This document shows positions 1 through 64,000 of a stretch of 64,000 nt of DNA, in pieces. Where the stretch lies: positions 1 to 64,000 of IMG/VR virus record IMGVR_UViG_3300027985_000843; one strand, given 5' to 3'. The notes beneath the pieces were generated by a model that ran no database searches, was not told the DNA's origin, and was given only the letters and a program-made list of their open reading frames with translations. The translations under genes were made by a program, and so were the position numbers. Within the stretch, counting starts at the first letter, position 1. Each line of letters starts with the position of its first letter.

Positions 1-1
1 A

Positions 2-148
2 AAAGATTCCTCTTTGGGGTACACCCTCGAAAACTGTGTGCCGTGTTGTGGAACCTGTAACGTAGCGAAGTTGCACAGGCCCTACGATGATTTCATCAAC
101 GACATCAAGAGAAGATACGAGCATCTTAAAAACAAGGGTATCTTGTGA
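2..148 (+). CDS. HNH endonuclease, C-terminal fragment (5' end outside window)
   Basis: Frame 2 reads KDSSLGYTLENCVPCCGTCNVAK...KGIL*, the DSSxGY-x-N-CVPCC-xx-CN-xx-K signature of phage HNH nucleases. Confidence 0.8.
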   Translation, partial: KDSSLGYTLENCVPCCGTCNVAKLHRPYDDFINDIKRRYEHLKNKGIL

Positions 149-461
149 GAAACTTTACCTTGTCACTAGAAAAGACCTATTGCCTGGATACCAGGCGGTT
201 CAAGCATGCCACGCTATGGCCCAGTTTCAGGTAGACTTCCCCGAGGTTGCCAAGTTTTGGTACGAACAATCGAACTACCTCGCCCTCCTCGCGGCCCCTG
301 ACGAGGAGGCCCTCACGCAGCTCCTAGAACGGGCCTCGTGGCGAGGCATCCCCGCCGTGGGGTTCAGGGAGCCGGACCTCGACAACGCCCTCACAGCGGT
401 CGCTCTAGCTCCCGCAGGTAAGGGTTTGGTCCGGAGGCTCCCCCTGGCCCTGGCCGGCTGA
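87..461 (+). CDS. Peptidyl-tRNA hydrolase, PTH2-like
   Basis: KLYLVTRKDL..G..AVQACHA...FREPDLDNALTAVALAP motifs; start uncertain because it overlaps the HNH ORF. Confidence 0.8.
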   Translation: MISSTTSREDTSILKTRVSCEKLYLVTRKDLLPGYQAVQACHAMAQFQVDFPEVAKFWYEQSNYLALLAAPDEEALTQLLERASWRGIPAVGFREPDLDNALTAVALAPAGKGLVRRLPLALAG

Positions 462-536
462 CCTTGGTGTATGCTCCATGCCATGCGAGTAGACGAGCGT
501 TTTCTCAGGGCCGAAGCGGCCGCCCTGATCGGTTGA

Positions 537-546
537 TCTACCTATG
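537..546 (+). promoter_or_regulatory. Class III (putative late) promoter motif
   Basis: TCTACCTATG, 13 nt before ATG 560. Confidence 0.65.
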
Positions 547-559
547 CCGCCGTGATGGC

Positions 560-1309
560 ATGGAGTCGATCATCGCAAAAGCTGTCAATCGGTACCTCGT
601 GGCGAAAGTCATCAACCGCTACCTCGACCGAATTGGGAGGGCGCCCTTCCAGATGTCCATGGGCGGATGGGACGGAGTCGACCACTACTGGCCGACCTTC
701 AAGGACTTCGAGAACTGGTCCGAGAAGCGTGACCGTTGGGGCCACACCTACGAGGCCATGTACCAATACGACAGCACGAGCGAGAGCGGCTTCGGTCCCA
801 CGCTCAACCTGTTCGTCGACTTCGACGCCGCCAAGTACGTCGACACGAGCGGCAGCCAACCGATCAAGTGGGAAGCCACCTTCCACGGATCATCCAAGAA
901 GGGCACGGTTCGGAAGGTCGAGGACATCCGAGGGCTGATGGACAACCTGATCCGGGAAGCCAAGAAGGTCCGCGACAAGATCCAGGACCAGCTCAGCAGC
1001 GCAGGCGGCACCAACTGGGACACGCACTTCGATGGGTACGAGCTTTCGGCTCAGTTCCACAGCCCTCATCCTGAGAGCGAAGCCAGCATGACCGTGGTCT
1101 TCGACGAGCCCGACGAGGTCCTGTTCGGGACCAGCGGCGAGAAGGGGAATGCCCGCATCTGGTTCTCACTCGGATCCGATTACGAAGGACACTTTGGCAA
1201 GAAAGAAGTCACCAAGTCCTACAAGACCACAGGTGACGTCGAAAAGGTCCTCAAGGAAGCCGAAAAGCTCTTCGATAAGTGGTACCAGGAAGCCCAGCCG
1301 AAAGACTGA
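560..1309 (+). CDS. Hypothetical protein, putative virion-associated, with two N-terminal xV(I)NRYL motifs
   Basis: MESIIAKAVNRYLVAKVINRYL; start reassigned to 560 from class III motif spacing. Confidence 0.7.
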   Translation: MESIIAKAVNRYLVAKVINRYLDRIGRAPFQMSMGGWDGVDHYWPTFKDFENWSEKRDRWGHTYEAMYQYDSTSESGFGPTLNLFVDFDAAKYVDTSGSQPIKWEATFHGSSKKGTVRKVEDIRGLMDNLIREAKKVRDKIQDQLSSAGGTNWDTHFDGYELSAQFHSPHPESEASMTVVFDEPDEVLFGTSGEKGNARIWFSLGSDYEGHFGKKEVTKSYKTTGDVEKVLKEAEKLFDKWYQEAQPKD

Positions 1310-1336
1310 CTCGGCCTCCACCCCTTCCCAGCCAAC

Positions 1337-1343
1337 CGGTGTA
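1337..1343 (+). promoter_or_regulatory. Class II promoter motif upstream of tRNA
   Basis: CGGTGTA, 11 nt before tRNA 5' end. Confidence 0.65.
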
Positions 1344-1354
1344 TGTTCTGACCT

Positions 1355-1430
1355 GGGTCCGTCGTCCAGTGGTTAGGGCAGCGAATTTTAATCTCGCCTA
1401 TCGGGGGTTCGAATCCCCTCGGACCCGCCA
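1355..1430 (+). tRNA. tRNA with apparent TTA anticodon (ochre suppressor); Glu/Gln-like body; encoded CCA
   Basis: Acceptor GGGTCCG/CGGACCC, D arm GTCC-AGTGGTTA-GGGC, anticodon arm GCGAA-TTTTAAT-CTCGC, T arm GGGGG-TTCGAAT-CCCCT, 3' GCCA. The tRNA call is firm; the anticodon register is less so. Confidence 0.88.
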
Positions 1431-1449
1431 GAGCGAAAGGGTGGTTACC

Positions 1450-2349
1450 ATGGCAACGTTCGAAGACAGGGCACGGCTCCTGGACAGTATCGACATACAG
1501 TACATCCAGGCGTCTAAGTGGAAAGACAAGCGACGTCAGGACCTGGAGCTGTTCGAATCGGTCGAGCTGCCCCTGGACCCCGACCACTGGTGTAGCCTGT
1601 GCATGAGCGAGGGAGCCTCCTACGTCGGAGGCTGCTGCGGGACCATGTCCCACGTCCAGGACCTGCTCGAACATGTCTTCCGCATGGGTAACGGATACAT
1701 CCGGATGAATCAGTTCGCCAATCTCGTCGAAGCCATCCTCGATCACGGCGACTTCGAAGGGAAGATCCGGTTCGACAAGTTGGATCGGTCCATCGAAGAC
1801 ATCGCGGCAGAAGCCAAGGACTGTAGCGTGTGGGAGAGCTACAGCCCCTGGGATCTCATCGCCCTCACCTGGCACCTGACCAAGGACTTCTACTCCCCCA
1901 AGACGCCTACTCCGTACAACCAAGACTTCTCCGAGGTCGAGAAGGCCATCCACACCCTGCATCACGGGGCGTCGACCCTGAGCTGGGCCCTTCTGTGTCA
2001 AAAAACCAGTACCCCCGACGGCGAGTTCGATCTGGCGAGCCAGAGCCGGGGCAACCGTTCCGTGCTGCTGTACCGGCTCATCCCCGCCCTCAGGACGCTG
2101 TTCAATCGAATCGACGAGCTTGACGCTGGCCCCTTCGATGGCGTGGCACTCGTGGACACAGAGATCGACCGCAACGCCATCGCCCACAACAACCTCGGGC
2201 TGTGCATCTTCGGTTCGGAAGAAGACGCTCGCAAGCTCGTTGCCTTGTTGGACGAGGACGAAGCCAAGAAGATCGAACTGCGCCCCGTACAGGTCTCGAA
2301 AGAAAACGGCGTCGTTTTCAAAGATTCTTCCGAACCTGCCAAGCTCTAG
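1450..2349 (+). CDS. Hypothetical protein
   Basis: Long ORF; ATG 1450 follows the tRNA with an AAAGGG SD-like element. Confidence 0.7.
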   Translation: MATFEDRARLLDSIDIQYIQASKWKDKRRQDLELFESVELPLDPDHWCSLCMSEGASYVGGCCGTMSHVQDLLEHVFRMGNGYIRMNQFANLVEAILDHGDFEGKIRFDKLDRSIEDIAAEAKDCSVWESYSPWDLIALTWHLTKDFYSPKTPTPYNQDFSEVEKAIHTLHHGASTLSWALLCQKTSTPDGEFDLASQSRGNRSVLLYRLIPALRTLFNRIDELDAGPFDGVALVDTEIDRNAIAHNNLGLCIFGSEEDARKLVALLDEDEAKKIELRPVQVSKENGVVFKDSSEPAKL

Positions 2350-2364
2350 CCCCGTAGTAGGGGC
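2330..2364 (+). promoter_or_regulatory. Class I (putative early) promoter
   Basis: CCGAAC-N17-CGTAGTA-N5-ATG(2365); only copy with a 17-nt spacer. Confidence 0.8.
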
Positions 2365-2877
2365 ATGACTACCTCAAACACCGAAATCAAGGTTGGCGAC
2401 TACGTCCGAAGCTTCGACTTTGCGAATCCTCGCGATGCTGAAGAAAACCGCGACCTGACCGGCCCGAACGCCTCCTACGTCGAGGGTACCGTCGTCGAAA
2501 TCGGCAAGGGCGACCCCGACGAGAACCCTGCGGGCTACACCTGCTACAAGATTCTCGTCCAAAAGTGGGTCTTGCATGGTAAGCCCATGAAGACCGGCGG
2601 CCACGTGTACCCGCCCGTCAACGGAACCCCCTCTTGGCTCGGTGGCTTCACTAATGGTGTCGAGAAGATCACCGTCACTCCGGTCACCGTCGAGCTGGGC
2701 GCCTACAATGGCAGCCCTTCCATCATCGCCAAAATGGAAGAAACCCTCAAATACATCGAGGATGGAGCCAAGTCGTGGGCCGGGACCCAAGAGGAATACG
2801 AAAAGTGGGCCCTGGACATCGCCAGCGGCATGCTCGTCTCAATCTCCACCAAGCTCGTGACGAAGGCAGCAAAATGA
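2365..2877 (+). CDS. Hypothetical early protein
   Basis: ORF directly after class I motif; N-terminal SH3-like IKVGDYV pattern. Confidence 0.75.
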   Translation: MTTSNTEIKVGDYVRSFDFANPRDAEENRDLTGPNASYVEGTVVEIGKGDPDENPAGYTCYKILVQKWVLHGKPMKTGGHVYPPVNGTPSWLGGFTNGVEKITVTPVTVELGAYNGSPSIIAKMEETLKYIEDGAKSWAGTQEEYEKWALDIASGMLVSISTKLVTKAAK

Positions 2878-3044
2878 GCAGCAATCAGCAAGCTCTGAGG
2901 TCCTTTGACGCCTACTGCGACTCCCTTCCGTCCAAGAAGAGAGCCGCCGTCCGACAAGCCTACGAGAAGGCTCGGGAGACGCACAACATCGCGGAGTCCA
3001 TCCGCATTGCCCTCAACTCCCCAGAAGCACAGACCAAACGATGA
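2874..3044 (+). CDS. Small hypothetical protein
   Basis: ATGA overlaps at both ends. Confidence 0.55.
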   Translation: MSSNQQALRSFDAYCDSLPSKKRAAVRQAYEKARETHNIAESIRIALNSPEAQTKR

Positions 3045-3262
3045 CCCAAGAAGAGCTGGAACAAGCCGCCAAGGAATTCTTGGCGGACAAGGACGGCTAT
3101 TCCCTGTGGTGTATAGCCACTGGGGGCCTTAGTTTCACGACGTACGAAGACGAGCTGGAGGCCAAGTACGGTGAGAGTGAACTTCAAGCCGTAAAGAACG
3201 CGATCTATCGAGAGGTGGATCGCATGAAGAATTCTCCGAACTCTTCTGAGCCGGGAGCGTAG
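3041..3262 (+). CDS. Small hypothetical protein
   Basis: ATGA overlap with upstream ORF. Confidence 0.6.
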   Translation: MTQEELEQAAKEFLADKDGYSLWCIATGGLSFTTYEDELEAKYGESELQAVKNAIYREVDRMKNSPNSSEPGA

Positions 3263-3269
3263 TAGGGAC
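3236..3269 (+). promoter_or_regulatory. Class I promoter
   Basis: CCGAAC-N16-CGTAGTA-GGGAC-ATG(3270). Confidence 0.85.
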
Positions 3270-3629
3270 ATGGCTACCCTCCTCGTCACTGACAAAAGCG
3301 GACTGGTTATCGGGCGCGTGTCGGCGAAAGCCGGAATGGTCACCCGCCACTGCGGAACCGTCACCCGATCGACGGCCATGGCCGTGTGGACTGACAAGCC
3401 GTCCTCACGCCTTCATGGCATGCATCGGCCCATCGCGTGTACCGTGAACTACACCAAGGAAATCGCGAACGATTCCACATTCGTTCCGTGCGGCTTCCTC
3501 AGTCAGAGGTCGGCGGACGAGCTTCGCGGGCAGCTCGCCAAGGGGCTGAGTGTTCGCGAAATCGCACGCAATTACGCGACCTACGTCGATACCGTCAAGC
3601 TGGTGCTCAACAGCTACCCCGCCAACTGA
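3270..3629 (+). CDS. Hypothetical protein, possible C-terminal HTH
   Basis: KGLSVREIARNYATYVDTVK resembles an HTH. Confidence 0.65.
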   Translation: MATLLVTDKSGLVIGRVSAKAGMVTRHCGTVTRSTAMAVWTDKPSSRLHGMHRPIACTVNYTKEIANDSTFVPCGFLSQRSADELRGQLAKGLSVREIARNYATYVDTVKLVLNSYPAN

Positions 3630-3682
3630 ATGAAGGGGGTGCGATCGTTCTCAGGGCCGACTCAACCAAGACACCGAAAATT

Positions 3683-3716
3683 CCGAACCTCTTCCGAGAT
3701 GGAGCGTAGTAGGGAC
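3683..3716 (+). promoter_or_regulatory. Class I promoter
   Basis: CCGAAC-N16-CGTAGTA-GGGAC-ATG(3717). Confidence 0.85.
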
Positions 3717-4259
3717 ATGAGCATCGAATTCACCTCTGACTGCCCCACCACCGAAACCACGAAGCCTGAGCCCTGCCTCTGTGCCCAGATGGCGGAACGG
3801 TGGATCGATGCCATGGATGGCGACTGGTCCGAGGCCGTCAAGGTCAACCTCAAGGCGGAAGCCAACCCCGCGTGCCCCTTCTGCAAGGGCACGGGTATTG
3901 AGGGATTCACCCGCGACGACCGCCCCCACATCAACTGGGCGAACGACAACGGTGTCCGCGTCCTCGCGACCCTGGGCATTGTTGGCGAAGATGCCCCCTA
4001 CGGCGAGATGACCATTGCGGAGGCCAGAAGGGCCGTCATGCGGGCCCGCTCTCGCTCCGACCTCTCTGCCTACACCCGGGAGGAAGAAGTTCGCCACGGG
4101 GCCCCCAGGGCCGACGAGAACGGTGTAGTAGAGCTGAAGCCCCTTCGGGTCTACAGCCCCTCCCTGGACGAGAACTCTATCCAGGATCGTATCGAGCAGT
4201 TCGCTCACTTCGTCGAGGAGTCTGCCGCCCGAGGAGCCACCCTCGTTCGTTGGGGTTAA
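3717..4259 (+). CDS. Hypothetical protein with CxxCxGxG zinc motif
   Basis: CPFCKGTG; start reassigned from class I motif. Confidence 0.7.
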   Translation: MSIEFTSDCPTTETTKPEPCLCAQMAERWIDAMDGDWSEAVKVNLKAEANPACPFCKGTGIEGFTRDDRPHINWANDNGVRVLATLGIVGEDAPYGEMTIAEARRAVMRARSRSDLSAYTREEEVRHGAPRADENGVVELKPLRVYSPSLDENSIQDRIEQFAHFVEESAARGATLVRWG

Positions 4260-4262
4260 GCC

Positions 4263-4484
4263 ATGAACAAGACACATCGAGCCGGAGTTCGGTACTCAGA
4301 CGGAAAGCAATGGTTCGCTCGCGGCAACTATCGGTCCTTCCTGACTGCGGAAGCTGCCGCAACCCGGTTGGCAAGGCCCACAGGGTCCCTGCCTCTCGTG
4401 AAGACCCCAGAGGGCAGCATCTTCTCTATCTGGGGCCCCGATCTGCCTTCGTACTGTTTCGGGTTGAAAGTTCCGAACCCTTGA
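4263..4484 (+). CDS. Small hypothetical protein
   Basis: ORF 3 nt after the upstream TAA, in frame with it. Confidence 0.55.
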   Translation: MNKTHRAGVRYSDGKQWFARGNYRSFLTAEAAATRLARPTGSLPLVKTPEGSIFSIWGPDLPSYCFGLKVPNP

Positions 4485-4506
4485 CGGCCGGGAGCGTAGT
4501 AGAAGC
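4473..4506 (+). promoter_or_regulatory. Class I promoter
   Basis: CCGAAC-N16-CGTAGTA-GAAGC-ATG(4507). Confidence 0.85.
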
Positions 4507-4788
4507 ATGAACACCAACAGCGAACTGCGGGCCATTGTCGAGAACCTCTGCACCAATCTCTCTACCAACAAGGTCCCCTGCAAGACCAACCACGTCGTTC
4601 TGAGCTTCGGCTGTGCCAATGGTGAATGGGCCTGGGGTATCGTGGTTGCAGCCGTCGGGAGCGTCGCCTCCAAGCATAAGGGCTACCGCCCTCGCCTCTG
4701 CGGAGAGGGTGAGACTCCTTCGGCAGCCATCGACGACATGCTGTCCGCACCGGCCTACGGTCGATGGCGTAAGGACCTCGCAAAATAA
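4507..4788 (+). CDS. Hypothetical early protein
   Basis: ORF directly after class I motif. Confidence 0.65.
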   Translation: MNTNSELRAIVENLCTNLSTNKVPCKTNHVVLSFGCANGEWAWGIVVAAVGSVASKHKGYRPRLCGEGETPSAAIDDMLSAPAYGRWRKDLAK

Positions 4789-4790
4789 TT

Positions 4791-4824
4791 CCGAACCCTT
4801 GACCTCCGGGAGCGTAGTAGAGAC
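4791..4824 (+). promoter_or_regulatory. Class I promoter
   Basis: CCGAAC-N16-CGTAGTA-GAGAC-ATG(4825). Confidence 0.85.
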
Positions 4825-4959
4825 ATGACGACCTCAACCAACCCCACCTACACCGCTGCCCAACGCCGCTTCTGGGCCCCCAAGGGACAGCGGAACTACT
4901 ACCAGCATGCTGTCGCCCGTTACCGCCGTCCTTCCGATGCGGCTGTCCTTCTTTCGTAA
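4825..4959 (+). CDS. 44-aa early microprotein (absent from ORF track)
   Basis: MTTSTNPTYTAAQRRFWAPKGQRNYYQHAVARYRRPSDAAVLLS*, ATG at exact class I spacing. Confidence 0.6.
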   Translation: MTTSTNPTYTAAQRRFWAPKGQRNYYQHAVARYRRPSDAAVLLS

Positions 4960-5257
4960 GCTGTTTCGTAACCCGTACCGAGTTCCGGCAGAGCAGGCCG
5001 TAACGCCCGAGCCCCCTCCCGTGGTTCACGCAAGGACAAGCAAGGATCGAGAACACGTTACCGAGTTCGAGATGACTCTCTTTCAGGCCAACAAGTGCCC
5101 AGACTGCGAGCAGGAAGGGTTCCTGGAAGGGCCTCACGGTGGGCTGTGCGTCAACTTCAAGTGTGCCAACCCTCAGTGCGGGAGCCGGTTCAACCACATG
5201 GGCCCCTTTGGGATCGATCGCATCTCCGATGCCAGCCCAGACAAGGTATCTCAGTGA
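4937..5257 (+). CDS. Zinc-ribbon protein
   Basis: CPDC...EGPHGG...C..PQCGSRFN. Confidence 0.6.
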   Translation: MRLSFFRKLFRNPYRVPAEQAVTPEPPPVVHARTSKDREHVTEFEMTLFQANKCPDCEQEGFLEGPHGGLCVNFKCANPQCGSRFNHMGPFGIDRISDASPDKVSQ

Positions 5258-5448
5258 ACTACTACGTCGCGTGCCGAGACGACCGCCGACCTGACGGCAC
5301 CAAAGGCCGTTATGTTATGTCCTCTCGCACATTCACTCAACTTCGAGACGCTGTTGAGTACAAGAAAAGCATTTCTCCCTCGCGGGAGCCCATGATCCTC
5401 GTCGAGGTCAAAGTGTCCGACGAGAATGTTCAGGAGTTCGTCGGATGA
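5254..5448 (+). CDS. Small hypothetical protein
   Basis: GTGA/ATGA overlaps with neighbours. Confidence 0.5.
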   Translation: MNYYVACRDDRRPDGTKGRYVMSSRTFTQLRDAVEYKKSISPSREPMILVEVKVSDENVQEFVG

Positions 5449-5990
5449 CCACCCTCAAGCCTCCGTACCGATTCCGAGACATTCCATGCTTCACGCCCTT
5501 CACGGGCTATTCGGTGGACGTCTCGTGGCAGCATTTGGAGTCTCACATCAAGGCTGAGACGGAAGGGGCCAACGTCGACTTCAACCCCGACTTCCAGCGG
5601 GGCCATGTGTGGCCGATGAGCAAGCGGATCGCCTATGTCGAGTTCGTTCTGCGAGGTGGCAACTCAGCCAACAACCTGTACTTCAATTGCGGATCGTATC
5701 AGTTGGTGAGCGGGCCGCCCCGGGAGTACGTCCTTGTGGACGGCAAACAACGGCTGACCAGCGTCCGGATGTTCCTCAACGATGAGGTACCCATCTTCGG
5801 TGGCCTCGTCCGCAGTGACTTCGTGGACAGGCCCGACTTCCTCAAGGCCCGGTTCCGGTGGAACGTCAACAGTCTCCAGACGCGGGCAGAGATCCTCCAA
5901 TGGTACCTCGATCTCAACACCGGTGGTGTAGTCCATACGGACGCAGAGATCGAGCGGGTCCGCAAGCTGCTGGAAGCGGAGAAGGCGTGA
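5445..5990 (+). CDS. DUF262 (GmrSD N-terminal, ParB/Srx-like) domain protein
   Basis: NPDFQRGHVW and VLVDGKQRLTSV motifs, LNTGG. Confidence 0.85.
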   Translation: MTTLKPPYRFRDIPCFTPFTGYSVDVSWQHLESHIKAETEGANVDFNPDFQRGHVWPMSKRIAYVEFVLRGGNSANNLYFNCGSYQLVSGPPREYVLVDGKQRLTSVRMFLNDEVPIFGGLVRSDFVDRPDFLKARFRWNVNSLQTRAEILQWYLDLNTGGVVHTDAEIERVRKLLEAEKA

Positions 5991-6042
5991 TGACCCCAAA
6001 GGTGGCCCACAACCTATTGAATGGTGGGACTACGAGGCAGCC

Positions 6043-6351
6043 ATGAGCACACCACACCACCCAACCTTCGTTGTGTTTGACGACCGCGAGCCCGATGGGC
6101 TCGGGCGCCGCGCCTTCACCCTCTTCTGGCTCTCGGACGGGATCTTCCGTCCGGAGCTGCATAAGGACGGCAAGCCCGTCGGGTACCGCCGAGCCCAGTG
6201 CTTCTGTACACAGCCTGATCGGTTCCTCAAGGATGGGGCCGAGGTCGTGACAGAACCAGAGGCCGAGTCGCAAATGGCTGAGCTACACGAGGAGCTGATT
6301 CATGCTCGTGACGCATACCGAGCCGCACGAGGAGATGATTCATGCCCGTGA
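6043..6351 (+). CDS. Hypothetical protein
   Basis: ORF with GAGG SD, in operon. Confidence 0.55.
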   Translation: MSTPHHPTFVVFDDREPDGLGRRAFTLFWLSDGIFRPELHKDGKPVGYRRAQCFCTQPDRFLKDGAEVVTEPEAESQMAELHEELIHARDAYRAARGDDSCP

Positions 6352-7646
6352 CACATCATGAGCTGAGGTGGCGTTGCTCAATCTCGACCTGTTGTCACGA
6401 AAACCGTGGTCGGGACAAGAATTGCCGGAACTGTGGCAAGCCAAAGGAAGGGGAGGTGTTCTACGACCCCGAAGAGGGCGAGGGCCCCGCCCTCACGGAT
6501 GCGGTCCTCATCCAGCAAGCAACAGCTGGAACTGACTGGCAGTGCACTTTCTGTGGCTCGCATCAACGACGCAGCAGCGGAGAGTGCGCCAACTGCGGAG
6601 CTGAGCAAGCCATGAGCCGCGACCAGGCGACCAAGTGGGACGATGGTCACGTGGGTGAGGGTGGCCTAAGCCCGGCAGAAGAGGAACGTGTCGAGGCCCT
6701 GCTGAAGGCTGCGAAGCGTGTCGAGGCCCTGCCCAAGCCCAAGCGTCGCCCCAAGCTGACAGATGAGGACGTCGAGGAGATCTGCTCGGAAGACCCCTCC
6801 CCATCTTCCACTGTCATTGCAACCCCGGTGCCCGTCTACCGGCGAAACTATCGGCCTTTGGCCCTTGGCAGTGCCTTGTTCTTCGGAATTCTACTTCTTG
6901 GGGCCCTGGTCTTCTTCTTAGTTCGGCCTGTGGAAGTGGATGCCCGTGTTCAGGGCGTCTCATGGAAATACACGGTCCAGGTGGAGCGGGAGAAGACTGT
7001 GCACGAGGAAGGGTTCGACGCTCCCATCGGGGCCTTCGATGTGCTTCCCATGGGGGAGAGGCATCACCACTACCGACAGGTGCCGGACGGCTTCAGGACG
7101 GTGAGCTACCTGGAGGAATACCAGTGTGGGACTATTCCTCGGACCTGTACGCGCACACCCAGGACCTGCACACGCACGCCTCGAACCTGCACGAACAACC
7201 AAAACGGTTTCAAGACGTGCATGGGTGGGGATGAAATATGCTCGGGAGGACAGGAGAGTTGCACCGGCGGCGGCCCAAGGTATTGCACTCGCCCGGCCAC
7301 AAGGCAGGAGCCCAAGTTCCGGGACGAGTCGGTCACGGCCATGTGGTACTCGTGGAACGTGTGGCGATGGGTCCTGGACCGGCAGGTGAAGGCAGAGGGC
7401 TCAACAGACAAGCCTCATTGGCCGTCAGCCGAGAAGATTGCCCTCAACAAGAATCTGCCCAATGGTGTCCGGGCGGAGAGGGAGGAAAGGGTCACGAGCT
7501 ATACGGTGACCTTCCGGGATGACGAAGGAGAGAGCTACACGTACCACCCGAAAGAGATTGGCGAGTTCGAGAGCTTCCACGCTGGTGAGCCCCAGCTCAT
7601 CAAGGTCAACAAGCTGGGCAGTGTCGAGATTGTGAGGGCCCAGTGA
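6342..7646 (+). CDS. Zinc-finger, single-TM, Cys-rich membrane protein
   Basis: Two N-terminal W-x-C..C..N..C..CG fingers, TM LALGSALFFGILLLGALVFFLV, Cys-rich distal region. Confidence 0.75.
   Translation: MPVTHHELRWRCSISTCCHENRGRDKNCRNCGKPKEGEVFYDPEEGEGPALTDAVLIQQATAGTDWQCTFCGSHQRRSSGECANCGAEQAMSRDQATKWDDGHVGEGGLSPAEEERVEALLKAAKRVEALPKPKRRPKLTDEDVEEICSEDPSPSSTVIATPVPVYRRNYRPLALGSALFFGILLLGALVFFLVRPVEVDARVQGVSWKYTVQVEREKTVHEEGFDAPIGAFDVLPMGERHHHYRQVPDGFRTVSYLEEYQCGTIPRTCTRTPRTCTRTPRTCTNNQNGFKTCMGGDEICSGGQESCTGGGPRYCTRPATRQEPKFRDESVTAMWYSWNVWRWVLDRQVKAEGSTDKPHWPSAEKIALNKNLPNGVRAEREERVTSYTVTFRDDEGESYTYHPKEIGEFESFHAGEPQLIKVNKLGSVEIVRAQ
7137..7193 (+). repeat. Degenerate 21-nt tandem repeat encoding (PRTCTRT)x~3
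   Basis: Protein reads PRTCTRTPRTCTRTPRTCT with synonymous divergence between units. Confidence 0.8.
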
Positions 7647-7954
7647 CTCCCGCTGAATTCTACGGTAAATGCTGGAACATCCTCGTGGAGCACGCAGGGG
7701 CAAACCCGAAGCCGATCGCTAAAAAGGACTTCGTTCTCAGCATGTTGGGATCTTGCCACGAGTATCGGTTTTGCGGCAGCCTCGGATTCGGAGGTAAATT
7801 TTATCGATTCAGCCCAGACTTCTACGTCCAGTGCTACCCTGAGGACGTGACCCCTGAGCGGCAGAAAGCGATCGACAAGGTCAACCATTTGCTCAAGGCA
7901 TTGGTGGGTGACCTGGTACACGAACAAGGCCCGAATGACCGCCAGCGTCTTTGA
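7643..7954 (+). CDS. Hypothetical protein
   Basis: GTGA overlap; EYRFCGSLGFGGKF. Confidence 0.6.
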   Translation: MTPAEFYGKCWNILVEHAGANPKPIAKKDFVLSMLGSCHEYRFCGSLGFGGKFYRFSPDFYVQCYPEDVTPERQKAIDKVNHLLKALVGDLVHEQGPNDRQRL

Positions 7955-8270
7955 CGTCGCCCTCGCCATCCTCCAGAAGCATGGCCCCATGACGGCCATG
8001 AAGCTCCAAAAGCTCGTCTACTACTGCCAAGCCTGGCACCTCGTGTGGGAGGGTCGGCCCATGTTCCGCGAACGCATCGAGGCATGGGCAAGTGGCCCTG
8101 TTGTGCCTGAGCTGTACGAGGCTCATCGAGGCAAATTCATGGTGAGCTTCGATGACATCCTTCTGTATTGCGTCGATCACCACTGGGATGCCATCATCGA
8201 GGCTTACGACCGGTACCGCAGGGAGCTGACAGGTATCCCTTCCGGGACACAGATGCTCCTGTTCCCCTAG
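7935..8270 (+). CDS. Panacea/DUF4065 (SocA/GepA-like) antitoxin-domain protein
   Basis: VFDVA...MTAMKLQKLVYYCQAWHL...IEAWASGPVVPELY; C-terminus appears shortened. Confidence 0.85.
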   Translation: MTASVFDVALAILQKHGPMTAMKLQKLVYYCQAWHLVWEGRPMFRERIEAWASGPVVPELYEAHRGKFMVSFDDILLYCVDHHWDAIIEAYDRYRRELTGIPSGTQMLLFP

Positions 8271-8987
8271 CTCTTTTTTGGCAGGTCATCAACGGTCGGC
8301 GATTCCGGGGCCCACAGGGCCTTCTCAACACGCACGAAGCTTGGACGGGACCCGTGCTCCGATCCGTCTGAGAAGAGCCTCCAGGCCCCTTCCCGGGCTG
8401 TTATGACGGTGATCAGGTCGGGCTCGCCACCCTTGTCTCCCTCAAAGTCCAAAATGAGTCTGCGGATTCCCGACATCGTCAGGAACGTCACCACCTTGCC
8501 ACCTACTATGTACCGGTTCATGGTACCGGAGCGAGGGCATAAAAAGACTTGCACTCTATCCAAATTCGGATTCATACTACACCTGAAGCAGCAATCTCCG
8601 CGAGAAGGGCGGCACTTCGCACAACCTAGGAGATAGTCATGGTCATCAGTACAATTCCAGGCCAACCTTCCGTTCTACCCGACAACGCCGAGGTCCAGCT
8701 TATTCGTGGGGCCTATAATCCGGACGGCTTCCTTGACAGCACCCTCTTGGAGATTTGGGTGCAAGTGCCTAAGGGGTCTGTGCCTTCCTCGGCTTGTGGG
8801 GTGTACGGGCCCAAATACAACTACTGCCAGCTTCAAACGTTTGGAAGCCTCAGGGTTAAGGTTGTCGATCGTGAAGTGATCGTCCGCGCACGCAAGACTG
8901 GAGAGGTCCAGGTTGATGGCGTCACCGTGACGCATTGCCGAGCCGCTGTAAAAGGCGAGGCGAGTGCAGATTTTGCTGTCGCTCAAT

Positions 8988-9923
8988 CTACTCGGCGTCC
9001 TGTCTTGCGCCCTGTGCGATCAGAGCCCATGGCTCAAGCATGAAGGTAGGGTCGTCCAAAGCCTTCTTAATGACCTCCACGCAGTCGGCCACCCTCTCAC
9101 GAAGGTCGTGCTCCCAGAACCGAAAGATTCTCCACCCAGGAGCGTGGGCTAGGTTCCTCTCGTGTTTGGTTCTGGTGACGGCTCTCCGTTTCTTGTAGCG
9201 GCTGGCGTGCTCTGGGCAACCGTGCCAAAAGCACCCGTCTACCTCGATGGCAATCTGCTTTTCTGGATGAGCTTCATCCACGAAATACAAGAGCTGGTAC
9301 TCCGTCTGGAACCCGTCGTATAGGCGGGCTTCTTGAAGAGCTGCGATCAAGTCACGGTGTGGCTTGGTGAGGGTGTAGATCGGCTGTAGTCGTCCCTCTC
9401 GGTGCATCTTGGTCGTGGCTGCACTGATCTTGGCTCGAACCTCCAATCGACTCTGTGGGGCAACGTAGCCAGGTTGGGCTCGTAGTTGAGCGAGGGCTTC
9501 TTGTGAAGCTTGCACCATACAAGCCACATCCTCTCGGGCTTTCGGTGTCTTCTGGTACCCCTCTTTTCGGGTGGCTCCGCACTTCTGATGATCGATCTGC
9601 TGCCGTGCCGTGTCCAGTTGAGCACGCCCTTCTGGAGTCGAAGCTCTAGCTTTTGCCGATCGACTCAGTTTTGCCCGAACCTCGGGGCGTTTCATGTGGT
9701 GCTTGTCCCCCTTGGCCCGTTGTGCTCGGGAGACTCCAGCCCCCACCTTCTGGCGGATCTCCTCACTTCTCTCGATGGGGGCTAGGTAGTCCGGAGCCTT
9801 GAGGGATGACTTCCCGAACCTCTCAGCGTACTCCTCTCGGGTCAACCCGTGTTCCCGCTGGAGGTGTTTCCTGGTGATGTACTGGCCGAAGGGCTTACCG
9901 CATAGCTGACAGATTGCTGGCAT
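8988..9923 (-). CDS. Vsr/DUF559-like putative homing endonuclease with N-terminal zinc finger and NUMOD3-like repeats
   Basis: CQLCGK..KHLQREHG; repeated EVRAKIS/EVRAKLS; IAIEVDGCFWHGCPEH...GWRIFRFWEHD. Confidence 0.8.
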   Translation of the reverse strand: MPAICQLCGKPFGQYITRKHLQREHGLTREEYAERFGKSSLKAPDYLAPIERSEEIRQKVGAGVSRAQRAKGDKHHMKRPEVRAKLSRSAKARASTPEGRAQLDTARQQIDHQKCGATRKEGYQKTPKAREDVACMVQASQEALAQLRAQPGYVAPQSRLEVRAKISAATTKMHREGRLQPIYTLTKPHRDLIAALQEARLYDGFQTEYQLLYFVDEAHPEKQIAIEVDGCFWHGCPEHASRYKKRRAVTRTKHERNLAHAPGWRIFRFWEHDLRERVADCVEVIKKALDDPTFMLEPWALIAQGARQDAE

Positions 9924-9966
9924 AACCTACCGTTACATGAGAAGATTCCCATGTCAAGTCGGCAAG

Positions 9967-10842
9967 TCAGACCGTCGCCACCAACTCATCAGGCTGTTGA
10001 ACACCCATCCTCTCCCATCGAACCCGAAGCCCTTTACCTGGAATCCATTCCAAGTAGTGGTTCGCCACGAGCCACATGATTCGGAGGATGATTGTGACGG
10101 GGAGAGCCCCATAGCCAAGCCCCATCATCGACAGTAGAAGGCCGATGCCTGACTCCGGCAGGGAGGTCAGAAGCTCCGTGAAACTGATGGCCCCTGTGAA
10201 GCCTTGTAACAAACTTTCAATGTCCCAGGAAATCTCTGCCACATTTGCCCACACAAAAATGAAGATGGCCGCGAGAAGGGGCCTCTTCAACGTCGGCAGG
10301 TACTTGTGAAGCCACGCGTCTACCTTCTGTGCCCCGCCCTTGATCTTCTGGACGGCGGCCCAGATGCGCGGCGACTGCTTGGCGATTCGCACCATGAGGT
10401 CTGTGAGGCTCGGAGCCTTATGCTTGGCGACGAAGTAGATGCTGAGGGGAAAGGTCTCCTGGATCTTCTTGCCGAGCCATTGAATACCCTGCAACCCTGT
10501 CTTGGCGAGTTCCTTGGCTCGGGTGGCGATGATCTTGGCCTTCTCCATCAGGGACATGTTGCTCATATCTGGCAGGCCCAGAGCACGACTCAAGACTTCC
10601 CATGCCCGCCCAGGGGCGGCCTTGAACAGGTCCAGGAGCCGCTTGACGCCCCGGAGGATACCGAGGGCCGCCTCACGGTCGGAGCTGCCCTCACGGGTTT
10701 GCCAGAAGCCTTGGGCGAGGGCTTCCACACACTCCATGGGCGGGGCCCAGGACGCAGTTCGAACGCCGTGATCGGTGTACTGTTCCTCAACTGCCAAACG
10801 GATGAGGTACCGGTCCCGGACTCGTAGGGCGAGATCGCTCAT
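9967..10842 (-). CDS. Membrane protein with N-terminal RVRDRYL motif (putative late)
   Basis: MSDLALRVRDRYL; hydrophobic C-terminal helices; class III motif TTCTCTTGTC (10856-10865) 13 nt upstream. Confidence 0.7.
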   Translation of the reverse strand: MSDLALRVRDRYLIRLAVEEQYTDHGVRTASWAPPMECVEALAQGFWQTREGSSDREAALGILRGVKRLLDLFKAAPGRAWEVLSRALGLPDMSNMSLMEKAKIIATRAKELAKTGLQGIQWLGKKIQETFPLSIYFVAKHKAPSLTDLMVRIAKQSPRIWAAVQKIKGGAQKVDAWLHKYLPTLKRPLLAAIFIFVWANVAEISWDIESLLQGFTGAISFTELLTSLPESGIGLLLSMMGLGYGALPVTIILRIMWLVANHYLEWIPGKGLRVRWERMGVQQPDELVATV

Positions 10843-10855
10843 ACTTTCCGCAACA

Positions 10856-10903
10856 GACAAGAGAAAAAGCCGAACTCTGCCGGCCGGCGACCGTAGTAGA
10901 GGC
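10856..10903. promoter_or_regulatory. Divergent class III (-) and class I (+) promoters
   Basis: Minus: TTCTCTTGTC-N13-ATG(10842). Plus: CCGAAC(10870)-N16-CGTAGTA-GAGGC-ATG(10904). Confidence 0.8.
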
Positions 10904-11155
10904 ATGAGAACACGACTCGGAACCAAGCCTTTTCAGGCAGCAGCCGTGCTGTTGCTGAACCTTCGCGTATCTCGGAACACGTGTAACCCCTTTGTCAAGG
11001 CAGGCTTCACCTTGCTCGAAAAACGTGGCCTGGTTGAACTACGAAAAGGGGTGTACCGCCCAGCAGGGAACTTCTTTGATGTGTGCGAAGAAGTGGGGTT
11101 GACTTCCGACGGGTACGCCACTGATGAGGCCAAAAACGAGGCCAAGAAGAGCTAA
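10904..11155 (+). CDS. Hypothetical early protein
   Basis: Start reassigned from class I motif. Confidence 0.65.
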   Translation: MRTRLGTKPFQAAAVLLLNLRVSRNTCNPFVKAGFTLLEKRGLVELRKGVYRPAGNFFDVCEEVGLTSDGYATDEAKNEAKKS

Positions 11156-11157
11156 AA

Positions 11158-11337
11158 ATGGGCAAAAAAGCTGCCGTGGACAAGTTGCTGCACCTGCTGC
11201 ACCTGTATACAGGGCACAAGGTCGACTCCCGTGGCCCTTATGGCCTCATCCTGGACACCATCGAGGAATTGAACCCGAAGGTCGCCAAGGGTCTTCGGAA
11301 CGGCGAACCCCCTGACAAGTTCATGAAGAAAGAGTGA
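11158..11337 (+). CDS. 59-aa hypothetical protein (absent from ORF track)
   Basis: MGKKAAVDKLLHLLHLYTGH...KKE*, fills the gap before class II motif at 11339. Confidence 0.55.
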   Translation: MGKKAAVDKLLHLLHLYTGHKVDSRGPYGLILDTIEELNPKVAKGLRNGEPPDKFMKKE

Positions 11338-11444
11338 GCGGTGTATGTTCTTCGGATGAAGATTCGCATCCGAAGGGAAGACATCACCCGGGCGGGCTAC
11401 CAGCTCCCCGGCGGGGGAAGCGTCCTCAACACCGGAGACATCGA

Positions 11445-11903
11445 ATGGACCTCTTGAACTGCTGCGAGTGCGGCAAGGACTACCCTCCCTACGTGTTGAG
11501 CAAGCGGACGAGCAAGCGAGTGGGAAACGCCGGACCTACGTGTCCATTCTGTCTGTCGGAGTTGCTCGGTCGATACCTCACCTCCGAGGATTTTGACCTT
11601 CAGAGTCCTGTCAACATGCTCATCACCGTCGGCACCTTCATAGGGATTTCGAACCGAAACCGTATCCCTACCTTCGCGGTCTGGGCAAACAACGACTCGT
11701 CTGTGAGCTATGACTATGACGAGAACGAGGTGTCGACCGCAACGCATGCTGCCCTGAAGTTCCACCAAACCCATGACCTCCGGGACGGGTCGGTCATCCG
11801 TGTGCAAGGCAGCGCAGAGGGAGGAATCATCCACCTCTACCACCTGTTGGACGGCCGATTGTCGGCCATCGGACACTCCACCAGCGGAGGCCGCAATGGC
11901 TGA
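11445..11903 (+). CDS. Zinc-binding hypothetical protein
   Basis: CCECGK...CPFC. Confidence 0.6.
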   Translation: MDLLNCCECGKDYPPYVLSKRTSKRVGNAGPTCPFCLSELLGRYLTSEDFDLQSPVNMLITVGTFIGISNRNRIPTFAVWANNDSSVSYDYDENEVSTATHAALKFHQTHDLRDGSVIRVQGSAEGGIIHLYHLLDGRLSAIGHSTSGGRNG

Positions 11904-12648
11904 CCGAACGAATCTCCGCAAGGTGTACATCCGCTATCGAGAGGATCTGCCCGAGAGCGAAATGATGTTTTCCGCCCTCGAAGGCTTTCAGTTACGTGGC
12001 GCCGAGACCGCCCCCTTCTTTGGGTTTGGCGACATTCAAGACATTCAAGACCTCGGTCCGGACGTCGGGATCGTGGGGTATATCGGCGACGTGTGGCGGG
12101 CCATGCGTAAGCTCGGCCTGCCCAAGCCCGAACCCCTCGACTACCCCGAACCCCTGCGCTATTTGCTCGGGCGGTACGTCGAGCGGGCCGTGTTGGAAGA
12201 CGTTCGCAACCGCGTCAACCCCGGGATCTTCGTCAAACCGGTCAACCACAAGGTGTTCACCGGCTTCGTGATGACCGGTTCGTTCGACGACGCCATCACT
12301 CTCGCCCCCTATCCACCAGATACGGAGGTGTGGCTCAGTCAGGCCGTGACGTTCATCTCCGAATACCGTTGCTTCGTCCTAGACAGGGGCATCCTGGACG
12401 TCAGACTCTACAAGGGGGACTGGTCCGTGGCCCCAGACCGAAAGGTCGTAGAAGGGGCCGTCAAGGCGTGGGAAGAGCAGCCCGTGGCCTGGACCCTCGA
12501 CGTCGGTATCACCCCCGAGGGCCAAACCCTCTTGGTCGAGGTGAACGACGGCTATTCGTTCGGGGGCTACGGTCTTCTGTCAACCTCTTACGCCCAGATG
12601 ATCGAAGCCCGATGGCAGGAACTGATTCGACCTCCCATGTTCGGATGA
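11896..12648 (+). CDS. ATP-grasp domain protein (DUF4343/R2K-type)
   Basis: FVKP...KVFTG, SEYRCFV, WTLDVG...LLVEVNDGYSFG. Confidence 0.85.
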   Translation: MADRTNLRKVYIRYREDLPESEMMFSALEGFQLRGAETAPFFGFGDIQDIQDLGPDVGIVGYIGDVWRAMRKLGLPKPEPLDYPEPLRYLLGRYVERAVLEDVRNRVNPGIFVKPVNHKVFTGFVMTGSFDDAITLAPYPPDTEVWLSQAVTFISEYRCFVLDRGILDVRLYKGDWSVAPDRKVVEGAVKAWEEQPVAWTLDVGITPEGQTLLVEVNDGYSFGGYGLLSTSYAQMIEARWQELIRPPMFG

Positions 12649-13010
12649 TCGCAGGAGCTGATTCGATGAAAAAAGCAGTGTGGAAGGCATACGCGCAGAA
12701 GCTGGAGCACAAGCTCCACCAGACCAAGACGGAAAGCAAAGCGCAACTGTTCCGCCTGAGAGCTTCTCAGGAATCCGTCGATCAGGCAACATCCGCCATG
12801 ACTGCCATTCGGGCCGAGGTTGCTCACCAGGCTGTCGGCCTCGGAGGTGTCACCGGTTGCGGCGTGACCTTCCAAACCATCCTGGACATCGTCGACAAGT
12901 TCGAGGCGAACCTCGCCAAGAGGAAACAGGAGCCGCCCAGCTCCGACTCCGACAAGCCCTGCGCCTTCTGCGGCGAGCCAGGGTGCAACAAATTCCGGCA
13001 CCGCGTGTGA
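12645..13010 (+). CDS. Coiled-coil hypothetical protein
   Basis: ATGA overlap; C-terminal CAFCGEPGC. Confidence 0.55.
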   Translation: MIAGADSMKKAVWKAYAQKLEHKLHQTKTESKAQLFRLRASQESVDQATSAMTAIRAEVAHQAVGLGGVTGCGVTFQTILDIVDKFEANLAKRKQEPPSSDSDKPCAFCGEPGCNKFRHRV

Positions 13011-13015
13011 TTCTT

Positions 13016-13049
13016 CCGAACCCGTTCGCTCGGGGAGCGTAGTACAGGC
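13016..13049 (+). promoter_or_regulatory. Class I promoter
   Basis: CCGAAC-N16-CGTAGTA-CAGGC-ATG(13050). Confidence 0.85.
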
Positions 13050-13322
13050 ATGAGTATGGACGATTGGCTCGAAGAGCAGATCATGGATCGCTTCCCTGAC
13101 GACGTGCCGGACATCGGGGCTGGCCGCCTGAGGGTGCGTATCTTCAAGCTTTGCCACGACCTTCTGGCAAAGGCCCTCCCGAGCAAGCTGCCCAACCGCA
13201 GTGCCCGTTCCCGTCGTTGTGCCATAGCCTTGCGGCGTTCCCTTGCGATCCTTGCCATCTCTGGAAGGGACTCGGGCAGGGCGCGGATGAACTCAGGCGT
13301 CACCACGGTCATTCGACCTTGA
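13050..13322 (+). CDS. Hypothetical early protein
   Basis: ORF directly after class I motif. Confidence 0.55.
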   Translation: MSMDDWLEEQIMDRFPDDVPDIGAGRLRVRIFKLCHDLLAKALPSKLPNRSARSRRCAIALRRSLAILAISGRDSGRARMNSGVTTVIRP

Positions 13323-13605
13323 CCAACCTTCCAAACACCTGACGAGTCCATCCGTTCACATGACCATGTGCATTTGAGATCTGCACGGCTCCGTCCTCCC
13401 GCCTACCCGTGCACAGGTGCAAGTAGTAGCTGCCCCGAACTCGGCAGAAGACGGCATCACCCACCTTCACGTCCTCGATCTTGACGGGCTCCACCGTCAC
13501 CTTCTGCCCGCTGCGGACAATCGGAGTCATCGAGTTGCCGTGAGGGCGGTAGGACACCGTCTCCCCGCGACTCAGCTGTTCTGCTATCAGTGTATTGCGT
13601 CCCAT
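13309..13605 (-). CDS. Peptidase S24/S26-like protein
   Basis: HGNSMTP...SG..V.V..P...KVGDAVF...YYLH. Confidence 0.75.
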   Translation of the reverse strand: MGRNTLIAEQLSRGETVSYRPHGNSMTPIVRSGQKVTVEPVKIEDVKVGDAVFCRVRGSYYLHLCTGRREDGAVQISNAHGHVNGWTRQVFGRLVKVE

Positions 13606-14102
13606 TAGAATGGTATGTCGTCGATGTCCTCGGAGGCGTAGACCACCTCACCGCCCATTTCGGTGTGTCGGCCCGGAGGCATACGATCCAGTTGGAGGTT
13701 GGCCCAGTTCAAGTCCTTGCGCAGGTCGGATAGATTACGATTGACACGATTCAGCTCTTGCTGGAGATCGTAGGCTTTCTGTACGAGCTTGACCTCTTCC
13801 TGGTTGAGGGCACCCCGGAAGGCCCAGAGGGCTTTCATGAAGTGTTCCTCAGCCTCTTCACAGGTCTTGAAGACTCCAGGCGTGTCTGGCTTCACGGTGT
13901 CCGGGGTGGAGTGGACCTCTCGGCCTCGAACGGAAGAGTGACTGGGGGTTATCCAGTTGCCATCGTTGTCGACTCCCTTGACGCCCATCTTGACGACAGC
14001 GATGTTACTGACACTGGAACCAATCACCAACCATACGTTCTCTGGAACGGGTTGGGGGCGGATCATCCTCCAGTCAGCTTCCAGGTCCCACTCGTCAGTC
14101 AT
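13605..14102 (-). CDS. Hypothetical protein with SSB-like DDIPF tail
   Basis: Ends EDIDDIPF; N-terminus DEWDLEADWRMIRPQP; coiled coil. Confidence 0.7.
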   Translation of the reverse strand: MTDEWDLEADWRMIRPQPVPENVWLVIGSSVSNIAVVKMGVKGVDNDGNWITPSHSSVRGREVHSTPDTVKPDTPGVFKTCEEAEEHFMKALWAFRGALNQEEVKLVQKAYDLQQELNRVNRNLSDLRKDLNWANLQLDRMPPGRHTEMGGEVVYASEDIDDIPF

Positions 14103-14111
14103 GCTGGACTC

Positions 14112-14306
14112 CTAGAGCCAGCCGCGTTGCTCGGCCAGCCAATCAGTGACGATCAAGGCTCCCTTGTCCCCCTTCTTCCAGACCTCGCTCTCATCCGTGA
14201 TCTGGGACTGAGGGATGAAGGTTCTCTCGCTCAGATCAGCGGCCTCCACCCAGATGCCCTTGTCCGTCTCGCTCACTGCCTCGGCACCTTCGATTTCGTA
14301 GCTCAT
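14112..14306 (-). CDS. Small hypothetical protein
   Basis: ETDKGI...FIPQSQI...VTDWLA; class II motif (14317-14323) 10 nt upstream. Confidence 0.7.
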   Translation of the reverse strand: MSYEIEGAEAVSETDKGIWVEAADLSERTFIPQSQITDESEVWKKGDKGALIVTDWLAEQRGWL

Positions 14307-14584
14307 CCTGCCACCATACACCGGGCGCCGTCGCGAACCTCACCTGTACAGTGTTGCCCCTTGGAAGAATCGAGCCGTTCGAAGTACACCTCTCCTGCGA
14401 GCCCATAGAAGTCGATCATGCCTTGGGCAACCTTCTCAGCCCCTTCCTTGAGACGAGGATCTTCGCTGGTGGCCCGCGATCCTTGAATGCTGTCGACCCA
14501 CAGGTCCACAAGCATCGAGGCCCGGTCCATCACCTCGTGAAACTCCCCGTCGTTCACAATGTCCTCGTCCCAGTGCGTCGTCAT
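14303..14584 (-). CDS. Hypothetical protein
   Basis: ORF in minus-strand operon with ATGA overlaps. Confidence 0.55.
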   Translation of the reverse strand: MTTHWDEDIVNDGEFHEVMDRASMLVDLWVDSIQGSRATSEDPRLKEGAEKVAQGMIDFYGLAGEVYFERLDSSKGQHCTGEVRDGARCMVAG

Positions 14585-15192
14585 TCTCTCCAGCTCCGTT
14601 CTAGACAGAGGGTGCAAGAAACCTCGGCTATGTCTGTCGTCAGCAGAGGGAAGTCACTCCGAACCGTCGGGTTGTCCACACACAGTCGCTGCCCGTCGCA
14701 GTCCTGGTAGTGCACCTTTTTCGAAGTGTGCACGCCTATCAGGCGCATGTTCAGCAGACATCTGACGCAGGTAACCTCTTCGACAACGTTCGTGTACAGA
14801 GGCTCTTTCCCGTGAGAGATTCCGCAAGGCTTCTCCCGATAATGCACCTTCTGGGTGGGCATCACCGGGACCTCGAACAGAGGGCGGCTGTATCGAGGTT
14901 TGAGAAGGATAGGGGGAGGCTCTTTCCCGTTGGCCTTGAGATAGTCCAACGCGAGACGCCGCTTGCCCTCCAGCAAGGCTTCCTTGGCGTTGTCGATAGC
15001 GAGGACCTCGATGAGCCGCAACTCGGGGACTGCTTCCCTACGCTCCACGCCACACACAGGGCACTTGCGAAAGGTCGACTTGACCCACTTGTACCGCTGA
15101 TAAAGGGCGTGGTTGCATTCCAACACATCAAAGGTGCGCCCTTGATGGTCGTAAACCGTCTGTATGACCTTCCGAACAACTCCGGGTCGCAC
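14581..15192 (-). CDS. Cys/His-rich zinc-binding protein with duplicated KVHY..C..EV[TS]CxxCL module
   Basis: Two internal repeats, KVHY...C...EVTCVRCL and KVHY...C...EVSCTLCL. Confidence 0.6.
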   Translation of the reverse strand: MRPGVVRKVIQTVYDHQGRTFDVLECNHALYQRYKWVKSTFRKCPVCGVERREAVPELRLIEVLAIDNAKEALLEGKRRLALDYLKANGKEPPPILLKPRYSRPLFEVPVMPTQKVHYREKPCGISHGKEPLYTNVVEEVTCVRCLLNMRLIGVHTSKKVHYQDCDGQRLCVDNPTVRSDFPLLTTDIAEVSCTLCLERSWRE

Positions 15193-15193
15193 G

Positions 15194-15694
15194 TCAATCT
15201 TCCATGTCTATGTCGAGGAATGGTATTCGGCGAGCCCCGGGAGAAGCAGCAGGAGCAACGGGCTTCGCTCCGAGCTTCTGCCGGCCCGGCCGCAACGTCG
15301 CCCAAGCCTCCTCCAGGGTGCCACTCTCGTATTCGTAGAATGTGGGGAATTCCTTGAGGGCCTGCTCAGCTCGGCACCGTAGGCACACGACCCCTCCCGG
15401 GGCGCAATCACACCCGATCCGATCAGCTATCGCAGACAGCAGCATGTGTAGGTCCTGAAAGGTCTCCTCACGGCTCACGCGGACTTCAGTTCGGTCCCCC
15501 GCTCGAAGCTCCTCCCCCACCACGATCTTCCGCCCTGTTGGGTACAGTTCGTGATGGCATCGGGGACAGTCTTCGAATCCCACATCGTCGTCTCGAACCC
15601 ATACCCGACCGCAGCCCGGGCAGTGCACCACCTCGGCCGGTAGTGTCTTGGTGGGAGACTTGGAGCGGCGAGCAACCACTTTCATGTCAGGCAT
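15194..15694 (-). CDS. Zinc-ribbon hypothetical protein
   Basis: HCPGCG...DCPRC; class II motif (15705-15711) 10 nt upstream. Confidence 0.65.
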   Translation of the reverse strand: MPDMKVVARRSKSPTKTLPAEVVHCPGCGRVWVRDDDVGFEDCPRCHHELYPTGRKIVVGEELRAGDRTEVRVSREETFQDLHMLLSAIADRIGCDCAPGGVVCLRCRAEQALKEFPTFYEYESGTLEEAWATLRPGRQKLGAKPVAPAASPGARRIPFLDIDMED

Positions 15695-16082
15695 CTTCAA
15701 TGTCTACACCACCGAGCCGGCTCCAGAAGGAAGAAACTTTGGCCTTGTGCGCCTCTTCCAGCTGCTGCATCCACTCAGGCAGGTTAATCACCCCGAAAGA
15801 ACACAGGCTGCTATCCCGACTCCGAACGATTCCGAGTTGGATGCTGCCCACATCGTTTGGCGCCCACATGACCAGGACGTGCTGGCGTGGGTTGGAACGG
15901 GCGGCCGCCCGCACCCTCTCGCGGGCAATCGCGGGAGGGTCCCCCGACCCGAGCCACCCACCCCGCCGCCCTGTGTAGGATGGCAGGATCGTGCACCACT
16001 CGTCGCCCCGAGCACTCAGTCGCTCAGTGCCCGCAGGCAAGTCGTCGACGGTCCCCTCGTAGAACGACAGGCTCAGAGGCAT
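15687..16082 (-). CDS. Hypothetical protein with C-terminal SFWSRL..VD motif
   Basis: Ends SSFWSRLGGVDIEDA. Confidence 0.6.
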   Translation of the reverse strand: MPLSLSFYEGTVDDLPAGTERLSARGDEWCTILPSYTGRRGGWLGSGDPPAIARERVRAAARSNPRQHVLVMWAPNDVGSIQLGIVRSRDSSLCSFGVINLPEWMQQLEEAHKAKVSSFWSRLGGVDIEDA

Positions 16083-16549
16083 GGCAGCCTCTCAGGCAGG
16101 CTTCGCTGAATTCGATGGCGAATATCAGGGGTCGTGTGCATCAGCCAGGGAATTCGCTCGGGGATGTCCTTCCACGAAGGGAACTCCACGAGAGGTGAGG
16201 TCGGTCCCCTATGCCGGTAGTGGGCCAGCCCCAAGTTGAAGGTCAGTTCGTTGTAGAACACTTCGATCTTGACCAGCGCGAGATACTCGCCGCCCGAACG
16301 GGGAAGCTGAAGGGCCCGCCGTCGGAGGAATGCTTTCGCTCCGCCCTCCTTGATGAGGGCGTAGCTCGCGTAGGGGAAGCTGAGGTGCCCCGCACCCTTC
16401 CTCAGGTGCGGAACCCACCCCTTGGGCGGGTCGTTCGGGAAATACTTGTCCGGACCCGGTCGCCAAAACATGAAGTTGGAGGAGTTGAGGAGGTCGGCCA
16501 AGGGCAAATCCCCCGCCGTTGTCAACCAATACCGTACTGGGATCATCAT
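16073..16549 (-). CDS. Hypothetical protein
   Basis: ORF in minus-strand operon. Confidence 0.55.
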   Translation of the reverse strand: MMIPVRYWLTTAGDLPLADLLNSSNFMFWRPGPDKYFPNDPPKGWVPHLRKGAGHLSFPYASYALIKEGGAKAFLRRRALQLPRSGGEYLALVKIEVFYNELTFNLGLAHYRHRGPTSPLVEFPSWKDIPERIPWLMHTTPDIRHRIQRSLPERLPCL

Positions 16550-16965
16550 GGCACCACCCGATAGCGAGAGGACCCTCCACACACTCGATTGCGGACGCTA
16601 GGGCGCCCGCCAAGCCCCCTTTTGGATTCCAGGGGTGTCCGAGGTCGTAGAGGGCTGTCGTCGCCCCTGAGGGCCGCCTGAGCGTCGAGAGTGTCGAACA
16701 GACTTCGGAGCTTCAGAATCTCTCGGTCATGATCATGGGAGGGCCGTTCACCTTTGAGCCAGAAGATCTGTTCGGGAGGGCTGCATCGGGAACACGGGCA
16801 GGGACGGCCGCCCCTTCTCTCGTGCCACCTGCCGTCAACCGTCTGCCAGATCTCATCCCCCGTCACGTCGTGTCTGATGGTGACGATGACGGGGTCGGTG
16901 ATGGTGGCCGACGTCGTGCTGGTGATGACGGTCGACGTTGTGTTCGTGGCGCTGTAGGGAATCAT
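16546..16965 (-). CDS. Hypothetical protein
   Basis: Thr-rich N-terminus, CPCSRC. Confidence 0.5.
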   Translation of the reverse strand: MIPYSATNTTSTVITSTTSATITDPVIVTIRHDVTGDEIWQTVDGRWHERRGGRPCPCSRCSPPEQIFWLKGERPSHDHDREILKLRSLFDTLDAQAALRGDDSPLRPRTPLESKRGLGGRPSVRNRVCGGSSRYRVVP

Positions 16966-16986
16966 TCGCGTTCTTCCAGAGCTAGG

Positions 16987-17343
16987 TCAGCCATACTTCC
17001 CCACAGGGTAGCAGCCGGTGACGTAGTGGTACGCGCGGAACAGCTTGCCGTTTTGCTCGTTGCTGTTGAGGTACTCTCGCAACCTCTCTTCGGTCACGCC
17101 GGCATACTCGGCCACGTCTTTGATGGCACGATCGGACATGGACACGAAGCTCAGCGAGACGAGTTTGAAGTCAGAGATTTCCTTAACCCTTTCCTTGACT
17201 TCTTCCGGCACAGGGGTGCCACCAGATTCGGAGCATCGAGGACAGAGGGCGTGCTGGATTTGGCAGCCCATGCTCAACCTGGCGAAAAAGGGGCTGTCCG
17301 GATCGAATGGGGCTAGGTCTAGAGGAAGATGCTTCTTGGGCAT
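16987..17343 (-). CDS. Hypothetical protein, possible HTH
   Basis: IKDVAEYAGVTEERLREYL; class II motif (17355-17361) 11 nt upstream. Confidence 0.6.
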   Translation of the reverse strand: MPKKHLPLDLAPFDPDSPFFARLSMGCQIQHALCPRCSESGGTPVPEEVKERVKEISDFKLVSLSFVSMSDRAIKDVAEYAGVTEERLREYLNSNEQNGKLFRAYHYVTGCYPVGKYG

Positions 17344-17348
17344 GCCCC

Positions 17349-17645
17349 CTATTCTACACCGTATCGCTCGCGTTGTCGGGCTCGACGTTCCTGGAGGCTC
17401 GTTCCATGGTGGCGTCGGGTGCGACTGCACATCATGCAGGAGCACGGACAGCAGTGGGTCGATGCGAAGAGGCCAACCAGCTTCTTTGAGGGGTCGTACC
17501 ACTTCCCGAGGCCCACACCGTTGCGGGACTGGTTGGGGCCAGACCCGTTCGTGCTGGCAGCCGTGAGCCACACCTTGCCAAGGAATTGGTGGGCCTTGAC
17601 CTTCATGCGCCTGGCATGGTGTCGTCTGAACGCTCGGCTCCTCAT
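17349..17645 (-). CDS. Basic hypothetical protein
   Basis: RAFRRHH...CPCSCMMC. Confidence 0.55.
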   Translation of the reverse strand: MRSRAFRRHHARRMKVKAHQFLGKVWLTAASTNGSGPNQSRNGVGLGKWYDPSKKLVGLFASTHCCPCSCMMCSRTRRHHGTSLQERRARQRERYGVE

Positions 17646-17820
17646 GTCACGCCTGGAGTTCGGCCTTCTTGGGCTTCTCGAACTTCACGCCACGCTGACT
17701 GTCCTTGGCCTTGGCCGCACACGTCGAGCACAAGGGTAGGGTTCCGTTGGAGGTGGTTGCTGGGCGCTGCCCGCAACCGAAACACATCTGTCTGTCCTTC
17801 GTCGCCATACCACAGAGTCC

Positions 17821-18393
17821 TCACAAGAAGATGGACGGATCTTCGCACAGTTGCTTGAGTTGTTCAACCTTCCACGGGTCCACGTCTTCCGCCGCCGGCA
17901 ATGGGGGCATCAGGAAGGGGCCCGCCGCCCGAGCGACAACGACCTCTTGAGCTGCGGCGCCTTGGTCCGATGTGGGAAACACCAGGGTATTCTTGAGCCC
18001 GGACACCTCCAGCATGTACTTGAGGTGCTCCTCGTCCTGTTCGCTGCCCGTCGGCCACCCCTCGTCGCGAGGCCACACACGGCCGTCCCACCCGTAGCGG
18101 TCCAGGGCGGCCACGATGTTGTTGAGCGTCTCCTCGAAGACGGGCAGCTCGACTTGCAAGGTACCCCCCGGCTTCGAATCGACGGGATTTTTGGGCAGGA
18201 GCAAGACGGACAGCATCACGAGAGGTGTTTCCGTGGCCTCTCTGACCCCAATCCACCCAAAGAGGGGGAGCGACAGGAATGTTCCCTTGACCGGCTCGGA
18301 CAGAACTTTGCCCACGGGCAGCATTCGGTGATCGACGCCGGTCGCACCCGTGGGACGGGCCATCTTGTTTTTTCGCTTGTCACTGATCTTCAT
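17821..18393 (-). CDS. Hypothetical protein
   Basis: Class II motif (18405-18411) 11 nt upstream. Confidence 0.65.
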   Translation of the reverse strand: MKISDKRKNKMARPTGATGVDHRMLPVGKVLSEPVKGTFLSLPLFGWIGVREATETPLVMLSVLLLPKNPVDSKPGGTLQVELPVFEETLNNIVAALDRYGWDGRVWPRDEGWPTGSEQDEEHLKYMLEVSGLKNTLVFPTSDQGAAAQEVVVARAAGPFLMPPLPAAEDVDPWKVEQLKQLCEDPSIFL

Positions 18394-18414
18394 GGGGCCT
18401 TCTATACACCGGTC

Positions 18415-19011
18415 TCAGTCGAAGTCGAAGTCGTCTTTACCCAACCGGTTCCAAGCTGTTTTAGGTTCGGGATTGACGCTCTGGTAAGTCGGGCGAGAAG
18501 CCAGACCGTTCAATGGAACCGAACCCCTGGGAGGTATCATTACCCCTCCGATGTACAAGGTCTGACCTGTCAGATTCTGAAGGTTCAGACCGTCGAAGCT
18601 TGTGGCCGCCGTGCCGTTGGCGATAGCCATCTGGGCTTCTGATATGTGCACCACGACTGGAGTGCTGTCGTTGGAGGCGGGAGTATCGCGATAGGGGTGG
18701 GATGAAGATACGTGAAAGACAGTGTCAGGCTCAGGGTCCCTGTCGTAGATGGGGCGAGCCCCATCAGGCAGCGAAGGGATGCCACCGGGTACGGGCCTGG
18801 GCCTGGGCCTGGGCTGGGTCTGACGACTATTTTCGACCTCGACAACGTGCCTCATGTGCTGTTGGCAGGCGAAACAGAAGTCGCCTCCAAACCTTCCGGT
18901 GGCATGAAGCGCCAGCGCTTCGGTGCCGTGTGTGCTCAGCCTGCTCCGGCATATGTCGCAGACGACATAGTACCTAACCGTGCCGTCTAGTGTCGCAGTC
19001 TCGATCGCCAT
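18415..19011 (-). CDS. Zinc-binding protein with C-terminal TAWxRL motif
   Basis: CDIC..CFAC, PRPRPRP linker, ends KTAWNRLGKDDFDFD. Confidence 0.65.
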   Translation of the reverse strand: MAIETATLDGTVRYYVVCDICRSRLSTHGTEALALHATGRFGGDFCFACQQHMRHVVEVENSRQTQPRPRPRPVPGGIPSLPDGARPIYDRDPEPDTVFHVSSSHPYRDTPASNDSTPVVVHISEAQMAIANGTAATSFDGLNLQNLTGQTLYIGGVMIPPRGSVPLNGLASRPTYQSVNPEPKTAWNRLGKDDFDFD

Positions 19012-19023
19012 TTGATCTGAGCA

Positions 19024-19040
19024 TACACCAAATCGGTGTA
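19024..19040. promoter_or_regulatory. Back-to-back class II promoters
   Basis: TACACCA-aat-CGGTGTA; 12 nt to ATG 19011(-), 10 nt to ATG 19051(+). Confidence 0.8.
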
Positions 19041-19050
19041 GAATCTAAGC

Positions 19051-19479
19051 ATGACGCAACACGTACAAGCGAGGCTCATCGATGATGCCCGGCGTGCTTT
19101 TCTTAATTCTCCTGCTCGTGGTGGACGACATCTACAACAACCAACGACACAAGTGAGCAACATGACCATCGAATGTGTCTTCAGCGGGCACAGCCTTCGA
19201 GAAGGCTTGTGCGACGGCAAGGCGACATCGTTCTTTCGCAGTGCCAAGGGGACCGTTTGGGCGCTGTGTACCTCCTGCGCTGATCAACACAAGCGGGTGA
19301 GCATCGGTCTGGCGAAGCAAGGCCGGTTGGCGATCAAGCCCCTCGCGGGAGCCACCTTCGACATACCCTTGGACGACCCCGAGACCCTCGCCATCTGGGA
19401 GAGTCAGGGACCGGAGACCGTCCAGGGTATCATCCAAGCTGTGGACTACGTGACCAAGCGGTCGGTGACCAAAGGCTAG
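19051..19479 (+). CDS. Hypothetical protein
   Basis: ORF after class II motif. Confidence 0.65.
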   Translation: MTQHVQARLIDDARRAFLNSPARGGRHLQQPTTQVSNMTIECVFSGHSLREGLCDGKATSFFRSAKGTVWALCTSCADQHKRVSIGLAKQGRLAIKPLAGATFDIPLDDPETLAIWESQGPETVQGIIQAVDYVTKRSVTKG

Positions 19480-19790
19480 CGGTCAGCCGCTGCCGCCGCG
19501 ACCAACAGCATCGCCTTGTTCTCGGCGATCTCTCGATCTACCTTCTCAATCTCGTCCCGAAGTGCCCGACCCGTCTTGCCGATGGCAGCCAGCTCGTTGC
19601 CGGCCACTCCCCGGGCCCGCCCCCGAAGCGCCTTGTTGGCTTCCTTCTTCAGGGCGTACGCCTTGCGAAGCGCGTCTAGCTCGACCTTGGCCTGCTCCAG
19701 GACCTTGGCACTCACAGTAGTGCCCCAGCAATGAGGGCACAGCACCATCTTGATTCTGCCGGCCTCACAATGTCCGCAAGTGTTCCGCAT
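19476..19790 (-). CDS. Zinc-finger coiled-coil early protein
   Basis: CGHC...CPHCWG; class I motif upstream. Confidence 0.7.
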   Translation of the reverse strand: MRNTCGHCEAGRIKMVLCPHCWGTTVSAKVLEQAKVELDALRKAYALKKEANKALRGRARGVAGNELAAIGKTGRALRDEIEKVDREIAENKAMLLVAAAAADR

Positions 19791-19837
19791 GTCCCTACTA
19801 CGATCGTTCTGGACGATAGTTCGGAAAAATCGGTGTA
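19791..19837. promoter_or_regulatory. Divergent class I (-) and class II (+) promoters
   Basis: Minus: CCGAAC(19824)-N16-CGTAGTA-GGGAC-ATG(19790). Plus: CGGTGTA(19831)-N10-ATG(19848). Confidence 0.85.
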
Positions 19838-19847
19838 CCTAGCCAAC

Positions 19848-20108
19848 ATGAGGGAAGACATCATCATCGCCCAAGAACTTGAGGCCATGCGGAACGTGCA
19901 CGGAATGGACACTGCCCAGGCACTTCTCAAGGCCAATGGCTTCATCCTGCTTGCTTTCGGTCCCCGAAAGGTCACCTTCTACCCCGAGGACACGAAGATG
20001 ACCGACCGAGGCAGAATTCCACGAGAGGCCATCATCACCCAGACAGGCGTTCAATACCAAGAGTTCGCCAAAACTCTGAAAAAACCGGCCAAGAAGACGA
20101 GCAAATGA
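19848..20108 (+). CDS. Hypothetical protein
   Basis: Start reassigned from class II spacing. Confidence 0.6.
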   Translation: MREDIIIAQELEAMRNVHGMDTAQALLKANGFILLAFGPRKVTFYPEDTKMTDRGRIPREAIITQTGVQYQEFAKTLKKPAKKTSK

Positions 20109-20614
20109 TCTATTTCGCTGGGGGATTCAATAACCAGGGCAAGATGCTTGCCGTCGCCATTGGATCCAGCGACGACCCTGAACGCGCAGTTGAGAGACTC
20201 CGAGAGACGGCCCCATTCAAGACGCGCCTGCTTGCTGTCGAGGACGGCTCCGGAGAGGCTCTTGAGCGGCTCAGGAATCGATTCCGCACGGCCAGGCTAC
20301 AAGGACCCTGGTTCAAAGGCACGGAGGCCCTCACGGCCTACCTGGACGCCCTGCCACCCCTCTCTGTGTCGGGGAAGACCACCCGCATCTCCCTCGACGT
20401 AACAGCTCGGGAGTTCCAGCAGATCGAATCGGCCAGGTTGATGCTAGGAGTCAAGACCAAGGCCAAGTTCATCCGCCGAGCCATACGCTTCTTCGTCAGG
20501 GTTGTCACTCTCCAGAGCCAGGGCTTCTTGATTCAGGCAATCAAGGACGGGACCCTCTACCAGTTCCAGGACCTCGACCACGACCCCACACGCCCCGACG
20601 CACACCCCAAATAG
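20105..20614 (+). CDS. Degenerate GIY-YIG/T5orf172-like domain plus RHH-like C-terminus
   Basis: MIYF...AIGSSDDPE.....L.....R..GPWF; TTRISLDV...KAKFIRRAI. Confidence 0.6.
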   Translation: MIYFAGGFNNQGKMLAVAIGSSDDPERAVERLRETAPFKTRLLAVEDGSGEALERLRNRFRTARLQGPWFKGTEALTAYLDALPPLSVSGKTTRISLDVTAREFQQIESARLMLGVKTKAKFIRRAIRFFVRVVTLQSQGFLIQAIKDGTLYQFQDLDHDPTRPDAHPK

Positions 20615-20619
20615 GACGA

Positions 20620-20644
20620 CCCCGTGGGGAAGGAACCCACGGGG
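20620..20644. terminator. GC hairpin between convergent genes
   Basis: CCCCGTGGG-gaaggaa-CCCACGGGG perfect 9-bp stem; no clear U-tract. Confidence 0.5.
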
Positions 20645-20695
20645 CCATGGAGGAAACGGGACCTACCTAAACCATTCCACAGTTAGGGTGGATGG

Positions 20696-21154
20696 TCAAG
20701 GGGTCATATCAAAGGGGTCATTGTCCAAGAGACGGCCCCAAGCTGTGCGGTCCCCTTGGAAGTCGTACTTGGGGTTGTAGTCCGACAGGACGGCCGCGAA
20801 CTTCGTACTGTGTCCGTCTTCTGTCAGGTGAACGGTGACTTCCCACAACCCTCGGTCCTGTCGGTGGAAAAGGGACACGCCCCCTTCGCGCCTTGTGACC
20901 AACTTGACCCGCTGGTTATGGTCGAGGGCCACTGTGGATCCCACCTGGAAAGACGCGACCCTTCGATCGTCGAATGGTCGAAGCAAGTACAGTTGCCAGT
21001 CCCGGTGCATGTCCAGCTTCTCGACCAGCCCCTCTGTCTCGTCCGTCGGACGTACGAGGTCCTTCGAGTCTCGATGAAGGATGACCACCCCAAGGGCACA
21101 CCTCAGGGAGGTGCTGTCCAAGCGGACGTACGCGGGCGATAGCTCAATCAGCAT
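20696..21154 (-). CDS. Hypothetical protein with C-terminal TAWxRL motif
   Basis: Ends RTAWGRLLDNDPFDMTP. Confidence 0.65.
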   Translation of the reverse strand: MLIELSPAYVRLDSTSLRCALGVVILHRDSKDLVRPTDETEGLVEKLDMHRDWQLYLLRPFDDRRVASFQVGSTVALDHNQRVKLVTRREGGVSLFHRQDRGLWEVTVHLTEDGHSTKFAAVLSDYNPKYDFQGDRTAWGRLLDNDPFDMTP

Positions 21155-21767
21155 CAGGACTCCGAATGAAGTCAGATCGTGTGAAGAGGGACCGAACAGT
21201 AAGCCCCGTCTCCGTTGTGATGCGGCCCACGCCGCCCTCCTTGCGGTCGACCACAACGCACACCCCCACGACATTGTGGCCGGCCTCACGCAGAGCTTGA
21301 ATGGCCCGAATGGTCGAGCCTCCCGTGGTGACCACATCCTCCAGGAGCACGACACGTGCACACGTGACATTTCCTTCCTCGTCCGCTCCGTACGGGAAAG
21401 GAGCTTCCACGATTTTACCCATGCCGTGCCCCTTTGGAGCTTTCCGGATGTAGAAGGCGGGTAGCAGCGGGATGTTCTGGGGGCCCCCGAGTTCACCCGT
21501 CAGAACACGATCGAGAGCTGACGTGTAGGATACAGCACTCGCGAGCGGGCACCCTCCCAGCTCCACGCCCGCAATAGCTTGAACGTTGTCGAACGTCTTG
21601 ACCATCTCGTACAGCAGACGCCCCAGCTTCCAGTGCCCATCAGCAGACAGGGCCACCGGCCGAACGTCGATGTAGAAGTCACTGGTCTTGCCAGAGGCAA
21701 GAGTGAACTCCCCTCGCTTGAACCCCCACAGCTTGAGCATCCCCAGAAGCGATTGTTTCATCTTCAT
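21144..21767 (-). CDS. pyrE: Orotate phosphoribosyltransferase
   Basis: GEFTLASGKTSDFYID, RKAPKGHG, PRPP-binding LLEDVVTTGGS, VVDR. Confidence 0.93.
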   Translation of the reverse strand: MKMKQSLLGMLKLWGFKRGEFTLASGKTSDFYIDVRPVALSADGHWKLGRLLYEMVKTFDNVQAIAGVELGGCPLASAVSYTSALDRVLTGELGGPQNIPLLPAFYIRKAPKGHGMGKIVEAPFPYGADEEGNVTCARVVLLEDVVTTGGSTIRAIQALREAGHNVVGVCVVVDRKEGGVGRITTETGLTVRSLFTRSDFIRSPDAD

Positions 21768-21783
21768 CTCCTTGCCTATCTGG

Positions 21784-21819
21784 TACACCGGGTCGGGTGC
21801 CGTGGGCAATCTTCTTGTG
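21784..21819. promoter_or_regulatory. Divergent class II (-) and class III (+) promoters
   Basis: TACACCG (21784-21790) toward pyrE; TCTTCTTGTG(21810)-N13-ATG(21833). Confidence 0.7.
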
Positions 21820-21832
21820 ACTTTCCCCAAGC

Positions 21833-22489
21833 ATGGATTCCGTTGGACGCGTCATCCGCATTTTTCTGGCTACGAGAACTCACTACAAGGTGGACTTTCG
21901 CAAGCTCAGGGAAATGAACAGCCCCGCCTTCCGCCAAGAGCAGATGCGGATGGAGGGGGGCTACAACAAGTGGCGCGTTGAACTCGTCCCCATCCGAGAC
22001 ATCCGGGTGCCCAAGGTCTGGAACCCCGGCCGGTTCGACCAAGCCAAGAAGCTCATCGACAAGGGCACGCCCCTCGACCCCATCCGAGCCACGAAGGTCG
22101 GGGGTAAGTGGGAGATCGATGACGGCATCCACCGAACCAACGTGAGCATCGCCAAAGGATACACGCACGTTCCGGTTTTGGTGCCCGAGTGGGTCGCAAC
22201 CCCCGAAGCATACGAAGCTCCCGAACCAGAAAAGAAGCAACTTACCAAGGGCACATGGATCAAGCTGCGCGAGCCCTTCGACGGCCGGTCCGTCGGATGG
22301 GTGGACGAACAGCTTGGAAGCAACCAACCACGAGGCGTCCGCCGATGGCGCTATGGGCTCGCCCTCATCGGCCCCGGCGAAGACTGGCCCGACACAGGGG
22401 ACTTCTCTGATGATGAGCTGGACGTCAGATCCCCGCCTCCGTGGGCCATCGAAGCTCGTCTAAAGGCCGAAGCGGCGGGCTGGGCTTAG
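21833..22489 (+). CDS. ParB/Srx-like domain protein with N-terminal RVIRIFL motif
   Basis: LDPI...WEIDDGIHR...GYTHVPV. Confidence 0.75.
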   Translation: MDSVGRVIRIFLATRTHYKVDFRKLREMNSPAFRQEQMRMEGGYNKWRVELVPIRDIRVPKVWNPGRFDQAKKLIDKGTPLDPIRATKVGGKWEIDDGIHRTNVSIAKGYTHVPVLVPEWVATPEAYEAPEPEKKQLTKGTWIKLREPFDGRSVGWVDEQLGSNQPRGVRRWRYGLALIGPGEDWPDTGDFSDDELDVRSPPPWAIEARLKAEAAGWA

Positions 22490-22647
22490 TTCCAGCAGGG
22501 CTTCGAAGGCTTGGTTGCGTTCAGATCGAACAGAGGGAGCAGACGCCCCAGCTCCTGCAACCGGTCCACCACCATCTCGGTGTTCTCGACGATCTGAAGG
22601 GTCGGGAGGTCTTCGATGCTGGGGGGCGGGTTGCTCTTGGTGCTCAT
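22486..22647 (-). CDS. 53-aa early microprotein (absent from ORF track)
   Basis: MSTKSNPPPSIEDLPTLQIV...CWN*, ATG at exact class I spacing. Confidence 0.6.
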   Translation of the reverse strand: MSTKSNPPPSIEDLPTLQIVENTEMVVDRLQELGRLLPLFDLNATKPSKPCWN

Positions 22648-22681
22648 GGCTCTACTACGTCAGGAACTAGGAGGAGTTCGG
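22648..22681 (-). promoter_or_regulatory. Class I promoter
   Basis: CCGAAC-N16-CGTAGTA-GAGCC-ATG(22647). Confidence 0.85.
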
Positions 22682-22978
22682 AAAGAGTTGCTTCTGGTAG
22701 GAGTGGAACACTTCGAGGACTTCCCGGGCCGATAGCGACTCGTCCACCTCGAAGCTCACCGACTTGGTTGCTACGACCACCGCGTAGCCCCTGCCGATCC
22801 ATACACCGGAAGTGACCTCCGGCCCAAGACGAACACGATGCAGCTCCTGAGCTGACAGGCCCATCCTGTACAGCTCAAGCTCGAACTTCACCCGGAACGC
22901 ATGGTGCTCCTGGATCCACTCGACGAGGGGTAGGCGATTCGAGATAGGTATTGTAGCCATTATCAATTCTTTGGTCAT
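22667..22978 (-). CDS. Hypothetical protein
   Basis: ATGA overlap with upstream ORF. Confidence 0.55.
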   Translation of the reverse strand: MTKELIMATIPISNRLPLVEWIQEHHAFRVKFELELYRMGLSAQELHRVRLGPEVTSGVWIGRGYAVVVATKSVSFEVDESLSAREVLEVFHSYQKQLFPNSS

Positions 22979-23472
22979 GGTTCATCTGGCTCCCCCTCAA
23001 TAATGTCCTCGGTTAAGCGTTCGAACGCCGTCGGGACGTGGTCGGGGATGTCGATGGGCTCCCACAGGATGTCCATCTGATCGGCGGCACACACGTACTG
23101 ACCTTCCAGGCCCGGCCGGCGAACGTTCTGGATGGTGATCTGCCCCCTGTGGGACTGCACCACCCGACCCTCTACATCTCGGTTGTCGTCTCCGACACCA
23201 ATGACCCATGAGCCTACGCTGAAAGGATCCTGTCCAGCCTCCAGAGTACCGTGAGATGCGAACCGCCTCAGGATCGGCAAAAGCTCCTGAGCATGGTCCC
23301 GCGTCAAGTGCATCCGGCCGTGCTGAATCTCCTCGCCCTCAAAGCTCACATCTACGCCAAGCCACACACAATCTTCCCCAGGAATGGAGGACTCCTGAAG
23401 ACTGCACAGGGCGCCATAGCGGTCTTGAAACTCAGCTCGCAGGAGCCCCTTCTTCGTCGGCTTGAACAACAT
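22975..23472 (-). CDS. Hypothetical phage protein with C-terminal TAFxRL motif
   Basis: F.DRYG..CSLQESS...CVWLG...RMHLTR; ends PTAFERLTEDIIEGEPDEP. Confidence 0.7.
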   Translation of the reverse strand: MLFKPTKKGLLRAEFQDRYGALCSLQESSIPGEDCVWLGVDVSFEGEEIQHGRMHLTRDHAQELLPILRRFASHGTLEAGQDPFSVGSWVIGVGDDNRDVEGRVVQSHRGQITIQNVRRPGLEGQYVCAADQMDILWEPIDIPDHVPTAFERLTEDIIEGEPDEP

Positions 23473-23526
23473 CTGCCAAAGATGTTCAAGAAGAACATCT
23501 TCGATAGAGAATTCGGGAAAGTACGA

Positions 23527-23934
23527 CTATCCCGACAGGGATTGTTTCGGCGCCGGCAATCGCCACACCATTGGCGTGACGTTCAGGCTTCGACAGGCTA
23601 CGAGGCACAGATTGCCCGTCATGAGGTAGGGCCTGCCAGGCTCCGCCCTGTCGAGGACCACGGGAGCTGGCAAAGTAGCTTCCCTGGACAGTGCTAGCGT
23701 TACAACACTCAGGTCCTCCCCGAGTCGTGCCGCGACCCTCTCGGCCTCTACCAAGCTGAACGTGTCGTTGGAGTCCGTGTTATCCAGCCGGCACCAAGTG
23801 TATCCGTCGAGGCGTTCCAGCTTGCCTCTGTCCAGATAAGAGTTCAGCTCGTCCAGAGACATCCGGAAGTCGAAGGCTGCTCTCTCGAACGACTTTCGGT
23901 CGTCGGCCACATTCGGACGTCGCCACTTTGCCAT
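23527..23934 (-). CDS. ParB/Srx-like protein (degenerate)
   Basis: LPAPVVL...PYLMTGNLCL. Confidence 0.5.
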   Translation of the reverse strand: MAKWRRPNVADDRKSFERAAFDFRMSLDELNSYLDRGKLERLDGYTWCRLDNTDSNDTFSLVEAERVAARLGEDLSVVTLALSREATLPAPVVLDRAEPGRPYLMTGNLCLVACRSLNVTPMVWRLPAPKQSLSG

Positions 23935-23967
23935 GATACCCTCCCCCTGATAAGTTGGTATGTTGGA

Positions 23968-26175
23968 TCAATCGATGATGAGGGACCACACCGCCGTCGG
24001 GTTGGCCTCCCAACTCTTGCATCGACGAACCTCGTATACACCGGCGGGCATGTCTTGGATTGGATCATGCTCCGGATGGTCGACCATGAAACTGCTCTCG
24101 CACCGAATGAATCCGAGGCGGTTCTTCACGCTCTTGGCCGTGTTCTGGACGAGCTTGATGGGGGCACCCCCAGTAGGCACGAACGCGTGGCTCTCGAAGT
24201 CCTTCACGCTCTGACCTTCCGCGTCCCAGTCGAAGGTCTGCGTCGTGTTCTGAATGAAGATGAGATCACCCTGCTGAGCAAAGATCTCCTCCGCTCGGAT
24301 GTTGCCCGCCATGTAGCGGTACCCCTCTTGGATGAGTCGGTTGGCCGGAGTGGGAACGCCGTTCTTGCTTCGGCACGGATGCACACGGTGGAAGTGCACG
24401 CGGGTGCGATAGCTCCCCAGCCGCTCGAAGATGATCAGGAACGCCGGGTACCCTTGGTTCATGGCCGAACCCGTGAGGGTGTAGTACATCATTCCGTAAT
24501 CGTCCCGACCGTTGAGCCCCTTCTCCAGTTCGTTGACGACGGGGCTGCTCGACTGAAGATCGATCGTGTTCGCCTCGAACACCTGGTACAGGTGTGAGTA
24601 GCAATAGGTCGTGGAGTACCCCTGCACGGCCATCGACACATAGGGGACCTCGACGGTCCGCGTCTCATTGTCCACGATAGGCGTCAGCGCACTTCGACGC
24701 TTCGAGGTCCCCTCTTCCGTCGCCTCGTCCATCTCCAGTTCCCACTGTGACTGCACGAACTTCGGCACGCACTTCCACTGGGGAAGCTTCGAGCCTTTCG
24801 GCCCGCGCTTCGGCGTGTTGCGGTTGAGGTACTCTTCCAGTCGGGGGAGGAAAGAGATGAAAGGCGTCACGGCCCGGCTGTACTGTTTGCGGCCCCCTGC
24901 CGACTGAGCGATCTCGCAAAGCGTGTCGCCCCATCCACGAGCGAACGCGTCTTCCCACAGGTCGAACTCGGTGTTGATCAGGTGCGTCTTCTCTGCTGAG
25001 TCGTGGAACACCGAGAAGGGGATCTTGCCCTCTTCGATGGCGGCGAACAGCTTCTTGTGCTTGCTGGGGTCGATACCCAGGCCCTCGGCCTTCGCCTTGT
25101 TGCCTTTGCGATAGCTCCAGTCCTTCTTGGCCTTCTTCTCGTTGAACTGCTCAACCGCTTCGGGCAGCTTGTAGCACAGGTTCCGGTGGTGCAGGCCCCA
25201 GTCGGCCTCGTGGTAGTAGCCCCCTGGCTCGTCGGACTTATCGACGAGCATAGCTGCCCGAAGACCTGCAACCAGCTTGTCGTAGTCGACACCGTCCTTC
25301 TTGAGGAAGGCTGCGACGAGTTGGTTGTTGCTCACGCCTTCGCGTACCTTGTCGTCTTGGAGCCAAGAGAGGAAGCGGAACAAGAGCGGCTCTTCCTTCT
25401 CCAGACGATCGAGGTTGGGCTTGATGTCCTTGCGGTTCTTGACGCTCTTGATGCCCTTTTCACCGCCTGTGGGCTGATCGTCGAAGAACGCGTTCCACAG
25501 AGCGTCGACGTCGTCGATCTCGTAGTGCGTGAGAAGGTTCCACAGGTTGTGCCAACCGTCCTGCTCGTGGCCGCTGCCGTGCCTGTCAATGAGGGGGACG
25601 TCCCACTCGTACGCCATGCCGAACACTTCGGCCTCGACATGAGGAGTACCGTGCCTCAACGTCACCTTCCCCGCGTTGGGGCGACAGAACCGCAGCTCCG
25701 CGTCCTCGGACTTGCCACCACACTTCACACGGACCTTGAGGTAGGCATATGGAACCAGGATCGTGTCCACGTTCCGATAGTGATAGTAGTTGTAGTAGCG
25801 AGGATCGTACGAGTCGATTTCCTGGTAGGTCCGTACCCTTCCCCCGCCTTGCCAGTAATACTGCCTGTCCTCGCGGGTGACCTTTTTCGTACGAGCCACC
25901 TCGCCCTCGATGGGCTCGACTTCGAAGAAGGGCTCGTCGACCTCTTCCGTAGTCGCCTGTCGGGAGTAGATGTAGGAGTTGGTGTGATCTTCGCCAATGA
26001 CGATGAGGTTGTCACCCCACAGCCAACCGTGGACAACGAGCCCTTTCAACTCGACGGAGCACTTCAGAACAGCCGTCTCGGCAGGCGGGTGCCTGTCCTC
26101 AGGTACGATGTTGTTGATGTAGTTTAGGGTGTTGCCGTTCTCGTCAAGGGCTCTGTAGAAATGGATATCCTGCAT
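23968..26175 (-). CDS. Large hypothetical protein
   Basis: 735-aa ORF; C-terminal QQGDLIF..SH..HPEH..GVYEVRR His-cluster domain; class II motif 10 nt upstream. Confidence 0.85.
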   Translation of the reverse strand: MQDIHFYRALDENGNTLNYINNIVPEDRHPPAETAVLKCSVELKGLVVHGWLWGDNLIVIGEDHTNSYIYSRQATTEEVDEPFFEVEPIEGEVARTKKVTREDRQYYWQGGGRVRTYQEIDSYDPRYYNYYHYRNVDTILVPYAYLKVRVKCGGKSEDAELRFCRPNAGKVTLRHGTPHVEAEVFGMAYEWDVPLIDRHGSGHEQDGWHNLWNLLTHYEIDDVDALWNAFFDDQPTGGEKGIKSVKNRKDIKPNLDRLEKEEPLLFRFLSWLQDDKVREGVSNNQLVAAFLKKDGVDYDKLVAGLRAAMLVDKSDEPGGYYHEADWGLHHRNLCYKLPEAVEQFNEKKAKKDWSYRKGNKAKAEGLGIDPSKHKKLFAAIEEGKIPFSVFHDSAEKTHLINTEFDLWEDAFARGWGDTLCEIAQSAGGRKQYSRAVTPFISFLPRLEEYLNRNTPKRGPKGSKLPQWKCVPKFVQSQWELEMDEATEEGTSKRRSALTPIVDNETRTVEVPYVSMAVQGYSTTYCYSHLYQVFEANTIDLQSSSPVVNELEKGLNGRDDYGMMYYTLTGSAMNQGYPAFLIIFERLGSYRTRVHFHRVHPCRSKNGVPTPANRLIQEGYRYMAGNIRAEEIFAQQGDLIFIQNTTQTFDWDAEGQSVKDFESHAFVPTGGAPIKLVQNTAKSVKNRLGFIRCESSFMVDHPEHDPIQDMPAGVYEVRRCKSWEANPTAVWSLIID

Positions 26176-26185
26176 GCCATGAACC

Positions 26186-26207
26186 TACACCGGAGACCCC
26201 CGGTGTA
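26186..26207. promoter_or_regulatory. Back-to-back class II promoters
   Basis: TACACCG-N8-CGGTGTA. Confidence 0.8.
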
Positions 26208-26701
26208 TGATCGATTTCGTGCCTCTCACTTCCAATCAGATCACGGCCATCTATGCCCTAGATTGGCTGCTCGACGTGAGCGAAGACCGTCGCCGTTCGG
26301 GTCGCTCACTTGCGTGGGGCGCGGCCCTCATCAGACAAGCCCTGCGCCACCCAGGCAGACGTATCGCCTACTGTGACCACATCACCTCGATGGGCGGGGA
26401 GGAAGGGTACGAAAACCAACGCCGTATCATGTACCATGTCGTGCGCAACCTCATAGCCAGACACCCGGAACTCGACAGGCTCCAATGGGAGTTCCCCAAC
26501 ATGCGGTATTTTTGGCTGGCGTCTGATCAACTTGTGGACACCGACTGGATGCCGATGCCCCACGGCACAATGGACCCTGTCGTGTTGGGTCCCGAACCCG
26601 AGCCCCCACCTGAACCCGAGCTATCCGAACCGGCGTTCCCGGCCCCTACCTGCTGGGAGAGACTACTCGCGGAGAAAAAGGGCGACAACCCGTTCGATTG
26701 A
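26207..26701 (+). CDS. Hypothetical protein with C-terminal TCWxRL motif (likely GTG start at 26219)
   Basis: RRSGRS P-loop-like stretch, Pro-rich linker, ends PTCWERLLAEKKGDNPFD. Confidence 0.65.
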   Translation: MIDFVPLTSNQITAIYALDWLLDVSEDRRRSGRSLAWGAALIRQALRHPGRRIAYCDHITSMGGEEGYENQRRIMYHVVRNLIARHPELDRLQWEFPNMRYFWLASDQLVDTDWMPMPHGTMDPVVLGPEPEPPPEPELSEPAFPAPTCWERLLAEKKGDNPFD

Positions 26702-26863
26702 TGCCTTCTTGGGCTTGCCGTTCTCCGTCTTGAACTCGTAATCCGGCTTCATTTTCTTGTAGATCCCCATGATGAAGTCGTATTCCTCAGCACGACCCTG
26801 CTCCTTGGCGATCTCCTTGGCCTTCTGCCACTTCTCTTCGTCTCGCTTGGTCTTCGTCGGCAT
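26663..26863 (-). CDS. Small putative late protein with C-terminal RVVALFL motif
   Basis: DEEKWQKAK...IMGIYKKM...ASIERVVALFL; class III motif TTCTCTTGTG (26877-26886) 13 nt upstream. Confidence 0.7.
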   Translation of the reverse strand: MPTKTKRDEEKWQKAKEIAKEQGRAEEYDFIMGIYKKMKPDYEFKTENGKPKKASIERVVALFLRE

Positions 26864-26873
26864 ATCTCTGGCG

Positions 26874-27215
26874 TCACACAAGAGAACTAGGCGGCATGGC
26901 CTCCAGCTGTACTACGTGGATACCCTCCCGACCCTCCCGCCAAGCTCGAATCAACCGATGACACCCGTCGCCAATGAATCCCTCTGGTGTCAGAATGATG
27001 GGGTAGCTCAAGTCCGCATTCTCGATGCGGTTCAAGTGATCAAGGATCTCACGCACAGACAGAGGACCTGCCGACCAGGTGTGGCTGTCTAGCAGCTCCT
27101 CGATGTCGACCACTTCGTCAAGCGACAACCATACGGGCTCGATACCCTCAGCAGCCGCCCACAGGTCTTTCACATCCCACGTCTCTTCGCCGTTGCTGTA
27201 GGTGTGGGGTTCCAT
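26874..27215 (-). CDS. ParB/Srx-like domain protein
   Basis: ADLSYPIIL...IGDGCHRLIRA. Confidence 0.8.
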   Translation of the reverse strand: MEPHTYSNGEETWDVKDLWAAAEGIEPVWLSLDEVVDIEELLDSHTWSAGPLSVREILDHLNRIENADLSYPIILTPEGFIGDGCHRLIRAWREGREGIHVVQLEAMPPSSLV

Positions 27216-27505
27216 CAGAACGACCCTCGCAGAACGATCTTGGCTATCGCAGCCCTGGCTTCCTCAGGACAGACTCCGATGATGACAGTCACAAGGCACA
27301 CGCACCGACCGAAGTTGTCGACCTCCTCCAGTAGCTTCGGTGGCATGAGCACGCACTCGGGCAAGAGGCCCGTCAAGTGCGAGCCCAGCTCCTCTGCCCT
27401 GTCGAGAACCGACGCCTCCGTGGGGGCCGCGACCTTGATATTGGCCCGCTGAAGGGCCGTCTGGTACGTCACGCCCAGGACCGTCTTGCGCATCTCTGCT
27501 CGCAT
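27215..27505 (-). CDS. Hypothetical protein
   Basis: Class II-like AGGTGTA 11 nt upstream. Confidence 0.55.
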   Translation of the reverse strand: MRAEMRKTVLGVTYQTALQRANIKVAAPTEASVLDRAEELGSHLTGLLPECVLMPPKLLEEVDNFGRCVCLVTVIIGVCPEEARAAIAKIVLRGSF

Positions 27506-27516
27506 GTCATTTACCC

Positions 27517-27540
27517 TACACCTGCCGGCCCGCCGGTGTA
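27517..27540. promoter_or_regulatory. Back-to-back class II promoters
   Basis: TACACCT-N10-CGGTGTA. Confidence 0.75.
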
Positions 27541-27549
27541 AGGAGGAAC

Positions 27550-27912
27550 ATGGACAAGAAATGCGACGGCAAGGATTACTTGGTCCTCGGCAGTGTCGAT
27601 GAGACCGGCGGCCGCCGGTGCGTCATTCATCGGGCCGACCATCGGATAGAACAGGGCCGCGTCTTTCCGCTCCGAGATGGACAGCCCGTCCAACACGCCC
27701 TGGTGGTCAACGCGCCCGATGAGCACGGGCGGTTGGAAGTAGTGGCTGAGATCATCACCAATGGCCCTCCCAAGGTCGTATCCAACAAGTACCGCGAAGG
27801 CTGGGATCGAATCTTCGGCGCACCCGAGGAACCTTCCGACGACATCACCTCGATGATGATCAATCCCTGCTGCCATTACGGTCCCGACCTCGATCCGAAG
27901 GACATGAACTGA
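27550..27912 (+). CDS. Hypothetical protein
   Basis: AGGAGG SD; GPPKVVSNKYREGWDRIFG. Confidence 0.7.
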   Translation: MDKKCDGKDYLVLGSVDETGGRRCVIHRADHRIEQGRVFPLRDGQPVQHALVVNAPDEHGRLEVVAEIITNGPPKVVSNKYREGWDRIFGAPEEPSDDITSMMINPCCHYGPDLDPKDMN

Positions 27913-28442
27913 TGAAATGGCGAAAGGGCGACCTCGGACGGTTCGAATCCGAAGACAGGAACCTGCCTCGATTCGAAGTCATTCGAGCTGTGAAGGATGA
28001 GCACGTCGAGGTGTGGTACGGTGGGACCGATAAGACCACGCTCGTGCCGTGGAGCATCTTTTTCAAGGAGTGCACCAACCTGTGGAATTGGAAGCTCGAT
28101 GTGACCATCCCCCCATGGTTGGCCCCTGGTAGGGAGTTCACGGCCATGGGAAGCTTCAAGCAGGCGCTCATCAAATACAGTGTCGGACACCACATCGGGC
28201 ACAAGGTGTTCTACGGTACGTCGGAGCACGAGCACCTGTACGAGGCGGACAACGCCCGCCTCCTGGTTCGGAACATCCGGCACGACCATGCATCATGCCT
28301 CGTGCTCCCTGAGGGTCCTCTCGTGCTCGTGAGTATCGAAGATGCTGTTCGGTTTCGTCGAACCACTGCATGGTCCCGCCTGCTGGATACCAACGACATC
28401 TTCGAAGAGGAAGTTGACGATCTGGCGGAGATCTTTGGCTAG
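27912..28442 (+). CDS. Hypothetical protein with C-terminal TAWxRL motif
   Basis: Ends TTAWSRLLDTNDIFEEEVDDLAEIFG. Confidence 0.7.
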   Translation: MKWRKGDLGRFESEDRNLPRFEVIRAVKDEHVEVWYGGTDKTTLVPWSIFFKECTNLWNWKLDVTIPPWLAPGREFTAMGSFKQALIKYSVGHHIGHKVFYGTSEHEHLYEADNARLLVRNIRHDHASCLVLPEGPLVLVSIEDAVRFRRTTAWSRLLDTNDIFEEEVDDLAEIFG

Positions 28443-28633
28443 GCGTCCTTCAGTCTCTGAGCCCACGTCATGGGCTTCTTGCTCTCCTCCAGCTCAGCTT
28501 TCAACGACTGGTTTTCTTCTCGCAGGGCGCGGTTCTCCGCTTCCAAGGCGCGAACCCTGGTACGCAGGGCTTCGATCTGAGGTTGGAGATCCCTGCCGTC
28601 TTGCGGCCACAGGTCTAGGTCAACACAGGTCAT
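28439..28633 (-). CDS. Short coiled-coil protein with C-terminal TWAQRL motif
   Basis: Heptad repeats; ends KPMTWAQRLKDA. Confidence 0.65.
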   Translation of the reverse strand: MTCVDLDLWPQDGRDLQPQIEALRTRVRALEAENRALREENQSLKAELEESKKPMTWAQRLKDA

Positions 28634-28643
28634 GTTGTGAAAA

Positions 28644-28660
28644 TACACCGACTCGGTGTA
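28644..28660. promoter_or_regulatory. Back-to-back class II promoters (perfect palindrome)
   Basis: TACACCG-act-CGGTGTA. Confidence 0.8.
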
Positions 28661-28710
28661 TGCTTAGGGGAGGGAGACTCAGTATCGAGCCCCGCATCAG
28701 GAGAAGAGAG

Positions 28711-28869
28711 TTGGATCTAGACTTCGGAAAGCTGACATCGCAAGACCTCAAGGCACTGTCCAAGGCTGTGGACACAGAACGCAAGAGGCGCGGGAAGCGC
28801 AGTCCGGACAACCATGAACCACCCCGGTGGGCCGTCCCGAAGGCAGTCCTGGTGAACCCCAAGGACTGA
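28711..28869 (+). CDS. Small hypothetical protein
   Basis: TTG start after AGGAG; LTSQDLKALSKAVDTERKRR. Confidence 0.5.
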   Translation: MDLDFGKLTSQDLKALSKAVDTERKRRGKRSPDNHEPPRWAVPKAVLVNPKD

Positions 28870-28870
28870 C

Positions 28871-29728
28871 TCAGCTTTTCTGGAATCGACTGTAGTTCGC
28901 TTGGATCTCGCTCGGTGTGAGGATCTTGGCGACCTCGAAGTGCATACCGTCGAGGCGGTCGTACTTCGGAGGCCACCCCCAACCTCCCCACCAGAAGCCC
29001 CAGCGAGCTGCAATGGGGACGATCTCTCGGACGCTGTTATCTGCCCCCACGAGGGCGGGACGCTGCCCGAGATAGTTGCCGTGCGTGTTGATGTCGAACG
29101 CCGTCCCCCACGCGTGGTTGCTCAGAGTCGTTCGAGACCCTCGAACGAAACGAGGAGCCCAGCTGCCACCCCACTGGTGGATGAGGACGGTTAGGTTCTC
29201 GTGTTCAATCTCCTCGAAGAGACCCAGGAGCTGGTCCTTGACCTTCGCGTTCCAGTAGATACGGCCGCTGGCCGGGAACCCGTTGATCATCGTACCTTTG
29301 AGAGTCGGAAGAACCATCTGGGTCAGGTTCTGACGCTTCCACTCAGCAGAGATGCTCACGCCCTCGGGGTTTGCCTTCGTTGGTGTCGGCGTGTGGGGGA
29401 TGTCGCCGAAAAGGGTGATACGACGCTGCCAGGTGGCCGGCTTCATGTCCGTGGGCATCGGGGGCCATGCAGGACCTTCCTTGTCGTTGTTCCCGGGCCC
29501 GACAATGACGAGGCCGTCAGCCATGGCCGAGCCCCACGTCTGGTTGCCCACGATCCCGTCCACGGGCTCCAGGTACGACTGTCTCTGGTAGGACATGGTC
29601 GCTTGGCGGGTCTTGTCTCCGAAGCTACCGTCGACGGCTCCGGCATAATAGCCAAGCCCCAGCAGGAAATTCTGCCACTTGCGTACGAGGGGGCCTCTGG
29701 ACCCCTTCATGATGGGTTCTAGTGTCAT
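28871..29728 (-). CDS. Endolysin-like protein: PG-binding domain plus M15 peptidase
   Basis: GSRGPLVRKWQ..L..LGY..VDGSFG..T..A...YQ..VDGIVG; R..SNHAWGTAFDIN...DGMHFE. Confidence 0.9.
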   Translation of the reverse strand: MTLEPIMKGSRGPLVRKWQNFLLGLGYYAGAVDGSFGDKTRQATMSYQRQSYLEPVDGIVGNQTWGSAMADGLVIVGPGNNDKEGPAWPPMPTDMKPATWQRRITLFGDIPHTPTPTKANPEGVSISAEWKRQNLTQMVLPTLKGTMINGFPASGRIYWNAKVKDQLLGLFEEIEHENLTVLIHQWGGSWAPRFVRGSRTTLSNHAWGTAFDINTHGNYLGQRPALVGADNSVREIVPIAARWGFWWGGWGWPPKYDRLDGMHFEVAKILTPSEIQANYSRFQKS

Positions 29729-29809
29729 TTCACTTTCCTTCGTTGATTTGTGCCACCTGAAGCCGCTGGCCGGTGTCTTTTACTACATCGACTATACACC
29801 ACGGGAACC

Positions 29810-30136
29810 ATGACAACAGACGACCACAAACCAGAAGCACCCCTGAGTAGTCCACCTGTGTCCCAGACGATTTTGAGGCTACGGCAGCAAATCGAAGAAG
29901 CTCGAACCCCAGAGGAGAAGATGGCGTTGATGCTGACCCTCGCGGCTCAGTTCGACCTTGAGCACAGCCTTCTCGACGACGGCTACAACGAGAACTACCA
30001 CAGCTACTTCGAAGAATACGAAGAAGCCCGCATGCACTTCCAGCATACGGCCCTTCGCCTCGCACGCCTGGCCCTCAGCGTGATCGATGACGAAGTGCCG
30101 AACACCTCGCCGCCTCCCCCCAAGAACGTCAACTAG
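29810..30136 (+). CDS. Hypothetical protein
   Basis: Helical acidic ORF. Confidence 0.55.
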   Translation: MTTDDHKPEAPLSSPPVSQTILRLRQQIEEARTPEEKMALMLTLAAQFDLEHSLLDDGYNENYHSYFEEYEEARMHFQHTALRLARLALSVIDDEVPNTSPPPPKNVN

Positions 30137-31020
30137 AAGTCATCGAAATCTCGACCGAGACGAGAGAAAGCCGTCGGTGCCGGCCCTCTGGGGGGCTCTG
30201 GCGGGGCCGGGCGCCTCGCAGGGGGCTCTGGCCGTCTCGGAGTCGAAGCGGGCCGTGTAGGGGGCTCTACGGCTCGAATAGGCCGAACAGCAGCGACCCT
30301 GGTCCCAGTGGCGTGGAACCTTCCGTCCTCACCCCTTTGACTGACCACGGTACCCCCGCCCCCGAAGCTCCCGCCGTATCGGCGGCCGTAATTCGGAGAG
30401 TCGTCGATGTCGATGTCCGGCATCGGCAGTTGGAATGGGCTGCCGGCACCCAGGGCTTCTTGGGCCTGCAAAGCTTCCCGGTTCATGAACAGGGACGACA
30501 GATCGGGGCTGGGAACAGAAGCAAGGTCATCAGCAAAGTTCGCATCCCCTCCAAGTTCCCAATCATCGTCGGTCGAGGTCGAGGTCGAAACCCCCGCTTG
30601 CTGCAACCGGGCGGCCCGATTCGCTATCGCAATGGCACGGGCGTCATGCTGCTCTACAATGGCAGCCGTGACCCGTTGTGTCGCCTGCGACAGAGCGTTG
30701 GCAACACTCTCGATGTTCGGTGTAAAGTCAATGTTGATGTCATCGGCGGCGAACGTAGTGAACTCCACCTCGAAGGGGACCTGCGCTTGTGATGCCTCAA
30801 CCTCGGCCAAAGGTTCGTAGGTGGGCATCTTGGGCCTGCCAAAGGTGGACGCGAATTGGGAGGACTGGACAGCCCTCATTTCCCTCACTGCGCCCGCAGA
30901 CAAGAGCATCTCCGGAGTGAGATCAGGGAGGACAGCTTCTCTGGCAGCACTGCCGTTCCGCTGACGCTCTGCCTCGACAAGTTCTTGGAGTCGTTTTTCG
31001 AGTTCGGAAGCCATGGTCAC
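30133..31020 (-). CDS. Low-complexity protein with C-terminal TAFxRL motif
   Basis: Pro/Arg-rich linker, ends PTAFSRLGRDFDDF. Confidence 0.7.
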   Translation of the reverse strand: MTMASELEKRLQELVEAERQRNGSAAREAVLPDLTPEMLLSAGAVREMRAVQSSQFASTFGRPKMPTYEPLAEVEASQAQVPFEVEFTTFAADDINIDFTPNIESVANALSQATQRVTAAIVEQHDARAIAIANRAARLQQAGVSTSTSTDDDWELGGDANFADDLASVPSPDLSSLFMNREALQAQEALGAGSPFQLPMPDIDIDDSPNYGRRYGGSFGGGGTVVSQRGEDGRFHATGTRVAAVRPIRAVEPPTRPASTPRRPEPPARRPAPPEPPRGPAPTAFSRLGRDFDDF

Positions 31021-31049
31021 ACAGTAGAGATCTAATCAGAGGATTTTCG

Positions 31050-31493
31050 ATGGGTTACCTGATAGACGATCAGTCAGTACCTCCCGTGAGAGATCGGAAA
31101 TGGCGGATATGGTCCGCCCCGGTGTACCGGTTTCTGAGCAAACCCAGATCCTGGTCTGAACTCAAGCAGTGGTCACGACAGATGAAGGTCATGAGCATCC
31201 CACGGATGACTCAGTGCCTGGCTTGGCTGGACCACATGAAGGTGGCCTACACGACCGGCCACGAGGTGAGGGACATTCGGTGGGTGTCAGTCGTCACGGA
31301 CATGTTTGACAGTGTTCCGGACGTCCTCTCCCACGAAAAAGCCGAGGATGATGGTGAAGGCGCCGGTGGTGAGAGCGACGCCCAAGGGCCCCTTGATGAA
31401 GAGGTAGATGGTGGCGGAGAAGAAGAGGACGAGCAGGATGACGGTGATGATCTTGGCGACGACTTTCACGATCTGCTCTCCAGGAACCGTTGA
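31050..31493 (+). CDS. Hypothetical protein (3' part overlaps an opposite-strand ORF)
   Basis: Plausible N-terminal domain; acidic tail is antisense to 31287-31469. Confidence 0.4.
   Translation: MGYLIDDQSVPPVRDRKWRIWSAPVYRFLSKPRSWSELKQWSRQMKVMSIPRMTQCLAWLDHMKVAYTTGHEVRDIRWVSVVTDMFDSVPDVLSHEKAEDDGEGAGGESDAQGPLDEEVDGGGEEEDEQDDGDDLGDDFHDLLSRNR
31287..31469 (-). CDS. Small 2-TM membrane protein (holin-like topology)
   Basis: Two hydrophobic helices, charged C-terminus, GTGA overlap with the 2H gene. Confidence 0.6.
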   Translation of the reverse strand: MKVVAKIITVILLVLFFSATIYLFIKGPLGVALTTGAFTIILGFFVGEDVRNTVKHVRDD

Positions 31494-32014
31494 ACCACTC
31501 GGGCAGCCTTCGTTGTCAGCACGAACGGGAAGGACACCACGAGCTTGTCATCCCCTGAGTTGCCTCCCCACAGCACCAGCTCGTGGGCGCCCCACTCGAC
31601 AGTGGGAATGCTCCGGTCCGAGAAATCCTCACCGCTGTCATCGTAGGCCAACGTCACGTGCGGCTTGAACTCGGGGTGGCGCTGGCTGTATTCGACGCCC
31701 TCTTCGTCGAACACCTTGCGGATGCGTTCCCGCAGAGCATGCAGCTCATCGGATTCCACCCGGCAGATGATGGGCTTGTTGCCGTCACTGGGGAAGCTCG
31801 TAACCAACGAGGTACCCACGGTGAATGGCTTCGTCTGTGAGGTCACTCCGAACGCCACCCGAATAATCTCGGCCAACTCGTTGATGTCCAAGTCGTCGCC
31901 GAAGAAAAACAGGGTCACATGGAAGTGTGACGTGGGCTCTCTGTCACCCGGTACATCGATCCCGCCGAGCAGACGGGCCGTTTCGTGCGGCACAGCCAAA
32001 CCAAGAAATGCCAT
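31466..32014 (-). CDS. 2H phosphoesterase (ThpR/Acb1-like) with C-terminal RVVQRFL motif
   Basis: Two HxT motifs, FHVTL and FKPHVTLAY. Confidence 0.88.
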   Translation of the reverse strand: MAFLGLAVPHETARLLGGIDVPGDREPTSHFHVTLFFFGDDLDINELAEIIRVAFGVTSQTKPFTVGTSLVTSFPSDGNKPIICRVESDELHALRERIRKVFDEEGVEYSQRHPEFKPHVTLAYDDSGEDFSDRSIPTVEWGAHELVLWGGNSGDDKLVVSFPFVLTTKAARVVQRFLESRS

Positions 32015-32021
32015 CAGTTCC

Positions 32022-33278
32022 TCACTTCCACATGATCTCGGGCTGGTAGCTCAAGAGCATCGCCTGAAGGGCTCGCTCGTAGTTGCCAGCGATCCTGTGG
32101 TTCTCGTAGATCTTGCGCTTGATGCCCATGGCCGGACTCTTGGCGTAGGCCACCAGGTCCACGCCCTTCGAGGGGTCGTACTTGAAGACGAGCTGCAAGG
32201 ACGACAACACAGGCTTCTTGCCCTCTTGGACAGGAATGGCCTTCGGGAACTCGTAGCCGATCCAAGCTTCGGCATCCCACTCCCCGTCACGACCGGCTCG
32301 GGCCCGGAAGCTTTCGAGATGCACGGGGAAGTCCTTCACCTTGCGCTTGGTCAGGGTCTTGAGGATGTCCCTGAGCGTGGCCGGGTCGAGTCCGGTGCTC
32401 ACATCTCGGCCGCCTGCCCCCATCATTGTCTCGAACGTGCTCACGATGGCGGAGTCCCAGCTGCCCTCTTGGCCCATGTGCCCGATGGCGAACAGTTCTG
32501 CGAACACTCTTCGAGGATCCTGGGCCCGGTCGGAGGCGTACTTGGTCACCTGCCACTTGGGGTCACTGAAGTCAGCTCGGCAGCCATGCAGGACGTCGTA
32601 CCGTCGACCCAGCTCTCGCAGCACCTGGTAGGTGGCGGACCCGTACTTGTCCGGGGCCAGAAGGCTGATGCTGGCCTTGACGTAAATGGTGTCGTCTGAC
32701 TCTCGATAGATGGCCGTCAGAGGGGCCTCTTGTGGGCGCACTAGGGCAATCTTCAGGCTTCCTGACAGAGCCTTGGTCCTCCACCCCTGAAGGCTGTCGA
32801 GCAGCGTGTTGAGGCGGGCAGCGTACCGGTCCAGGGTGTACTGTGAGAACCCTGCCTCGTTGAGGTAGGTCCTCGTGCACACGTCTTCTTGGAGCTTCGG
32901 GCCGCCCACCCACAGCTGGTAGCCTCCAGAGGTGCCGGCCTTGCGTGCCAACCCCTGGGCTTCGAGCTTTGCCATGCCCTCGTGTTCGGCGTCGGTCTTC
33001 GTTGAAGCGACTCCGCCGGCCCGGAGAATCTGAAGTTGTTGATCCATTCCCGTACGTCTCCAATTGCCGCCGAACCCGTTGTATTGCTTGACTGCCCAAG
33101 CAGACGCAGGTGGCGACGGCCATATGTACTTGTCCGCCGGCCTGTGGATGGTCCTTCCACCAACGGTCAGTTCCTCGACATCCCCCCGCGCGACTTCCTT
33201 GACCCTCTCCCAAAGAGCAGGGTTCGTCGGCTCGTACTCATCCGTCAGATGAGGGTAGGACGGGGCGTTCTTGGTCAT
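32022..33278 (-). CDS. Multi-domain putative late protein with degenerate zincin-like region
   Basis: PALW.RVK...WPS..AS.WAVKQY..GG.W N-terminal module; RELGR in place of HELGH followed by YA...FAELFA. Confidence 0.65.
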   Translation of the reverse strand: MTKNAPSYPHLTDEYEPTNPALWERVKEVARGDVEELTVGGRTIHRPADKYIWPSPPASAWAVKQYNGFGGNWRRTGMDQQLQILRAGGVASTKTDAEHEGMAKLEAQGLARKAGTSGGYQLWVGGPKLQEDVCTRTYLNEAGFSQYTLDRYAARLNTLLDSLQGWRTKALSGSLKIALVRPQEAPLTAIYRESDDTIYVKASISLLAPDKYGSATYQVLRELGRRYDVLHGCRADFSDPKWQVTKYASDRAQDPRRVFAELFAIGHMGQEGSWDSAIVSTFETMMGAGGRDVSTGLDPATLRDILKTLTKRKVKDFPVHLESFRARAGRDGEWDAEAWIGYEFPKAIPVQEGKKPVLSSLQLVFKYDPSKGVDLVAYAKSPAMGIKRKIYENHRIAGNYERALQAMLLSYQPEIMWK

Positions 33279-33281
33279 GAC

Positions 33282-33467
33282 CTAGTCCTTCCCGCGATTC
33301 CTGGACTTGGTGAGGTCCAGGAACAACTTGGGGACACAGACCTTCTCCCCGGTCTTCTTGCGCACGACCACGCCTCCGTCGGGCAGCTCATGCGTGACCT
33401 CCAGAGGTTCTCCCCCGAGGGCTCCTGTACGCAACCACTTGTCGGCTTCAAGATCGCTTGTGCTCAC
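33282..33467 (-). CDS. Small hypothetical protein, first gene of putative late operon
   Basis: GTG 33467 lies 13 nt from TCTTCTTGAA (33481-33490). Confidence 0.55.
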   Translation of the reverse strand: MSTSDLEADKWLRTGALGGEPLEVTHELPDGGVVVRKKTGEKVCVPKLFLDLTKSRNRGKD

Positions 33468-33490
33468 ACAGGAGCCGAAATTCAAGAAGA

Positions 33491-34174
33491 TTAGCTCTTT
33501 AGAATGGCGTGAATTCGTCGGAAGCGGCTGCGAGAGACGTTCCGGAGCTTCGTAAGGTCCAAGGGCCGAACTGGTTGGTCAAGCCACTCCTGAACTGTGT
33601 TCGGAGCCTTCACCCTCCCGAGATGCAGGTAGTGCGGCTTGGCCGGGAGAAGCTCCCGCACGAGGGCCTTGTTGTGGGTCACCACGAAGATGCCCATCGT
33701 CTTCTTGGGCGGATCGAGAGCGAAGTCTCGAATGTACTGGCCCATCCCAGCTGCCCAGCTGTCGGACAGCCCAAGGTCGGGCTCATCCCAGAAAATGGCG
33801 TGCTTGTGCTCACGTCCCCGACACGTGCGAACCCCTGCTATCACCGTGACGGTGGAGTTCTCCCCCGTCGCCTGCCATTGCTCGTTGCCGTAGACCATGC
33901 TCCGCAGCGCGTTGTACCCGTCAACCCGGCCTTGCATGCTCGGGTCCATGCATTCGATCTTGCTGTTCCTGTATGCCTGGCCGACGATCCGACGAAAGAA
34001 AGACTTGCCCCCAGCGTTGTCACCAACCACGATCACGAGCTTGCCCTTGCCAGGGGTCCAGACAGCTGGAATGGCCGGGAGGCCGCCGTCCTCCGGGTTG
34101 AAGTATTCGAGACCGTCCAGCAGATCTTCTACGAGAGCCTGGGGGCTGGAACAATCGAATTTGATGTTCGACAT
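33491..34174 (-). CDS. ABC-type ATPase
   Basis: Walker A GDNAGGKS, ATGE signature-like, Walker B/D-loop WDEPDLGLS, H-loop VVTHN. Confidence 0.85.
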   Translation of the reverse strand: MSNIKFDCSSPQALVEDLLDGLEYFNPEDGGLPAIPAVWTPGKGKLVIVVGDNAGGKSFFRRIVGQAYRNSKIECMDPSMQGRVDGYNALRSMVYGNEQWQATGENSTVTVIAGVRTCRGREHKHAIFWDEPDLGLSDSWAAGMGQYIRDFALDPPKKTMGIFVVTHNKALVRELLPAKPHYLHLGRVKAPNTVQEWLDQPVRPLDLTKLRNVSRSRFRRIHAILKS

Positions 34175-34184
34175 GCTCTAGAAC

Positions 34185-34210
34185 TACACCGGGGAGGCCG
34201 CTTCGGTGTA
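34185..34210. promoter_or_regulatory. Back-to-back class II promoters
   Basis: TACACCG-N12-CGGTGTA, each exactly 10 nt from an ATG (34174, 34221). Confidence 0.85.
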
Positions 34211-34220
34211 GAGTTTTCGC

Positions 34221-35021
34221 ATGACTCCGGAGACTGCTGCTCTAGCGACCCTTGCCGTCATCATAGGCCCTGCGCTGCTCCTGCCCGCCTATCGTATGAT
34301 CAAGCGTCGACAAAAGGCACGTCGGGCAGCTCAGAAGGTCGAACCCCCGAAAGAGGTTCCCAAGAAATCACCCGAGGTGTCGCTTGAGCCTATCGGGGGT
34401 ATCTACTACACCCGCCAGCAGATTTCTTTGGCCCACAGGGTCGTACCCTCGGCATGCATCGTCGGGATCGAAGGGCTGTCCCTTTATCTATCGGAGGGCC
34501 CTGGAACTATGGAAGTCACCCCCACAGACATCAATCTTCTCCGAACGGCCGTGTCGAACGGGTGGCTCACCAAGATCGACTCGGATTTGCCTCCACAACA
34601 AGTACCTGGAATTCGAGCCAGGCTGTCTGAAATAGGCGAAACCTTCCGACGTCGAATTGACGCCTTCCAGCGTCAATTCGATAGCGGATTGGATGCATTG
34701 CGTCGGGCTGAATCTCTGTCGGACGTGGAGCACATTGTCTACACTCCTGGAGAGGCACGCATCTACCGGGCAACCCGGGACTTCGCGCTTCGATCCGTGG
34801 AAGGCGCTACAGTGCACATTCAGAAGGGCGAGCTTCTCCGGTTCGACGGTATGACGGTCACCACTCAACACCATCAGCAAGACGCTCCGGGCCTTCGAGG
34901 GGCCGTACGCAATGGGTGGATCCGGCTTGAACCCGAAGCTGTGTCGATTCGTCAGCCGGCTCAGCCATCTCGAACAGCGACCCAGCGACTCCTCGATGAC
35001 GACGTGTGGGAGGATGCATGA
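34221..35021 (+). CDS. N-terminal TM protein with C-terminal TATxRL motif
   Basis: TM, duplicated LRxAVxNGW[LI] module, ends RTATQRLLDDDVWEDA. Confidence 0.7.
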   Translation: MTPETAALATLAVIIGPALLLPAYRMIKRRQKARRAAQKVEPPKEVPKKSPEVSLEPIGGIYYTRQQISLAHRVVPSACIVGIEGLSLYLSEGPGTMEVTPTDINLLRTAVSNGWLTKIDSDLPPQQVPGIRARLSEIGETFRRRIDAFQRQFDSGLDALRRAESLSDVEHIVYTPGEARIYRATRDFALRSVEGATVHIQKGELLRFDGMTVTTQHHQQDAPGLRGAVRNGWIRLEPEAVSIRQPAQPSRTATQRLLDDDVWEDA

Positions 35022-35371
35022 GCGACCTGATTTTTGGCTTCTTGATCGCAGTCATGGGCTTCCTATTCCTCGCAGCCGTGGTCAGGTGCGTTCTGCTGAC
35101 CCGGCAAAACCTGCTACAAGCGCAGCAGATGGATAAGCTTCGGGATGAAAACCAGCGGCTTCAAGAGTCAGCTGAGCAGCTACGAGACTCAAACGATCGG
35201 CTGAGGAGTCGCATGTTCGATCTTCGCCGCCGAAGTCGTGATCTGGCAACCAAACCGTGTACAGGGGGCGACGCGATGAAGTATCCGTCCGTCGAGACGG
35301 TCCAGCTGAAGCCGAAGCCCATCAAAACAGCCACTGCCCGCCTCCTAGATGGTGATGTGTGGGCGAAATGA
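35018..35371 (+). CDS. TM plus coiled-coil protein with C-terminal TATxRL motif
   Basis: Ends KTATARLLDGDVWAK. Confidence 0.7.
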   Translation: MSDLIFGFLIAVMGFLFLAAVVRCVLLTRQNLLQAQQMDKLRDENQRLQESAEQLRDSNDRLRSRMFDLRRRSRDLATKPCTGGDAMKYPSVETVQLKPKPIKTATARLLDGDVWAK

Positions 35372-35826
35372 ACCCTGATATCCTCGTGGATGCCCTGGCT
35401 GTGTTCGTCCTTTTGGCGGCCTTTGCCGTAGTGAAGTGGTCTCGCAAGTGGCTCAATCAAATCACCAGCCTTAATAACCAAGTCGGCGGTCTTGAGAGCC
35501 AGATTAGGATCCTCAAGGAAACGGTCCGCAGCAGGGAACAAGATCTCAACATCCTCAAAGAGGTCTCTGAGCATCGATGCTCCGAGTTCGAAGCCCGGCG
35601 GGCCGATCAAGCAGTGGAAAACGATCGACTGCGAAGGTACATTGCGTCTTTGCAGCGAGAAATTCAATCATTAAAGCGAGTCGACCAACACCAGATGAAT
35701 GTGCGGCACGACGCAAACGTGCCTCGCGAACCCCAACCACCCTCCGAACCACCACCGTCAGTCTTTCAACGTCTCGAACGCGATGATATATGGGACGCTG
35801 GCCCATGGGACACCGATCCGTCATGA
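35368..35826 (+). CDS. TM plus coiled-coil protein with C-terminal SVFxRL motif
   Basis: Ends PPSVFQRLERDDIWDAGPWDTDPS. Confidence 0.7.
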   Translation: MNPDILVDALAVFVLLAAFAVVKWSRKWLNQITSLNNQVGGLESQIRILKETVRSREQDLNILKEVSEHRCSEFEARRADQAVENDRLRRYIASLQREIQSLKRVDQHQMNVRHDANVPREPQPPSEPPPSVFQRLERDDIWDAGPWDTDPS

Positions 35827-37514
35827 AAAAGCGTATTCTTGCTGCCGTAGCAGTCTTTGCTTCTATCTCAGCTGCTGTCGTCTATGCACCCGACGCCGTT
35901 CGCTGGTACATCGAGGACACCTATCCCGACGTCGACCTTCATGGGGACGTTCACCTCGTGTGGGGCGGCGTGGAACTGACCAATGTCGCGGTCCATCGGC
36001 CGGGGCTCGACGCCACGCTGGACCGCGTGCACGTCAGTGCCGAGAAACGGGTCACTGTGCGTGGTGGAAGGGTCGCCCTGAACCTGGACACCCTTGAGGG
36101 CGGAGAAGGCCAGGAAGGGGTACCAGGGGGCGGGCATGAGGGCGTTTCAATCACCGCCTCCGAACTCAATGTCGAAGCGAAGCGAGGGGACATCCACGCC
36201 CGGCTCACAGACGTCGACGTGAATCCCTCTCGCGTGTGCTTTCGCGTCGGTGCTGTGTTCCGAGGCGACCTTCTTGCGAACGTGTGGCAAGGGTGCATGC
36301 CTCGGGACAGGTCGAAGCTGACAGCATGGCGGGTAGAAGTCCCGGTGAAGCTGCCCTTTGATGTTCCCCGAGTCGACACTCAACAGGTCGTTCGCGTGTC
36401 GAATGCGGAAGTCGTCTTGGCGGACAAGCTCGTGAGGTTCGCTTCCGCCTCCATGGGGCCATTCACAGTGATCGGGCCCGCCACGGTCAAGCTGTCGGAC
36501 GACACCGTGTTCTTCGATGCCCCACAGATTTCTGTCGATCACCCGTGGGTGTCCCCCACCCTCGCCACGTTCGACCACGCGTCTCTCACAGCACCCCTCA
36601 GCCTGTTCCAAACGGGGAAGGGGGCCTTCCGAGTTCGGATTGGGAACGCCACCATCCATCTCGACCCGGAGACTCATTCCGTGCGAGGCGACGAGGCTTG
36701 CGGAGATTGGCTGGACATCCTACCGCACCCCCTGCCCGAGGCCATGGACGACATGCAAGAGCACTTCCACGGCCGTCTGAGGTTCGAGGTGGGGGCCAAG
36801 CCCACGCCCTACCTCAACATCAAGCACAACTGCACTTACGATTGCAGTGCCCAGCCGATTGCGGACATTCGAAAAGGGTCCACAAGCTACATGGCCTACG
36901 GCTCGGACGGATCGCTCTTTGAGCGGCGTGTCGGGCGAAACACCCCAGGATGGGTTCGGATAGCGGACCTACCCCCTCATGTGCCCCGCGCGTTCATTCT
37001 GCTGGAGGACCCCGGGTTCCAAAGCCATCACGGGATTCACGTCATGGCCCTCCAGAACAGCCTGATCGCTAACCTTGAGAAGGGCGAGTTCGTAAAGGGC
37101 GGGTCCACCATCTCGATGCAGCTCTCGAAGAACCTGTGGCTTCGCCGGCACAAGACCGTCGGCCGCAAGGCTCATGAAGCCCTGCTCACAGTCGCTCTGG
37201 AATCGTGTCTCAGCAAGGCAGACATCCTGGAGTGGTACGTCAACGTGGTCGAATACGGTCCGGACCTGTACGGGCTAGGGCCCGCCGCGAAGCATTACTT
37301 CGACAAGTCTGCGCAGAACCTCGAACCCGACGAGGCATTCTACCTCGCCAGTCTTCTGCCCCGGCCTTCTCGGGCAGTCCCTCCGAAGCAAGGTGGGCTC
37401 GCCCGAGCCCACCGCCTCATGAGGATGCTCGCTCGCAGTGGCTTCATTTCTGAACATCTCATCCCAATTGAGCCCGGCGAAGTCAACGCTACTGGCTGGG
37501 AGGTGAATGAGTAA
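35823..37514 (+). CDS. Peptidoglycan transglycosylase (GT51, monofunctional/MtgA-like)
   Basis: EDPGFQSHHG, GGSTISMQLSKNL, RKAHE, KADILEWYVN, LASLLP motifs; N-terminal signal anchor. Confidence 0.9.
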   Translation: MKKRILAAVAVFASISAAVVYAPDAVRWYIEDTYPDVDLHGDVHLVWGGVELTNVAVHRPGLDATLDRVHVSAEKRVTVRGGRVALNLDTLEGGEGQEGVPGGGHEGVSITASELNVEAKRGDIHARLTDVDVNPSRVCFRVGAVFRGDLLANVWQGCMPRDRSKLTAWRVEVPVKLPFDVPRVDTQQVVRVSNAEVVLADKLVRFASASMGPFTVIGPATVKLSDDTVFFDAPQISVDHPWVSPTLATFDHASLTAPLSLFQTGKGAFRVRIGNATIHLDPETHSVRGDEACGDWLDILPHPLPEAMDDMQEHFHGRLRFEVGAKPTPYLNIKHNCTYDCSAQPIADIRKGSTSYMAYGSDGSLFERRVGRNTPGWVRIADLPPHVPRAFILLEDPGFQSHHGIHVMALQNSLIANLEKGEFVKGGSTISMQLSKNLWLRRHKTVGRKAHEALLTVALESCLSKADILEWYVNVVEYGPDLYGLGPAAKHYFDKSAQNLEPDEAFYLASLLPRPSRAVPPKQGGLARAHRLMRMLARSGFISEHLIPIEPGEVNATGWEVNE

Positions 37515-37878
37515 CTGGATAGATCTCACCGGTCAGAGATTCGGGCACCTTCGAGTGATCCGGCACCTAGACCAAAGGAACGGCCAGACCCTGTGGGTTT
37601 GCTGCTGTGACTGCGGAAGGATTGTGCACCGAGCCTCTCACAGTTTGCAGATAGGCAACGAGAACACGGCCTGCGAACACTGCCATCGGTCAGAGGGTCG
37701 CCTCGTCGGATGGCAGCTCCTGTACCGAAAGCAGAAAGGGCAGACAATACAGGCTCTAGAGGTGCAAGCTTTCCTGGAAGCCCTCGAAAACGAGAGCTTC
37801 GACAATGAGCAGGTCGACCCTTCTTGGACAGAACAGCCGGATCTGATCTTTCAGATGATCTGGGAAATGGACGACTAG
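37507..37878 (+). CDS. HNH-associated N-terminal domain protein (no nuclease domain seen)
   Basis: IDLTGQRFGHLRVI...WVCCCDCG. Confidence 0.65.
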   Translation: MSNWIDLTGQRFGHLRVIRHLDQRNGQTLWVCCCDCGRIVHRASHSLQIGNENTACEHCHRSEGRLVGWQLLYRKQKGQTIQALEVQAFLEALENESFDNEQVDPSWTEQPDLIFQMIWEMDD

Positions 37879-38273
37879 GTCGAGGACGTGATCTGCGTAG
37901 CGGCTTCGTAGAGCTGTTCGACGACTTCTCGCGTTCGGTGTGCGTCACACAGGTTGAGGACCTTGTACTGCACGGAAGCCGTCCCTCCCGTGAACTCCTC
38001 ACAGTCAGGGTGCTCACACACCCGGAGCACCCGCGCACCTTCCCCGGCATCGAATCTCAGGTGATTGTCGAGCTGGTACTGCCTGTAGCACTCGGCAGCT
38101 TCCTCGGCGGTCGCATGCCCGCCGTCGTGGTACTTGTCGGCGTGCTCCCCCTTGGCTTGACACCATACTTGGCCGCCCGCGCAGTAGCCCACAGGAAAGA
38201 TTCGACCGTCGTTTTTGCAGGTAAAATCCCATCGAAGGGAGTCCTTGCGTTGTCGCGCCATGTAGTAGTTCAT
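37875..38273 (-). CDS. Cys/His-rich hypothetical protein
   Basis: PVGYC..GHATAEEA.ECY..C..C..LCDAH. Confidence 0.65.
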   Translation of the reverse strand: MNYYMARQRKDSLRWDFTCKNDGRIFPVGYCAGGQVWCQAKGEHADKYHDGGHATAEEAAECYRQYQLDNHLRFDAGEGARVLRVCEHPDCEEFTGGTASVQYKVLNLCDAHRTREVVEQLYEAATQITSST

Positions 38274-38291
38274 CGTTAGACCTCGGTCTGT

Positions 38292-39143
38292 ATGATTGAT
38301 GTCGTACAACTAGTCAGGGATGGGCACGGGTACTTCGAGTGGGTTGAGGTGGTGAGCGAGTACCAGGGCTATCAGCTGCACATCAGCGTCATGCGGGACG
38401 CGTTGAAGTTCGACACCATACCTGCCCTGAATTACAAAAGGGTTCCTATTTCAGGGGACTCTCGCGTGTTCAATGGCGTGCGCCTCCCAGCCACGGCTCA
38501 CGAGATGCAACAGATCGCCGACCTCCTCGGGTGCCTGCTGATGACCCCCAAGGTCATCGACCTCGTGTGGCTCAATGCGGGCCTGCGGTTCGACTCTATC
38601 GTCAACGTGAAGGGGCAGATCGTCGCCACCAGCAACATCCACGACGTGCACGAGGCCATCGAAGCCGCCATTGCCAAGATGGGCGGGGACGACGGCACCA
38701 AGCTCGTGTCATGCGTCGGCAAATACTGGTGCCTCATGGAGCTGCTGGCCCTCAAGGGCATGGTTCAGGGGGACTACGCCGCGTGCAACTACGGGTGGTT
38801 CGCCGTGAAGGCGAGCGGGCCCGGCCTCACCCCAGGGACCCAGTGCTGGCAGAGACCAGGCTACGCCCACAACAAGCAACACGTCGACCCTTCCCAGACG
38901 ATCCGGCTCATGAGCCGGTACGCCGTGCTGACCCACCCCGACGGGTCAGAGGAGAATGTCGACCTGCTGGACATCCTCCAGAGCGACCAGCTCTGTCCGC
39001 TGCTCACCCACGATGGCAAGCCCATGACCTATCTGCGTCAAGCGGGAGTCCCCGAGGAATCGCCCATCGAATACAGTGCCCCCATCGTGTTGCCCGAGAT
39101 TGTGGTCAACGGCTACCGACAGGCAAAGCTCCCCTACGTCTAA
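38292..39143 (+). CDS. Hypothetical protein
   Basis: 283-aa ORF; QQIAD.LGCLL.TPKV.D...GKYW...NYGW...H...HVD.SQ. Confidence 0.7.
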   Translation: MIDVVQLVRDGHGYFEWVEVVSEYQGYQLHISVMRDALKFDTIPALNYKRVPISGDSRVFNGVRLPATAHEMQQIADLLGCLLMTPKVIDLVWLNAGLRFDSIVNVKGQIVATSNIHDVHEAIEAAIAKMGGDDGTKLVSCVGKYWCLMELLALKGMVQGDYAACNYGWFAVKASGPGLTPGTQCWQRPGYAHNKQHVDPSQTIRLMSRYAVLTHPDGSEENVDLLDILQSDQLCPLLTHDGKPMTYLRQAGVPEESPIEYSAPIVLPEIVVNGYRQAKLPYV

Positions 39144-39154
39144 CGGAGAATCAC

Positions 39155-39397
39155 ATGAACAAGAGCACCATCGTCTACATCGTCATCGCCACTGTCATAT
39201 CAACCGTCCTCGGGCTGGTCGCGTGGACCATCTTCAAGACCGACCCCTACGCCGAGACGGTGGAGGCCGCTTGCTACCCGGACCTCGTCAAGACTTGGCG
39301 GAAGGAACAGCCGGGCAACCACCTGTACGTGACGTGCATGGATTCCAAGGGCAACGTCACCAAAGAGGTCGAGGTCGAGCACAAGTCCGGCATGTAA
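39155..39397 (+). CDS. Small single-TM protein
   Basis: GGAG SD; hydrophobic N-terminus. Confidence 0.65.
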   Translation: MNKSTIVYIVIATVISTVLGLVAWTIFKTDPYAETVEAACYPDLVKTWRKEQPGNHLYVTCMDSKGNVTKEVEVEHKSGM

Positions 39398-39417
39398 CCT
39401 GGTGTATGGTACGGGGC

Positions 39418-39663
39418 ATGATCAACAGCCATACTGAAGAAGAAATGGTCGAGAAGGTCGTCGTCGATGACATCGTCTGCAACAAGTGCGGCGGTACCTG
39501 CAAAGACGAGTCCGACATGAACTTCGAGGGTCTCCTGGAAGTCACCGTGTGCGGTGGCTACGCGTCCCTTCTCGGAGACGGGAAGGCCCACACGTTCTCG
39601 ATCTGCGAATACTGCCTCCGGGACATGTTCAAGACCTTCAAGTTTCCTCCGAAAATAGGATGA
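39418..39663 (+). CDS. Zinc-binding small protein
   Basis: CNKCG...ICEYC; class II motif TGGTGTA(39400) 11 nt upstream. Confidence 0.65.
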   Translation: MINSHTEEEMVEKVVVDDIVCNKCGGTCKDESDMNFEGLLEVTVCGGYASLLGDGKAHTFSICEYCLRDMFKTFKFPPKIG

Positions 39664-39786
39664 AAGCACAGCTGCGAAGAGACTACATCCCCGTCGCGAC
39701 ATACAAGCTCCGCAACCCATGCAGAGTGGGGGCGCGATCCAAGAAGTGGTGGAAGCGACACCACCGACGAAAATGGAGACATCACC

Positions 39787-40923
39787 ATGGTGACACCTAG
39801 CGATATCGGCTGGGGCAAGTACAGCCAGTATGAAGGCCCCTACTTCAGAGGTACCCGCAAGTTCCAGCTCCCGGCCAAGCCCTCCGAGGAGCACAGACTG
39901 CTGGCGGTCATCACGAGCACCGAAGGCGGCTCCTTCGACGCCATCAACATGTACGATCGATGCATCTTGAGCACCGGCTTGCTTCAGTGGTGCGAGGCGA
40001 AATACTTCCTCACGTCGAACCTGCTCGGCGCCATTGCGGCCGCAGACCCCTCCCTTCTTCAGCCATTGCAGGCAGCCCTCCAGGCCGCCGATGCCCAGTT
40101 CGTCGAGAAGAGCCCAGGCAAGTGGCGGTTCTTCTGGCGGGAACCCCGCAATGAGGTCGACGATGCGGTAGAGCAGGCGAAGCTTTTCCTTCTCGACTCG
40201 TCCGGCCACCAAGGGAGCTGGAACGAGACGTCGAAGCACTACGCCAACCTGTGGGCCGCCAAAATTGCCAGCGTGCTCGCCCAGGATGCCGCGATCGAGA
40301 TCCAGACTCAGTACACGGCCAACCGAGTCAAGATGTTCGCCACCCCGGCCGCCTCCAGAATCCTCTTCGATGGTACCCCGTCCACGGGCTGGACGGGGGC
40401 CACACGGGCCATCTACCTGTCCTTTGCTGCCAACCTCCCTGCCGCCGCCTCGACGCAATTGCAGGCCGCTGTAGCCGAGACAGGAGCCGCCAAGTGGAGC
40501 AAGGAGTGGTGCATCCACATCTCCCGCCGCCTGACCTTCGGCCCGAACATCTCCATCTACCCTCACCGGTACAACGCCATCCGGCCCGTCGTCGAGAAGC
40601 TCTACGGCGTCGATCTGCCGGACATGGCCGGGGAGCTTCAGGTGTGGAAGGGCGAGCAGGGACTCGGGGACGTGTCCGACGAAGATATCCTGAGCGAGGA
40701 ACTGCACGAGCCGACCTTCACGACCGTCAAGGAGGTCCAGCGGCTCCTCGTCGACATGGGCTACGACCTCGGGCCCGCCGGGGCCGACGGGGTCATGGGT
40801 CGCAAGACGAAGGAAGCCCTCCTGGTCTTTCAGGGGAACGCAGGGCTGAAGGCTGACGGATTGATTGGGCCCAAGACGCGGGCCGCGATGGTCACGGCGT
40901 GGCGGGACAAGGTGTGCGCCTAG
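39787..40923 (+). CDS. Lysozyme-like domain plus C-terminal PG-binding domain (endolysin-like)
   Basis: TEGGSFDAINMYD...GLLQW; VKEVQRLL..GY...ADGVMG..T..A...FQ...LKADGLIGPKT. Confidence 0.8.
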   Translation: MVTPSDIGWGKYSQYEGPYFRGTRKFQLPAKPSEEHRLLAVITSTEGGSFDAINMYDRCILSTGLLQWCEAKYFLTSNLLGAIAAADPSLLQPLQAALQAADAQFVEKSPGKWRFFWREPRNEVDDAVEQAKLFLLDSSGHQGSWNETSKHYANLWAAKIASVLAQDAAIEIQTQYTANRVKMFATPAASRILFDGTPSTGWTGATRAIYLSFAANLPAAASTQLQAAVAETGAAKWSKEWCIHISRRLTFGPNISIYPHRYNAIRPVVEKLYGVDLPDMAGELQVWKGEQGLGDVSDEDILSEELHEPTFTTVKEVQRLLVDMGYDLGPAGADGVMGRKTKEALLVFQGNAGLKADGLIGPKTRAAMVTAWRDKVCA

Positions 40924-40929
40924 CAGGGC

Positions 40930-43506
40930 TCAGACGGAGACGGGGACGTCTGCCTTGGCTTTCTCGATGTCGCGGTGCTTGAGTGCGAGCCCTCGTGCGG
41001 CTCGCACGACGTATTGCAGTGTGGCTGCGTACTTCTTGTGCACCTGCTGTTTCAACGTCTTGCTGGCTTCCGCGTCGTCGATGTATTCCTCTTCGATTTG
41101 CCCGCGAGCCATATCACAGGCGGCACAGAAAGTGATCTCTTGGTCGAAGATCTTCTGGAACACTTCGTGCAAGCCCTTGTTCCGCATCTCGTTCAAGGTG
41201 TCAGCAAACGCCTTGATGTCGCTGTTGTAGCGGACCCAGAACTTATTGCGAGTCCGGTCTGTCACGAGAAAGTAACCCTCGCTCTCGGTATCCTGGCCCC
41301 AATCCATCATCGACCAGTTCTCGTCGTTCAAACGGACAGCCTCCGGAGCGTCAGGCCGCATACCCGACAAGACCGTGGTGACGGTGGTCTCAACCGTGCG
41401 CCCACCATTGATCTTCTTTCCCTTCGGGCATGGAGTCCGTTCTCGCTGGGCCTCCACTTCCACCGTCAACGTGGCCGTGCTGATGATATCGCCATCATCC
41501 GAGTAGAGAGTCAAGAAGACCTCTCGGTACTCCCCCACCACCGCATCCTCGGGACACAGAATCCGACACTTCACCCGCTGATTCTGCATCTCTTCCCGGC
41601 TCTTCACAACGAGCCCGTTCGTGGAGACCACGATCTTGCTCTTCGGACGCATACCGCTGATGTCCCAGTATCGAGGAGTGGCGTCCGTTTCGAAGAACCA
41701 CGTGTACGACTGTCCCGGATACAGACGGACCCTGGCATTAAAGGGGTCCTTCGTCATCTCGTTGTGGATGGCCCACCTGATGAAGGTGGGCACGTCCGAA
41801 GCCTTGATCTTGTCCAGCTTCTCGGGGCCCCTCGGAATCATTCGGTGCGTGGCCACCTCGACCAGGTTGTCCGAGAGGATGCCCGCCTTCATCAGCTGGT
41901 CAGTCATCTCTTTCTCGAAACCCTTGTCCTCCTTGGTTCGAGGCGGTCGGTTGTACTCGCTATCCCACTTTGCGAGGATAGTGTCCTGCTTGAGGCAGTG
42001 TACGATCGCATTGAAGATCTCCTTCTGCACAGGAGTCGCCTTCATCCGATCTCGGGTCGACGTGAACAGCTCGTGACGCGCCATCGGATGCAGGTCATCA
42101 CAGATAACCTGCACCATCATCCACCCACCAACAGCGTAGAGACCCGCGCCTTCAGTCTGGTTGGTCAGCCAGGCCCTGGGCCCTTCGGCGTGGTTCTGCC
42201 CATCCAGGTTGAAGTGGATGGGGAGTTCCTGGTGCATGTAATTCTTCACGGCATCCTTCACGGCAGCCCGTTCAGTATCCTTGAGTTCGTTCTTTCGATC
42301 CCTCTGATCTCGTCCGATGACCCAGACCTTGATCTTGATGGTCCCCATCTTGTCAACCATGTCGTCCGGGTTGGGACCGAACCTGTGCGGGTCCAGCGTG
42401 TACTCATAGCCGTGCGAATACACGACGGTGATGCCTTCGTCGGGAGCCAACCGACTCCGGTCGAGCTGCACGAAGGCCCCCTTGACGGTGTGCGGTGTCG
42501 GATGATACGCGGCGTACTTCTTATCGGAATTCTTCTTGCCGCCGGACTGGAAACAAGCCTCCGTCCGGAAAGGCATCACGCATTCCCCGAGCATACGGTT
42601 GCCGAGAGCATAGGTGCTCTTCCGGCCGTTCCACTCCTTCGCATAGGAGTTGTCGTAGCCGATATGCCGGATGAACGTTCCGTGGGTGAAGCCCTTCGGC
42701 GCCTTCATGCGAGGGATCTTGCCATCGACCGTCATGTACAAGAAGACAGGAAGGGTCTTCGTGCTCCCGTCGGGGTTTTTCTCCCAGACCTTCTTCACGA
42801 CAGTGAACCCCACCTCATCAGAGTCGACGTGCCGAGTGGCAATGACCGTGAGTTTACTGTAGTTGAAGGTGGCAGAAGCCCCGTACCCGTGTTTACCGAT
42901 GAGATAGGGCTTCTGGGCCTTATTCCCCTTATGCAAAGAGAGAATGGTCTTAGCCATGTTGTCCGGGAGAATTCCGATTCCGTGGTCGCGGATGTCGTAG
43001 ATGCCAACATCCCATGACCGGACCAACAGATTCTTCGACACTTCCAGAAGGTGGTCATCGCAAGCCTTGTCCCGCATGGCTTCCGGAGTGACCCCGAAGT
43101 ATCGTTTGACGGCCTCAGCAGGAGACGCCGGGACAGGGTCACCCGACTTGTCCTGGTACACCTTCAGCTCGATATTGGCATCCATGCCATTCGTAAACCT
43201 CTCGGCCAGTGCTCGCCCGGCGCAAGCGTTTGAGGCAACGGCTGACTCGTTGTTGGGGTTGTCGTCGAGAGGAACCCACTTGACATTGGGATGGTGGTTG
43301 ATGAAGTAGTCCAGTCGATTGGACCCGACCTCCCATGCCGCCGCGAGTTCCTTTTCGGTGGGCTTTTTAGGCGGGGTGGTCCACTGCGGGAAAGGGTGGA
43401 TAGCGTCCACCACTGTCTTCCCCCTCGTGTTCTTCTTGGTGATCACGTGAGGGGTGGCGATGGCAGCAAACAGATCTTCGATAGTGGTGGGGTGAGTTAC
43501 GCTCAT
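40930..43506 (-). CDS. GHKL (HATPase-fold) ATPase, 858 aa
   Basis: ERFTNGMDA (ExxxNxxDA), IRDHGIGI (DxGxG), GKHGYGASA, GTFI. Confidence 0.85.
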   Translation of the reverse strand: MSVTHPTTIEDLFAAIATPHVITKKNTRGKTVVDAIHPFPQWTTPPKKPTEKELAAAWEVGSNRLDYFINHHPNVKWVPLDDNPNNESAVASNACAGRALAERFTNGMDANIELKVYQDKSGDPVPASPAEAVKRYFGVTPEAMRDKACDDHLLEVSKNLLVRSWDVGIYDIRDHGIGILPDNMAKTILSLHKGNKAQKPYLIGKHGYGASATFNYSKLTVIATRHVDSDEVGFTVVKKVWEKNPDGSTKTLPVFLYMTVDGKIPRMKAPKGFTHGTFIRHIGYDNSYAKEWNGRKSTYALGNRMLGECVMPFRTEACFQSGGKKNSDKKYAAYHPTPHTVKGAFVQLDRSRLAPDEGITVVYSHGYEYTLDPHRFGPNPDDMVDKMGTIKIKVWVIGRDQRDRKNELKDTERAAVKDAVKNYMHQELPIHFNLDGQNHAEGPRAWLTNQTEGAGLYAVGGWMMVQVICDDLHPMARHELFTSTRDRMKATPVQKEIFNAIVHCLKQDTILAKWDSEYNRPPRTKEDKGFEKEMTDQLMKAGILSDNLVEVATHRMIPRGPEKLDKIKASDVPTFIRWAIHNEMTKDPFNARVRLYPGQSYTWFFETDATPRYWDISGMRPKSKIVVSTNGLVVKSREEMQNQRVKCRILCPEDAVVGEYREVFLTLYSDDGDIISTATLTVEVEAQRERTPCPKGKKINGGRTVETTVTTVLSGMRPDAPEAVRLNDENWSMMDWGQDTESEGYFLVTDRTRNKFWVRYNSDIKAFADTLNEMRNKGLHEVFQKIFDQEITFCAACDMARGQIEEEYIDDAEASKTLKQQVHKKYAATLQYVVRAARGLALKHRDIEKAKADVPVSV

Positions 43507-43544
43507 GGTATGTGCCTCTCTGGGCGTGCCAGCCCAGTAAAGGG

Positions 43545-43596
43545 GCCGCCGGACAGGCGGCCATCCTCAGTTACTGCCGCCGGACAGGCGGCCATC
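43545..43596. repeat. Two identical 21-bp direct repeats, each a hairpin
   Basis: GCCGCCGGACAGGCGGCCATC at 43545-43565 and 43576-43596; stem GCCGCC/GGCGGC. Confidence 0.9.
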
Positions 43597-43602
43597 TCTC
43601 TA

Positions 43603-43639
43603 TACACCGGTACTACGTCCGTCCGGTCAACAAGTTCGG
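43603..43639 (-). promoter_or_regulatory. Tandem class I plus class II promoters
   Basis: CCGAAC-N16-CGTAGTA-c-CGGTGTA on minus strand, upstream of the GHKL gene. Confidence 0.8.
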
Positions 43640-43644
43640 AAAAA

Positions 43645-44199
43645 TTATGTCTTGGTCTTCCACAGGACTTCTCTGACCCGCTCCTCCACGTCGCCGCAGT
43701 CCAGCGGCAGCGTCAGGAAGCTTCTGGGGCAAAATCTGTCCAGCAGCCCCGTCAGGACGATCTCGTAGATGTCGTGGTAGGTCCGCTCCTGGATACGGTG
43801 CGAGTCCCCGCTCGTGTCACAGAAGCTGTTGACGGAGAAGAAGAAGACGTGTGTGTACCGACCCATGCCGACCTCCACCTGACTGAGGAGGTCTTCATCC
43901 ACGGCCGAGATGTCATGGAGGACCGTGTAGCACAGGTTGTCGACGGTAGTTCGGTCCGAGACGAAGGCTTCGCGGGTGGTCTCCCAAGCCATCTTCTCGG
44001 TCACCAGACGTTTTTGGAACTCAGCCCGCTTACCCGCCTTGTCGACGTCGTACGGGTTCTCGAAGCCCATGCTACGGGCCACGGTTCTGCTGCCCACTGG
44101 ATTGAGGGGGAGCCCGAGGATGTCTGAGATACGTTTGGCGACGGTGGTTTTGCCGGTACCGGAGGCTCCGGCGAATGCGATTCTGACAGGGGTTTTCAT
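43645..44199 (-). CDS. AAA_28/NadR-Ttd14-like nucleotide kinase
   Basis: IAFAGASGTGKTT, FVSDRT.VD; class II motif (44210-44216) 10 nt upstream. Confidence 0.82.
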   Translation of the reverse strand: MKTPVRIAFAGASGTGKTTVAKRISDILGLPLNPVGSRTVARSMGFENPYDVDKAGKRAEFQKRLVTEKMAWETTREAFVSDRTTVDNLCYTVLHDISAVDEDLLSQVEVGMGRYTHVFFFSVNSFCDTSGDSHRIQERTYHDIYEIVLTGLLDRFCPRSFLTLPLDCGDVEERVREVLWKTKT

Positions 44200-44226
44200 G
44201 CCCCCAACATACACCGGACAGCTAGA

Positions 44227-44712
44227 TCAGCTGTGCTCTTCGTCGTAGTTGTACAAGGCGGCGATCAGCTCGTCCTTGCTCATGTTCGACCGGCCAGAGA
44301 TGCTGCGAGCCCTCGCTTCGGCGTACAGTTCCTTGGTGTCCCACTCTTCGTAGGGGGGCAGCTCTGGTTCGGGTTCAGGTTCTGGCTCCGTGACCTCGGG
44401 CTCCACAACTTCTGGTTCGGGCTCAGGCACCACCACGGGCTCGACGACCACGACCGGTTCCACAACCACGACGGGCTCGGGAGCAGGGCCGGGGGGCGCC
44501 TTGCCCGCTCGTTGGGCGAGAGCTTCCTCTACGAGATACAAGAGGTGCTGCGTCGAGCCCTTCCGAACACCGTCAGGGGCCTTGTTGGTCCGCGTCTCCG
44601 CCATGAGCTGAACGATCATGGTGGCTTCGTGGGCGATGATGTGCCCATACCCGACGGCCCGGATGCAGCGGCTCCGCAAGGTCTTGAGGTCGGCGTCGGT
44701 GTAGTTATCCAT
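44227..44712 (-). CDS. Protein with Rho N-terminal-like domain
   Basis: PE/VVEP-rich linker; YEEWDTKELYAEARARSISGRSNMSKDELIAAL. Confidence 0.8.
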   Translation of the reverse strand: MDNYTDADLKTLRSRCIRAVGYGHIIAHEATMIVQLMAETRTNKAPDGVRKGSTQHLLYLVEEALAQRAGKAPPGPAPEPVVVVEPVVVVEPVVVPEPEPEVVEPEVTEPEPEPEPELPPYEEWDTKELYAEARARSISGRSNMSKDELIAALYNYDEEHS

Positions 44713-44756
44713 GGTGGTCTCCTGTTGTCTGCTACCAGAAGACCACCATAAGTAGA
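44711..44756 (-). promoter_or_regulatory. Class III promoter overlapping an RBS-sequestering hairpin
   Basis: TCTACTTATG; stem ATGGTGGTCTTCTG/CAGGAGACCACCAT (14 bp, one G-U) covers AGGAG and the AUG. Confidence 0.75.
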
Positions 44757-44759
44757 TGA

Positions 44760-45515
44760 TCAATCCACGGATTCAGCCTTGCCGGCTGGAACCAAGGCAG
44801 ACCGCTCGTCGGCCTTGACAACAGGTTGGGAGGGCGGCCCGTTCTGAAGGGCTGCCTGGACGAGCTTCGAGATGCCAGCGTCCGTGAACGTCCGCTGAGG
44901 GGCCGAGTTGTGGAACCATCTGATAGCAGTGCCCATCCTCGCGGTGCTCCCCTCGGCTCCGGCTGTGCACTTGCCCGACGCGTAGACGCGCAACCGTTGA
45001 TCCAAAGGAAGGCCCATCCCATTGCAGGAAGAGAACGAGACCCTCAGCACCTTGAGCCCCTCGGCGATGCACTTCTTGCGGTCGTCCACCAACTCTTGGC
45101 CTGTGTACCCATCGGAGATGTCCGCCGGGTCATCCCCCCATCTGGGCAGACGATCGTGAGCGGTGTTCCATTTGAGGGTCCGACCACTTCCCACGTTGAT
45201 CTGCATCAGGCACCACGAGTTGCCCTTGTCGCCCCTCGCGTACTTGCCCACACCATAGTCGACGTTCTTCATGAACCCCGACTCGTGCAGCATGATCGAC
45301 AGAATGACAGAGACTGTCCGACTCCGACCATTGTCGCCTCGGAACAAGGGTTTGACCGACGGGTCGTAGACAACCTCGACGACGTCTTCTGCAATGCTCT
45401 TGTAGCGGGCTGTGGCCTCTACCTCTGTCTCTTGGGCTTCCTCATAGAAGGTCGTGCGGCCCGGCGGGGCTACGGCCACCATGAAGGCTAGAATCCAAGC
45501 AATAACAGGTTCCAT
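44760..45515 (-). CDS. Secreted lysozyme-fold/lytic transglycosylase-like protein
   Basis: Signal peptide; HESGF...GDKGNSWCLMQI...YASG; AAGGAG SD; class II motif at 45644-45650. Confidence 0.7.
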   Translation of the reverse strand: MEPVIAWILAFMVAVAPPGRTTFYEEAQETEVEATARYKSIAEDVVEVVYDPSVKPLFRGDNGRSRTVSVILSIMLHESGFMKNVDYGVGKYARGDKGNSWCLMQINVGSGRTLKWNTAHDRLPRWGDDPADISDGYTGQELVDDRKKCIAEGLKVLRVSFSSCNGMGLPLDQRLRVYASGKCTAGAEGSTARMGTAIRWFHNSAPQRTFTDAGISKLVQAALQNGPPSQPVVKADERSALVPAGKAESVD

Positions 45516-45593
45516 GACTTTCTCCTTGGAAGGGGACGTTACTAGAGGCCCGCTCAGCGTGCAAGTTTTTGAGCCTTGGTGTATGTAGCAGGT

Positions 45594-46055
45594 ATGCACC
45601 CACTTTCGTTGCACCATGGCCTTCTAGGTCGTGACCCCAAACATACACCGGAGAGTTATCAAGTCACTCCCCGCCAAAATAAGCTGTATTCTCTCTATCC
45701 CAAGGTCCATGGCATCGCCCAAACAGAGCAGAGCCACGAGGACTTTCTCGCAACCCTCATTCTGCTTCTGGTTCAGACTGACTACCAGAAAGCTCGGCAT
45801 GTTCTGCTATTCACCCCAAAGGCCATGCGGCCGTGGGTCGTGCAGCAAGTGGCAGAGGTGTTTCGGTATACCGTCCGGTGCCGAAAGGGCGACAAGGCCA
45901 ACCTGAAGATTCTCAAGGACGTGTTCGAGCAGATCTCCCTCAGCCACCAATTCCTCCAGGTGCCCAAAGAGCCTGACTACTGGGTGGCCTTCGGCCTAGG
46001 GCGCAACGCCGCCCTCCCCCAATGGCTCAACGCAGGACTGACAGATGACCTCTGA
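45594..46055 (+). CDS. Hypothetical protein
   Basis: TGGTGTA(45577)-N10-ATG. Confidence 0.6.
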   Translation: MHPLSLHHGLLGRDPKHTPESYQVTPRQNKLYSLYPKVHGIAQTEQSHEDFLATLILLLVQTDYQKARHVLLFTPKAMRPWVVQQVAEVFRYTVRCRKGDKANLKILKDVFEQISLSHQFLQVPKEPDYWVAFGLGRNAALPQWLNAGLTDDL

Positions 46056-46593
46056 CGACGGGTTCGACCTGGAGTCCGATTGGCAGCTGGTTCGGCCCCA
46101 GCCCCAAGCCACACCCCGGCCGGACATCTTCCAACGGACTCTCGCGGAGGCCCAGCAACGGGCCTTGGCCCGTATCAGCGAAAAGTACCAGGGGAAGGCA
46201 GCCACCGACGGATACCTCGTCGACAGCGTCCAGATCTTCATGGATGAGTGGTTCCAGTGCCTCCGCAGTCAGGACAGGGCGGGCCTCGTGGAAGCCATCA
46301 TCGAGGGGCAGAACATGTCATCCTCGGAGATACGAGGATTCGTCCGAGCCCTGCCCATGACCTTTCTCGTCAGGGTGTCTGAGGCGGCCCTCTCCGGGGC
46401 CAAGGGCATTCACGCTCTGCTTTCGGTGGAGTGCAACCGGCGGACAGGAGTGGTTCGGGACTACGAAATCAAGAGGATCGGTGATCGCATTCGCGTAGAT
46501 GTCTTCACGGGCGACCAAAAGACGTTTCACTTTTTCCTCGATGATGACTTTCAAGTAGACAACACCGACACAGATGATTCAGCCAACCCCTGA
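46045..46593 (+). CDS. Hypothetical protein with N-terminal DLExDWxxxRPQP motif
   Basis: MTSDDGFDLESDWQLVRPQP. Confidence 0.65.
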   Translation: MTSDDGFDLESDWQLVRPQPQATPRPDIFQRTLAEAQQRALARISEKYQGKAATDGYLVDSVQIFMDEWFQCLRSQDRAGLVEAIIEGQNMSSSEIRGFVRALPMTFLVRVSEAALSGAKGIHALLSVECNRRTGVVRDYEIKRIGDRIRVDVFTGDQKTFHFFLDDDFQVDNTDTDDSANP

Positions 46594-47248
46594 CAACCCT
46601 GTGCTGGTTTTCCAGCATGCCCACGCGGAAGTCCTGGACCACTTCCAAGCCCAAGGCGCCTACGGTCGCGAGGGCTGGCTCAGCATCGGAGCTGTCGAGA
46701 ACTTCGTTTTCCACGCCAGTCGGCTGAACGGTAACTGGGGTGTCGTATGGGGGCTCCTCGACACGGAGTACCTCGTGCTCGATGAGCCCCTTCGATCCAT
46801 GGTCGATTCGGGCAAGTACATCGACCTCTTCAGAGCCATATGGGAAGTCCGCTTCCAGCTCAGTGAGGGCGCCGACGTGCGACGTCTCGTCGATGATATC
46901 GCCCAGTGGCTCAACACAGGGGACCCCTGCCCACAACTCGGACTCGGGCAGCTCACCCAACAGCAACAACTCGACAACCTCCTGTTCCTACTCACCCTCG
47001 CTGCTCAGAACGAGCTGGTTCGGCCAGCCATGTTCGTCTACGCACGTATTGACCGGGCCGCTGAACAAGAAGACAAGGTGTTCAAAAAACGCCTTCTAAA
47101 CGGCTTACTTACCCTCATTAAGCTTATTGAACGCTGGGCCCCTTTGGGGAGTCCAGCATCTTTGCTGCTGAGCCTCTCTGACACGCACAAGCTCGATAGC
47201 CGCCTGCGAGCCAAGATCGAGTCTCTTCTTGTGCCCCCGGAAGTGTGA
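46574..47248 (+). CDS. Hypothetical protein
   Basis: 224-aa ORF in operon. Confidence 0.65.
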   Translation: MIQPTPDNPVLVFQHAHAEVLDHFQAQGAYGREGWLSIGAVENFVFHASRLNGNWGVVWGLLDTEYLVLDEPLRSMVDSGKYIDLFRAIWEVRFQLSEGADVRRLVDDIAQWLNTGDPCPQLGLGQLTQQQQLDNLLFLLTLAAQNELVRPAMFVYARIDRAAEQEDKVFKKRLLNGLLTLIKLIERWAPLGSPASLLLSLSDTHKLDSRLRAKIESLLVPPEV

Positions 47249-47249
47249 C

Positions 47250-47771
47250 ATGCCGGAGATTCTACGAACCAGGGACGTCGTGCTCTTTACGAAGGGTGCG
47301 ACGATGACCGTTGCTGCCAGCTCTGCCATGATCTCTCAAGGATGGGCTGGAGGACAAGGGGTCGCGTGGGCCGATTCGCCAAGCGACGAATTCATGGTGA
47401 CATTCGCCGATGGCGGGCGCGGGGCCGGGTACGTCCTGTGGGGCCACGATGAGGTGTCCGACCGGTACACGGCCATCACCGGACAGCAGGTGGCCTACGG
47501 CTATGTGACCATCGTGGCAGGCTCCAGCATCATGTCCACCGTGACCTACGAGAGGTACACCTATGCCAGCAGGCTGGCCGGCCCCCTTGTCGAGATCGAC
47601 TACACGCCCCCCGTCAAGCTTTACTGGTCCCTCCGAGGCTACTTCACGACCGAGGACGAGTGGACCTTGTCGGGCGACCCCCGCGCACCAAACGTGGATC
47701 CTGTTGGCTTCGTGACGCAGAAGCCCACGGCCTTGACCAATTACTTCCTCACCTTGCAGACGACACTATGA
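47250..47771 (+). CDS. Putative virion structural protein (decoration-like)
   Basis: Gly/Thr/aromatic beta-rich composition; class III motif TCTTCTTGTG (47224-47233) 16 nt upstream. Confidence 0.55.
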   Translation: MPEILRTRDVVLFTKGATMTVAASSAMISQGWAGGQGVAWADSPSDEFMVTFADGGRGAGYVLWGHDEVSDRYTAITGQQVAYGYVTIVAGSSIMSTVTYERYTYASRLAGPLVEIDYTPPVKLYWSLRGYFTTEDEWTLSGDPRAPNVDPVGFVTQKPTALTNYFLTLQTTL

Positions 47772-48412
47772 ATCAAGACACCCGCTTCGTGTTGGCAATC
47801 TGGATCGCCGCCCTCCCCATCCTCATTCCGAGCCTCGTTCTGTCGGCCTGTGGTGCCCCTCAGACGCCCTCAGATGCTCCCTATGGGGTCGAGGCCCCTC
47901 CGGAGTATGACCGGGCTTCCTGGGGCCGCTGGGTCGACCAGGACGGGGATTGCCAAGACACCCGACAGGAGGTTCTCATTCGAGACAGTCAAATTCCAGT
48001 CACTTTGGACGAAAGTGGTTGCAAAGTCTTGACAGGGAAGTGGATCTGCCCATACACTGGTGTTGAATTTTCTGAGCCAGACGATTTGGATATCGACCAC
48101 ACAGTAGCTTTGAAGGAAGCCCATGAGAGCGGTGGGTATGCTTGGGACACCTCCGAAAAGAAGGTGTACTTCAACGATCTTGGAGAGCTGCATCTTCAAG
48201 CGGTGTCACGATCAGCCAACCGTTCCAAAGGATCGAGGAACCCAAGTGCTTGGCTCCCACCTCGAAAAGCTGCCCGATGTGCGTACATTCACACTTGGGT
48301 TAGGCTAAAGGACCGGTGGCACCTTGAGACGGACCTCATCGAAGATGCTGTCATCACATACATGCTCAAGATCTGCGAAAAAGGGGGGATCCCAGTCACG
48401 CCGCAAGACTGA
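47768..48412 (+). CDS. Secreted/lipoprotein HNH-fold nuclease (DUF1524-like)
   Basis: Lipobox LSAC; DCQDTRQEVL.RDS, W.CPYTG, DIDHTVAL.EA..SG, NRSKG. Confidence 0.85.
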   Translation: MNQDTRFVLAIWIAALPILIPSLVLSACGAPQTPSDAPYGVEAPPEYDRASWGRWVDQDGDCQDTRQEVLIRDSQIPVTLDESGCKVLTGKWICPYTGVEFSEPDDLDIDHTVALKEAHESGGYAWDTSEKKVYFNDLGELHLQAVSRSANRSKGSRNPSAWLPPRKAARCAYIHTWVRLKDRWHLETDLIEDAVITYMLKICEKGGIPVTPQD

Positions 48413-49157
48413 GCCCATTTCCAGCCACCCTGTATTTGCAGAGTGGGACCACGCCAAAAACCAATTGGCTGGCCTTGATCCTGAAAAGATCACCAAAGCG
48501 TCGCAGACCCCTTGTTTTTGGGTCTGTTCTGTATGCGACCATAGGTGGAAGACAGCTCCCCACGCCCGTACCCGACAAACAAAAACAGCAGGCTGCCCCG
48601 AGTGTGCCAGGATAGCTAGAATCAAGGATATTCCTCCCGGGGCAAAGTTTGGGTCTTGGACAGTGCTATCACGAGATGATTCGAAGAAGGGTCTCGTGGG
48701 TATGGTCTACTGGCAGGTACAATGTGAGTGTGGGACGGTTTCCTCTATCCCTGGCACGCACTTGAGGGGCGGCCAGTCCACACGGTGTCGAATCTGTGCT
48801 GGCAAAGCTCAAAGAGTCACACAACAGATCACGGGTCTTCAGTGGCGATCAATGATAAACGGGGCTAAAGAAAGAGGTCTGGACTTCGAAGTCACCAAAG
48901 AAGAAGTGTTCCAGCTTTTTGAGGCTCAAGGAAGACGATGCTCTCTGTCAGGAGTTTCTATCACTCTGGCCTCGACTTACGAGGACCACCGTAATGGGGG
49001 GACAACCGCATCATTGGATCGGATTGACAGCTCCAAGGGCTACATCCTGGGCAATGTGCAGTGGGTGCACGTCGCCATCAACATGATGAAGGGACCGTTG
49101 ACGGACGAAGACTTTGTACGGTGGTGCCGAAAGGTTGTGCTGCACGCACCAGACTAG
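48324..49157 (+). CDS. HNH homing endonuclease with zinc-ribbon modules
   Basis: EWD..KN...W.CS.C.H.W...GCPEC; WQVQCECG; SLDRIDSSKGYILGNVQWVH..INMMK; lower GC; start uncertain. Confidence 0.85.
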   Translation: MRRTSSKMLSSHTCSRSAKKGGSQSRRKTEPISSHPVFAEWDHAKNQLAGLDPEKITKASQTPCFWVCSVCDHRWKTAPHARTRQTKTAGCPECARIARIKDIPPGAKFGSWTVLSRDDSKKGLVGMVYWQVQCECGTVSSIPGTHLRGGQSTRCRICAGKAQRVTQQITGLQWRSMINGAKERGLDFEVTKEEVFQLFEAQGRRCSLSGVSITLASTYEDHRNGGTTASLDRIDSSKGYILGNVQWVHVAINMMKGPLTDEDFVRWCRKVVLHAPD

Positions 49158-49348
49158 AGGAGCAGTGCCTCATCCCACGCTTCGTCAGTTCCCTTGAAAG
49201 CGTCGAAGTCGAACTCAACCCCTCGCTCACTCAAGTGCCGCATGAGTTCCCCGTAGAACAAGATCCTGTCCGGGATGCCCGGAACCTGTTCGGCTACCGT
49301 ATCCATGAGGGCCAGGATGGTATCGTTCACGTCTTTCGAGTTGCTCAC
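49154..49348 (-). CDS. Small hypothetical protein
   Basis: GTGA overlap in minus operon. Confidence 0.55.
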   Translation of the reverse strand: MSNSKDVNDTILALMDTVAEQVPGIPDRILFYGELMRHLSERGVEFDFDAFKGTDEAWDEALLL

Positions 49349-49635
49349 GGTTTCACCTCGTAGTGGCTCTCGTCCTCAAGGGGCTGGCCGCATCGGTCAC
49401 ATTGGAAATGGTGAGCCCCTGCCTCCCAGTCTTCCCTCTCGACCCAGGTAGTGCCCCCGCCGGGGCACTCATCTGACTCGTAGGTGTCGACGTTCTGCCA
49501 ATAGGGCTGGCCCACAGCGAGCCCACAGGACCACTCGACCTTTACCGGGTCGACCAGCTCGTTGGGGTCTGCACAGAGGGGCTCGGGGAGGTAAGGCGGG
49601 TCCTCAGGTTCTTCGAACGCTGTGAATTCGGTCAT
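49345..49635 (-). CDS. Zinc-binding small protein
   Basis: CPG...CDRCG. Confidence 0.6.
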   Translation of the reverse strand: MTEFTAFEEPEDPPYLPEPLCADPNELVDPVKVEWSCGLAVGQPYWQNVDTYESDECPGGGTTWVEREDWEAGAHHFQCDRCGQPLEDESHYEVKP

Positions 49636-49636
49636 G

Positions 49637-49996
49637 TCAGGTCAATCCTAGCTCGGCACGAATACGCCGAAGAAGGTCGATTTCCGTGTCGGAAGCACTG
49701 ACTTTCCTGCCCAACAGGTCGGCAACCTCCGTCAGCAGACTTCGTCGAGTGCTCTCTCGCTTGTTCCTGGCGCAGTCGCTGCACATGTCGCTGTCGTCGC
49801 CAGCGTAGATGTCCTCCATGAAGTCGCCACAGCCAGGGCAGGGATAGTGCCCGAACTCCCCGGGCTGCAACTTCTTGAAGGCTTTGATCTCGTCAACCGA
49901 CGCCTGCATGCAGAATTCCGAACAGAAGCCGAAGGTGTCTACCTTGAACCCGCAGTCAGGGCAATTTCCCTCGTCAGTTTTTCCCTTGATCGCCAT
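49637..49996 (-). CDS. Double zinc-finger protein
   Basis: CPDCG..FCSEFC, CPGCG..CSDC. Confidence 0.6.
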   Translation of the reverse strand: MAIKGKTDEGNCPDCGFKVDTFGFCSEFCMQASVDEIKAFKKLQPGEFGHYPCPGCGDFMEDIYAGDDSDMCSDCARNKRESTRRSLLTEVADLLGRKVSASDTEIDLLRRIRAELGLT

Positions 49997-50591
49997 CCTC
50001 GTCCTCGTCTTCCGGCAAGGGCTCATCGACGTCCTCTCCGACGCCTTCCTGCCCCTTGTAGTCGCTGTGCTCCGCTTCTTGGACCGACGTGGGTATCTCG
50101 CCCGGGAAGGCCGGCATGGGCACGCCTGGCCGGCGTATCAGGGCACGACCCAGCTCGATGGCCTCGTTCGCCACACGAGTCACTCGATTCACCGCCTCGA
50201 TAGCTCGGCGTTCGGCCTCCATGTCCGTCGGGCTGTTGGCTGCGATACGACGCGCACTCTCAGCTCGAATGTCTGCATCTCCAAGACGTGTGAGGACGGC
50301 TTCCATGTGATGGATCAACAACAGACGGTCCTCCATCTGAAGCCGGCGGCGGCCCATCTCCTCCCAGAACACCACGGCCGCCTCATTGGGTCGATACTCC
50401 GGCCCGTACTCCAGCGTACCGTCCGCGTGCACGATCACAAGAATGCGCTCTTTCGAGGTCCCGATGACCAGGTCCCCGGGGCGCACTCGGTCCCGCATGC
50501 TCATCTCGTGCGTGATGAATCGCCTGTGAGGCGCCACGCGGGCGTCATCCCAGAACAGCTTCATCACGTCGTCTTTCTTGTCGTCTGCCAT
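49974..50591 (-). CDS. Hypothetical protein
   Basis: Class II motif 10 nt upstream. Confidence 0.7.
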   Translation of the reverse strand: MADDKKDDVMKLFWDDARVAPHRRFITHEMSMRDRVRPGDLVIGTSKERILVIVHADGTLEYGPEYRPNEAAVVFWEEMGRRRLQMEDRLLLIHHMEAVLTRLGDADIRAESARRIAANSPTDMEAERRAIEAVNRVTRVANEAIELGRALIRRPGVPMPAFPGEIPTSVQEAEHSDYKGQEGVGEDVDEPLPEDEDEDGDQGKN

Positions 50592-50601
50592 GCGAGGAAC
50601 T

Positions 50602-50618
50602 TACACCAGACCGGTGTA
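50602..50618. promoter_or_regulatory. Back-to-back class II promoters
   Basis: TACACCA-gac-CGGTGTA, each 10 nt from an ATG (50591, 50629). Confidence 0.85.
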
Positions 50619-50628
50619 GGATCCCACC

Positions 50629-50802
50629 ATGCATATCGCTCACGTGGACGAAGTAAACAAGCGTCTCCTCTTGGTCGACGAATTCGAGACGGAGACAGAC
50701 GACGGCGGAACCGTGCTGGCGGAGCACCATATGGAGGTGGATCTCAAGGACTTGGAAGGGTGGGCCAACGCTCTAGGGTACCGTCTGGTAGGTAACCCGT
50801 GA
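50629..50802 (+). CDS. 57-aa protein (absent from ORF track)
   Basis: MHIAHVDEVNKRLLLVDEF...GYRLVGNP*, exact class II spacing, GTGA overlap with next ORF. Confidence 0.65.
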   Translation: MHIAHVDEVNKRLLLVDEFETETDDGGTVLAEHHMEVDLKDLEGWANALGYRLVGNP

Positions 50803-51083
50803 GGCCCTCCAAACCAAACGACCTCATAGAGGCCGCCGAACACTGGGAAAAACAGGCCGAAGAGGCCGAATGTATGGCAAAGTGGGACCGCGACCACGGA
50901 ATCGACATGTCTCAGCCGGGCCAGTCTGCTGGGGATCACAAGGCCGCAACATACCGCAAGGTCGCTCGAACACTTCGCCTTGAGGCCGCCACCGGCGAAC
51001 CTCATTGCCACTGCCACGAAAAACCAGTTCGCCAGTGCCCTTCCTCCGGGATGGGGGCTCGGATACCAGGAGTCAACGCGTGA
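50799..51083 (+). CDS. Hypothetical protein
   Basis: GEPHCHCH; operon overlaps. Confidence 0.6.
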   Translation: MRPSKPNDLIEAAEHWEKQAEEAECMAKWDRDHGIDMSQPGQSAGDHKAATYRKVARTLRLEAATGEPHCHCHEKPVRQCPSSGMGARIPGVNA

Positions 51084-51427
51084 AACGTCGAGCTTTTCTT
51101 CAGGTGCTTGCTGTCACAGCAGTGCCGCTGGTGGGGTCTTTCCAAGGCGACACTGAGGACGCCTACATTCAGCTCTACGACGGCGACAAGGCGGTGACCA
51201 AGCCGCTACCCACCAAGTTCAGGTGGAACAGCAAGATGACGGTCACGGTCCAACCCTCACAACCTATCCGAGTGACCCGTGCTGTCCTGTACTCCCCCAA
51301 GGTGGGCCGAAGGAATCACGACATCGACCCCCTCATCATCAAGCCTTCGACTGAATTAACGGTGACTTGGGAGATCGGCGCGGTTTCCTCAAAAGATTTT
51401 CCGAACTCCTCCCGACGGCGAGCGTAG
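51080..51427 (+). CDS. Putative Tat-exported protein
   Basis: GTG start after AGGAG: MKRRAFLQVLAVTAVPLVG, a twin-arginine RRxFL signal. Confidence 0.6.
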   Translation: MKRRAFLQVLAVTAVPLVGSFQGDTEDAYIQLYDGDKAVTKPLPTKFRWNSKMTVTVQPSQPIRVTRAVLYSPKVGRRNHDIDPLIIKPSTELTVTWEIGAVSSKDFPNSSRRRA

Positions 51428-51434
51428 TAGGGAC
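51401..51434 (+). promoter_or_regulatory. Class I promoter
   Basis: CCGAAC-N16-CGTAGTA-GGGAC-ATG(51435). Confidence 0.85.
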
Positions 51435-51812
51435 ATGGCGTGGATTGATACACTCAAGGTTGGGGACAAGGTGATCGTTGACCATGGCGGGTGGCCTAGC
51501 ACTTCACACCTGCGCACGGTTACGCGTCTGACGAAGACGCAGATCATCTTGAACAACGACGCGAAGTACAACCGAAAAACCGGTCATAAGGTCGGGACGG
51601 GGATCTACTACTCCTCATCCCTCCGGGAAGCCACGCCGGAAGCCCTCAAGGAAATGCAGCAGCTCAGGGCTCTCACGAAGGCCAAGCGAGAGCTTTGGGA
51701 CTTCGCGGAGAAGATCAACAGGATGTCAGTGCATGAGATCCATCGAGACGAGGCCCTGTCGAGCAAGCTGCAACAGATCACCGACAGCATCAGGGAAGGA
51801 TCGGAATCATGA
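51435..51812 (+). CDS. Hypothetical early protein
   Basis: LKVGDKV...VTRLTKTQI. Confidence 0.7.
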   Translation: MAWIDTLKVGDKVIVDHGGWPSTSHLRTVTRLTKTQIILNNDAKYNRKTGHKVGTGIYYSSSLREATPEALKEMQQLRALTKAKRELWDFAEKINRMSVHEIHRDEALSSKLQQITDSIREGSES

Positions 51813-52774
51813 CAGCCGAAGTCGAAACCATGTTCAGCGTTCGAGACGTCCCGTGGCACGGTATGGGGGTCATCCTCGACAACCCGCCGACCCCCGCTGA
51901 AGCCATCCGCCTCGCCGGCCTCGACTGGGAAGTTGCCAAGCAGCCCCTCTACTGCAAGCTGGAGGGACAGGAGAAGTCCGCCCCCGCTTACGCAACCGTG
52001 CGCCTGACGGATCAAAGCATTCTCGGGATCGTCGGGCCCTCCTACACAGTGGTCCAGAACGCCAAGGCGTTCGACTTCTTCCAACCCTTCATCGACTCCG
52101 GTGCCGTCACCATCGAAACGGCCGGAAGCCTCAAAGAAGGTCGCCGGGTCTGGATTCTCGCCCGGATCAAGGAAGATCCCGTTGAAATCCTGAAGAACGA
52201 CCCCGTCAAGCGCTACATGCTCCTGAGCAACAGCCACGACGGGACGCTCGCAGTACGTGCCGGATTCACCGGGATTCGAGTGGTGTGCTCGAACACCCTA
52301 CAGTGGGCCCACAAGGAAGGCGCAATCCTGCGCATCCGGCACAGCCGCAACGTGCACGACGCTCTCAGCCTCGTGCAGAACGTGATGGACGTCGCCAACC
52401 GCGAGTTTGCCGGGACCGTCGAGCAGATGAAGGCCATGGTCCGCAAGGGTGTCGTCGACGTGGACATCGCTAAGTACGTCCGCGAGGTCTTCCGCCCCAA
52501 GGTCTTCGTCACCAAGGGGGAGGAAGAGCGGTACGACAAGGAAGGCGCCGGCCAGATCATCGCCAAGGTGCTCCCTCTCTTCCAAGAGGAGAATGAGCGG
52601 ATGCCGGCGGCGAGTGGTACCGCCTGGACGATGTACAACGCCGTGACGGCCTTCCTTACCCACCAGCGGGGCCGAGATCAGTCCTCGCGGCTCGACTCCC
52701 AGTGGTACGGAGACTCGGCTGTCAAGAGCCGCAAGGCCCTCACGGTCGCCACCAAGTTCGCCGCTTTCGGGTGA
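51809..52774 (+). CDS. DUF932/DUF945 (phage/plasmid-like TIGR03299) protein
   Basis: PWHGMG, AGLDWEV, YTVVQN..AF.F, ETAGSL.EGRRVW, LSNSHDG, IRVVCSNTL, IRHS, GTAW..YNAVT. Confidence 0.9.
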   Translation: MTAEVETMFSVRDVPWHGMGVILDNPPTPAEAIRLAGLDWEVAKQPLYCKLEGQEKSAPAYATVRLTDQSILGIVGPSYTVVQNAKAFDFFQPFIDSGAVTIETAGSLKEGRRVWILARIKEDPVEILKNDPVKRYMLLSNSHDGTLAVRAGFTGIRVVCSNTLQWAHKEGAILRIRHSRNVHDALSLVQNVMDVANREFAGTVEQMKAMVRKGVVDVDIAKYVREVFRPKVFVTKGEEERYDKEGAGQIIAKVLPLFQEENERMPAASGTAWTMYNAVTAFLTHQRGRDQSSRLDSQWYGDSAVKSRKALTVATKFAAFG

Positions 52775-52792
52775 TTCGCCTCGGGGGAAACG

Positions 52793-53014
52793 ATGCGCGG
52801 TATCCTGCTTCTCCTCGCCATCAGCCTGTCGGCCCTGCCGACGGGCTCCCCCAAGGCCCACTGCCATTCCGCTTGCTACCAGTGCAGGGTTCGCTGCAAG
52901 CAACGTGCTCCGGACCCCACCACGTGTGTCCACGCCTGCCTGGAGGCCAAGCGTAGCTGCTGCGCCTCCTGCGGGCTTGGCCCCGGACCCCTAACCACCT
53001 GCGATTGCACATGA
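52793..53014 (+). CDS. Small secreted Cys-rich protein
   Basis: Signal peptide then CxxxCxxCxxxC...CxxxCxxxxxxCCxxC...CxC. Confidence 0.65.
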   Translation: MRGILLLLAISLSALPTGSPKAHCHSACYQCRVRCKQRAPDPTTCVHACLEAKRSCCASCGLGPGPLTTCDCT

Positions 53015-55188
53015 GCAAGAAAAACAAGAAGAAGCAGCCGAAGAGGGCCGGCCTCGATCCTGAGACGGAACGGCGTCTCAGCTTCCTCCGGGGCTTGCCC
53101 AACGGACTCATGGACCGCAGCACCTCCAAGGCGATCCGGCTGCGTCTGTGCGAGCTGAAGCTGGCCGGCACAACGGACACCCAAGAAGAAGCCGTCAGGT
53201 ACCTAGAGGACCATGGCGAGTTCACTCCGACCCAGATCAACATGTTCCACCGGGAGGACGTCGAAAGCCTGACCCTCCGGGACATCCGAGCCGAGGTCAG
53301 GCAGAAGATCATCGAGGGGCAGGCCATCGAGACCGTGACTCAGTGGGCCCTCAAGCAACCCCACCCCCTCATGACCAGCAAACAGCGGCAGGAGCATCAC
53401 TACCGCATCCTCAGGCTGGTCGCTCTGGAGAACACTCGCATCCAGGACTACGAGGGAGAAGTGCTGCTCGACATCCGGCGGGTTGCGTCATACGAAGACG
53501 ACGCAACCCCCGAGAAGGTCGAGCAACGTGTCGTGGATGCTCGACGCAAGCACTTCCTGGTCCTTGGAACCGTCGAAGAGGCCCCGTCCTTGAACCTGGT
53601 CCAGCGGTTTTTCAAGGAGGACGTGGGGGCTCTCGACATCGAAGAAGCTATCGAGAAGGCCATTCTCTACCTTCGCGACCAAACCAGGCAAGGCACCCCG
53701 GAGGTGGAAGCTCTCAAGGAGGCTATTGAGACCTTCGCGGATGACGTACAGGTCCGAATCTTCGACAAGGCCCTGGCAAAGCCGGACGTGTTCAAGAACT
53801 CCAAGCACACGGAGCTTCGGCAGATGCGGTTCCAGGACCCCGACGTCCAGAACCGACTCAAGGCCATCAGCTCGACCCTGCCCCTCGAAGAGCGCCTGCG
53901 CTACCTCTTGCACCTGAACATGACGGTAGATTCCTCTGTCGACGACAGCATCGACATGGACATGTTGGAGGACCGCTATCGGTCGAGGAATCGATCGGGC
54001 ACCTCTTGGGTCGTGGACTTCGCCAACATCCGTCGAAACCCCAAGGCGACCGATGAAGAGAAGACTGTCGAAATCTACATGACAGCCATGTCGATAGTCT
54101 TCTTCCTGTCGCGGCACGGGGAGAACAAGAAGGGGACCATCCACCTGTGGCGCCTTCTCCAAGAAGCTAAGATCTTTCACTTCGACCCCCAGACCTACCT
54201 CGGAATCCACAGGGAAGCTGATCGCTACACCACCGAGTCGCTGGCCGGCCTCAACTATCTGTCATCTGGTGTGGGGCACCCCACCGAGGACGAGACAAGC
54301 CACCTACTTGACACGATCTACTACGGGGCGAAGAAGGTACCCTTCCCCGAGAAGCTCCCCTTCCCCGTTGTGTTCTTCGGTTACGGAGACGGGCTAGATC
54401 TGTCCCAAGAGGCGCTTTCAATGAAGGCCCCTCCCGAACTCAAGGCCAAGGTGGTGCGAGGGAGTTTCGTCGGCCATCTGCTGTCCGACACAGGGCATGC
54501 ATTTGTGTTTCATATCGTCACTATTCACGATGAACGCGGGGCGCGGGAATCGTTCTGGGTCGAGAGCTGCCGGACGGACGACAGCCGCTTCTGGGTACCC
54601 TCTGACGTCGCACTGGAACCCTGGATCCTGACGTCCCTAGTCGACATCATCAACGATCACCGTACCTTTATGCTGGAATCCTATGTCACCGGACAGCAGC
54701 GGGCTCGGTACAAGGACGAGCGCAAGACGATGGGGCTCAAACCAAACTCCCCTGCCTACACGCCCCCGCCCTTCTATAAGCTCAAGCTGACCTCGAAGGT
54801 GATTCAGGAAAAGGTCCGCCTGGGATTCAGTCGCCCCCGCCTGCCCGTCTCCTATCGAACCGACGTGCGAGCCCACGAGCGGTGCCGGATTCGTCGGGGC
54901 ATCCTGCCAATCGATCCGGAAGTGGCCGCTGACCTCACCAAGCGGGGCTACCGCATCTTCGGGAACAACCCCCTGGACGCGGACACCCTCCGGCGTCTCT
55001 ACGAGCGTGGCGTGCCCTTCAAGCGGTCGGACGAGTGGCTCGCCATCAAGGTGTCGTGGGTCAGGGAACACTTCACGAGCAATGACCCGAACCTGCCCTA
55101 CGTCCCCGCTACTCGGGTATGTGGAAAAGTCCGGGTCAAAGCGAAGAACATCGACAGCAGTTGGCGGTTCGATCCCGCCTCAACATGA
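53011..55188 (+). CDS. Large hypothetical protein
   Basis: 725-aa ORF; C-terminal VRAH.R...WVREH motif. Confidence 0.8.
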   Translation: MSKKNKKKQPKRAGLDPETERRLSFLRGLPNGLMDRSTSKAIRLRLCELKLAGTTDTQEEAVRYLEDHGEFTPTQINMFHREDVESLTLRDIRAEVRQKIIEGQAIETVTQWALKQPHPLMTSKQRQEHHYRILRLVALENTRIQDYEGEVLLDIRRVASYEDDATPEKVEQRVVDARRKHFLVLGTVEEAPSLNLVQRFFKEDVGALDIEEAIEKAILYLRDQTRQGTPEVEALKEAIETFADDVQVRIFDKALAKPDVFKNSKHTELRQMRFQDPDVQNRLKAISSTLPLEERLRYLLHLNMTVDSSVDDSIDMDMLEDRYRSRNRSGTSWVVDFANIRRNPKATDEEKTVEIYMTAMSIVFFLSRHGENKKGTIHLWRLLQEAKIFHFDPQTYLGIHREADRYTTESLAGLNYLSSGVGHPTEDETSHLLDTIYYGAKKVPFPEKLPFPVVFFGYGDGLDLSQEALSMKAPPELKAKVVRGSFVGHLLSDTGHAFVFHIVTIHDERGARESFWVESCRTDDSRFWVPSDVALEPWILTSLVDIINDHRTFMLESYVTGQQRARYKDERKTMGLKPNSPAYTPPPFYKLKLTSKVIQEKVRLGFSRPRLPVSYRTDVRAHERCRIRRGILPIDPEVAADLTKRGYRIFGNNPLDADTLRRLYERGVPFKRSDEWLAIKVSWVREHFTSNDPNLPYVPATRVCGKVRVKAKNIDSSWRFDPAST

Positions 55189-55195
55189 GGACATT

Positions 55196-55603
55196 ATGAA
55201 CGAACAAGACATCCGCCGAGAAGCCGCTGAGAAGGCTCTGCCGAAGTTTGAGCGAGCCCTGGATAAGCTACGTGATGAAGAACATGTCCTGGTGGACTAT
55301 CGCCTCTTCAAGCTGATTCCCCAAGACGAAGTCATCGAATCCGTCGACAAGCAAGCCGCCGAACTGGGAAAGAGCTTCCAAGGAGCCATCTACTTCTGCA
55401 AGGAGAACTTCGACGCTCTTCGGGAAGGGCAGACCGCGCACCTGTCCTTCTATGGGTTGGGCGTACGGGACTCGGCCTCCCTCGGCCACCTTATCGTCAA
55501 GTATCTCTACGAGGAGGGTTTGAACGTCAAGTGGCCGGGAGACCCCTGCTTCACGATCAACGTGGACCCGTGCCCACAGCTCAACCAGACGGACGAGAAC
55601 TAG
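55196..55603 (+). CDS. Hypothetical protein (DUF6891-like)
   Basis: LG..IV..L..EGL.V.W.GD....I.V. Confidence 0.55.
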   Translation: MNEQDIRREAAEKALPKFERALDKLRDEEHVLVDYRLFKLIPQDEVIESVDKQAAELGKSFQGAIYFCKENFDALREGQTAHLSFYGLGVRDSASLGHLIVKYLYEEGLNVKWPGDPCFTINVDPCPQLNQTDEN

Positions 55604-56208
55604 TCTTCCTCGCCCTCGTCCATCAGCTCAAAGGCTGCGTCTTGAAGAGCTTCGTCCAGCTTCCTCGCCGCTGGGCCAGTCTTGCTCGCCACGTACTTCG
55701 ACAGGTCGCGAATGGTGAATCGAGGATCCACGAACAGCACGTCCCAGTCACCATCCCATGTGCCCACGCCCGCTCCCTGGTGTTCCATGTAGTACAGGAA
55801 GCCGGCGCCGCCGCGCAGGTCCATCATCACCTCGACCACGTGCTCTGGCTTCTTGGCACTGCGGAGAGGGCCGACGCCCATCTTGAACAGGCCGATGTTC
55901 TTCTTCACCCAGTCGAGGAGCGCCTTCTCCACGGTCTTCTCGTAGGCTTCGGCGGCGGCCTCCACCTCATGAGGGACATCGGGGCTCCGAGCATCGCCGC
56001 CAACGGACATGACCTCTGTCTCCAGCAGACCCGTGAGCGTAGCGTTGTCAGACAGCTTGGCCGTTCGATCCAACTTGCCTTCGACCATGTAGGCGAGACG
56101 GATGAGGTTGCGGGCGACAGCTTTCCGGCTCGTGGGCTGACTGCGCTGGAAGGCGAGCATGCGAGCAAGTTGGCCCTGAACCTCGTCGATAGAAGCGACT
56201 TTGTGCAT
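55600..56208 (-). CDS. Putative late protein with MHKVAS leader
   Basis: N-terminus similar to 63363-63761; class III-like TCTGTTTATG (56233-56242) and GAGG SD. Confidence 0.7.
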   Translation of the reverse strand: MHKVASIDEVQGQLARMLAFQRSQPTSRKAVARNLIRLAYMVEGKLDRTAKLSDNATLTGLLETEVMSVGGDARSPDVPHEVEAAAEAYEKTVEKALLDWVKKNIGLFKMGVGPLRSAKKPEHVVEVMMDLRGGAGFLYYMEHQGAGVGTWDGDWDVLFVDPRFTIRDLSKYVASKTGPAARKLDEALQDAAFELMDEGEED

Positions 56209-56384
56209 GAGGGTTCCTCTCCGACCACGAACCATAAACAGAAAGTTGGCCGTCTCGTCTCAGGAGCCTATCGTGGCGGCATGATGATCCAAATCACACT
56301 GCCCGCCGACGCCACCGCGCTCGAAGTCATGTACCTCAAAAATTCCCTGCCGCTTGGTTGGCGACTCCGGTGTATCCCTGAGGT

Positions 56385-56756
56385 ATGTGGGACCAAGGCA
56401 CCCTGGAACGAACAACCAAAGCAGCTGACTTCAGGGCTTCCTTGTGGGCCAACGCCACAGGGTGCAAACCCGTCCGGTTGAGGTTCCGTAGCAGTTTCCT
56501 CGCCTTTGTGCACGGCTACGGAGGCACCTTCAACCCACCAGAGGAAAACGTCATTGTCATCGACAGCCTCGACAGCCAGTCGATGAAGGTGGGCAGGAAG
56601 GCGGGCATGTCGACCTTGGAGGCGTCCAAGATGGCTTTCGCGGTGTTCGGCGACAAGCTCGGGCGCACCAAAGCGATAAACGAAGCGTTCAAGCTCATCT
56701 ACGGCACACCGCGAGAACACCCTCTGCACCTCATCGAGAACCCCCATGGCACTTGA
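56385..56756 (+). CDS. Hypothetical protein
   Basis: CGGTGTA(56368)-N10-ATG. Confidence 0.6.
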   Translation: MWDQGTLERTTKAADFRASLWANATGCKPVRLRFRSSFLAFVHGYGGTFNPPEENVIVIDSLDSQSMKVGRKAGMSTLEASKMAFAVFGDKLGRTKAINEAFKLIYGTPREHPLHLIENPHGT

Positions 56757-57156
56757 AGACACTGCGAAAGAATACACCTCCGTTCAGACCGTGAAGGCCG
56801 TCCACATCGAGAAGAAGGGGACTTGCGCCATCTACGGGACCAAGATCGAGATCACTGCCGACGACATGTTCGTCTTTCAGCTGGATGGGCAGGTCTACGT
56901 CATGCCAGGGGAGCGGTTCCGGAGGCGATTCCAAAGCTCTCCCCAAGAACGACCGCAGGATTTCCGAGCCCTCCGAGACTGCGTGTCCGTCATCAAAGGG
57001 GATTCGGAGATCAACGAGTGCTACTACGAGGTCCACGTGGCAAACCGCCGGATTTGGGACAAGGGTGGCCTCCGGAGTGTCGTGCCCGACGAGGCCCAAG
57101 CAGTTGCTGAGAACATCCGCAACGACCTGGTGAGGGCTGCCATGAGGCAATCATGA
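56746..57156 (+). CDS. Hypothetical protein
   Basis: Operon overlaps. Confidence 0.6.
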   Translation: MALEDTAKEYTSVQTVKAVHIEKKGTCAIYGTKIEITADDMFVFQLDGQVYVMPGERFRRRFQSSPQERPQDFRALRDCVSVIKGDSEINECYYEVHVANRRIWDKGGLRSVVPDEAQAVAENIRNDLVRAAMRQS

Positions 57157-57869
57157 AGCCGCAGAACATCAAGGACGCGGACAAGACCATCCAGTCCGTC
57201 AACGCGTACATCCAAGAGCACGAGATCAAGTTCGTCCTCGGCGTCGACGAGGCAGGCCGAGGAACGTGGGCCGGCCCCCTCGTGGCGGCCGCCGTCGCAG
57301 TGCAGCCGAACTGGACCCCGCCGGCCGGCCTCGGAGACTCCAAGGGACTCACCCGCGCCACCATCAGCAAGCTGTGGCAGAAATACTACCGCACCACGCG
57401 GCATGGTATTGGGGTGGTGCACGCCCCCGAAGTCGATTCCATGGGCCTCAACCCTGCCCAGGCACACGCGCAGGGACAAGCTATCCAAGAGGCTCTCAAG
57501 CACACACCCTCTTGGGTGCTGACCCGGGAGATCCTCGTGGTGGTCGACGGCAATCTACCGCCCGTTCTCGACAAGAGCCGAATTGGCAAGCTCATGCTCA
57601 TCCCCAAGGCAGACGCCCTCATCCCAGCCGTCTCTCTTGCGTCGGTCTTCGCCAAGATGACGCAGCTCAACTTCATGACGGAGTATGACGACAAATACCC
57701 GCAATACGGCTTCGGCCAGCATGCGGGCTACGGAGGCAGTCAGAAACATCGAGATGCCCTTGAGCAGTTCGGTGTATGTGACATTCATCGCCGAAGCTTT
57801 GGCCCGATCAAGAAGATCCTCGCCAAGGCTCAAAACCCCGAAAGGTCGTGGGAGCTGCTAGACGACTAA
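57153..57869 (+). CDS. rnhB: Ribonuclease HII
   Basis: GVDEAGRG.WAGP, DSK.L, VDGN, KAD...AVS.ASV.AK, YGF..H.GY, HRRSF. Confidence 0.95.
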   Translation: MKPQNIKDADKTIQSVNAYIQEHEIKFVLGVDEAGRGTWAGPLVAAAVAVQPNWTPPAGLGDSKGLTRATISKLWQKYYRTTRHGIGVVHAPEVDSMGLNPAQAHAQGQAIQEALKHTPSWVLTREILVVVDGNLPPVLDKSRIGKLMLIPKADALIPAVSLASVFAKMTQLNFMTEYDDKYPQYGFGQHAGYGGSQKHRDALEQFGVCDIHRRSFGPIKKILAKAQNPERSWELLDD

Positions 57870-57903
57870 CCAAGCCCTTCTCGCCACGATCTAGGAGACA
57901 CAC

Positions 57904-59031
57904 ATGGTTGCTTTCGAGCTATCCCAGAGTTTCGAGATGCCGGACGTCCTGCAAGCCGGGCGCCCCGACACCCGGCCCATCAGACGGGCGATCGACTTGT
58001 TCCGCCACCACTCCTCCAAGGATGAGTGGGACAAGCTATGCCAGTACACCGTCGAGGCCCTTTCCCGGAGCACGTCCCAAAAGGACGACCGCAAAATCAT
58101 GAGCATCCAAGCGATGCTCCTCGGAGACTGGGACAACATCAAGTCCACCGAAGGGAACAAGCGGATACAGGAGGGACGGTACAAGGTCTGGGTCGTCTGG
58201 GTGCAGACCGTCGCCCCGCACTGGTACAAGAACCTGCTCCGGTGCCACCTGGAGATGTGGAGCCTCCAGGTGCCCGAAGGGCCGGACCAAAACAACATCC
58301 GCAAGCTGTATCAGACGTTCGCCGTCGACTGCGGGTCCCTGCTGTGGGGATGGGACAACCACAACAACGCGGAGAGTCGGATCGCCGAACTCCAAAACCT
58401 CATCCTCCAAATCGAAACCCCTCAGCAGAGCTGGATAATGGAAGAACGCCACGTCTTCCAGTACAACTACGAAGTTTCCTTCATTTCTCGCTTGACAGAG
58501 GTTCCCCCCACCCCTGTCAACTCCACCAATACCCCCTACGCCGCTGAGCCGCCCTCTCGGCGAGAAGCTCGCAACGCCATCGAAGAAGCTGCCTACGACT
58601 ACGTCCTGAACCTGTTCCCCAACATCGACAACGCCGACGTGACAGCGTGGCCGATCGAACCCTGTTGGGTCTTGCTCCGGGCAGACGGGCAGATCCAGCG
58701 GCTTCTCATGGTGTTTCGCTACAACCAGGCATTCTCGCGAATCCCTAGGGTCGTGACGGCCTTCGGGGGCATGAACGTCATGGGACTCGTCAACGAGGAG
58801 GAATGCGATTCTAGCCACCCTCTGTTCGCCGGAGAGCTGCAATTCGCTGGCACCCGCCGAGTCGTGCTATTCAACCTCAAGGGAGCGAATACCACACTCG
58901 TTCGTACGTGGGTGAGTCGGTCGGTCCCCGCGAAAGAAGACATCGTCAAAGAGTTCTACCTTGCCAATGGCGATGGTATGCGTAAGGTCCGGCCCGACGT
59001 GTACGCGAAGGCGAAGAGTCTCAAGAAATGA
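57904..59031 (+). CDS. Hypothetical protein
   Basis: 375-aa ORF with AGGAG SD. Confidence 0.75.
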   Translation: MVAFELSQSFEMPDVLQAGRPDTRPIRRAIDLFRHHSSKDEWDKLCQYTVEALSRSTSQKDDRKIMSIQAMLLGDWDNIKSTEGNKRIQEGRYKVWVVWVQTVAPHWYKNLLRCHLEMWSLQVPEGPDQNNIRKLYQTFAVDCGSLLWGWDNHNNAESRIAELQNLILQIETPQQSWIMEERHVFQYNYEVSFISRLTEVPPTPVNSTNTPYAAEPPSRREARNAIEEAAYDYVLNLFPNIDNADVTAWPIEPCWVLLRADGQIQRLLMVFRYNQAFSRIPRVVTAFGGMNVMGLVNEEECDSSHPLFAGELQFAGTRRVVLFNLKGANTTLVRTWVSRSVPAKEDIVKEFYLANGDGMRKVRPDVYAKAKSLKK

Positions 59032-60011
59032 CCACAGCCCGTCCCTTTCTCAAGTGGGCCGGCGGCAAGCACCAGCTCTTGCCGCAACTCCTGAATATCT
59101 TCCCCAGACAATGCGGGACCTACTACGAGCCCTTTGTCGGGGGAGGGTCAGTGTTCTTCGAGGTAGCGTCCCGCAAGAGAATCAATTTCGGCCGGGCTGT
59201 CCTCAATGATGCCAACCAGGAGCTGATCGACTGCTATCAGGCGGTCAGAAGCTTCCCTCGCGATCTGATCCTCCAGCTCAAGAGGTGGGAAGTCAACAAG
59301 GAAACGTTCCATCGCGTCAGATCCATGCAACCTGAAGACCTGAGCCCAGCTCGCCGGGCCGCTCGCATGATCTATCTCAACAAGGTGTGCTTCAACGGGC
59401 TGTACCGCGTCAACAAGCAGGGGCAGTTCAACTCCCCCTTCGGTAGGTGGCCCCGGCCGCCCCGGCCCCTTGATGCCCCCAACCTACTGAGCTGCTCCGC
59501 TGTCCTCAATCGATACGCGGCCTTGTACAACCAGGACTTCGCACAGGCCGTGCTGGACGCCCAAGAGGACGACCTCGTCTACTTCGACCCGCCGTACGTC
59601 CCCCTCAACCCAACCTCGAACTTCACCAGCTACACCAAGGACGGGTTCTATCAGCAGGACCAGGAGCGCCTCGCGCTGCTCTTCCGGCAACTCGTGGCCC
59701 GAGGGGTGAAGGTGATACTCTCGAACTCCGATACGCCTCTAGTTCGAGAGCTGTACCACGGGTTCGAGATGCACGAGGTTCTGGTTCGGAGAAGCATCAA
59801 CTCCAAAGGGACGCAACGGGGAGGAGTTCCCGAGCTTATCGTTGTGGGCCGGCCCGAACTGTTGGTCGACCCCTACCCCGAATGGCTCGGCGGCCGCCCG
59901 CCCTCGCACGAACAAGTCGACTACGCCGCCTACATGGCCTCCCTCGAAGAGGCGGGCGAGCTGCGGGACGGCGACGAGTTCACCCTGAGCGACTTGGACG
60001 CACTTTTCTGA
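59028..60011 (+). CDS. dam: DNA adenine methyltransferase (Dam/D12 class)
   Basis: PFLKWAGGK, YYEPFVGGGSV, FNGLYRVN..G.FN.PFG, YFDPPY. Confidence 0.93.
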   Translation: MTTARPFLKWAGGKHQLLPQLLNIFPRQCGTYYEPFVGGGSVFFEVASRKRINFGRAVLNDANQELIDCYQAVRSFPRDLILQLKRWEVNKETFHRVRSMQPEDLSPARRAARMIYLNKVCFNGLYRVNKQGQFNSPFGRWPRPPRPLDAPNLLSCSAVLNRYAALYNQDFAQAVLDAQEDDLVYFDPPYVPLNPTSNFTSYTKDGFYQQDQERLALLFRQLVARGVKVILSNSDTPLVRELYHGFEMHEVLVRRSINSKGTQRGGVPELIVVGRPELLVDPYPEWLGGRPPSHEQVDYAAYMASLEEAGELRDGDEFTLSDLDALF

Positions 60012-60019
60012 GAGAATCC

Positions 60020-60053
60020 CCGAACTTCTTCCGTCGGCGGTCGTAGTACGACC
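60020..60053 (+). promoter_or_regulatory. Class I promoter
   Basis: CCGAAC-N16-CGTAGTA-CGACC-ATG(60054). Confidence 0.85.
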
Positions 60054-60617
60054 ATGCAGACCCCTCAAGATGCTCTTCAGCACGCCTGGATCAGCACCAC
60101 GCAAATCGTGCTCATCGCCGAGAAAGGCACGCGTTCGTTCCCAGCAAAGGCGTTCGACGCCTCCGGCAACTTCCATGATGCCGAAGTGATGAAGCGAGCC
60201 ACCAAGGAAGCGCTTGAAGCCCTGGAGGGGCCCGACGAGTTGGTGGGCCGGCTCCTCGGATACGCCACCTTCGGCACCCGTGGAATGACCTCGTACATGT
60301 TCACGGTGTATACCATCGTGAACGGCAGGGTCGTGGAGACCGGCCATGCACGGTACATCGACGAGGTTGAGCAGATGGTCGAGAGCCAGCACGCCCAGCT
60401 CCAGGGCACTGAGGATGAGCTGGCCGCCCGCCTCGACACAGAGCTGGGCCGCCACGACTGGTACGCCCACATGGCTGAGGGCTCCGCTTGGGCGGGGGCC
60501 GACAGCCACCTGATAGGGGTCATCAGGCCCCTGCTCGCAGCCCTGCCCGAAGAGCGCGGCTTGGCTATCTGGCAGAAGCACGCCCCCGAAGGCTACTCAA
60601 GGAACCCCTACGCATGA
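60054..60617 (+). CDS. Hypothetical early protein
   Basis: L..HDWY...W.KHAP. Confidence 0.7.
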   Translation: MQTPQDALQHAWISTTQIVLIAEKGTRSFPAKAFDASGNFHDAEVMKRATKEALEALEGPDELVGRLLGYATFGTRGMTSYMFTVYTIVNGRVVETGHARYIDEVEQMVESQHAQLQGTEDELAARLDTELGRHDWYAHMAEGSAWAGADSHLIGVIRPLLAALPEERGLAIWQKHAPEGYSRNPYA

Positions 60618-62911
60618 GCATCATCCGCCGAAGCGACATCCTGGACTCCTCCGATGAGGTCCTCGTCGGACAATGGTACTGGGTCAATAGCGAGGACGGC
60701 CGATGGCTCGGATGCGTCATCCGTCTGGGCTCGAACTTTGTTGCATTGGAAGGTCCGGGCACTTGGAGCGTCCGGATCCTCAACGATGACTTCTGGAAGT
60801 GTTGTGAACGGGAATACGACCCCGACAAGGTCATCCACAGCGAGATCAACAAATACCGCAACCAAGTAGCCGAACTCACCGGCCAGGTGCGCGAGCTGAC
60901 AGCCCAGCTTTCCGTCGCTCCCTCCGACATGCTCCCTGAGAACGGAGGGGAGACCTGCGCCCTCGCCAAGATCGGCATGGGGCAGGACATCCACCAGTAC
61001 AAGGCAGACCTCATCAAAGCCAAAAACGAGACTCTGCCCGACCTGTTTTCGAAGATCAAGAAGGCCACTGAAGGGATGGCCCATTGGATGGAGGCCAAGC
61101 TCATCCCCCTCAAGGCGGAGACGTCCGCCATGCAGTCGAGCATCGACCACATCAAAGAGCGAATCTTCCATGTCCAGCTCTATGCCGGCCTCACCGAAGA
61201 CATCGCCCTGATTCAGGACGGAAACCCTGCACCGACCGAGACCCCGATCCACCTCATGCAGCGGCGCTGCTACATGGATGAGGAATGCCTGCTGGACTAC
61301 AAGGCGGGCGGCATGGAGTTCAAAAATATCGGCGAGTTCGATGCGTGGCTCACCAAGCCCGGCAACCTCAACCGTATCTTGCCGTTCCCTCGCACCGTCG
61401 TGTCCTTTCGCGTCCGTCGAATACGCAAAGAGCACGAGATCAACGCAATCAGCGACATCATCCGGGTAGGCGACCTCATCCAAGCCGACTGCGCAACGTT
61501 CCTGTACATCCGGAACGGCGAGCAGGTCTTTCGGATGAACACAAGCATCGACTTTGGGCCGAGGCTCTTCCCGGACCTCAACGACCGGCAGCTCAAGGGA
61601 GACAAACTGTGGGCCAAGATGTGGAGTGAGGGTAACGTCGACCGTCTGATCACGGATCGCGAGTACCAGGCCATCTACGAGAGTGACCACAAGGAATTGG
61701 CCGAATGGGAGGTCCTCCGGAAAGAAGACGCACGCAATAGGGCCCAGTGGGAGGCCGACAAGGCCGCCGGCAAAAACGTGCCCAAACGGTTCGAGGGTAA
61801 TCATCGGGCATGGTTCGCCCCACACACGTCATACCAGGACTACAAGCCCTTCAACAAGTCGCACGTCTACTACGATGACATCTGCGAGAAGGTTGCTAGC
61901 GACATCAAAGAGCACAACCGGATCGTGCTCATCCTCCAGGGGCTGCTCGACCGTTCCCCCGTCTTCCAACCCCACCCCAAGTGGGAGCTGTGGACTGCCA
62001 GCGGATTCGAGGCAGCCTTCACCCTCGTTCTAGATGACACCCGCACACTGCCTGCTGGCGAGAAGCCCGACTTCGAAGCCTACCGCCGCAAGTGCAATGC
62101 CTCCCTTAAGGACGGATCGATCACCGTAGGGCAGGAATACATGTGGGAAAAGGAAGAGGCGAGGAAGGAAAACGACAAGATGGCTGGCCGAGGTTATCGT
62201 GACCGGAGCATCGGCTACCACCGGTACCGCCCCTACGGCAACCCCGGGCCGGGCCTCGTTGCCCGCGTTGCCAAGCACACTCGGTCAGGCAAGTGCACCT
62301 ACGCTTGGATGAAGGAGAAGAGTACCAGGGAGGGCACGATTCGTTGCACCTTCACGTGCAGCCAGAAGCATGTGCTCAACGTCGAAGCCTACAAGCCGGG
62401 GGACTACCACATCTTCTTCGACGATCCCCGCACACGGCAGGAATACCTCCAGTGGGCCCCTTTGCTTCTGACCGCAGAGGACTATCACGCGGAACTCCTG
62501 AAGGTGAAGGACGTCCCCGATCCCCAACCAAAGAAGCAAAGTTCCTGGGAGGGCAAGGAACGCTACCGCTACCGGAAGCTTCACAAGGAACTCAGCGGTA
62601 AGGTGGTGCAGCTTGTAAACGACATCGAGATGAAGAACGGCCGCGTTTACAAGGCCGGAACCGTTTGGCGGGTCAGGGAGGGTGGGAGCGGGCGAGACTT
62701 CAGCCTCTCAGGCATCGATACAGACGGCGAGCATCTCGCACGTTGGATCAACGGTGCCCAGGTGTACGACTTCAAGGTCGTCGACGATCTACAGAAAGCC
62801 CTCGGAGAGATTCCGGAGTGCCAAGTAGAGGATCCCCCCGAAGGGGAGGAGACTGAGGAAAAGGTATACGATGACGATGAGGAGGACGACATTGGTCTTC
62901 ACCTGCCGTAG
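60614..62911 (+). CDS. Large hypothetical protein (765 aa)
   Basis: ATGA overlap; long ORF with typical codon usage. Confidence 0.8.
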   Translation: MSIIRRSDILDSSDEVLVGQWYWVNSEDGRWLGCVIRLGSNFVALEGPGTWSVRILNDDFWKCCEREYDPDKVIHSEINKYRNQVAELTGQVRELTAQLSVAPSDMLPENGGETCALAKIGMGQDIHQYKADLIKAKNETLPDLFSKIKKATEGMAHWMEAKLIPLKAETSAMQSSIDHIKERIFHVQLYAGLTEDIALIQDGNPAPTETPIHLMQRRCYMDEECLLDYKAGGMEFKNIGEFDAWLTKPGNLNRILPFPRTVVSFRVRRIRKEHEINAISDIIRVGDLIQADCATFLYIRNGEQVFRMNTSIDFGPRLFPDLNDRQLKGDKLWAKMWSEGNVDRLITDREYQAIYESDHKELAEWEVLRKEDARNRAQWEADKAAGKNVPKRFEGNHRAWFAPHTSYQDYKPFNKSHVYYDDICEKVASDIKEHNRIVLILQGLLDRSPVFQPHPKWELWTASGFEAAFTLVLDDTRTLPAGEKPDFEAYRRKCNASLKDGSITVGQEYMWEKEEARKENDKMAGRGYRDRSIGYHRYRPYGNPGPGLVARVAKHTRSGKCTYAWMKEKSTREGTIRCTFTCSQKHVLNVEAYKPGDYHIFFDDPRTRQEYLQWAPLLLTAEDYHAELLKVKDVPDPQPKKQSSWEGKERYRYRKLHKELSGKVVQLVNDIEMKNGRVYKAGTVWRVREGGSGRDFSLSGIDTDGEHLARWINGAQVYDFKVVDDLQKALGEIPECQVEDPPEGEETEEKVYDDDEEDDIGLHLP

Positions 62912-62976
62912 GGGCAGGGGGTAGCCGTGGCACTGAACCCACATGACCGCTAGGTCCCGCCGGTACTGTTCAAGGC

Positions 62977-63360
62977 TTACTCCTTCGGGTCTTCGTGGTG
63001 GCCTAAATCCCATGACTCGACATCATACACCGAACCGCCCTCCCGCACGCCCAGCTCTTCCTCACTGAGGTATTCGGGGTGCCACCCGGCATGCACCTCT
63101 TGGTGGCAGTTGGAGCACAGCAGCACGCACTTGCTCAGCTCGGGCTCGATGGCCTGCCACGACAGCCGAGAGCTGATTTCGAAGTCCTTCTCCCGTGGGT
63201 CCATGTGATGGAACACCATGGCTGCCGGGCACTTGTCGTAGCCGCAGATACGGCACTTGCCACCGAGGTGAGCGATGGCCCTGTCTTTGACCTCTCGACG
63301 CCGCTGGGCTGCCTCGAAGTTTCGCTGCCAGCGGGCGTCAAGTTTCTCTGCGATCGTCAC
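62977..63360 (-). CDS. HNH endonuclease
   Basis: GGKCRICGY.KC.AA..FHH.DP..KDF...ELSKCVLLCSNCH.EVH. Confidence 0.88.
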   Translation of the reverse strand: MTIAEKLDARWQRNFEAAQRRREVKDRAIAHLGGKCRICGYDKCPAAMVFHHMDPREKDFEISSRLSWQAIEPELSKCVLLCSNCHQEVHAGWHPEYLSEEELGVREGGSVYDVESWDLGHHEDPKE

Positions 63361-63362
63361 TG

Positions 63363-63761
63363 CTAGCGAGCTGCCTTGTCGATTCGCTCTTCGGCTCCCT
63401 TGCTAGGAGCTTGCGGCATTGTCGTGCGGAGACGCTCGCCTGCCCACTTGGCTAGGAGCTGGAAGTCCGTGTAACCATCGAGACCATGCTTATCAGCAGC
63501 CCGACCGAGCCAGTAGTCTGCCGGCTTCTCCCGGTCGTCGCCCATCATCTTGATAGCTTCCGATCGAATCTTCTGGAACAGCTGCTTGTACTTCGCCTTG
63601 GGAAGTTGACCCCCGGCACCTGCAACCCGATCGGCGATGTCCCGCAGCTTACCTGCTAGGACGTCGCGGTCGGGCTTGCCGCCGGGGCCGTGGCCCTGGA
63701 TGAAGGCCATCAGGGAGCGGAGTTCCGCTTGCAGCTCCTGGGGAGACGCGATCTTCTGCAT
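63363..63761 (-). CDS. Putative late protein with MQKIAS leader
   Basis: TCTTCCTATG-N13-ATG; N-terminus similar to 55600-56208. Confidence 0.7.
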   Translation of the reverse strand: MQKIASPQELQAELRSLMAFIQGHGPGGKPDRDVLAGKLRDIADRVAGAGGQLPKAKYKQLFQKIRSEAIKMMGDDREKPADYWLGRAADKHGLDGYTDFQLLAKWAGERLRTTMPQAPSKGAEERIDKAAR

Positions 63762-63774
63762 AGCCATGGTACGG

Positions 63775-63795
63775 CATAGGAAGATCCTCGGTGTA
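63775..63795. promoter_or_regulatory. Divergent class III (-) and class II (+) promoters
   Basis: CATAGGAAGA-tcct-CGGTGTA-N10-ATG(63806). Confidence 0.8.
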
Positions 63796-63805
63796 TGATC
63801 TCCCC

Positions 63806-64000
63806 ATGGACCCAAACGAATGCCTTGCTCAGTTGCGGGAACTGGCCGCTAAGACGGTCGGCGAGCAACACCCCAACCTGGACGCTGAGGCCGCGTCAGC
63901 TTACCGCATGGCCGAACTGTTCGAAGGGCTCGACCAGTGGATCAAGCGGGGCGGTTTCCTCCCCGACGATTGGAAGCAGAAGCCCGACCAAGACGTGTCC
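63806..64000 (+). CDS. Small phage hypothetical protein (runs off window)
   Basis: MDPNECL...AELFEGLDQWIKRGGFLPDDW. Confidence 0.7.
   Translation, partial: MDPNECLAQLRELAAKTVGEQHPNLDAEAASAYRMAELFEGLDQWIKRGGFLPDDWKQKPDQDVS

What the first reader, a model, noticed from the sequence alone, without database searches (positions are those of the whole stretch)
15687..57869. A shared C-terminal peptide tag ([TS]-[AWC]-[WFT]-x-R-L-x-x-D-D-hydrophobic) on about 12 unrelated proteins: candidate phage docking/addressing system
Seen, as C-termini: SFWSRLGGVDIEDA (15687), TAWNRLGKDDFDFD (18415), TAWGRLLDNDPFDMTP (20696), TAFERLTEDIIE.. (22975), TCWERLLAEKKGDNPFD (26207), TAWSRLLDTNDIF.. (27912), TWAQRLKDA (28439), TAFSRLGRDFDDF (30133), TATQRLLDDDVWEDA (34221), TATARLLDGDVWAK (35018), SVFQRLERDDIWD.. 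(35368), and more weakly RSWELLDD on RNase HII (57153). The carriers are otherwise dissimilar (zinc fingers, coiled coils, TM-anchored, disordered, an enzyme). The motif usually follows a Pro-rich linker. Codons differ between copies (ACAGCTTGGAACCGGTTG, ACGGCGTTCGAACGCTTA, ACCTGCTGGGAGAGACTA, ACTGCATGGTCCCGCCTG), so conservation is at protein level. Most carriers lie in class II transcription units. Inference: a short linear motif that recruits many cargo proteins to one hub, such as a phage clamp or polymerase, a compartment or scaffold, a protease adaptor or a membrane site. Known analogies are the SSB C-tail, PIP boxes and the T4 gp45-binding tails. I do not recognise this motif as described.
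Basis: partly seen in the sequence, partly recalled or inferred. Interest (0 to 1): 0.92.

Follow-up and report, generated by a model that had tools for sequence, protein, structure and literature searches.

The report
Shared C-terminal docking peptide, huge phage
At least 15 otherwise unrelated proteins of an uncultured 372-kb phage end in the same roughly 13-residue peptide, which is also the hallmark of a widespread uncharacterised phage protein family, so it looks like a portable address tag for one still-unidentified partner, most plausibly the phage's own ClpX unfoldase.

Summary
Eleven ORFs between 15.7 and 35.8 kb end in [TS]-x-[WFYT]-x-R-L-(L)-acidic-[FWIV]-acidic. All strict-core matches in six frames are ORF C-termini. 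The conservation is at protein level, not DNA level, and the carriers share nothing detectable besides the tail. The RNase HII tail does not fit the motif.

The window is the first 64 kb of a 371,739-bp IMG/VR contig, of which I read 42%. That turned up four more carriers.

- One carrier, at contig 72.8 kb, belongs to a roughly 165-aa family with 160 clusters in public data. The family has no Pfam, PHROG, NCBIfam or PDB match. Its tail consensus is P-x-T-[AV]-[YF]-D-[RH]-L-L-D-D-D-[FY].
- That family lies downstream of a phage ClpX, separated by about 3 to 6.5 kb, in all 5 contigs long enough to show it. It is followed by a CxxCxxCC protein, directly in 7 of 8 loci.
- The other carriers checkable against the closest relative are missing from it, although their flanking genes are conserved there. 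They look like lineage-specific gains.

The best reading is a portable docking peptide. The partner is not shown. The top candidate is the zinc-binding domain of the phage ClpX, by analogy with the SspB tether (about 0.35). I judge this a new variant of a known kind, and well worth a bench test.

The parts
15687..16082 (-). Carrier, 131 aa. Tail at 15690-15731 (SFWSRLGGVDIEDA*).
   Evidence: 18.3 bits. No Pfam or PHROG match.
18415..19011 (-). Carrier, 198 aa, with an N-terminal Cys-rich (zinc-finger-like) region. Tail at 18418-18459 (TAWNRLGKDDFDFD*).
   Evidence: 22.2 bits. Top hit of an HMM trained only on the outside family (15.2 bits).
20696..21154 (-). Carrier. The public collection calls this gene as 152 aa (P0001), whereas the longest ORF runs to 21496. 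Tail at 20699-20746 (TAWGRLLDNDPFDMTP*).
   Evidence: (22.3 bits).
22975..23472 (-). Carrier, 165 aa. Residues 1-78 match phrog_3849 (unknown function). Tail at 22978-23031 (TAFERLTEDIIEGEPDEP*).
   Evidence: (17.6 bits).
26207..26701 (+). Carrier, 164 aa, with a Pro-rich linker. Tail at 26648-26698 (TCWERLLAEKKGDNPFD*).
   Evidence: (19.5 bits).
27912..28442 (+). Carrier, 176 aa. Tail at 28365-28439 (TAWSRLLDTNDIFEEEVDDLAEIFG*).
   Evidence: 19.5 bits.
28439..28648 (-). Carrier, 69 aa, coiled coil. Tail at 28442-28468 (TWAQRLKDA*). This is the weakest accepted instance.
   Evidence: leucine-zipper-like hits; 13.4 bits.
30133..31020 (-). Carrier, 295 aa, with a very Pro-rich C-terminal linker. 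Tail at 30136-30174 (TAFSRLGRDFDDF*).
   Evidence: (18.0 bits).
34221..35021 (+). Carrier, 266 aa. It has an N-terminal TM helix followed by a K/R cluster, so the C-terminus is inferred to be cytoplasmic. Tail at 34974-35018 (TATQRLLDDDVWEDA*).
   Evidence: KD19 2.0 at residue 5; 21.7 bits.
35006..35371 (+). Carrier, 121 aa: N-terminal TM helix plus coiled coil (weak DivIC-like hit). Tail at 35327-35368 (TATARLLDGDVWAK*).
   Evidence: KD19 2.87; 20.6 bits.
35359..35826 (+). Carrier, 155 aa: N-terminal TM helix, coiled coil and Pro-rich linker. Tail at 35758-35823 (SVFQRLERDDIWDAGPWDTDPS*).
   Evidence: KD19 2.54; 22.9 bits.
57153..57869 (+). RNase HII ending in RSWELLDD*.
   Evidence: Pfam RNase_HII. 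No tail-HMM hit and it lacks the invariant Arg. The orthologue ends KRSWELPDE*.

Best explanation
The tail is [TS]-x-aromatic-x-[RH]-L-L, followed by an acidic run that contains one aromatic residue. I read it as a portable protein-protein docking peptide.

It is ancestral to a core family of roughly 165-aa proteins in this lineage of huge phages. That family consists of tandem SH3/Tudor-like barrels, a basic/Pro linker and the tail. In this phage the tail has also been placed on at least 14 unrelated, mostly lineage-specific small proteins, so all of them would address the same partner.

The most likely partner is the N-terminal zinc-binding domain of the phage-encoded ClpX. The tail would then work like the C-terminal XB peptide of SspB, as a tether at the end of a flexible linker. 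That tether would bring the carrier to a phage ClpX(P) machine. The carrier would either be a substrate for timed removal, or an adaptor that delivers a bound host or phage target.

Shown: the motif, its C-terminal restriction, protein-level selection, conservation across phages, unrelated carriers, and the ClpX gene with its features.

Inferred: that the tail binds anything at all, that the partner is ClpX, and the outcome of binding. My confidence is about 0.8 that this is a docking peptide for a common partner, and about 0.35 that the partner is the phage ClpX.
For: The motif is real and strictly C-terminal. The codons differ between copies, and the carriers are unrelated.

Conservation outside this genome:
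- The orthologue in a related phage with 51% GC is 65% identical and keeps the tail.
- In the family of 160 clusters, 101 of 149 members match a loose tail pattern, with consensus T69/S22, Y65/F29, R71/H22, L76, L57, then D/E.
- An HMM trained only on that outside family ranks window carriers first.

The phage ClpX is 464 aa as an ORF and 425 aa as called. It has zf-C4_ClpX, AAA_2 and D2-small domains and aligns to E. coli ClpX at E = 2e-98. It keeps GYVG and the ClpP-docking loop (MGF), but the RKH loop is replaced. All 120 closest homologues also lack RKH, which implies an altered substrate choice.

The order ClpX ... DUF1848 ... tail family ... CxxCxxCC holds in all 5 contigs long enough to show it: own, L249, L278, L279 and L280.

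The architecture of globular domain, Pro-rich or basic linker and terminal peptide matches the SspB design as known from the literature. A phage protein that steers host ClpXP has a precedent in T5 Gp00X (PMC11806420).
Against: No binding evidence of any kind exists. Synteny in a conserved phage core block is weak evidence of a functional link.

- The tail sequence does not resemble the SspB XB peptide (LRVVK). It is acidic rather than basic.
- The family profile shows no similarity to E. coli SspB (probability 0.5%).
- No SspB appears among the 50 Foldseek PDB matches listed.
- The 252-kb relative carries one tail-bearing protein and a ClpX, but they are not near each other.
- No ClpP was seen in the 42% of the genome that I read.
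- AF2 gives the tail helix of the core family pLDDT 76-89. That may mean it packs on its own domain rather than hanging free.
- Three carriers are membrane-anchored, which the ClpX idea does not predict.
Confidence: 0.35

Rival explanations
1. The tail is a docking peptide, but its partner is another product of the conserved block. One candidate is the CxxCxxCC (PF03692, FliB/YkgJ-like) protein encoded just downstream of the core family, possibly an enzyme that recognises tail-bearing substrates. The other is the SH3/Tudor-like domain of the core family itself. In that case the core protein would be the hub, its own tail a cis pseudo-ligand, and the accessory proteins would plug in in trans.
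For: - The CxxCxxCC gene follows the family gene in all 8 loci read. It is directly adjacent in 7, often with overlapping stop and start, and separated by one 62-aa gene in L277.
- The AF2 model of the family (pLDDT 93.7) keeps the linker and tail helix at pLDDT 76-89, which is unusual for a free tail.
- The fold is built of SH3/Tudor/KOW-like barrels, which are classic peptide-binding modules.
Against: Mutual-information analysis of 82 family members shows no excess covariation between tail and domain: 9 of 1551 pairs have z > 3, against 0.63% overall. Power is low. No coordinates were available, so I could not inspect contacts. Adjacent genes need not encode proteins that bind each other's tails.
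Confidence: 0.2
2. The tail is a replisome-type acidic tail. Like the C-terminal tails of bacterial SSB or of T7 gp2.5 and gp4, it would dock carriers on the phage PolA polymerase, on an SSB-like protein or on host SSB-interacting proteins. That would localise accessory factors to replicating phage DNA.
For: - The second half of the motif is acidic plus aromatic (DDFDFD, NDPFD, DFDDF, DDVWED).
- The phage has a T7-like PolA/DnaB/primase module at 87-95 kb.
- Part of the carriers are co-oriented with a gene that ends in the SSB tip DDIPF.
- Membrane-anchored coiled-coil carriers recall phi29 p16.7 (from established knowledge).
Against: - PolA, DnaB, primase and the SNF2 helicase lack the tail.
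- The tail is not anchored at the very C-terminus. Zero to 19 residues follow the aromatic residue, unlike the SSB or T7 tails, where the terminal Phe carboxylate matters.
- The invariant T-x-aromatic-x-R-L half has no counterpart in SSB or T7 tails.
- The phage already uses a separate DDIPF tail.
Confidence: 0.12
3. The tail is a virion or capsid targeting signal. Diverse accessory (for example anti-defence) proteins would be loaded into the head and injected, as with the T4 capsid-targeting sequence on hypervariable internal proteins, or the C-terminal cargo-loading peptides of encapsulins.
For: - The carriers are small, diverse and lineage-specific, and they sit among anti-defence-like genes.
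- They share only a terminal peptide behind a flexible linker. That is the logic of the T4 internal-protein locus and of encapsulin cargo (from established knowledge).
Against: - Three carriers have N-terminal TM anchors.
- Part of the carriers share a strand with replication-type genes and none lies in the putative structural region.
- The core family sits in a nucleotide/DNA-metabolism block next to ClpX.
- The T4 signal is N-terminal and is cleaved off.
Confidence: 0.1
4. The tail is a recognition tag for a modifying enzyme rather than a docking site, for example C-terminal amino-acid ligation by the phage R2K ATP-grasp enzyme, in the manner of RimK or TTL.
For: An R2K-clade ATP-grasp gene is present in the window. 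Such enzymes are predicted to be peptide ligases acting on proteins (PMC7824862). Acidic C-terminal tails are the substrates of RimK and of the tubulin ligases (from established knowledge).
Against: No R2K gene was listed in the called-gene tables of the family-bearing loci from other phages, which cover roughly 4 to 21 kb each, whereas the tail is universal in the family. The ends of the tails are variable, which suits a terminal ligase poorly.
Confidence: 0.08
5. This is not a functional motif. It would instead be a leftover of one duplicated 3' cassette, a paralogue family, an overlapping DNA signal, or chance.
For: All but one of the carriers lie in a single genome, and 11 of them within 21 kb. 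One tail-bearing gene has a tail-less paralogue next door.
Against: - The DNA of the tails is only 38% identical, with synonymous changes.
- Shuffles and 867 kb of control DNA give nothing comparable.
- The carriers are unrelated.
- The tail is under purifying selection across 160 clusters.
Confidence: 0.03

Closest known systems
SspB adaptor and its C-terminal XB peptide, which tethers to the ClpX zinc-binding domain
   Same: The architecture is the same: a folded domain, a flexible linker and a short terminal peptide. The core family is also about 165 aa long. A ClpX with an intact zinc-binding domain is encoded in the same conserved block.
   Different: The tail sequence is unlike LRVVK, being acidic rather than basic. 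There is no sequence similarity to SspB and no fold similarity among the listed matches. Binding is untested. Here the peptide sits on many unrelated proteins, not on one adaptor.
Bacterial SSB C-terminal tip (DDDIPF) and the T7 gp2.5/gp4 acidic tails
   Same: These are acidic C-terminal tails with an aromatic residue, on proteins with flexible linkers, and they serve as a common handle for partner proteins.
   Different: In SSB, one protein carries the tail and many partners bind it. Here many proteins carry the tail. The T-x-aromatic-x-R-L half has no equivalent in those tails. The tail is not fixed at the very C-terminus. The phage has a separate protein that ends in DDIPF.
T4 capsid-targeting sequence on hypervariable internal proteins, and encapsulin cargo-loading peptides
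   Same: Unrelated, fast-evolving proteins share only a short terminal address peptide. In encapsulins that peptide is C-terminal and follows a Pro/Gly/Ala-rich linker.
   Different: The T4 signal is N-terminal and cleaved. There is no sequence similarity. Some carriers are membrane-anchored, and the core family lies in a DNA-metabolism/ClpX block, not a head module.
PIP box, beta-clamp-binding motif, and T4/RB69 gp45-binding tails
   Same: These are short C-terminal hydrophobic and acidic peptides that dock many proteins on one ring. Tail ends such as DDFDFD resemble the RB69 polymerase tail.
   Different: There is no conserved Gln. The Leu-to-aromatic spacing is +5/+6 rather than +3/+4. No clamp gene was seen. 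The replisome is of the PolA/DnaB type, and its proteins lack the tail.

Membership tests
SspB-type ClpX-tethering (XB) peptide | A short peptide at the extreme C-terminus, behind a flexible linker | tested here: met
   The T residue lies 9-25 residues from the stop. The linker is 17% Pro against a 5.7% background, concentrated in about half of the carriers.
SspB-type ClpX-tethering (XB) peptide | Consensus L-R-V-V-K (hydrophobic and basic) | tested here: not met
   The tail is x-R-L-L followed by an acidic run. Only the R-aliphatic-aliphatic core is shared.
SspB-type ClpX-tethering (XB) peptide | Carrier homologous to SspB (PF04386 fold) | tested here: not met
   hhalign of the family profile against E. 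coli SspB gives probability 0.5%. No SspB appears among the 50 Foldseek PDB matches listed.
SspB-type ClpX-tethering (XB) peptide | Binds the ClpX N-terminal zinc-binding domain | not testable with these tools
   A ClpX with zf-C4_ClpX is present, but no complex prediction or assay is available.
ssrA-like C-terminal ClpX degron (C-motif 1) | Terminal non-polar residues with a free carboxylate (LAA-COOH), read by the RKH loops | tested here: not met
   The tail ends vary (DFD, MTP, EDA, WAK, IFG, DEP, DPS). The phage ClpX lacks RKH.
SSB C-terminal tip | Ends in D-D-D-I-P-F-COOH on an OB-fold SSB | tested here: not met
   No carrier ends in IPF. A different window protein (13605-14102) does.
PIP box / beta-clamp-binding motif | Qxx[LIM]xx[FY][FY] or QL[SD]LF | tested here: not met
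   Only one tail has a Gln before RL, and the aromatic residue lies 5-6 residues after the Leu.
PIP box / beta-clamp-binding motif | A sliding clamp encoded or used by the replisome | tested here: inconclusive
   No clamp Pfam family is listed for the stretches annotated (window, the extra loci and contig 76.7-107 kb). The replisome is PolA/DnaB/primase. Most of the genome was not annotated.
T4-type capsid targeting sequence | An N-terminal peptide of about 10 aa ending at a prohead-protease site | tested here: not met
   The motif is exclusively C-terminal.
Encapsulin-type cargo-loading peptide | A C-terminal peptide after a flexible linker, binding the inside of an HK97-fold shell | tested here: inconclusive
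   The position and linker fit. The sequence is unlike the known loading peptides, and shell binding is not testable here.

The most novel reading that the evidence does not exclude
A lineage of huge phages runs its own programmable proteolysis or remodelling system. A phage ClpX that has lost the ssrA-reading RKH loops would recognise a dedicated C-terminal address peptide. This phage has fused that peptide to a growing, fast-turning-over set of unrelated small proteins. These would be either self-destructing early effectors or SspB-like adaptors that hand host targets, such as defence proteins, to the phage unfoldase. That would be a bacterial-virus counterpart of the viral adaptors that hijack degradation machinery in eukaryotes.
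Probability: 0.25. Interest if true: 0.9.

Novelty: new variant of a known kind. Interest (0 to 1): 0.72.

Why it matters
Short linear motifs that wire many proteins to one hub are well known in eukaryotes and their viruses. In phages they are barely charted, apart from SSB tails, clamp-binding tails and the T4 capsid signal.

This case offers three things together:
- a clean, statistically solid motif;
- a conserved 'founder' family of unknown function, found in at least 160 sequence clusters of uncultured huge phages;
- a natural experiment in which one phage has spread the peptide to about 14 new genes.

Identifying the partner would assign a cellular address to more than a dozen dark-matter genes at once. 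It would give a function to a widespread uncharacterised family. If the partner is the phage ClpX, it would also explain why huge phages carry RKH-less ClpX genes, and it would provide a compact, orthogonal degradation or recruitment tag for synthetic biology.

Tried and rejected
- **GenBank phages.** There is no DNA or protein match, so no annotated relative exists there.
- **Tail alignment as a locus query.** It was too degenerate for the tool.
- **Word-indexed protein search with the last 43 residues of one carrier.** It found only itself.
- **Word-indexed search with the core family protein.** It gave only 3 hits. The exhaustive HMM search was needed.
- **IMG/VR pattern TAWxRLLDxD.** It gave one new true instance (L005) and 5 chance hits.
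- **IMG/VR pattern TxYDRLLxD.** It gave chance hits only.
- **200 kb around homologues of the 735-aa protein in 19 metagenome contigs.** No tails were found, so the motif is not a property of the wider group that shares that gene.
- **Paralogy of the carriers.** Rejected.
- **A DNA-level repeat.** Rejected.
- **Similarity of the family to SspB.** None.
- **Foldseek.** Only matches to single SH3/Tudor-like barrels, with no full-length analogue.
- **Covariation between tail and domain.** No enrichment.
- **Literature searches.** No description of this motif turned up.

Full report
**Source of the window.** The window is positions 1-64000 of IMGVR_UViG_3300027985_000843, a 371,739-bp contig with about 59% GC. 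It matches nothing in GenBank phages. Most of its proteins have no Pfam or PHROG family. The families that are recognisable point to an early or accessory region: D12 methyltransferase, RNase HII, LigT/Acb1-like, Pribosyltran with AAA_28, GmrSD_N, SocA_Panacea, R2K ATP-grasp and a GT51 transglycosylase.

- A six-frame scan recovers all eleven quoted tails, each 9-25 codons before a stop in an ORF of 65-287 upstream codons.
- The strict core T[AC][WFT].RL occurs 8 times in six frames, always at an ORF C-terminus. The looser [TS].[WFT].RL gives 11 C-terminal hits, against 2.1 on average (maximum 7) in 200 codon shuffles.
- An HMM of 14 tails scores true instances at 13-24 bits. In 867 kb of unrelated viral DNA the best score is 10.9 bits, on junk ORFs.
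- No internal hit of 7 bits or more exists in the 155 kb of this genome that I read.
- The DNA under the tails is 38% identical per column and differs at synonymous sites.
- The 20 residues before the motif are three-fold enriched in proline.
- Three consecutive carriers (34221, 35006, 35359) have an N-terminal hydrophobic helix followed by Lys/Arg, so their tails should face the cytoplasm like the others (this is an inference from the positive-inside rule).
- With tails removed, the carriers show no significant similarity to each other.
- The RNase HII ending (RSWELLDD) lacks the invariant Arg and is not detected by the HMM, so I exclude it, although its orthologue keeps a similar ending.

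**More of the same genome.** A promoter-like motif, TTCCGAAC-N16-CGTAGTAG, has 11 sites in the window against 0.36 expected. It served as a handle to pull further pieces of the contig from IMG/VR. Gene look-ups added more. In total I read 155.5 kb, or 42% of the contig: positions 1-97,294 plus four blocks between 291 and 372 kb. Four more carriers appeared:

| Contig position | Length | Tail |
|---|---|---|
| 72.8 kb | 172 aa (ORF; called 166) | TAYGRLSSDDDFDFDMED |
| 82.4 kb | 84 aa | DAWSRLLHDDPKLDDFEDMLNG |
| 303.7 kb | 430 aa | SAMARLLDEDLFEPV |
| 324.9 kb | 150 aa | SSWARLKNGPDFDF |

The carrier at 324.9 kb has a tail-less paralogue next door (E = 4e-8). The replisome proteins (SNF2 helicase, DnaB, primase, PolA) and the large ORFs at 97-107 kb have no tail.

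**Related phages.**
- A 252-kb IMG/VR contig that shares a 45%-identical 807-aa protein with the window has one carrier, ending TAWERLLDQDPED.
- The closest relative is a 282,752-bp JGI contig and a 45-kb ENA contig, with 51% GC and a ClpX that is 79% identical. It is syntenic with the window.
- The orthologue of the 72.8-kb carrier in that relative is 65% identical and keeps the tail: PKTTFDRLVDNNFDDLFDLED.
- The window carriers, by contrast, are missing from the relative. Orthologues of their neighbours lie side by side there at 48-83% identity. These neighbours are 26663-26881, 22667-22978, 21144-21830, 19476-19790, 19051-19479, 17821-18393, 14581-15192 and 32022-33278.
- The 84-aa carrier at 82.4 kb is likewise an insertion between conserved genes.
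- About 200 kb around homologues of the 735-aa protein in 19 other metagenomic contigs contain no tails.

The tail is therefore old on one protein and recently multiplied in this phage.

**The founder family.** A profile of the two orthologues, searched against 1.84 billion representative proteins, finds 160 clusters. Nearly all are 155-180 aa long and align into the tail.
- Their C-termini read ...P-[RPK]-T-[AV]-[YF]-D-[RH]-L-L-[DE]-D-D, followed by more acidic residues and one Phe or Tyr. Among the 101 members that match a loose pattern, the counts are T/S 91, Y/F/W 97, R/H 93 and L/I 93.
- The family has no Pfam, PHROG, NCBIfam or PDB sequence match.
- AlphaFold2 with 122 sequences gives a confident model, with pLDDT 93.7 and pTM 0.80. 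It has an all-beta domain (residues 1-123), a helix at 131-139 and a short tail helix at 150-155. pLDDT is 89, 76 and 67 over the last three blocks.
- Foldseek finds no full-length analogue, only single SH3/Tudor/KOW-like barrels.
- Profile comparison of the beta domain with every accessory carrier gives probabilities below 1%, so the accessory carriers are not hidden paralogues.
- An HMM trained only on the outside family still ranks window carriers first. The window tails prefer Trp where the family has Tyr.

**Candidate partners.**

*Phage ClpX.* In every contig long enough to judge (own, L249, L278, L279, L280), the family gene lies about 3 to 6.5 kb downstream of a phage ClpX gene and a DUF1848 gene.
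- The phage ClpX has the C4 zinc-binding domain, Walker motifs, the GYVG pore loop and an [I/M/L]GF ClpP-docking loop.
- Its RKH loop is replaced. The same holds for all 120 closest homologues.
- ClpX is the one protein in the sampled genome known, as a class, to read short C-terminal peptides and to be tethered by the terminal peptide of an adaptor built as domain, linker and peptide (SspB; from established knowledge).
- Jumbo-phage ClpX genes have been noted before, without a function (PMC7824862). A phage protein that steers host ClpXP has been reported for T5 (PMC11806420).
- This is why I rank ClpX first. The support is architectural and syntenic only. The tail does not resemble LRVVK, the family is not SspB-like, and no ClpP was seen.

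*The CxxCxxCC neighbour.* A CxxCxxCC (PF03692) gene follows the family gene in all 8 loci read. It is directly adjacent in 7 of them, often with overlapping stop and start.

*The founder's own barrels.* The AF2 confidence on the tail hints at cis packing. Covariation between tail and domain is not enriched, but power is low.

*The replisome.* The PolA replisome or an SSB-like protein could be the partner, by analogy with T7 and SSB.

*A head-loading site.* A head-loading site could be the partner, by analogy with T4 or encapsulins. The TM-anchored carriers and the gene context speak against this.

**Comparison with known systems.** The logic is that of SSB tails, XB tethers, clamp-binding tails and capsid or encapsulin address peptides. 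The sequence, the founder family and the many-carrier expansion match none of them (see the membership table). I found no description of the motif in the literature searched.

**Verdict.** This is a real, strongly selected, portable C-terminal peptide. That it is a docking motif is very likely. Its partner is unresolved, with the phage ClpX as the leading and readily testable candidate.

Noticed in passing
window 3234-3265, 3681-3712, 4471-4502, 4789-4820, 10868-10899, 13014-13045, 19795-19826(-), 22652-22683(-), 43610-43641(-), 51399-51430, 60018-60049: A promoter-like motif, TTCCGAAC-N16-CGTAGTAG, of the ECF-sigma type (AAC ... CGT). There are 11 sites against 0.36 expected. At most sites it ends only a few nucleotides before a start codon, which suggests very short leaders or none. 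It also occurs elsewhere on this contig and on the 241-kb contig IMGVR_UViG_3300032136_000001.
   Followed up: partly
window 19024-19040, 26186-26207, 27517-27540, 28644-28660, 34185-34210, 50602-50618: Six exact palindromes, TACACC-N5-12-GGTGTA, against 0.01 expected. Five lie in divergent intergenic regions and one overlaps the start of the 28439-28648 carrier. Five of the six flank carrier-containing units.
   Followed up: partly
window 13605-14102 (-): A 165-aa protein ends in ...EDIDDIPF, the classic bacterial SSB C-terminal tip, yet it has no Pfam, NCBIfam or PDB sequence match. It is either a very divergent SSB or a mimic of the SSB tail.
   Followed up: partly
window 35790-37514 (+), 39787-40923 (+): A 574-aa phage protein has a GT51 peptidoglycan glycosyltransferase domain (E = 1e-45), directly after the three TM plus coiled-coil carriers. 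A protein with PG_binding_1 lies 2 kb further on. A peptidoglycan-synthesis enzyme is unusual in a phage.
   Followed up: no
L119:10176-11567 (-) = contig 77122-78513: The phage ClpX has its zinc-binding domain, GYVG and an MGF ClpP-docking loop, but the RKH loop is replaced. All 120 closest homologues (51-85% identity), several of them on contigs of 180-440 kb, also lack RKH.
   Followed up: partly
L273 compared with window 14.5-45 kb: The closest relative keeps the neighbours of the carriers at 48-83% identity but lacks the carriers themselves. The carrier region of this phage is therefore a hotspot of recent gene gain.
   Followed up: partly
L056:828-1280 and L056:1220-1795 (contig about 324.9-325.9 kb): A tail-bearing gene and a tail-less paralogue (30% identity, E = 4e-8) sit side by side. 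This pair could show how the tail is gained or lost.
   Followed up: no
window 1355-1430 (+): ARAGORN calls a suppressor-type tRNA (anticodon TTA) inside ORF 1279-2349. It may be a false positive or a sign of stop-codon reassignment.
   Followed up: no
L274:1701-9975 (contig about 87-95.6 kb) and L274:11288-12886: A T7-like replication module (SNF2 helicase, DnaB, DnaG-type zinc ribbon, family A polymerase) and a classic-clade AAA ATPase of 532 aa (Cdc48/PAN/FtsH-like) lie next to the ClpX block.
   Followed up: no

Follow-up and report, generated by a model that had tools for sequence, protein, structure and literature searches.

The 2H enzymes closest to the protein described here are of two kinds. 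ThpR/LigT-type RNA 2',3'-cyclic phosphodiesterases are represented by structures from E. coli (LigT, 5LDM and 4QAK), T. thermophilus (1IUH) and D. radiodurans (5H7E). An arginine after the second HxTL motif (HITLAR or HITLGR) is typical of this family. Acb1, the anti-CBASS nuclease (57B in phage T4; FBB1, 7T26 and 7T27), has the base-stacking aromatic residues Y12, W74, F107 and W147, reads adenine through E141, and forms a lid over the substrate with its C-terminal residues 145-152, which include W147; it cleaves 3'3'-cGAMP and cyclic trinucleotides. The 2H domain also belongs to the polyvalent repertoire, together with zincin MPTase, NUDIX and other domains. The 2H domains of polyvalent and of MuF- or portal-linked proteins were predicted to be injected effectors, with phage 2H targeting host RNA or nucleotide signals once delivered, and a 2H protein without an RNA ligase was taken as an argument against a repair role (Iyer et al. 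2017, PMC5512222).

We analysed a window of 64,000 nt, positions 1 to 64,000 of IMGVR_UViG_3300027985_000843, a 372-kb huge-phage sequence from a hydrothermal-vent metagenome that is 78% complete as a phage genome record. It encodes a 2H protein that resembles the polyvalent and MuF-linked ones in having no RNA ligase partner and in co-occurring with zincin, NUDIX and topoisomerase modules. Unlike them, it is encoded by a gene of its own, a long way from the head module; it is not fused to other effector domains, MuF or portal, and a short peptide in common is all that connects it with the other modules. We propose that this protein is a counter-defence enzyme, that its terminal peptide would act as a tag docking all its carriers onto one shared partner, perhaps a virion component, and that a neighbouring dead zincin would serve as an adaptor. 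We give this reading as a whole a probability of roughly 0.38.

The 2H gene lies in a tightly packed minus-strand unit of five genes running from 34174 to 31287 (Table 1), with no alternative genetic code applied to the ORFs. When frames and spacing were re-called, the four ORFs of the original prediction (61, 418, 182 and 60 aa) were all recovered as read, the first having 61 or 67 codons depending on the start. The operon proposed from them is a compact unit, but its true start lies one gene further upstream, and the four ORFs form its distal part. Only 5 nt separate the 227-aa ORF from the 67-aa ORF; the following gaps are 3 nt (67-aa to 418-aa ORF) and 7 nt (418-aa to 182-aa ORF), and the GTG start of the 60-aa gene overlaps the 2H stop codon in a 4-nt GTGA. 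The 227-aa protein, with the Walker A sequence GDNAGGKS and the Walker B sequence IFWDEPD, is a small P-loop ATPase of the AAA_23/ABC-like kind that is common in phages; of 54 related loci, 7 keep its gene beside the 2H locus. The small protein belongs to no recognised family, and its C-terminus (FLDL...RNRGKD) is kept in a related phage. The 60-aa product does have the two hydrophobic segments expected of a 2-TM protein, and a positional counterpart exists in a related phage. For the 418-aa, 67-aa and 227-aa proteins PADLOC and PHROGs were uninformative, and megablast against cultured phages gave no match. The surroundings of the 2H gene are envelope and lysis genes, the flanks encoding an M15 endolysin, a PBP-type transglycosylase and membrane-anchored proteins.

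Table 1. Features of the five-gene unit and its upstream gap, in window coordinates.
Feature	Position	Strand	Remarks
227-aa P-loop ATPase gene	33491..34174	-	first gene of the unit
Small-protein gene	33282..33485	-	67 aa from TTG, 61 aa from GTG 33467
418-aa protein gene	32022..33278	-	four-domain protein
RELGR motif of the 418-aa protein, residues 221-225	32604..32618	-	replaces HELGH; alignment and paralog
182-aa 2H phosphoesterase gene	31466..32014	-	
First catalytic H-x-T (H32, T34)	31913..31921	-	invariant in homolog alignment
Second catalytic H-x-T (H119, T121)	31652..31660	-	invariant in homolog alignment
C-terminal helix of 2H, residues 168-181	31472..31513	-	added to the 2H fold
RVVQRFL motif inside the 2H C-terminal helix	31481-31501	-	
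60-aa protein gene	31287..31469	-	two transmembrane segments, charged tail, GTG start
Divergent gap, 46 bp, with palindrome	34175..34220	.	between divergently starting genes

The 182-aa protein is an intact, single-domain 2H phosphoesterase. The two HVTL motifs noted earlier are H32-V-T34-L and H119-V-T121-L, and their histidines and threonines are invariant across 37 aligned homologs. Three Pfam 2H families matched: 2_5_RNA_ligase2 (PF13563) at 52.1 bits, LigT_PEase at 35 bits, and Acb1 (PF23474) at 28.5 bits, which passes the gathering cut-off of 27. The AF2 model (pLDDT 90.2) has the two-lobed alpha+beta 2H fold and matched solved 2H enzymes in Foldseek at E 1.5e-9. To judge by these residues, the enzyme is a catalytically intact, metal-independent phosphodiesterase. 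Its C-terminus reads ...KAARVVQRFLESRS, in agreement with the AARVVQRFL tail reported for it. Homologs number 209, mostly on huge-phage contigs, many of which are 270-530 kb long, and PF23474 is recorded for most of them.

The comparison with Acb1 and ThpR called for by the original prediction gave a divided answer. By structure, the enzyme shares the full-size fold of ThpR/LigT: the first 11 matches are all ThpR/LigT enzymes (Z 16.4-19.3). Among them, drCPDase scores 19.3 and E. coli LigT 17.7, and for those at Z 17-19 the rmsd is 2.2-2.9 over 157-167 residues, whereas Acb1 is the 35th match, with Z 12.2 over 129 residues. By sequence profile, hhalign paired the 2H family with T4 Acb1 at 89% probability (E 2.3e-6) and with E. 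coli ThpR at 7.6%, and the NCBIfam ThpR equivalog (TIGR02258) was the best named match at 44.7 bits, under its cut-off of 65.7. The two motifs are divided in the same way. The first, HVTLFFFGD, fits the LigT-like HxTLxFxG, but the second, PHVTLAY, has a tyrosine after HxTL where 1IUH and 5H7E have HITLAR; here the context D/E-Y/F-x-PH-[IV]-T-L-[AS]-Y is shared with Acb1 (PHITLSY). The Acb1 tetrad H44, T46, H113 and T115 aligns with H32, T34, H119 and T121, and the invariant F74 of the phage protein aligns with the base-stacking W74. Acb1 F107 aligns with position 113, which, as we read the homolog alignment, is mostly H, F, Y or W; Y12, E141 and W147 fall outside the region aligned by hhalign. 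The phage protein is about 30 residues longer than Acb1 (182 aa compared to about 150 aa) and differs from ThpR/LigT by its extra C-terminal helix, which holds a conserved aromatic residue in the same segment as the genome-wide motif described below. The homologs form a 2H clade that is specific to huge phages and lies between ThpR/LigT by fold and Acb1 by sequence profile, and this intermediate position may reveal a route from RNA phosphodiesterases to Acb1. Since phage 2H enzymes of the Acb1 type, which destroy immune nucleotide signals, are known and injected 2H proteins were predicted in 2017, the enzyme alone adds a clade that is large and divergent, with a substrate worth testing.

The 418-aa neighbour consists of an N-terminal domain, a winged helix (76-133), a zincin-like domain (131-292) and an alpha/beta C-terminal domain (294-412). 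The suggestion that RELGR is a dead zincin-like motif proved correct: it aligns exactly with HELGH of 20 of 24 aligned homologs, and residues 131-292 match zincin-like folds with Z 10.3 (1YQY) and 8.6-8.7 (PPEP-2 and PPEP-3). HExxH is absent, and both zinc-binding histidines are missing. The closest homolog also has RELGR, most others have HELGH, and a paralog with HELGH is encoded in the same genome. The 418-aa protein belongs to a zincin family that otherwise bears HELGH but, to judge by its residues, is itself dead; it probably acts in binding or as an adaptor. The N-terminal domain of anthrax lethal factor is likewise an inactive zincin fold used for binding, and the 418-aa protein also keeps the fold without the zinc histidines. 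It differs in being set in a phage and in its very distant sequence; a Pfam ATLF match of 22.8 bits, below the cut-off, was obtained for the active paralog only. The 418-aa and 2H proteins were also co-folded; the score of 0.01, set against a mark of 0.32, counts neither way.

The C-terminal helix of the 2H protein contains a short motif that recurs across the genome. Within called genes, R-[VI]-[VILA]-x-R-[YFW] was found 16 times in 14 otherwise unrelated proteins, compared to an expectation of 1.19 and a maximum of 6 over 200 shuffles. Nearly all copies sit at an N- or C-terminus or where two domains meet: about 10 come after a plausible start codon, another 3 precede a stop by 4-7 residues, and the other 3 are internal to two large proteins. 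The carriers show no other mutual similarity at E < 0.01, and none of the 14 has a transmembrane segment. Synonymous codons vary freely among the copies, so selection acts on the protein sequence of the motif. A DNA-level repeat is ruled out by these codon differences, and paralogy by the lack of similarity outside the motif. In 51 loci of other huge phages the motif occurs 19 times compared to 2.66 expected, with 15 of the 19 copies terminal, and it is enriched in whole related genomes (23 compared to 6 in G001, for example); tandem duplicated copies also occur in relatives. Close homologs of the 2H protein keep the tail in the form A.RVAQR[FY]L, and more distant ones carry different C-terminal helices. 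The single ortholog found for an N-terminal carrier is without the motif, which weakens the case for strict conservation. A literature search for the motif found no paper, and the shared terminal peptide appears to be undescribed. That so short a terminal peptide is present on 14 unrelated proteins and kept across several huge-phage genomes is the unexpected part of these results.

Several carriers would fit delivery with the virion. A polyvalent protein of 1118 aa, combining NUDIX, topoisomerase IB and zincin domains, has three copies, two between domains and the third at the C-terminus. Others are a stand-alone HELGH zincin, a DUF5661 protein, two small genes inside the head module, and a 965-aa gene immediately downstream of portal, for which an Atlas search gave no lead. 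The 2H gene itself, at 31.5 kb, is not beside packaging or head genes but about 155 kb from the head module (188-216 kb) in which other carriers lie. The head proteins of the record include a major head protein (198484-199365), putative scaffold proteins of 207 and 418 aa and a protease. The best relatives of the 2H protein in cultured phages occupy the portal/MuF slot of head modules: Orf12 of Gordonia phage GMA6, whose gene has the portal gene on one side and an ADP-ribosyltransferase gene on the other, and a portion of ValentiniPuff gene 7, located after portal and MuF genes. The tail had been described earlier as a packaging-like motif; a recurrent terminal motif is present, shared with the injected polyvalent effector repertoire, while its meaning for packaging is something that we infer.

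In the explanation we favour, the 2H protein is most likely a counter-defence enzyme whose HxT/HxT tetrad would open or trim host immune nucleotide signals or 2',3'-cyclic-phosphate products. Its C-terminal amphipathic helix would be one copy of a portable peptide, R-V-V-x-R-[YF]-L, that at least 14 soluble proteins with no other relationship carry at their N- or C-terminus or between domains. The peptide would dock all of these onto one partner, at a best guess a procapsid or virion component, in which case the carriers would be co-packaged and would enter the cell with the DNA. Short terminal peptides on unrelated cargo are also known from T4, as the CTS of its internal proteins, and from encapsulins, as their cargo-loading peptides; like the phage motif, the encapsulin peptides occur at either terminus and sometimes in tandem. 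The phage motif has neither sequence likeness to these nor an adjacent protease site; the comparison is one of analogy only. On that analogy the peptide could be a portable cargo-loading signal, functional at both N- and C-termini, that marks enzymes for capsid loading and injection across this huge-phage clade, with the 2H enzyme, the NUDIX-topoisomerase-zincin protein, stand-alone zincins and DUF5661 proteins as its cargo, a narrower proposal that we consider doubtful. If it held, sequence alone would reveal which effectors uncultured huge phages inject. A sorting or docking signal would similarly yield a sequence-only list of co-delivered or co-assembled effectors, and a portable tag for foreign proteins.

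Two other readings of the enzyme were weighed against this explanation. The tail could have an enzyme-internal role because the C-terminal residues of Acb1 form its substrate lid, and the protein would then be an ordinary anti-CBASS nuclease of the Acb1 type, cytoplasmic and synthesised after infection, the likeness of its helix to other termini having a separate cause. The passed Acb1 cut-off, the family's PF23474 records, the hhalign match to T4 Acb1 and the aromatic residue kept in the tail all fit this; yet the rank and Z score of Acb1 among the structural matches and the 30 additional residues do not, and a lid cannot explain why the same heptapeptide is found on 13 unrelated proteins, mostly at their N-termini. 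We regard it as rather unlikely. Equally, a ThpR/LigT-type RNA 2',3'-cyclic phosphodiesterase could heal the ends left when host anticodon nucleases or other RNases cut RNA, as suggested by the best structures (drCPDase, TT0787 and E. coli LigT; Z 17-19 over 157-167 residues), the NCBIfam ThpR match and the LigT-like first motif. That match is nevertheless below the equivalog cut-off, the second motif is like that of Acb1, the profile probability to E. coli ThpR is low, and no RNA ligase was found. RtcB, Rnl1-type and Rnl2-type ligases were sought in the 372-kb record and not found, and no ligase or kinase partner turned up in it, although a ligase could have been missed because the record is only 78% complete. 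Profile searches with RtcB, PF09414 and PF09511 had no match in the record, but the PF09511 control was also silent and the outcome for that one profile is uninformative. An RNA-repair role is less likely than counter-defence, and we hold this reading to be unlikely.

Two further readings concern the motif. Membrane-targeting helices are typically terminal, basic and hydrophobic, and the 2H tail has a high helical hydrophobic moment; as a targeting helix it would bring the enzyme to the inner membrane with the co-translated 2-TM protein, whose gene overlaps the 2H stop here and also in a related phage, in a setting of envelope and lysis genes. Such helices conserve character rather than sequence, whereas R, V, R and Y/F are fixed in the motif; moreover, only 1 of the 14 carriers has a small transmembrane gene downstream, and several lie in the head module, which makes membrane targeting quite improbable. 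Degrons, too, are N- or C-terminal, and the motif might be a terminal degron or processing mark read by host Clp/Lon or by a phage zincin, timing or cutting the carriers. The interdomain and C-terminal copies of the polyvalent protein and the several motif-bearing zincin proteins of the phage are consistent with this. The motif has no likeness to known ClpX, ClpA or Lon tags, however, there would be no point in cleaving 4-7 residues from an end, and the tandem copies in relatives suggest avid binding to a partner; we consider such a mark highly improbable. Docking onto a shared partner remains our preferred explanation of the peptide.

As for expression of the unit, the class III box that had been placed ahead of the small-protein gene was not borne out, and no sign of the late timing proposed for the operon was found. 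The intergenic space there is the 5 nt given above, and blastn-short of 33460-33560, the upstream 100 nt, against the genome returned chance 13-nt matches only. A promoter-like element with 53 copies in the genome has none within the unit, and scanning 30800-34600 for sigma-70 promoters and terminators yielded nothing beyond the level of shuffles. Among the sequencing runs searched, the sequence was present in two DNA runs (a hydrothermal vent metagenome and a generic metagenome), and no RNA run was found to hold it. The 46-bp divergent gap upstream of the first gene is likely the regulatory region of the unit. Inside it, at 34185-34210, lies the palindrome TACACCGG...CGGTGTA, one of nine of the same kind in the genome and of six within the window; the three that were inspected, at 26186, 27517 and 34185, each sit between divergent gene starts.

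Five minus-strand ORFs, from 34174 to 31287, form a compact unit that includes the gene for the 2H phosphoesterase; the gaps between them are 5, 3 and 7 nt, and one pair overlaps by 4 nt. The unit encodes, in order, a 227-aa P-loop ATPase, a 61-67-aa protein, a 418-aa protein, the 182-aa 2H enzyme and a 60-aa protein with two transmembrane segments (2-TM). The last four of these were named in the original prediction and are all present; as an observation it was largely right save for two points. The unit begins one gene earlier, at 34174, with the ATPase that had been left out, and the "class III box" placed before the 61-aa ORF could not be verified, as just 5 nt are intergenic there and the 100 nt upstream of this ORF did not recur in the genome above chance. 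The first gene is preceded by a 46-bp gap, common to a divergently transcribed neighbour gene, which contains a 26-nt palindrome (TACACCGG...CGGTGTA). The flanking genes encode an M15 endolysin and a PBP-type peptidoglycan transglycosylase with an N-terminal hydrophobic segment, and both are syntenic with 2H in several related huge phages. The order kept in a 441-kb relative is transglycosylase, ATPase, 61-aa gene, a short form of the 418-aa protein, 2H, small 2-TM gene and endolysin. A radical SAM gene (positions 3457-4590 of L002, a locus of this relative) intervenes there between the ATPase and 61-aa genes.

The 2H enzyme matched the Pfam families 2_5_RNA_ligase2 (52 bits), LigT_PEase (35) and Acb1 (28.5; cut-off 27), and scored 44.7 against the NCBIfam ThpR equivalog, under the cut-off of 65.7. 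Of its 209 homologs, many come from contigs 270-530 kb long, and in the 37 that were aligned H32, T34, H119 and T121 were invariant. Comparison with Acb1 and ThpR, as the original prediction had proposed, gave a divided answer. The closest structures to the AF2 model (pLDDT 90.2) were of ThpR/LigT type (5H7E, Z 19.3; 1IUH, Z 19.2; E. coli LigT, Z 17.7), with Acb1 at Z 12.2 (129/137 Acb1 residues aligned), whereas the family profile lay nearer T4 Acb1 (gene 57B; 89% probability, E 2.3e-6) than E. coli ThpR (just 7.6%, E 0.0046). The second motif of 2H, PHVTLAY, resembles PHITLSY of Acb1 and is unlike HITLAR of ThpR, and the base-stacking W74 of Acb1 aligned with the invariant F74 of 2H. We conclude that 2H belongs to a distinct huge-phage clade intermediate between ThpR/LigT and Acb1 and that its catalytic residues are intact. 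Searches of the IMG/VR record (371,739 bp, 59% GC, CheckV 78% complete; the window is its first 64 kb) for RtcB and for ATP-dependent RNA ligases found neither. From the same absence, Iyer et al. (PMC5512222) argued that polyvalent-type phage 2H domains are RNases or nucleotide-signal degraders rather than repair enzymes. The reading of 2H as a packaged anti-CBASS enzyme is plausible but unproven, and the general idea behind it is already in the literature.

Of the 28 homologs of the neighbouring 418-aa protein, most have VHELGHRYE and, further on, FAELFA.GH. At the first of these motifs the 418-aa protein itself and the homolog closest to it read LRELGRRY. The phage genome also encodes a 304-aa paralog, with VHELGHRY...FADAFAMYV. 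The AF2 model (pLDDT 87.7) falls into four parts. The N-terminal domain is followed by a winged helix (76-133), with Z about 6.6 to MarR proteins, and by a zincin-like domain (131-292), with Z 10.3 to 1YQY and 8.6-8.7 to PPEP-2 and PPEP-3; the last part, an alpha/beta domain (294-412), had no clear structural match. The "dead zincin" of the original prediction thus holds, with RELGR replacing the family HELGH in a zincin-like domain. RV[LA]SRWKQAL stands directly ahead of the C-terminal domain in the homologs. In six of 54 related loci, 2H and a gene of this family are no more than about 1.4 kb apart, and in three more no more than about 5 kb.

The peptide noted at the 2H C-terminus proved to be a real recurrent motif, and is the new, testable element of the finding. 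In the 2H model it lies in a terminal helix (168-181, pLDDT 64-77) outside the region matched by LigT structures, and A.RVAQR[FY]L is retained at the C-terminus of close homologs, with other helices in distant ones. Genome-wide, 14 called genes hold 16 copies of R[VI][VILA].R[YFW], against 1.19 in composition-preserving shuffles (maximum 6 in any of 200). The Arg and Val codons vary freely between copies. Once the motif is masked, the carriers show no pairwise similarity at E below 0.01, and none of them has a transmembrane segment. About ten copies come straight after a plausible start codon (e.g. MNLTERVVARYL, MNLVRRVVARYL, MSVVDRVVHRYL) and another three are 4-7 residues short of a stop, in 2H (KAARVVQRFLESRS), a DUF5661 protein (KAHRVVQRFLSSTTP) and a polyvalent protein (MARVIARYLANRGQR). 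This 1118-aa protein combines NUDIX, eukaryotic-type topoisomerase IB (Pfam E 1.5e-22) and HEMGH zincin domains, and has two further RVVxRY copies between domains; the remaining internal copy is within a 965-aa protein encoded directly 3' of the portal gene. Carriers also include a stand-alone HELGH zincin and two small genes within the head module. The motif extends beyond this genome: 20-kb loci of 51 other huge phages held 19 copies (2.66 expected), 15 of them terminal and some in tandem, and in three whole genomes a degenerate DNA pattern hit 18, 23 and 19 times, its reversed control 7, 6 and 8 times. The single ortholog found for an N-terminal carrier is without the motif, which was therefore gained and lost. 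No paper containing it was found in the spellings searched.

Since the peptide is short, sequence-specific, terminal and present on many unrelated soluble proteins, it is best read as a docking signal, which would bind all carriers to one common partner. No receptor was found. Three alternatives are live. The 2H tail may be a lid as in Acb1, and the motif may serve in membrane targeting or act as a degron. The partner of the docking signal may lie in the virion, as three observations suggest. Iyer et al. (PMC5512222) assigned a repertoire of modules to proteins delivered with DNA, and the carriers are enriched in it; some carriers lie within the head module; and in cultured phages the best relatives of 2H are found in the portal/MuF slot. 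GMA6 Orf12 sits between portal and ADP-ribosyltransferase genes, and part of ValentiniPuff gene 7 follows portal and MuF genes. The 2H gene itself is surrounded by envelope and lysis genes.

Coordinates of features in the window and in the whole record (G000)
Feature	Position	Strand	Remark
M15 endolysin	28871-29728	minus	PG_binding_1 domain
PBP-type transglycosylase	35790-37514	plus	PF00912, E 1.4e-45
Second-motif carriers, window	15687-16082(-), 22975-23472(-), 26207-26701(+), 27912-28442(+), 28439-28648(-), 30133-31020(-), 34221-35021(+), 35006-35371(+), 35359-35826(+)		
Second-motif carrier outside window	G000 82440-82694	minus	
Promoter-like element, window	2330-2359, 3236-3264, 3683-3711, 4473-4501, 4791-4819, 10870-10898, 13016-13044, 19796-19824(-), 22653-22681(-), 51401-51429, 60020-60048		about 40 more copies in genome
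TACACC palindromes, window starts	19024, 26186, 27517, 28644, 34185, 50602		
Suppressor tRNA	1355-1430	plus	ARAGORN; anticodon TTA, reads TAA
165-aa protein	13605-14102	minus	ends ...SEDIDDIPF
Polyvalent protein	G000 65150-68506 (locus L005)	minus	tail-motif carrier
Head module	G000 188-216 kb		
827-aa protein	G000 195667-198150 (locus L099 7667-10150)	minus	PHROG 2426, E 5e-174
HK97-type major head protein	G000 198484-199365		PHROG 2522, E 3e-53
Maturation protease	G000 201394-202884		
Portal gene	G000 206975-208807		
Repeat cluster	G000 351668-352906		17 copies of ~36-nt repeat

A second, distinct C-terminal motif, [FWT]-x(1-2)-R-L-(L) followed by an acidic stretch and often an aromatic last residue (TAWSRLLDTNDIF, TATQRLLDDDVWEDA, TAFSRLGRDFDDF), was observed in ten genes, nine of them clustered around the 2H unit. 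Three carriers have an N-terminal hydrophobic segment resembling a transmembrane anchor. The original prediction may have had this motif in view as its packaging-like one; the 2H tail falls in the RVVQRFL-type class and not in this one.

A promoter-like element, (T)CCGAAC-N17-(C)GTAGTA with an ATG ~6 nt on, has 53 copies genome-wide, none of them in the 2H unit. Because its distance to the ATG is fixed, it suggests a phage-specific promoter class giving leaderless mRNAs. There are nine TACACC-N(3-20)-GGTGTA palindromes genome-wide. The three inspected (26186, 27517, 34185) each fall in the short interval that separates divergent gene starts, and the palindromes may act as an operator or promoter in both directions. 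The suppressor tRNA called by ARAGORN and the 5' part of a long ORF (1279-2349) overlap, and TAA is the stop of 49/387 called genes. The repeat cluster (GTCCCACCATTCAATAGGTCGTGGGCCACCTTTGAG, spacing mostly 72-74 nt) reads as a phage-borne CRISPR-like array, and the 165-aa protein ends in the kind of acidic tail that is typical of bacterial SSB proteins. The window stretch was present solely in DNA sequencing runs, labelled hydrothermal vent metagenome or metagenome, and megablast found no cultured relative. The 827-aa head-module protein has the top codon-usage score of the whole genome, and its homologs, vWA-containing by annotation and 30-35% identical, are found in Ackermannviridae and RB16-like phages.

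What the first reader, a model, noticed from the sequence alone, without database searches (positions are those of the whole stretch)
34221..37514. Three TM-anchored, tag-bearing proteins translationally coupled to a peptidoglycan polymerase
Seen: one class II operon with ATGA overlaps. It holds three proteins with an N-terminal TM and a C-terminal RL(L/E)xxD[VI]W tail (two with coiled coils), followed by an intact GT51 transglycosylase. An ABC ATPase is transcribed divergently. A cell-wall building enzyme is unusual cargo for a phage. Inference: a membrane complex that tethers the tag-binding hub to the envelope and remodels or reinforces the wall (superinfection exclusion, lysis delay or division control).
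Basis: partly seen in the sequence, partly recalled or inferred. Interest (0 to 1): 0.66.

Follow-up and report, generated by a model that had tools for sequence, protein, structure and literature searches.

The report
Phage wall polymerase with tagged membrane adaptors
An uncultivated giant phage carries an intact cell-wall glycan polymerase fused to a lipid-groove domain, always preceded by one to three fast-evolving membrane proteins whose cytoplasmic ends carry a docking peptide shared with about ten other phage proteins; the arrangement is conserved in related giant phages, absent next to the bacterial versions of the enzyme, and its binding partner is still unknown.

Summary
Genes at 34221-35021, 35018-35371, 35368-35826 and 35823-37514 form a + strand chain joined by ATGA overlaps. 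The first three (here gA, gB, gC) have an N-terminal membrane helix and a C-terminal RL..D.W tail. The fourth is an intact family-51 peptidoglycan glycosyltransferase (GT51). A P-loop ATPase lies 46 bp upstream on the other strand.

New here:
- The record is a 372-kb IMG/VR giant phage.
- The GT51 protein is a membrane helix, then an AsmA/TamB/Lpt-like open beta-groove domain, then GT51. Bacteria (Myxococcota, Bacteroidota) have the same architecture. The phage copies form one clade.
- A membrane-helix-plus-tag gene sits directly upstream of GT51 in 12 of 32 related phage loci and 3 of 3 contigs found from the adaptor side. It is upstream of 0 of 68 bacterial loci.
- Charge bias puts the adaptors' tails in the cytoplasm and GT51 in the periplasm.
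- The tag (roughly P-x-T-A-aromatic-x-R-L-x-x-D-D) ends about 13 proteins of this phage, 10 of them soluble.

Best reading: membrane adaptors that couple an unidentified cytoplasmic tag receptor to a periplasmic wall polymerase. Neither the complex nor the receptor is shown; one structure-based binding test gave no verdict.

The parts
33491..34174 (-). 227-aa P-loop ATPase of the ABC/AAA_21 type, transcribed divergently from the operon
   Evidence: Walker A, Walker B/D-loop and H-loop are invariant in 6 orthologues. There are 314+ homologues at 46-59% identity on giant-phage contigs, some carrying PF13304. No Pfam ABC_tran match. It lies next to the adaptors in L002, L003 and L009, nearby in L132 and L034, and is absent from that position in L133.
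34184..34211 (.). Palindrome (8-bp arms, 12-nt spacer) in the middle of the 46-bp divergent intergenic region
   Evidence: Folds at -17.8 kcal/mol, z -2.4. The same TACACCGG...CCGGTGTA element sits in two other divergent intergenic regions of the window (26186, 27517).
34221..35021 (+). gA, a 266-aa adaptor. Membrane helix at residues 6-24 (34236-34292), seven K/R just after it, two small beta domains flanking a helical stretch, Pro-rich linker, tag at 34974-35009
   Evidence: AF2 model has pLDDT 56, so only the membrane helix and the first beta domain are usable; there is a weak SH3-like match, Z 5.0. Orthologous to the single adaptors of L002, L132 and L133.
35018..35371 (+). gB, a 117-aa adaptor. 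Membrane helix at residues 4-22, heptad region 39-66, linker, tag at 35327-35362
   Evidence: Only sub-threshold DivIC and Rz-like matches.
35368..35826 (+). gC, a 152-aa adaptor. Membrane helix at residues 5-22, heptad region 34-61, Pro-rich linker, tag at 35758-35793 followed by 10 more residues
   Evidence: No significant similarity to gB.
35823..37514 (+). 563-aa monofunctional peptidoglycan glycosyltransferase. N-in membrane helix (35835-35891), open beta-groove domain (about 35931-36935), GT51 domain (36936-37442). Catalytic Glu codons at 37005-37007 and 37176-37178
   Evidence: Pfam and NCBIfam. AF2 pLDDT 90. Foldseek and VIA matches. Invariant residues. Alignment to 2oqo.
37507..37878 (+). 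123-aa HNH-endonuclease-like ORF overlapping the GT51 stop; probably a mobile insertion
   Evidence: PHROG 374, E 1.2e-13. No counterpart at this position in any related locus.
38292..39143 (+). 283-aa conserved neighbour of unknown function
   Evidence: Found downstream of GT51 in L002, L132, L133, L010 and L009. It belongs to a viral hypothetical-protein family.
39787..40923 (+). 378-aa protein with a C-terminal PG_binding_1 domain; probable wall hydrolase
   Evidence: Pfam E 8.5e-13. Conserved within a few kb of GT51 in 7 loci at 49-65% identity, plus a 74-residue match in an eighth (L034). The N-terminal part gives only a weak lead to a GH46/lysozyme-like fold.
28871..29728 (-). PG_binding_1 + M15 peptidase; endolysin-like conserved neighbour
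   Evidence: Present near GT51 in 7 related loci.
30133..31020 (-). 295-aa soluble protein ending in the same tag after a Pro-rich linker
18415..19011 (-). 198-aa soluble Cys-rich protein ending in the tag. It stands for the other tagged soluble proteins at 15687-16082(-), 20696-21142(-), 22975-23472(-), 26207-26701(+) and 28439-28648(-)

Best explanation
This is a conserved two-compartment module of a clade of uncultivated giant phages.

The enzyme. It is a type II membrane protein. Its periplasmic part is an open beta-groove domain of the kind that carries lipid tails (AsmA/TamB/Lpt-like), followed by a catalytically intact GT51 domain. It should polymerise lipid II into glycan strands. The record encodes no transpeptidase, so cross-linking would depend on host enzymes.

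The adaptors. The one to three genes translated just before it encode single-pass proteins of the opposite orientation. They have a few residues outside and a helix in the membrane. Inside the cell they carry a spacer (small beta domains or a coiled coil), a proline-rich linker and a short C-terminal docking peptide.

The tag. The same peptide ends about ten soluble proteins of the phage, so it most likely binds one common cytoplasmic receptor, phage- or host-encoded.

Proposed mechanism. The adaptors sit beside the polymerase through helix-helix contacts in the membrane. They recruit that receptor to the site of wall synthesis, or place the polymerase where the receptor is. This lets the phage keep or redirect glycan synthesis in the infected cell during a long infection.

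Shown: gene order, overlaps, domain content, catalytic residues, conservation, phage-specificity of the adaptors, spread of the tag.
Inferred: topology (charge bias), adaptor-polymerase contact, existence of a single receptor, physiological role.
For: - Overlapping starts and stops.
- GT51 is intact. The fold matches MtgA (Z 19.9) and the Aquifex glycosyltransferase domain (Z 19.0).
- N-terminal domain matches LptD N-terminus (Z 8.8), TamB (8.6), LPD-3 (8.6), Vps13 (8.1) and LptC (6.5-6.7). Foldseek gives LPD-3 at 7e-6. Bacterial homologues with the same layout hit DUF748 below its cut-off (E 1.9e-12 and 6.7e-6; 46.5 and 24.9 bits against 50).
- Phage GT51s form one clade, SH-aLRT 99.
- Adaptor directly upstream of GT51 in 12 of 32 phage loci (10 of 12 with GT51 identity of 37% or more), with gaps of 3-68 nt.
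- A profile of gA-type adaptors found only 21 proteins among 1.84 billion. All 3 adaptor contigs with DNA continue into GT51.
- 0 of 68 bacterial loci have such a gene.
- Charge flanks: adaptors have 0 K/R before and 2-7 after the helix; GT51 has 3 before.
- Tag: 13 aligned tails with varying synonymous codons. 12 tail hits against 0.77 expected, with a pattern chosen after seeing the data. Ten tagged proteins have no hydrophobic segment, so the receptor must be cytoplasmic. Tags also occur on membrane and soluble proteins of relatives.
- No transpeptidase, SEDS or L,D-transpeptidase in the record.
Against: - No interaction is demonstrated. The complex prediction (GT51 + ATPase + gB) scored 0.00, which the tool says is no evidence either way.
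- The receptor is unidentified.
- More distant phage relatives keep GT51 without an upstream adaptor (20 of 32 loci), so the enzyme does not strictly need one.
- Topology rests on the positive-inside rule only, and the bias for gB is modest.
- The neighbourhood also holds probable wall hydrolases and a holin-like gene, which fits a lysis-related role as well.
- The beta-groove assignment rests on borderline Z values (8-9).
- The adaptor genes have weaker codon bias (GC3 0.58-0.64) than their neighbours (0.73-0.84).
- The record is 78% complete, so a missing partner gene proves nothing.
Confidence: 0.42

Rival explanations
1. Lysis-timing module. The single-pass proteins act as holin/antiholin-like or spanin-like lysis factors. 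The GT51 either protects the wall until the right time, or drains lipid II into uncross-linked strands to weaken it. The tag is then a regulatory tail.
For: - Conserved neighbours are wall-directed: the PG_binding_1 protein at 39787-40923 and the M15 peptidase with PG_binding_1 at 28871-29728.
- A 60-aa ORF with a long hydrophobic N-terminal stretch (read by eye as two membrane helices) and a charged tail lies at 31287-31469(-).
- Weak PHROG matches of gB and gC to Rz-like spanins, E about 1e-3.
- Holins typically have charged cytoplasmic C-termini (established knowledge).
- The phage has no transpeptidase, so its strands may stay uncross-linked.
Against: - Spanin i-subunits are N-in with periplasmic coiled coils; the charge bias here is the reverse.
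- No lipoprotein partner gene was seen in the ORF list.
- The same tag ends ten soluble, non-lysis-like proteins.
- The adaptors are 117-320 aa with folded cytoplasmic domains, larger than usual holins.
- A separate holin-like gene already exists.
Confidence: 0.15
2. Co-expressed but functionally independent. The adaptors are early membrane proteins (host takeover or exclusion) that merely share a transcription unit with GT51. The tag is a degron or localisation signal common to a class of early proteins, with no link to wall synthesis.
For: - 12 of the 13 tagged genes lie in the first 83 kb among small genes of unknown function.
- 20 of 32 GT51 loci lack an upstream adaptor.
- The adaptors evolve very fast, as conflict proteins do.
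- No support from the complex prediction (not evidence against binding).
Against: - All three membrane-anchored tagged proteins of the 372-kb record are next to GT51 and none is elsewhere.
- Adjacency with tight spacing survives in 15 loci despite sequence turnover and changes in copy number.
- In L009 four membrane-plus-tag genes lie within about 3 kb of GT51.
Confidence: 0.2
3. Divisome mimic. gB and gC are FtsB/FtsL/DivIC-like proteins with periplasmic coiled coils. They regulate the polymerase from the outside, as FtsQLB regulates FtsWI.
For: - Pfam DivIC match of gB, E 4.5e-4 and 20.4 bits, below the 28.9-bit cut-off.
- Membrane helix plus heptad region.
- Adjacency to a wall synthase.
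Against: - The match is below threshold and is explained by a membrane helix plus coiled-coil composition.
- The charge bias predicts the coiled coil in the cytoplasm.
- The tag that follows it is shared with proteins lacking any export signal.
- Orthologous positions in relatives are filled by non-coiled-coil adaptors.
Confidence: 0.05

Closest known systems
Monofunctional GT51 glycosyltransferases (E. coli MtgA, S. aureus MGT/SgtB; GT domain of class A PBPs)
   Same: Same catalytic domain, motifs, two catalytic glutamates and N-terminal membrane anchor. Z 19-20 to solved structures.
   Different: About 335 extra residues of beta-groove domain lie between anchor and GT51. The gene is encoded by a phage and preceded by tagged adaptors.
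Bacterial DUF748/AsmA-like + GT51 proteins (Myxococcota, about 790-815 aa; Bacteroidota, about 650 aa); uncharacterised as far as the literature searches show
   Same: Same order of membrane helix, beta-rich domain and GT51. Best cellular matches reach 40-51% identity in the GT51 part.
   Different: The phage versions are shorter (about 550-570 aa) and form their own clade. Only they have the upstream adaptors: 0 of 68 bacterial loci.
ZipA and EzrA (bacterial N-out/C-in bitopic tethers that link cytoplasmic FtsZ to the membrane; EzrA also connects to PBP1)
   Same: Same predicted orientation. Cytoplasmic spacer (Pro-rich linker or coiled coil) ending in a partner-binding element. Functional proximity to wall synthesis. 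This comparison rests on established knowledge, not on a test here.
   Different: No sequence or fold relation was found. The binding element here is a roughly 12-residue peptide, not a domain, and the partner is unknown.
Phage phi29 p16.7 (membrane helix + coiled coil that organises phage replication at the membrane)
   Same: A small phage protein with an N-terminal anchor and a cytoplasmic coiled coil that brings a cytoplasmic process to the membrane (from memory).
   Different: p16.7 ends in a DNA-binding domain and has no link to a wall enzyme or to a shared tag.
C-terminal peptide hubs: SSB C-terminal tail, sliding-clamp binding motifs, T4 gp45 clients
   Same: One short C-terminal acidic/hydrophobic peptide after a flexible linker, carried by many unrelated proteins.
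   Different: The consensus (aromatic-x-R-L-x-x-D-D) matches none of these motifs, and some carriers are membrane-anchored. A separate protein at 13605-14102(-) does end in an SSB-like ..DDIPF.
Rz-type i-spanins
   Same: N-terminal membrane helix plus coiled coil in a phage gene near wall hydrolases; weak PHROG matches.
   Different: Opposite predicted topology, no o-spanin partner, and the tag is shared with cytoplasmic proteins.

Membership tests
GT51 peptidoglycan glycosyltransferase | Significant match to the family profile | tested here: met
   PF00912 E 1.4e-45, 155 bits against a cut-off of 27. TIGR02070/TIGR02074 domain-level matches.
GT51 peptidoglycan glycosyltransferase | Two catalytic glutamates (motif 1 E-D-x-x-F-x-x-H-x-G; motif 3 R-K-x-x-E) and motif 2 G-G-S-T-I | tested here: met
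   E395, D396, H402, G404, G426-T429, R448, K449 and E452 are invariant in 39 sequences. They are aligned to the same motifs of 2oqo.
GT51 peptidoglycan glycosyltransferase | Lysozyme-like GT51 fold | tested here: met
   Model pLDDT 90. 3vmq Z 19.9 (rmsd 3.4, 208 residues aligned); 2oqo Z 19.0.
GT51 peptidoglycan glycosyltransferase | Lipid II polymerisation, moenomycin-sensitive | not testable with these tools
   Needs a biochemical assay.
AsmA/TamB-like (or Lpt-like) open beta-groove lipid-handling domain | Elongated open beta-sheet groove after an inner-membrane anchor | tested here: inconclusive
   LptD N-terminus Z 8.8, TamB 8.6, LPD-3 8.6, Vps13 8.1. Foldseek gives LPD-3 at 7e-6. The values are near the tool's noise level of 7-8 but point consistently to one class. 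Bacterial homologues hit DUF748 below its cut-off; the window protein has only a weak LmeA match.
AsmA/TamB-like (or Lpt-like) open beta-groove lipid-handling domain | Hydrophobic groove lining and lipid binding | not tested
   Model coordinates could not be inspected with the tools at hand.
ABC-type ATPase | Walker A, Walker B with D-loop, H-loop | tested here: met
   Invariant G51..G56-K57-S58, D130-E131-P132..G135-L136-S137 and T166-H167.
ABC-type ATPase | LSGGQ signature and a match to an ABC profile | tested here: not met
   Only a degenerate T-G-x-x-S is found at the expected place. No ABC_tran match at E<0.01. Weak SufC match, E 0.003. Some homologues carry AAA_21, PF13304.
Rz-like i-spanin | N-in/C-out topology with periplasmic coiled coil, and a paired o-spanin lipoprotein gene | tested here: not met
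   Charge bias is the reverse. No candidate partner ORF in the list. PHROG matches only at E about 1e-3.
FtsB/DivIC/FtsL | Profile match above cut-off and a periplasmic coiled coil | tested here: not met
   20.4 bits against a 28.9-bit cut-off. Predicted cytoplasmic coiled coil.
Holin | Small membrane protein with a charged cytoplasmic C-terminus that permeabilises the membrane | tested here: inconclusive
   One membrane helix and an acidic C-terminus are present, but there are large cytoplasmic domains and no holin family match. Function is not testable here.

The most novel reading that the evidence does not exclude
A giant-phage clade runs a private peptide-docking network. More than ten unrelated phage proteins end in one short motif that plugs into a single, still unknown cytoplasmic receptor. 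Candidates are the highly conserved AAA_21-type ATPase next door, the R2K ATP-grasp ligase at 11773-12648, or a host machine. The membrane-anchored members of the network wire that receptor across the inner membrane to a virus-encoded wall polymerase, whose lipid-groove domain may hold the undecaprenyl carrier. That would be a viral trans-envelope device for controlling host cell-wall growth from inside the cell.
Probability: 0.2. Interest if true: 0.85.

Novelty: new variant of a known kind. Interest (0 to 1): 0.62.

Why it matters
Phages are known to destroy the cell wall or to block its precursors, not to build it. An intact glycan polymerase kept for a long time by a whole clade of giant phages would mean that some viruses take over wall synthesis during infection. 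So would the virus-specific membrane adaptors in front of it.

The shared C-terminal tag gives a concrete experimental handle. A roughly 12-residue peptide could be used to fish out a central receptor of an otherwise unannotated phage group; about nine in ten proteins scanned here match no family.

The beta-groove plus GT51 architecture is also present, and apparently unstudied, in Myxococcota and Bacteroidota. A phage-derived lead could therefore open a question in bacterial envelope biology.

Tried and rejected
- Complex prediction with GT51 (39-row alignment) + ATPase (6 rows) + gB as partner scored 0.00 and the controls were not run. The tool calls this no verdict, so it is used neither for nor against binding.
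- blastn of the operon against GenBank phages found nothing.
- Single-protein scans of IMG/VR with GT51 or gA found nothing. The alignment-based scan worked.
- The word search with gA found only itself.
- tblastn of gA, gB and gC against related loci gave nothing for gB or gC, and for gA only two short weak matches (E about 1e-5, L045 and L046).
- Pfam, PHROG and NCBIfam give the adaptors only sub-threshold coiled-coil-type matches (DivIC, End3, Rz-like). These were rejected as membership because of topology and score.
- The AF2 model of gA is poor (pLDDT 56). The SH3-like match (Z 5.0) is only a lead.
- No hub candidate came from annotation. The large neighbouring proteins (858, 735, 727, 807 and 434 aa) have no Pfam or PHROG match, and there is no tubulin in the record.
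- Host from the GT51 tree: the phage clade is not nested in any phylum (deep branch support 49). The best identities are to Myxococcota, so the host is left open.
- Precedent in cultivated phages: most GenBank 'phage' hits are bacterial contigs. Microcystis phage MaAM05 'mtgA' lies between glyS, gatD and engB and is doubtful as a true phage gene.
- Literature searches found no description of a phage GT51, of this tag, or of a DUF748-GT51 fusion.
- DNA-level explanation of the tag (a promoter or RNA element at gene ends) is rejected because Arg and Leu codons vary freely.
It was rerun by reference.


Full report
**What the window is.** The window is the first 64 kb of a 371,739-bp linear IMG/VR virus record, which CheckV estimates as 78% complete. 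GC is about 59% throughout. The viral call rests on four things: the IMG/VR classification; a borderline HK97-type capsid match at 198670-199197; endolysin-like and HNH genes; and the fact that the relatives lie on 200-550-kb viral contigs. Terminase, sheath and portal profiles did not match. Very few genes match any family.

**Checking the observation.**
- The ORF list shows 34221-35021 (266 aa, gA), 35018-35371 (117 aa from the ATG, gB), 35368-35826 (152 aa, gC) and 35823-37514 (563 aa from the ATG).
- Direct reading confirms ATGA at 35018, 35368 and 35823. It also shows an ATGAGTAA overlap with a fifth gene, an HNH-like ORF, at 37507.
- Each of gA, gB and gC has one strongly hydrophobic stretch at the N-terminus and the stated tail.
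- A simple heptad test supports coiled coils in gB and gC.
- The ATPase start is 46 bp from the gA start on the other strand.
- A strict form of the tail pattern occurs in only four of 2,745 ORFs of the record, and three of them are these neighbours.

**The enzyme.**
- The C-terminal 190 residues are an unambiguous GT51 domain. All five motifs and both catalytic glutamates are invariant across 39 homologues. They align residue for residue with the Aquifex PBP1a glycosyltransferase domain.
- The AF2 model is confident (pLDDT 90). It shows a helix at 2-33, a long all-beta region to about residue 371, then GT51.
- The GT51 part matches S. aureus MtgA and the Aquifex domain at Z 19-20. The beta region matches the LptD N-terminal jellyroll, TamB, LPD-3, Vps13 and LptC at Z 6.5-8.8. 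These scores are individually borderline, but all are open beta-groove lipid carriers.
- Bacterial proteins with the same layout exist in Myxococcota (about 800 aa) and Bacteroidota (about 650 aa). Two of the three scanned hit DUF748, an AsmA-like family, below its cut-off.
- The record has no transpeptidase, SEDS polymerase or L,D-transpeptidase.

**Relatives and phylogeny.**
- More than a hundred full-length homologues (30-60% identity) exist, many on contigs of 200-460 kb. A further 46 loci were recovered from IMG/VR.
- In a maximum-likelihood tree of the GT51 region, all phage copies form one clade (SH-aLRT 99). The clade includes a 4-kb contig binned as Parcubacteria.
- Its sister group is unresolved (support 49), so the tree does not name a host. 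The highest identities are to Polyangiales-type Myxococcota.

**Synteny.**
- In the closer relatives, a gene encoding an N-terminal membrane helix and the tag ends 3-68 nt before GT51. There is one copy in L002, L005, L006, L007, L017, L132 and L133, two in L009 and L019, and three in L003 and the window.
- With uniform criteria this holds for 12 of 32 phage loci: 10 of 12 with GT51 identity of 37% or more, and 2 of 20 below that. It holds for 0 of 68 bacterial loci.
- The reverse test agrees. A profile of four gA-type adaptors found only 21 proteins among 1.84 billion representatives. The three adaptor contigs for which DNA was available all run into the GT51 gene 9-10 nt downstream or overlapping it.
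- The adaptors themselves are almost unalignable. gB against gC gives E 0.14, and gA against its L002 counterpart gives E 0.003.
- Other conserved neighbours are a 2H phosphoesterase with Acb1-like matches, a 418-aa protein, the ATPase (six loci), a 283-aa viral protein, the PG_binding_1 protein (seven loci, plus a short match in an eighth) and an M15 peptidase with PG_binding_1 (seven loci).

**Topology.**
- The adaptors have no K/R before the helix and 2-7 just after it. GT51 has three before it. The relatives show the same bias.
- By the positive-inside rule the adaptors are N-out/C-in and the enzyme is N-in/C-out. This is inference, but a second argument backs it: ten proteins carrying the same tag have no hydrophobic segment at all. 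The element that reads the tag must therefore be cytoplasmic.

**The tag.**
- Aligning 13 tails of the record gives roughly P-x-T-A-(W/F/Y)-x-R-L-(L/G)-x-D-D, followed by a few acidic and hydrophobic residues. It usually comes after a proline-rich linker.
- Codons for the invariant Arg and Leu vary, so selection acts on the protein.
- A pattern fitted after the fact occurs 12 times in the last 22 residues of 428 predicted genes against 0.77 expected from internal positions.
- Twelve of the 13 genes lie in the first 83 kb.
- In relatives the adaptor tails read ...R-Y-D-R-L-x-(D/E)-D-D.... Further membrane and soluble proteins carry it too.
- The motif does not fit the clamp-binding, SSB-tail or FtsZ C-terminal peptides as I recall them.

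**The adaptors' cytoplasmic parts.**
- gA and its orthologues contain one or two copies of a roughly 60-residue beta domain ending in L-R-G-A-(V/I)-x-x-G-W-(L/I), plus a helical Met/Arg-rich stretch.
- The domain also starts some 360-390-aa soluble proteins of unknown function.
- The gA model is poor, and the SH3-like match is weak.

**The ATPase.** It is far better conserved (46-59% identity over 314+ homologues) than the adaptors. Its nucleotide-binding motifs are intact, and it is best described as AAA_21/ABC-like. Its position next to the adaptors makes it a candidate receptor, but nothing tested here supports that.

**Reading.**
- I favour a trans-membrane coupling module (confidence 0.42). 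It consists of an active periplasmic glycan polymerase, membrane adaptors beside it, and a shared cytoplasmic receptor recruited through the tag.
- The lysis-timing rival (0.15) draws on the hydrolase-rich neighbourhood.
- The 'independent neighbours' rival (0.20) draws on GT51 loci without adaptors.
- The FtsB/L-like rival (0.05) conflicts with topology.
The idea of a tether is reasonable and is now backed by synteny and phage-specificity. The hub, the complex and the physiological role remain open.

Noticed in passing
window 13605-14102 (-): 165-aa protein with no family match ends in ..E-D-I-D-D-I-P-F. That is the signature of bacterial SSB C-terminal tails, so it may be a phage SSB or a decoy for the host SSB interactome.
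   Followed up: partly
window 11773-12648 (+); also the end of L003, 13548-13653: R2K-clade ATP-grasp enzyme (Pfam R2K_2 4.7e-39, R2K_3 1.1e-31). This family has been predicted to ligate peptide tags onto proteins in phage-host conflicts (PMC4431377). It is a speculative candidate for an enzyme acting on the acidic tails.
   Followed up: partly
window 26186-26207, 27517-27540, 34184-34211: The same palindrome (TACACCGG...CCGGTGTA, variable spacer) sits in three very short divergent intergenic regions, between or overlapping the two start codons. It is probably a regulatory hairpin or operator of this phage. Two more copies lie at 285085 and 287442 of the record.
   Followed up: partly
window 37507-37878 (+): HNH-endonuclease-like ORF overlaps the GT51 stop codon and is absent from this position in all related loci, so it looks like a recent mobile insertion.
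   Followed up: partly
window 31287-31469 (-) and 28871-29728 (-): A 60-aa ORF with a long hydrophobic N-terminal stretch (read by eye as two membrane helices) and a charged tail is holin-like. An M15 peptidase with PG_binding_1 lies nearby. Together they are probably the real lysis genes, a few kb from the GT51 operon.
   Followed up: partly
window 31466-32014 (-): 2H phosphoesterase (2',5' RNA ligase family) that also matches the anti-CBASS Acb1 profile (1.5e-6). It is conserved near GT51 in eleven related loci.
   Followed up: partly
window 34221-35826: The three adaptor genes have third-position GC of 0.58-0.64, against 0.73-0.84 in neighbouring genes. This is consistent with fast turnover or weaker codon selection.
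   Followed up: no
L054 (JBAZMT010000082.1, 4-kb contig binned as Parcubacteria): Its GT51 falls inside the phage clade in the tree, so the contig is probably giant-phage DNA mis-binned into a bacterial MAG.
   Followed up: no
L134 (Microcystis phage MaAM05, MW495066.1 113467-123949): The annotated 'mtgA' of this 274-kb phage record lies between glyS, gatD and engB. That stretch looks cellular, so it is either host-derived cargo or an assembly or contamination issue.
   Followed up: partly
P0254, P0257, P0260 (363-392 aa, metagenomic): The small beta domain of gA-type adaptors, with its L-R-G-A-I-x-x-G-W-L end, also forms the N-terminus of a family of soluble proteins that have no Pfam or PHROG match.
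   Followed up: partly
window 59028-60011 (+), 51809-52774 (+): D12-class N6-adenine DNA methyltransferase (1.4e-62) and a DUF932 protein (4e-53). These are among the few annotatable genes of the window.
   Followed up: no
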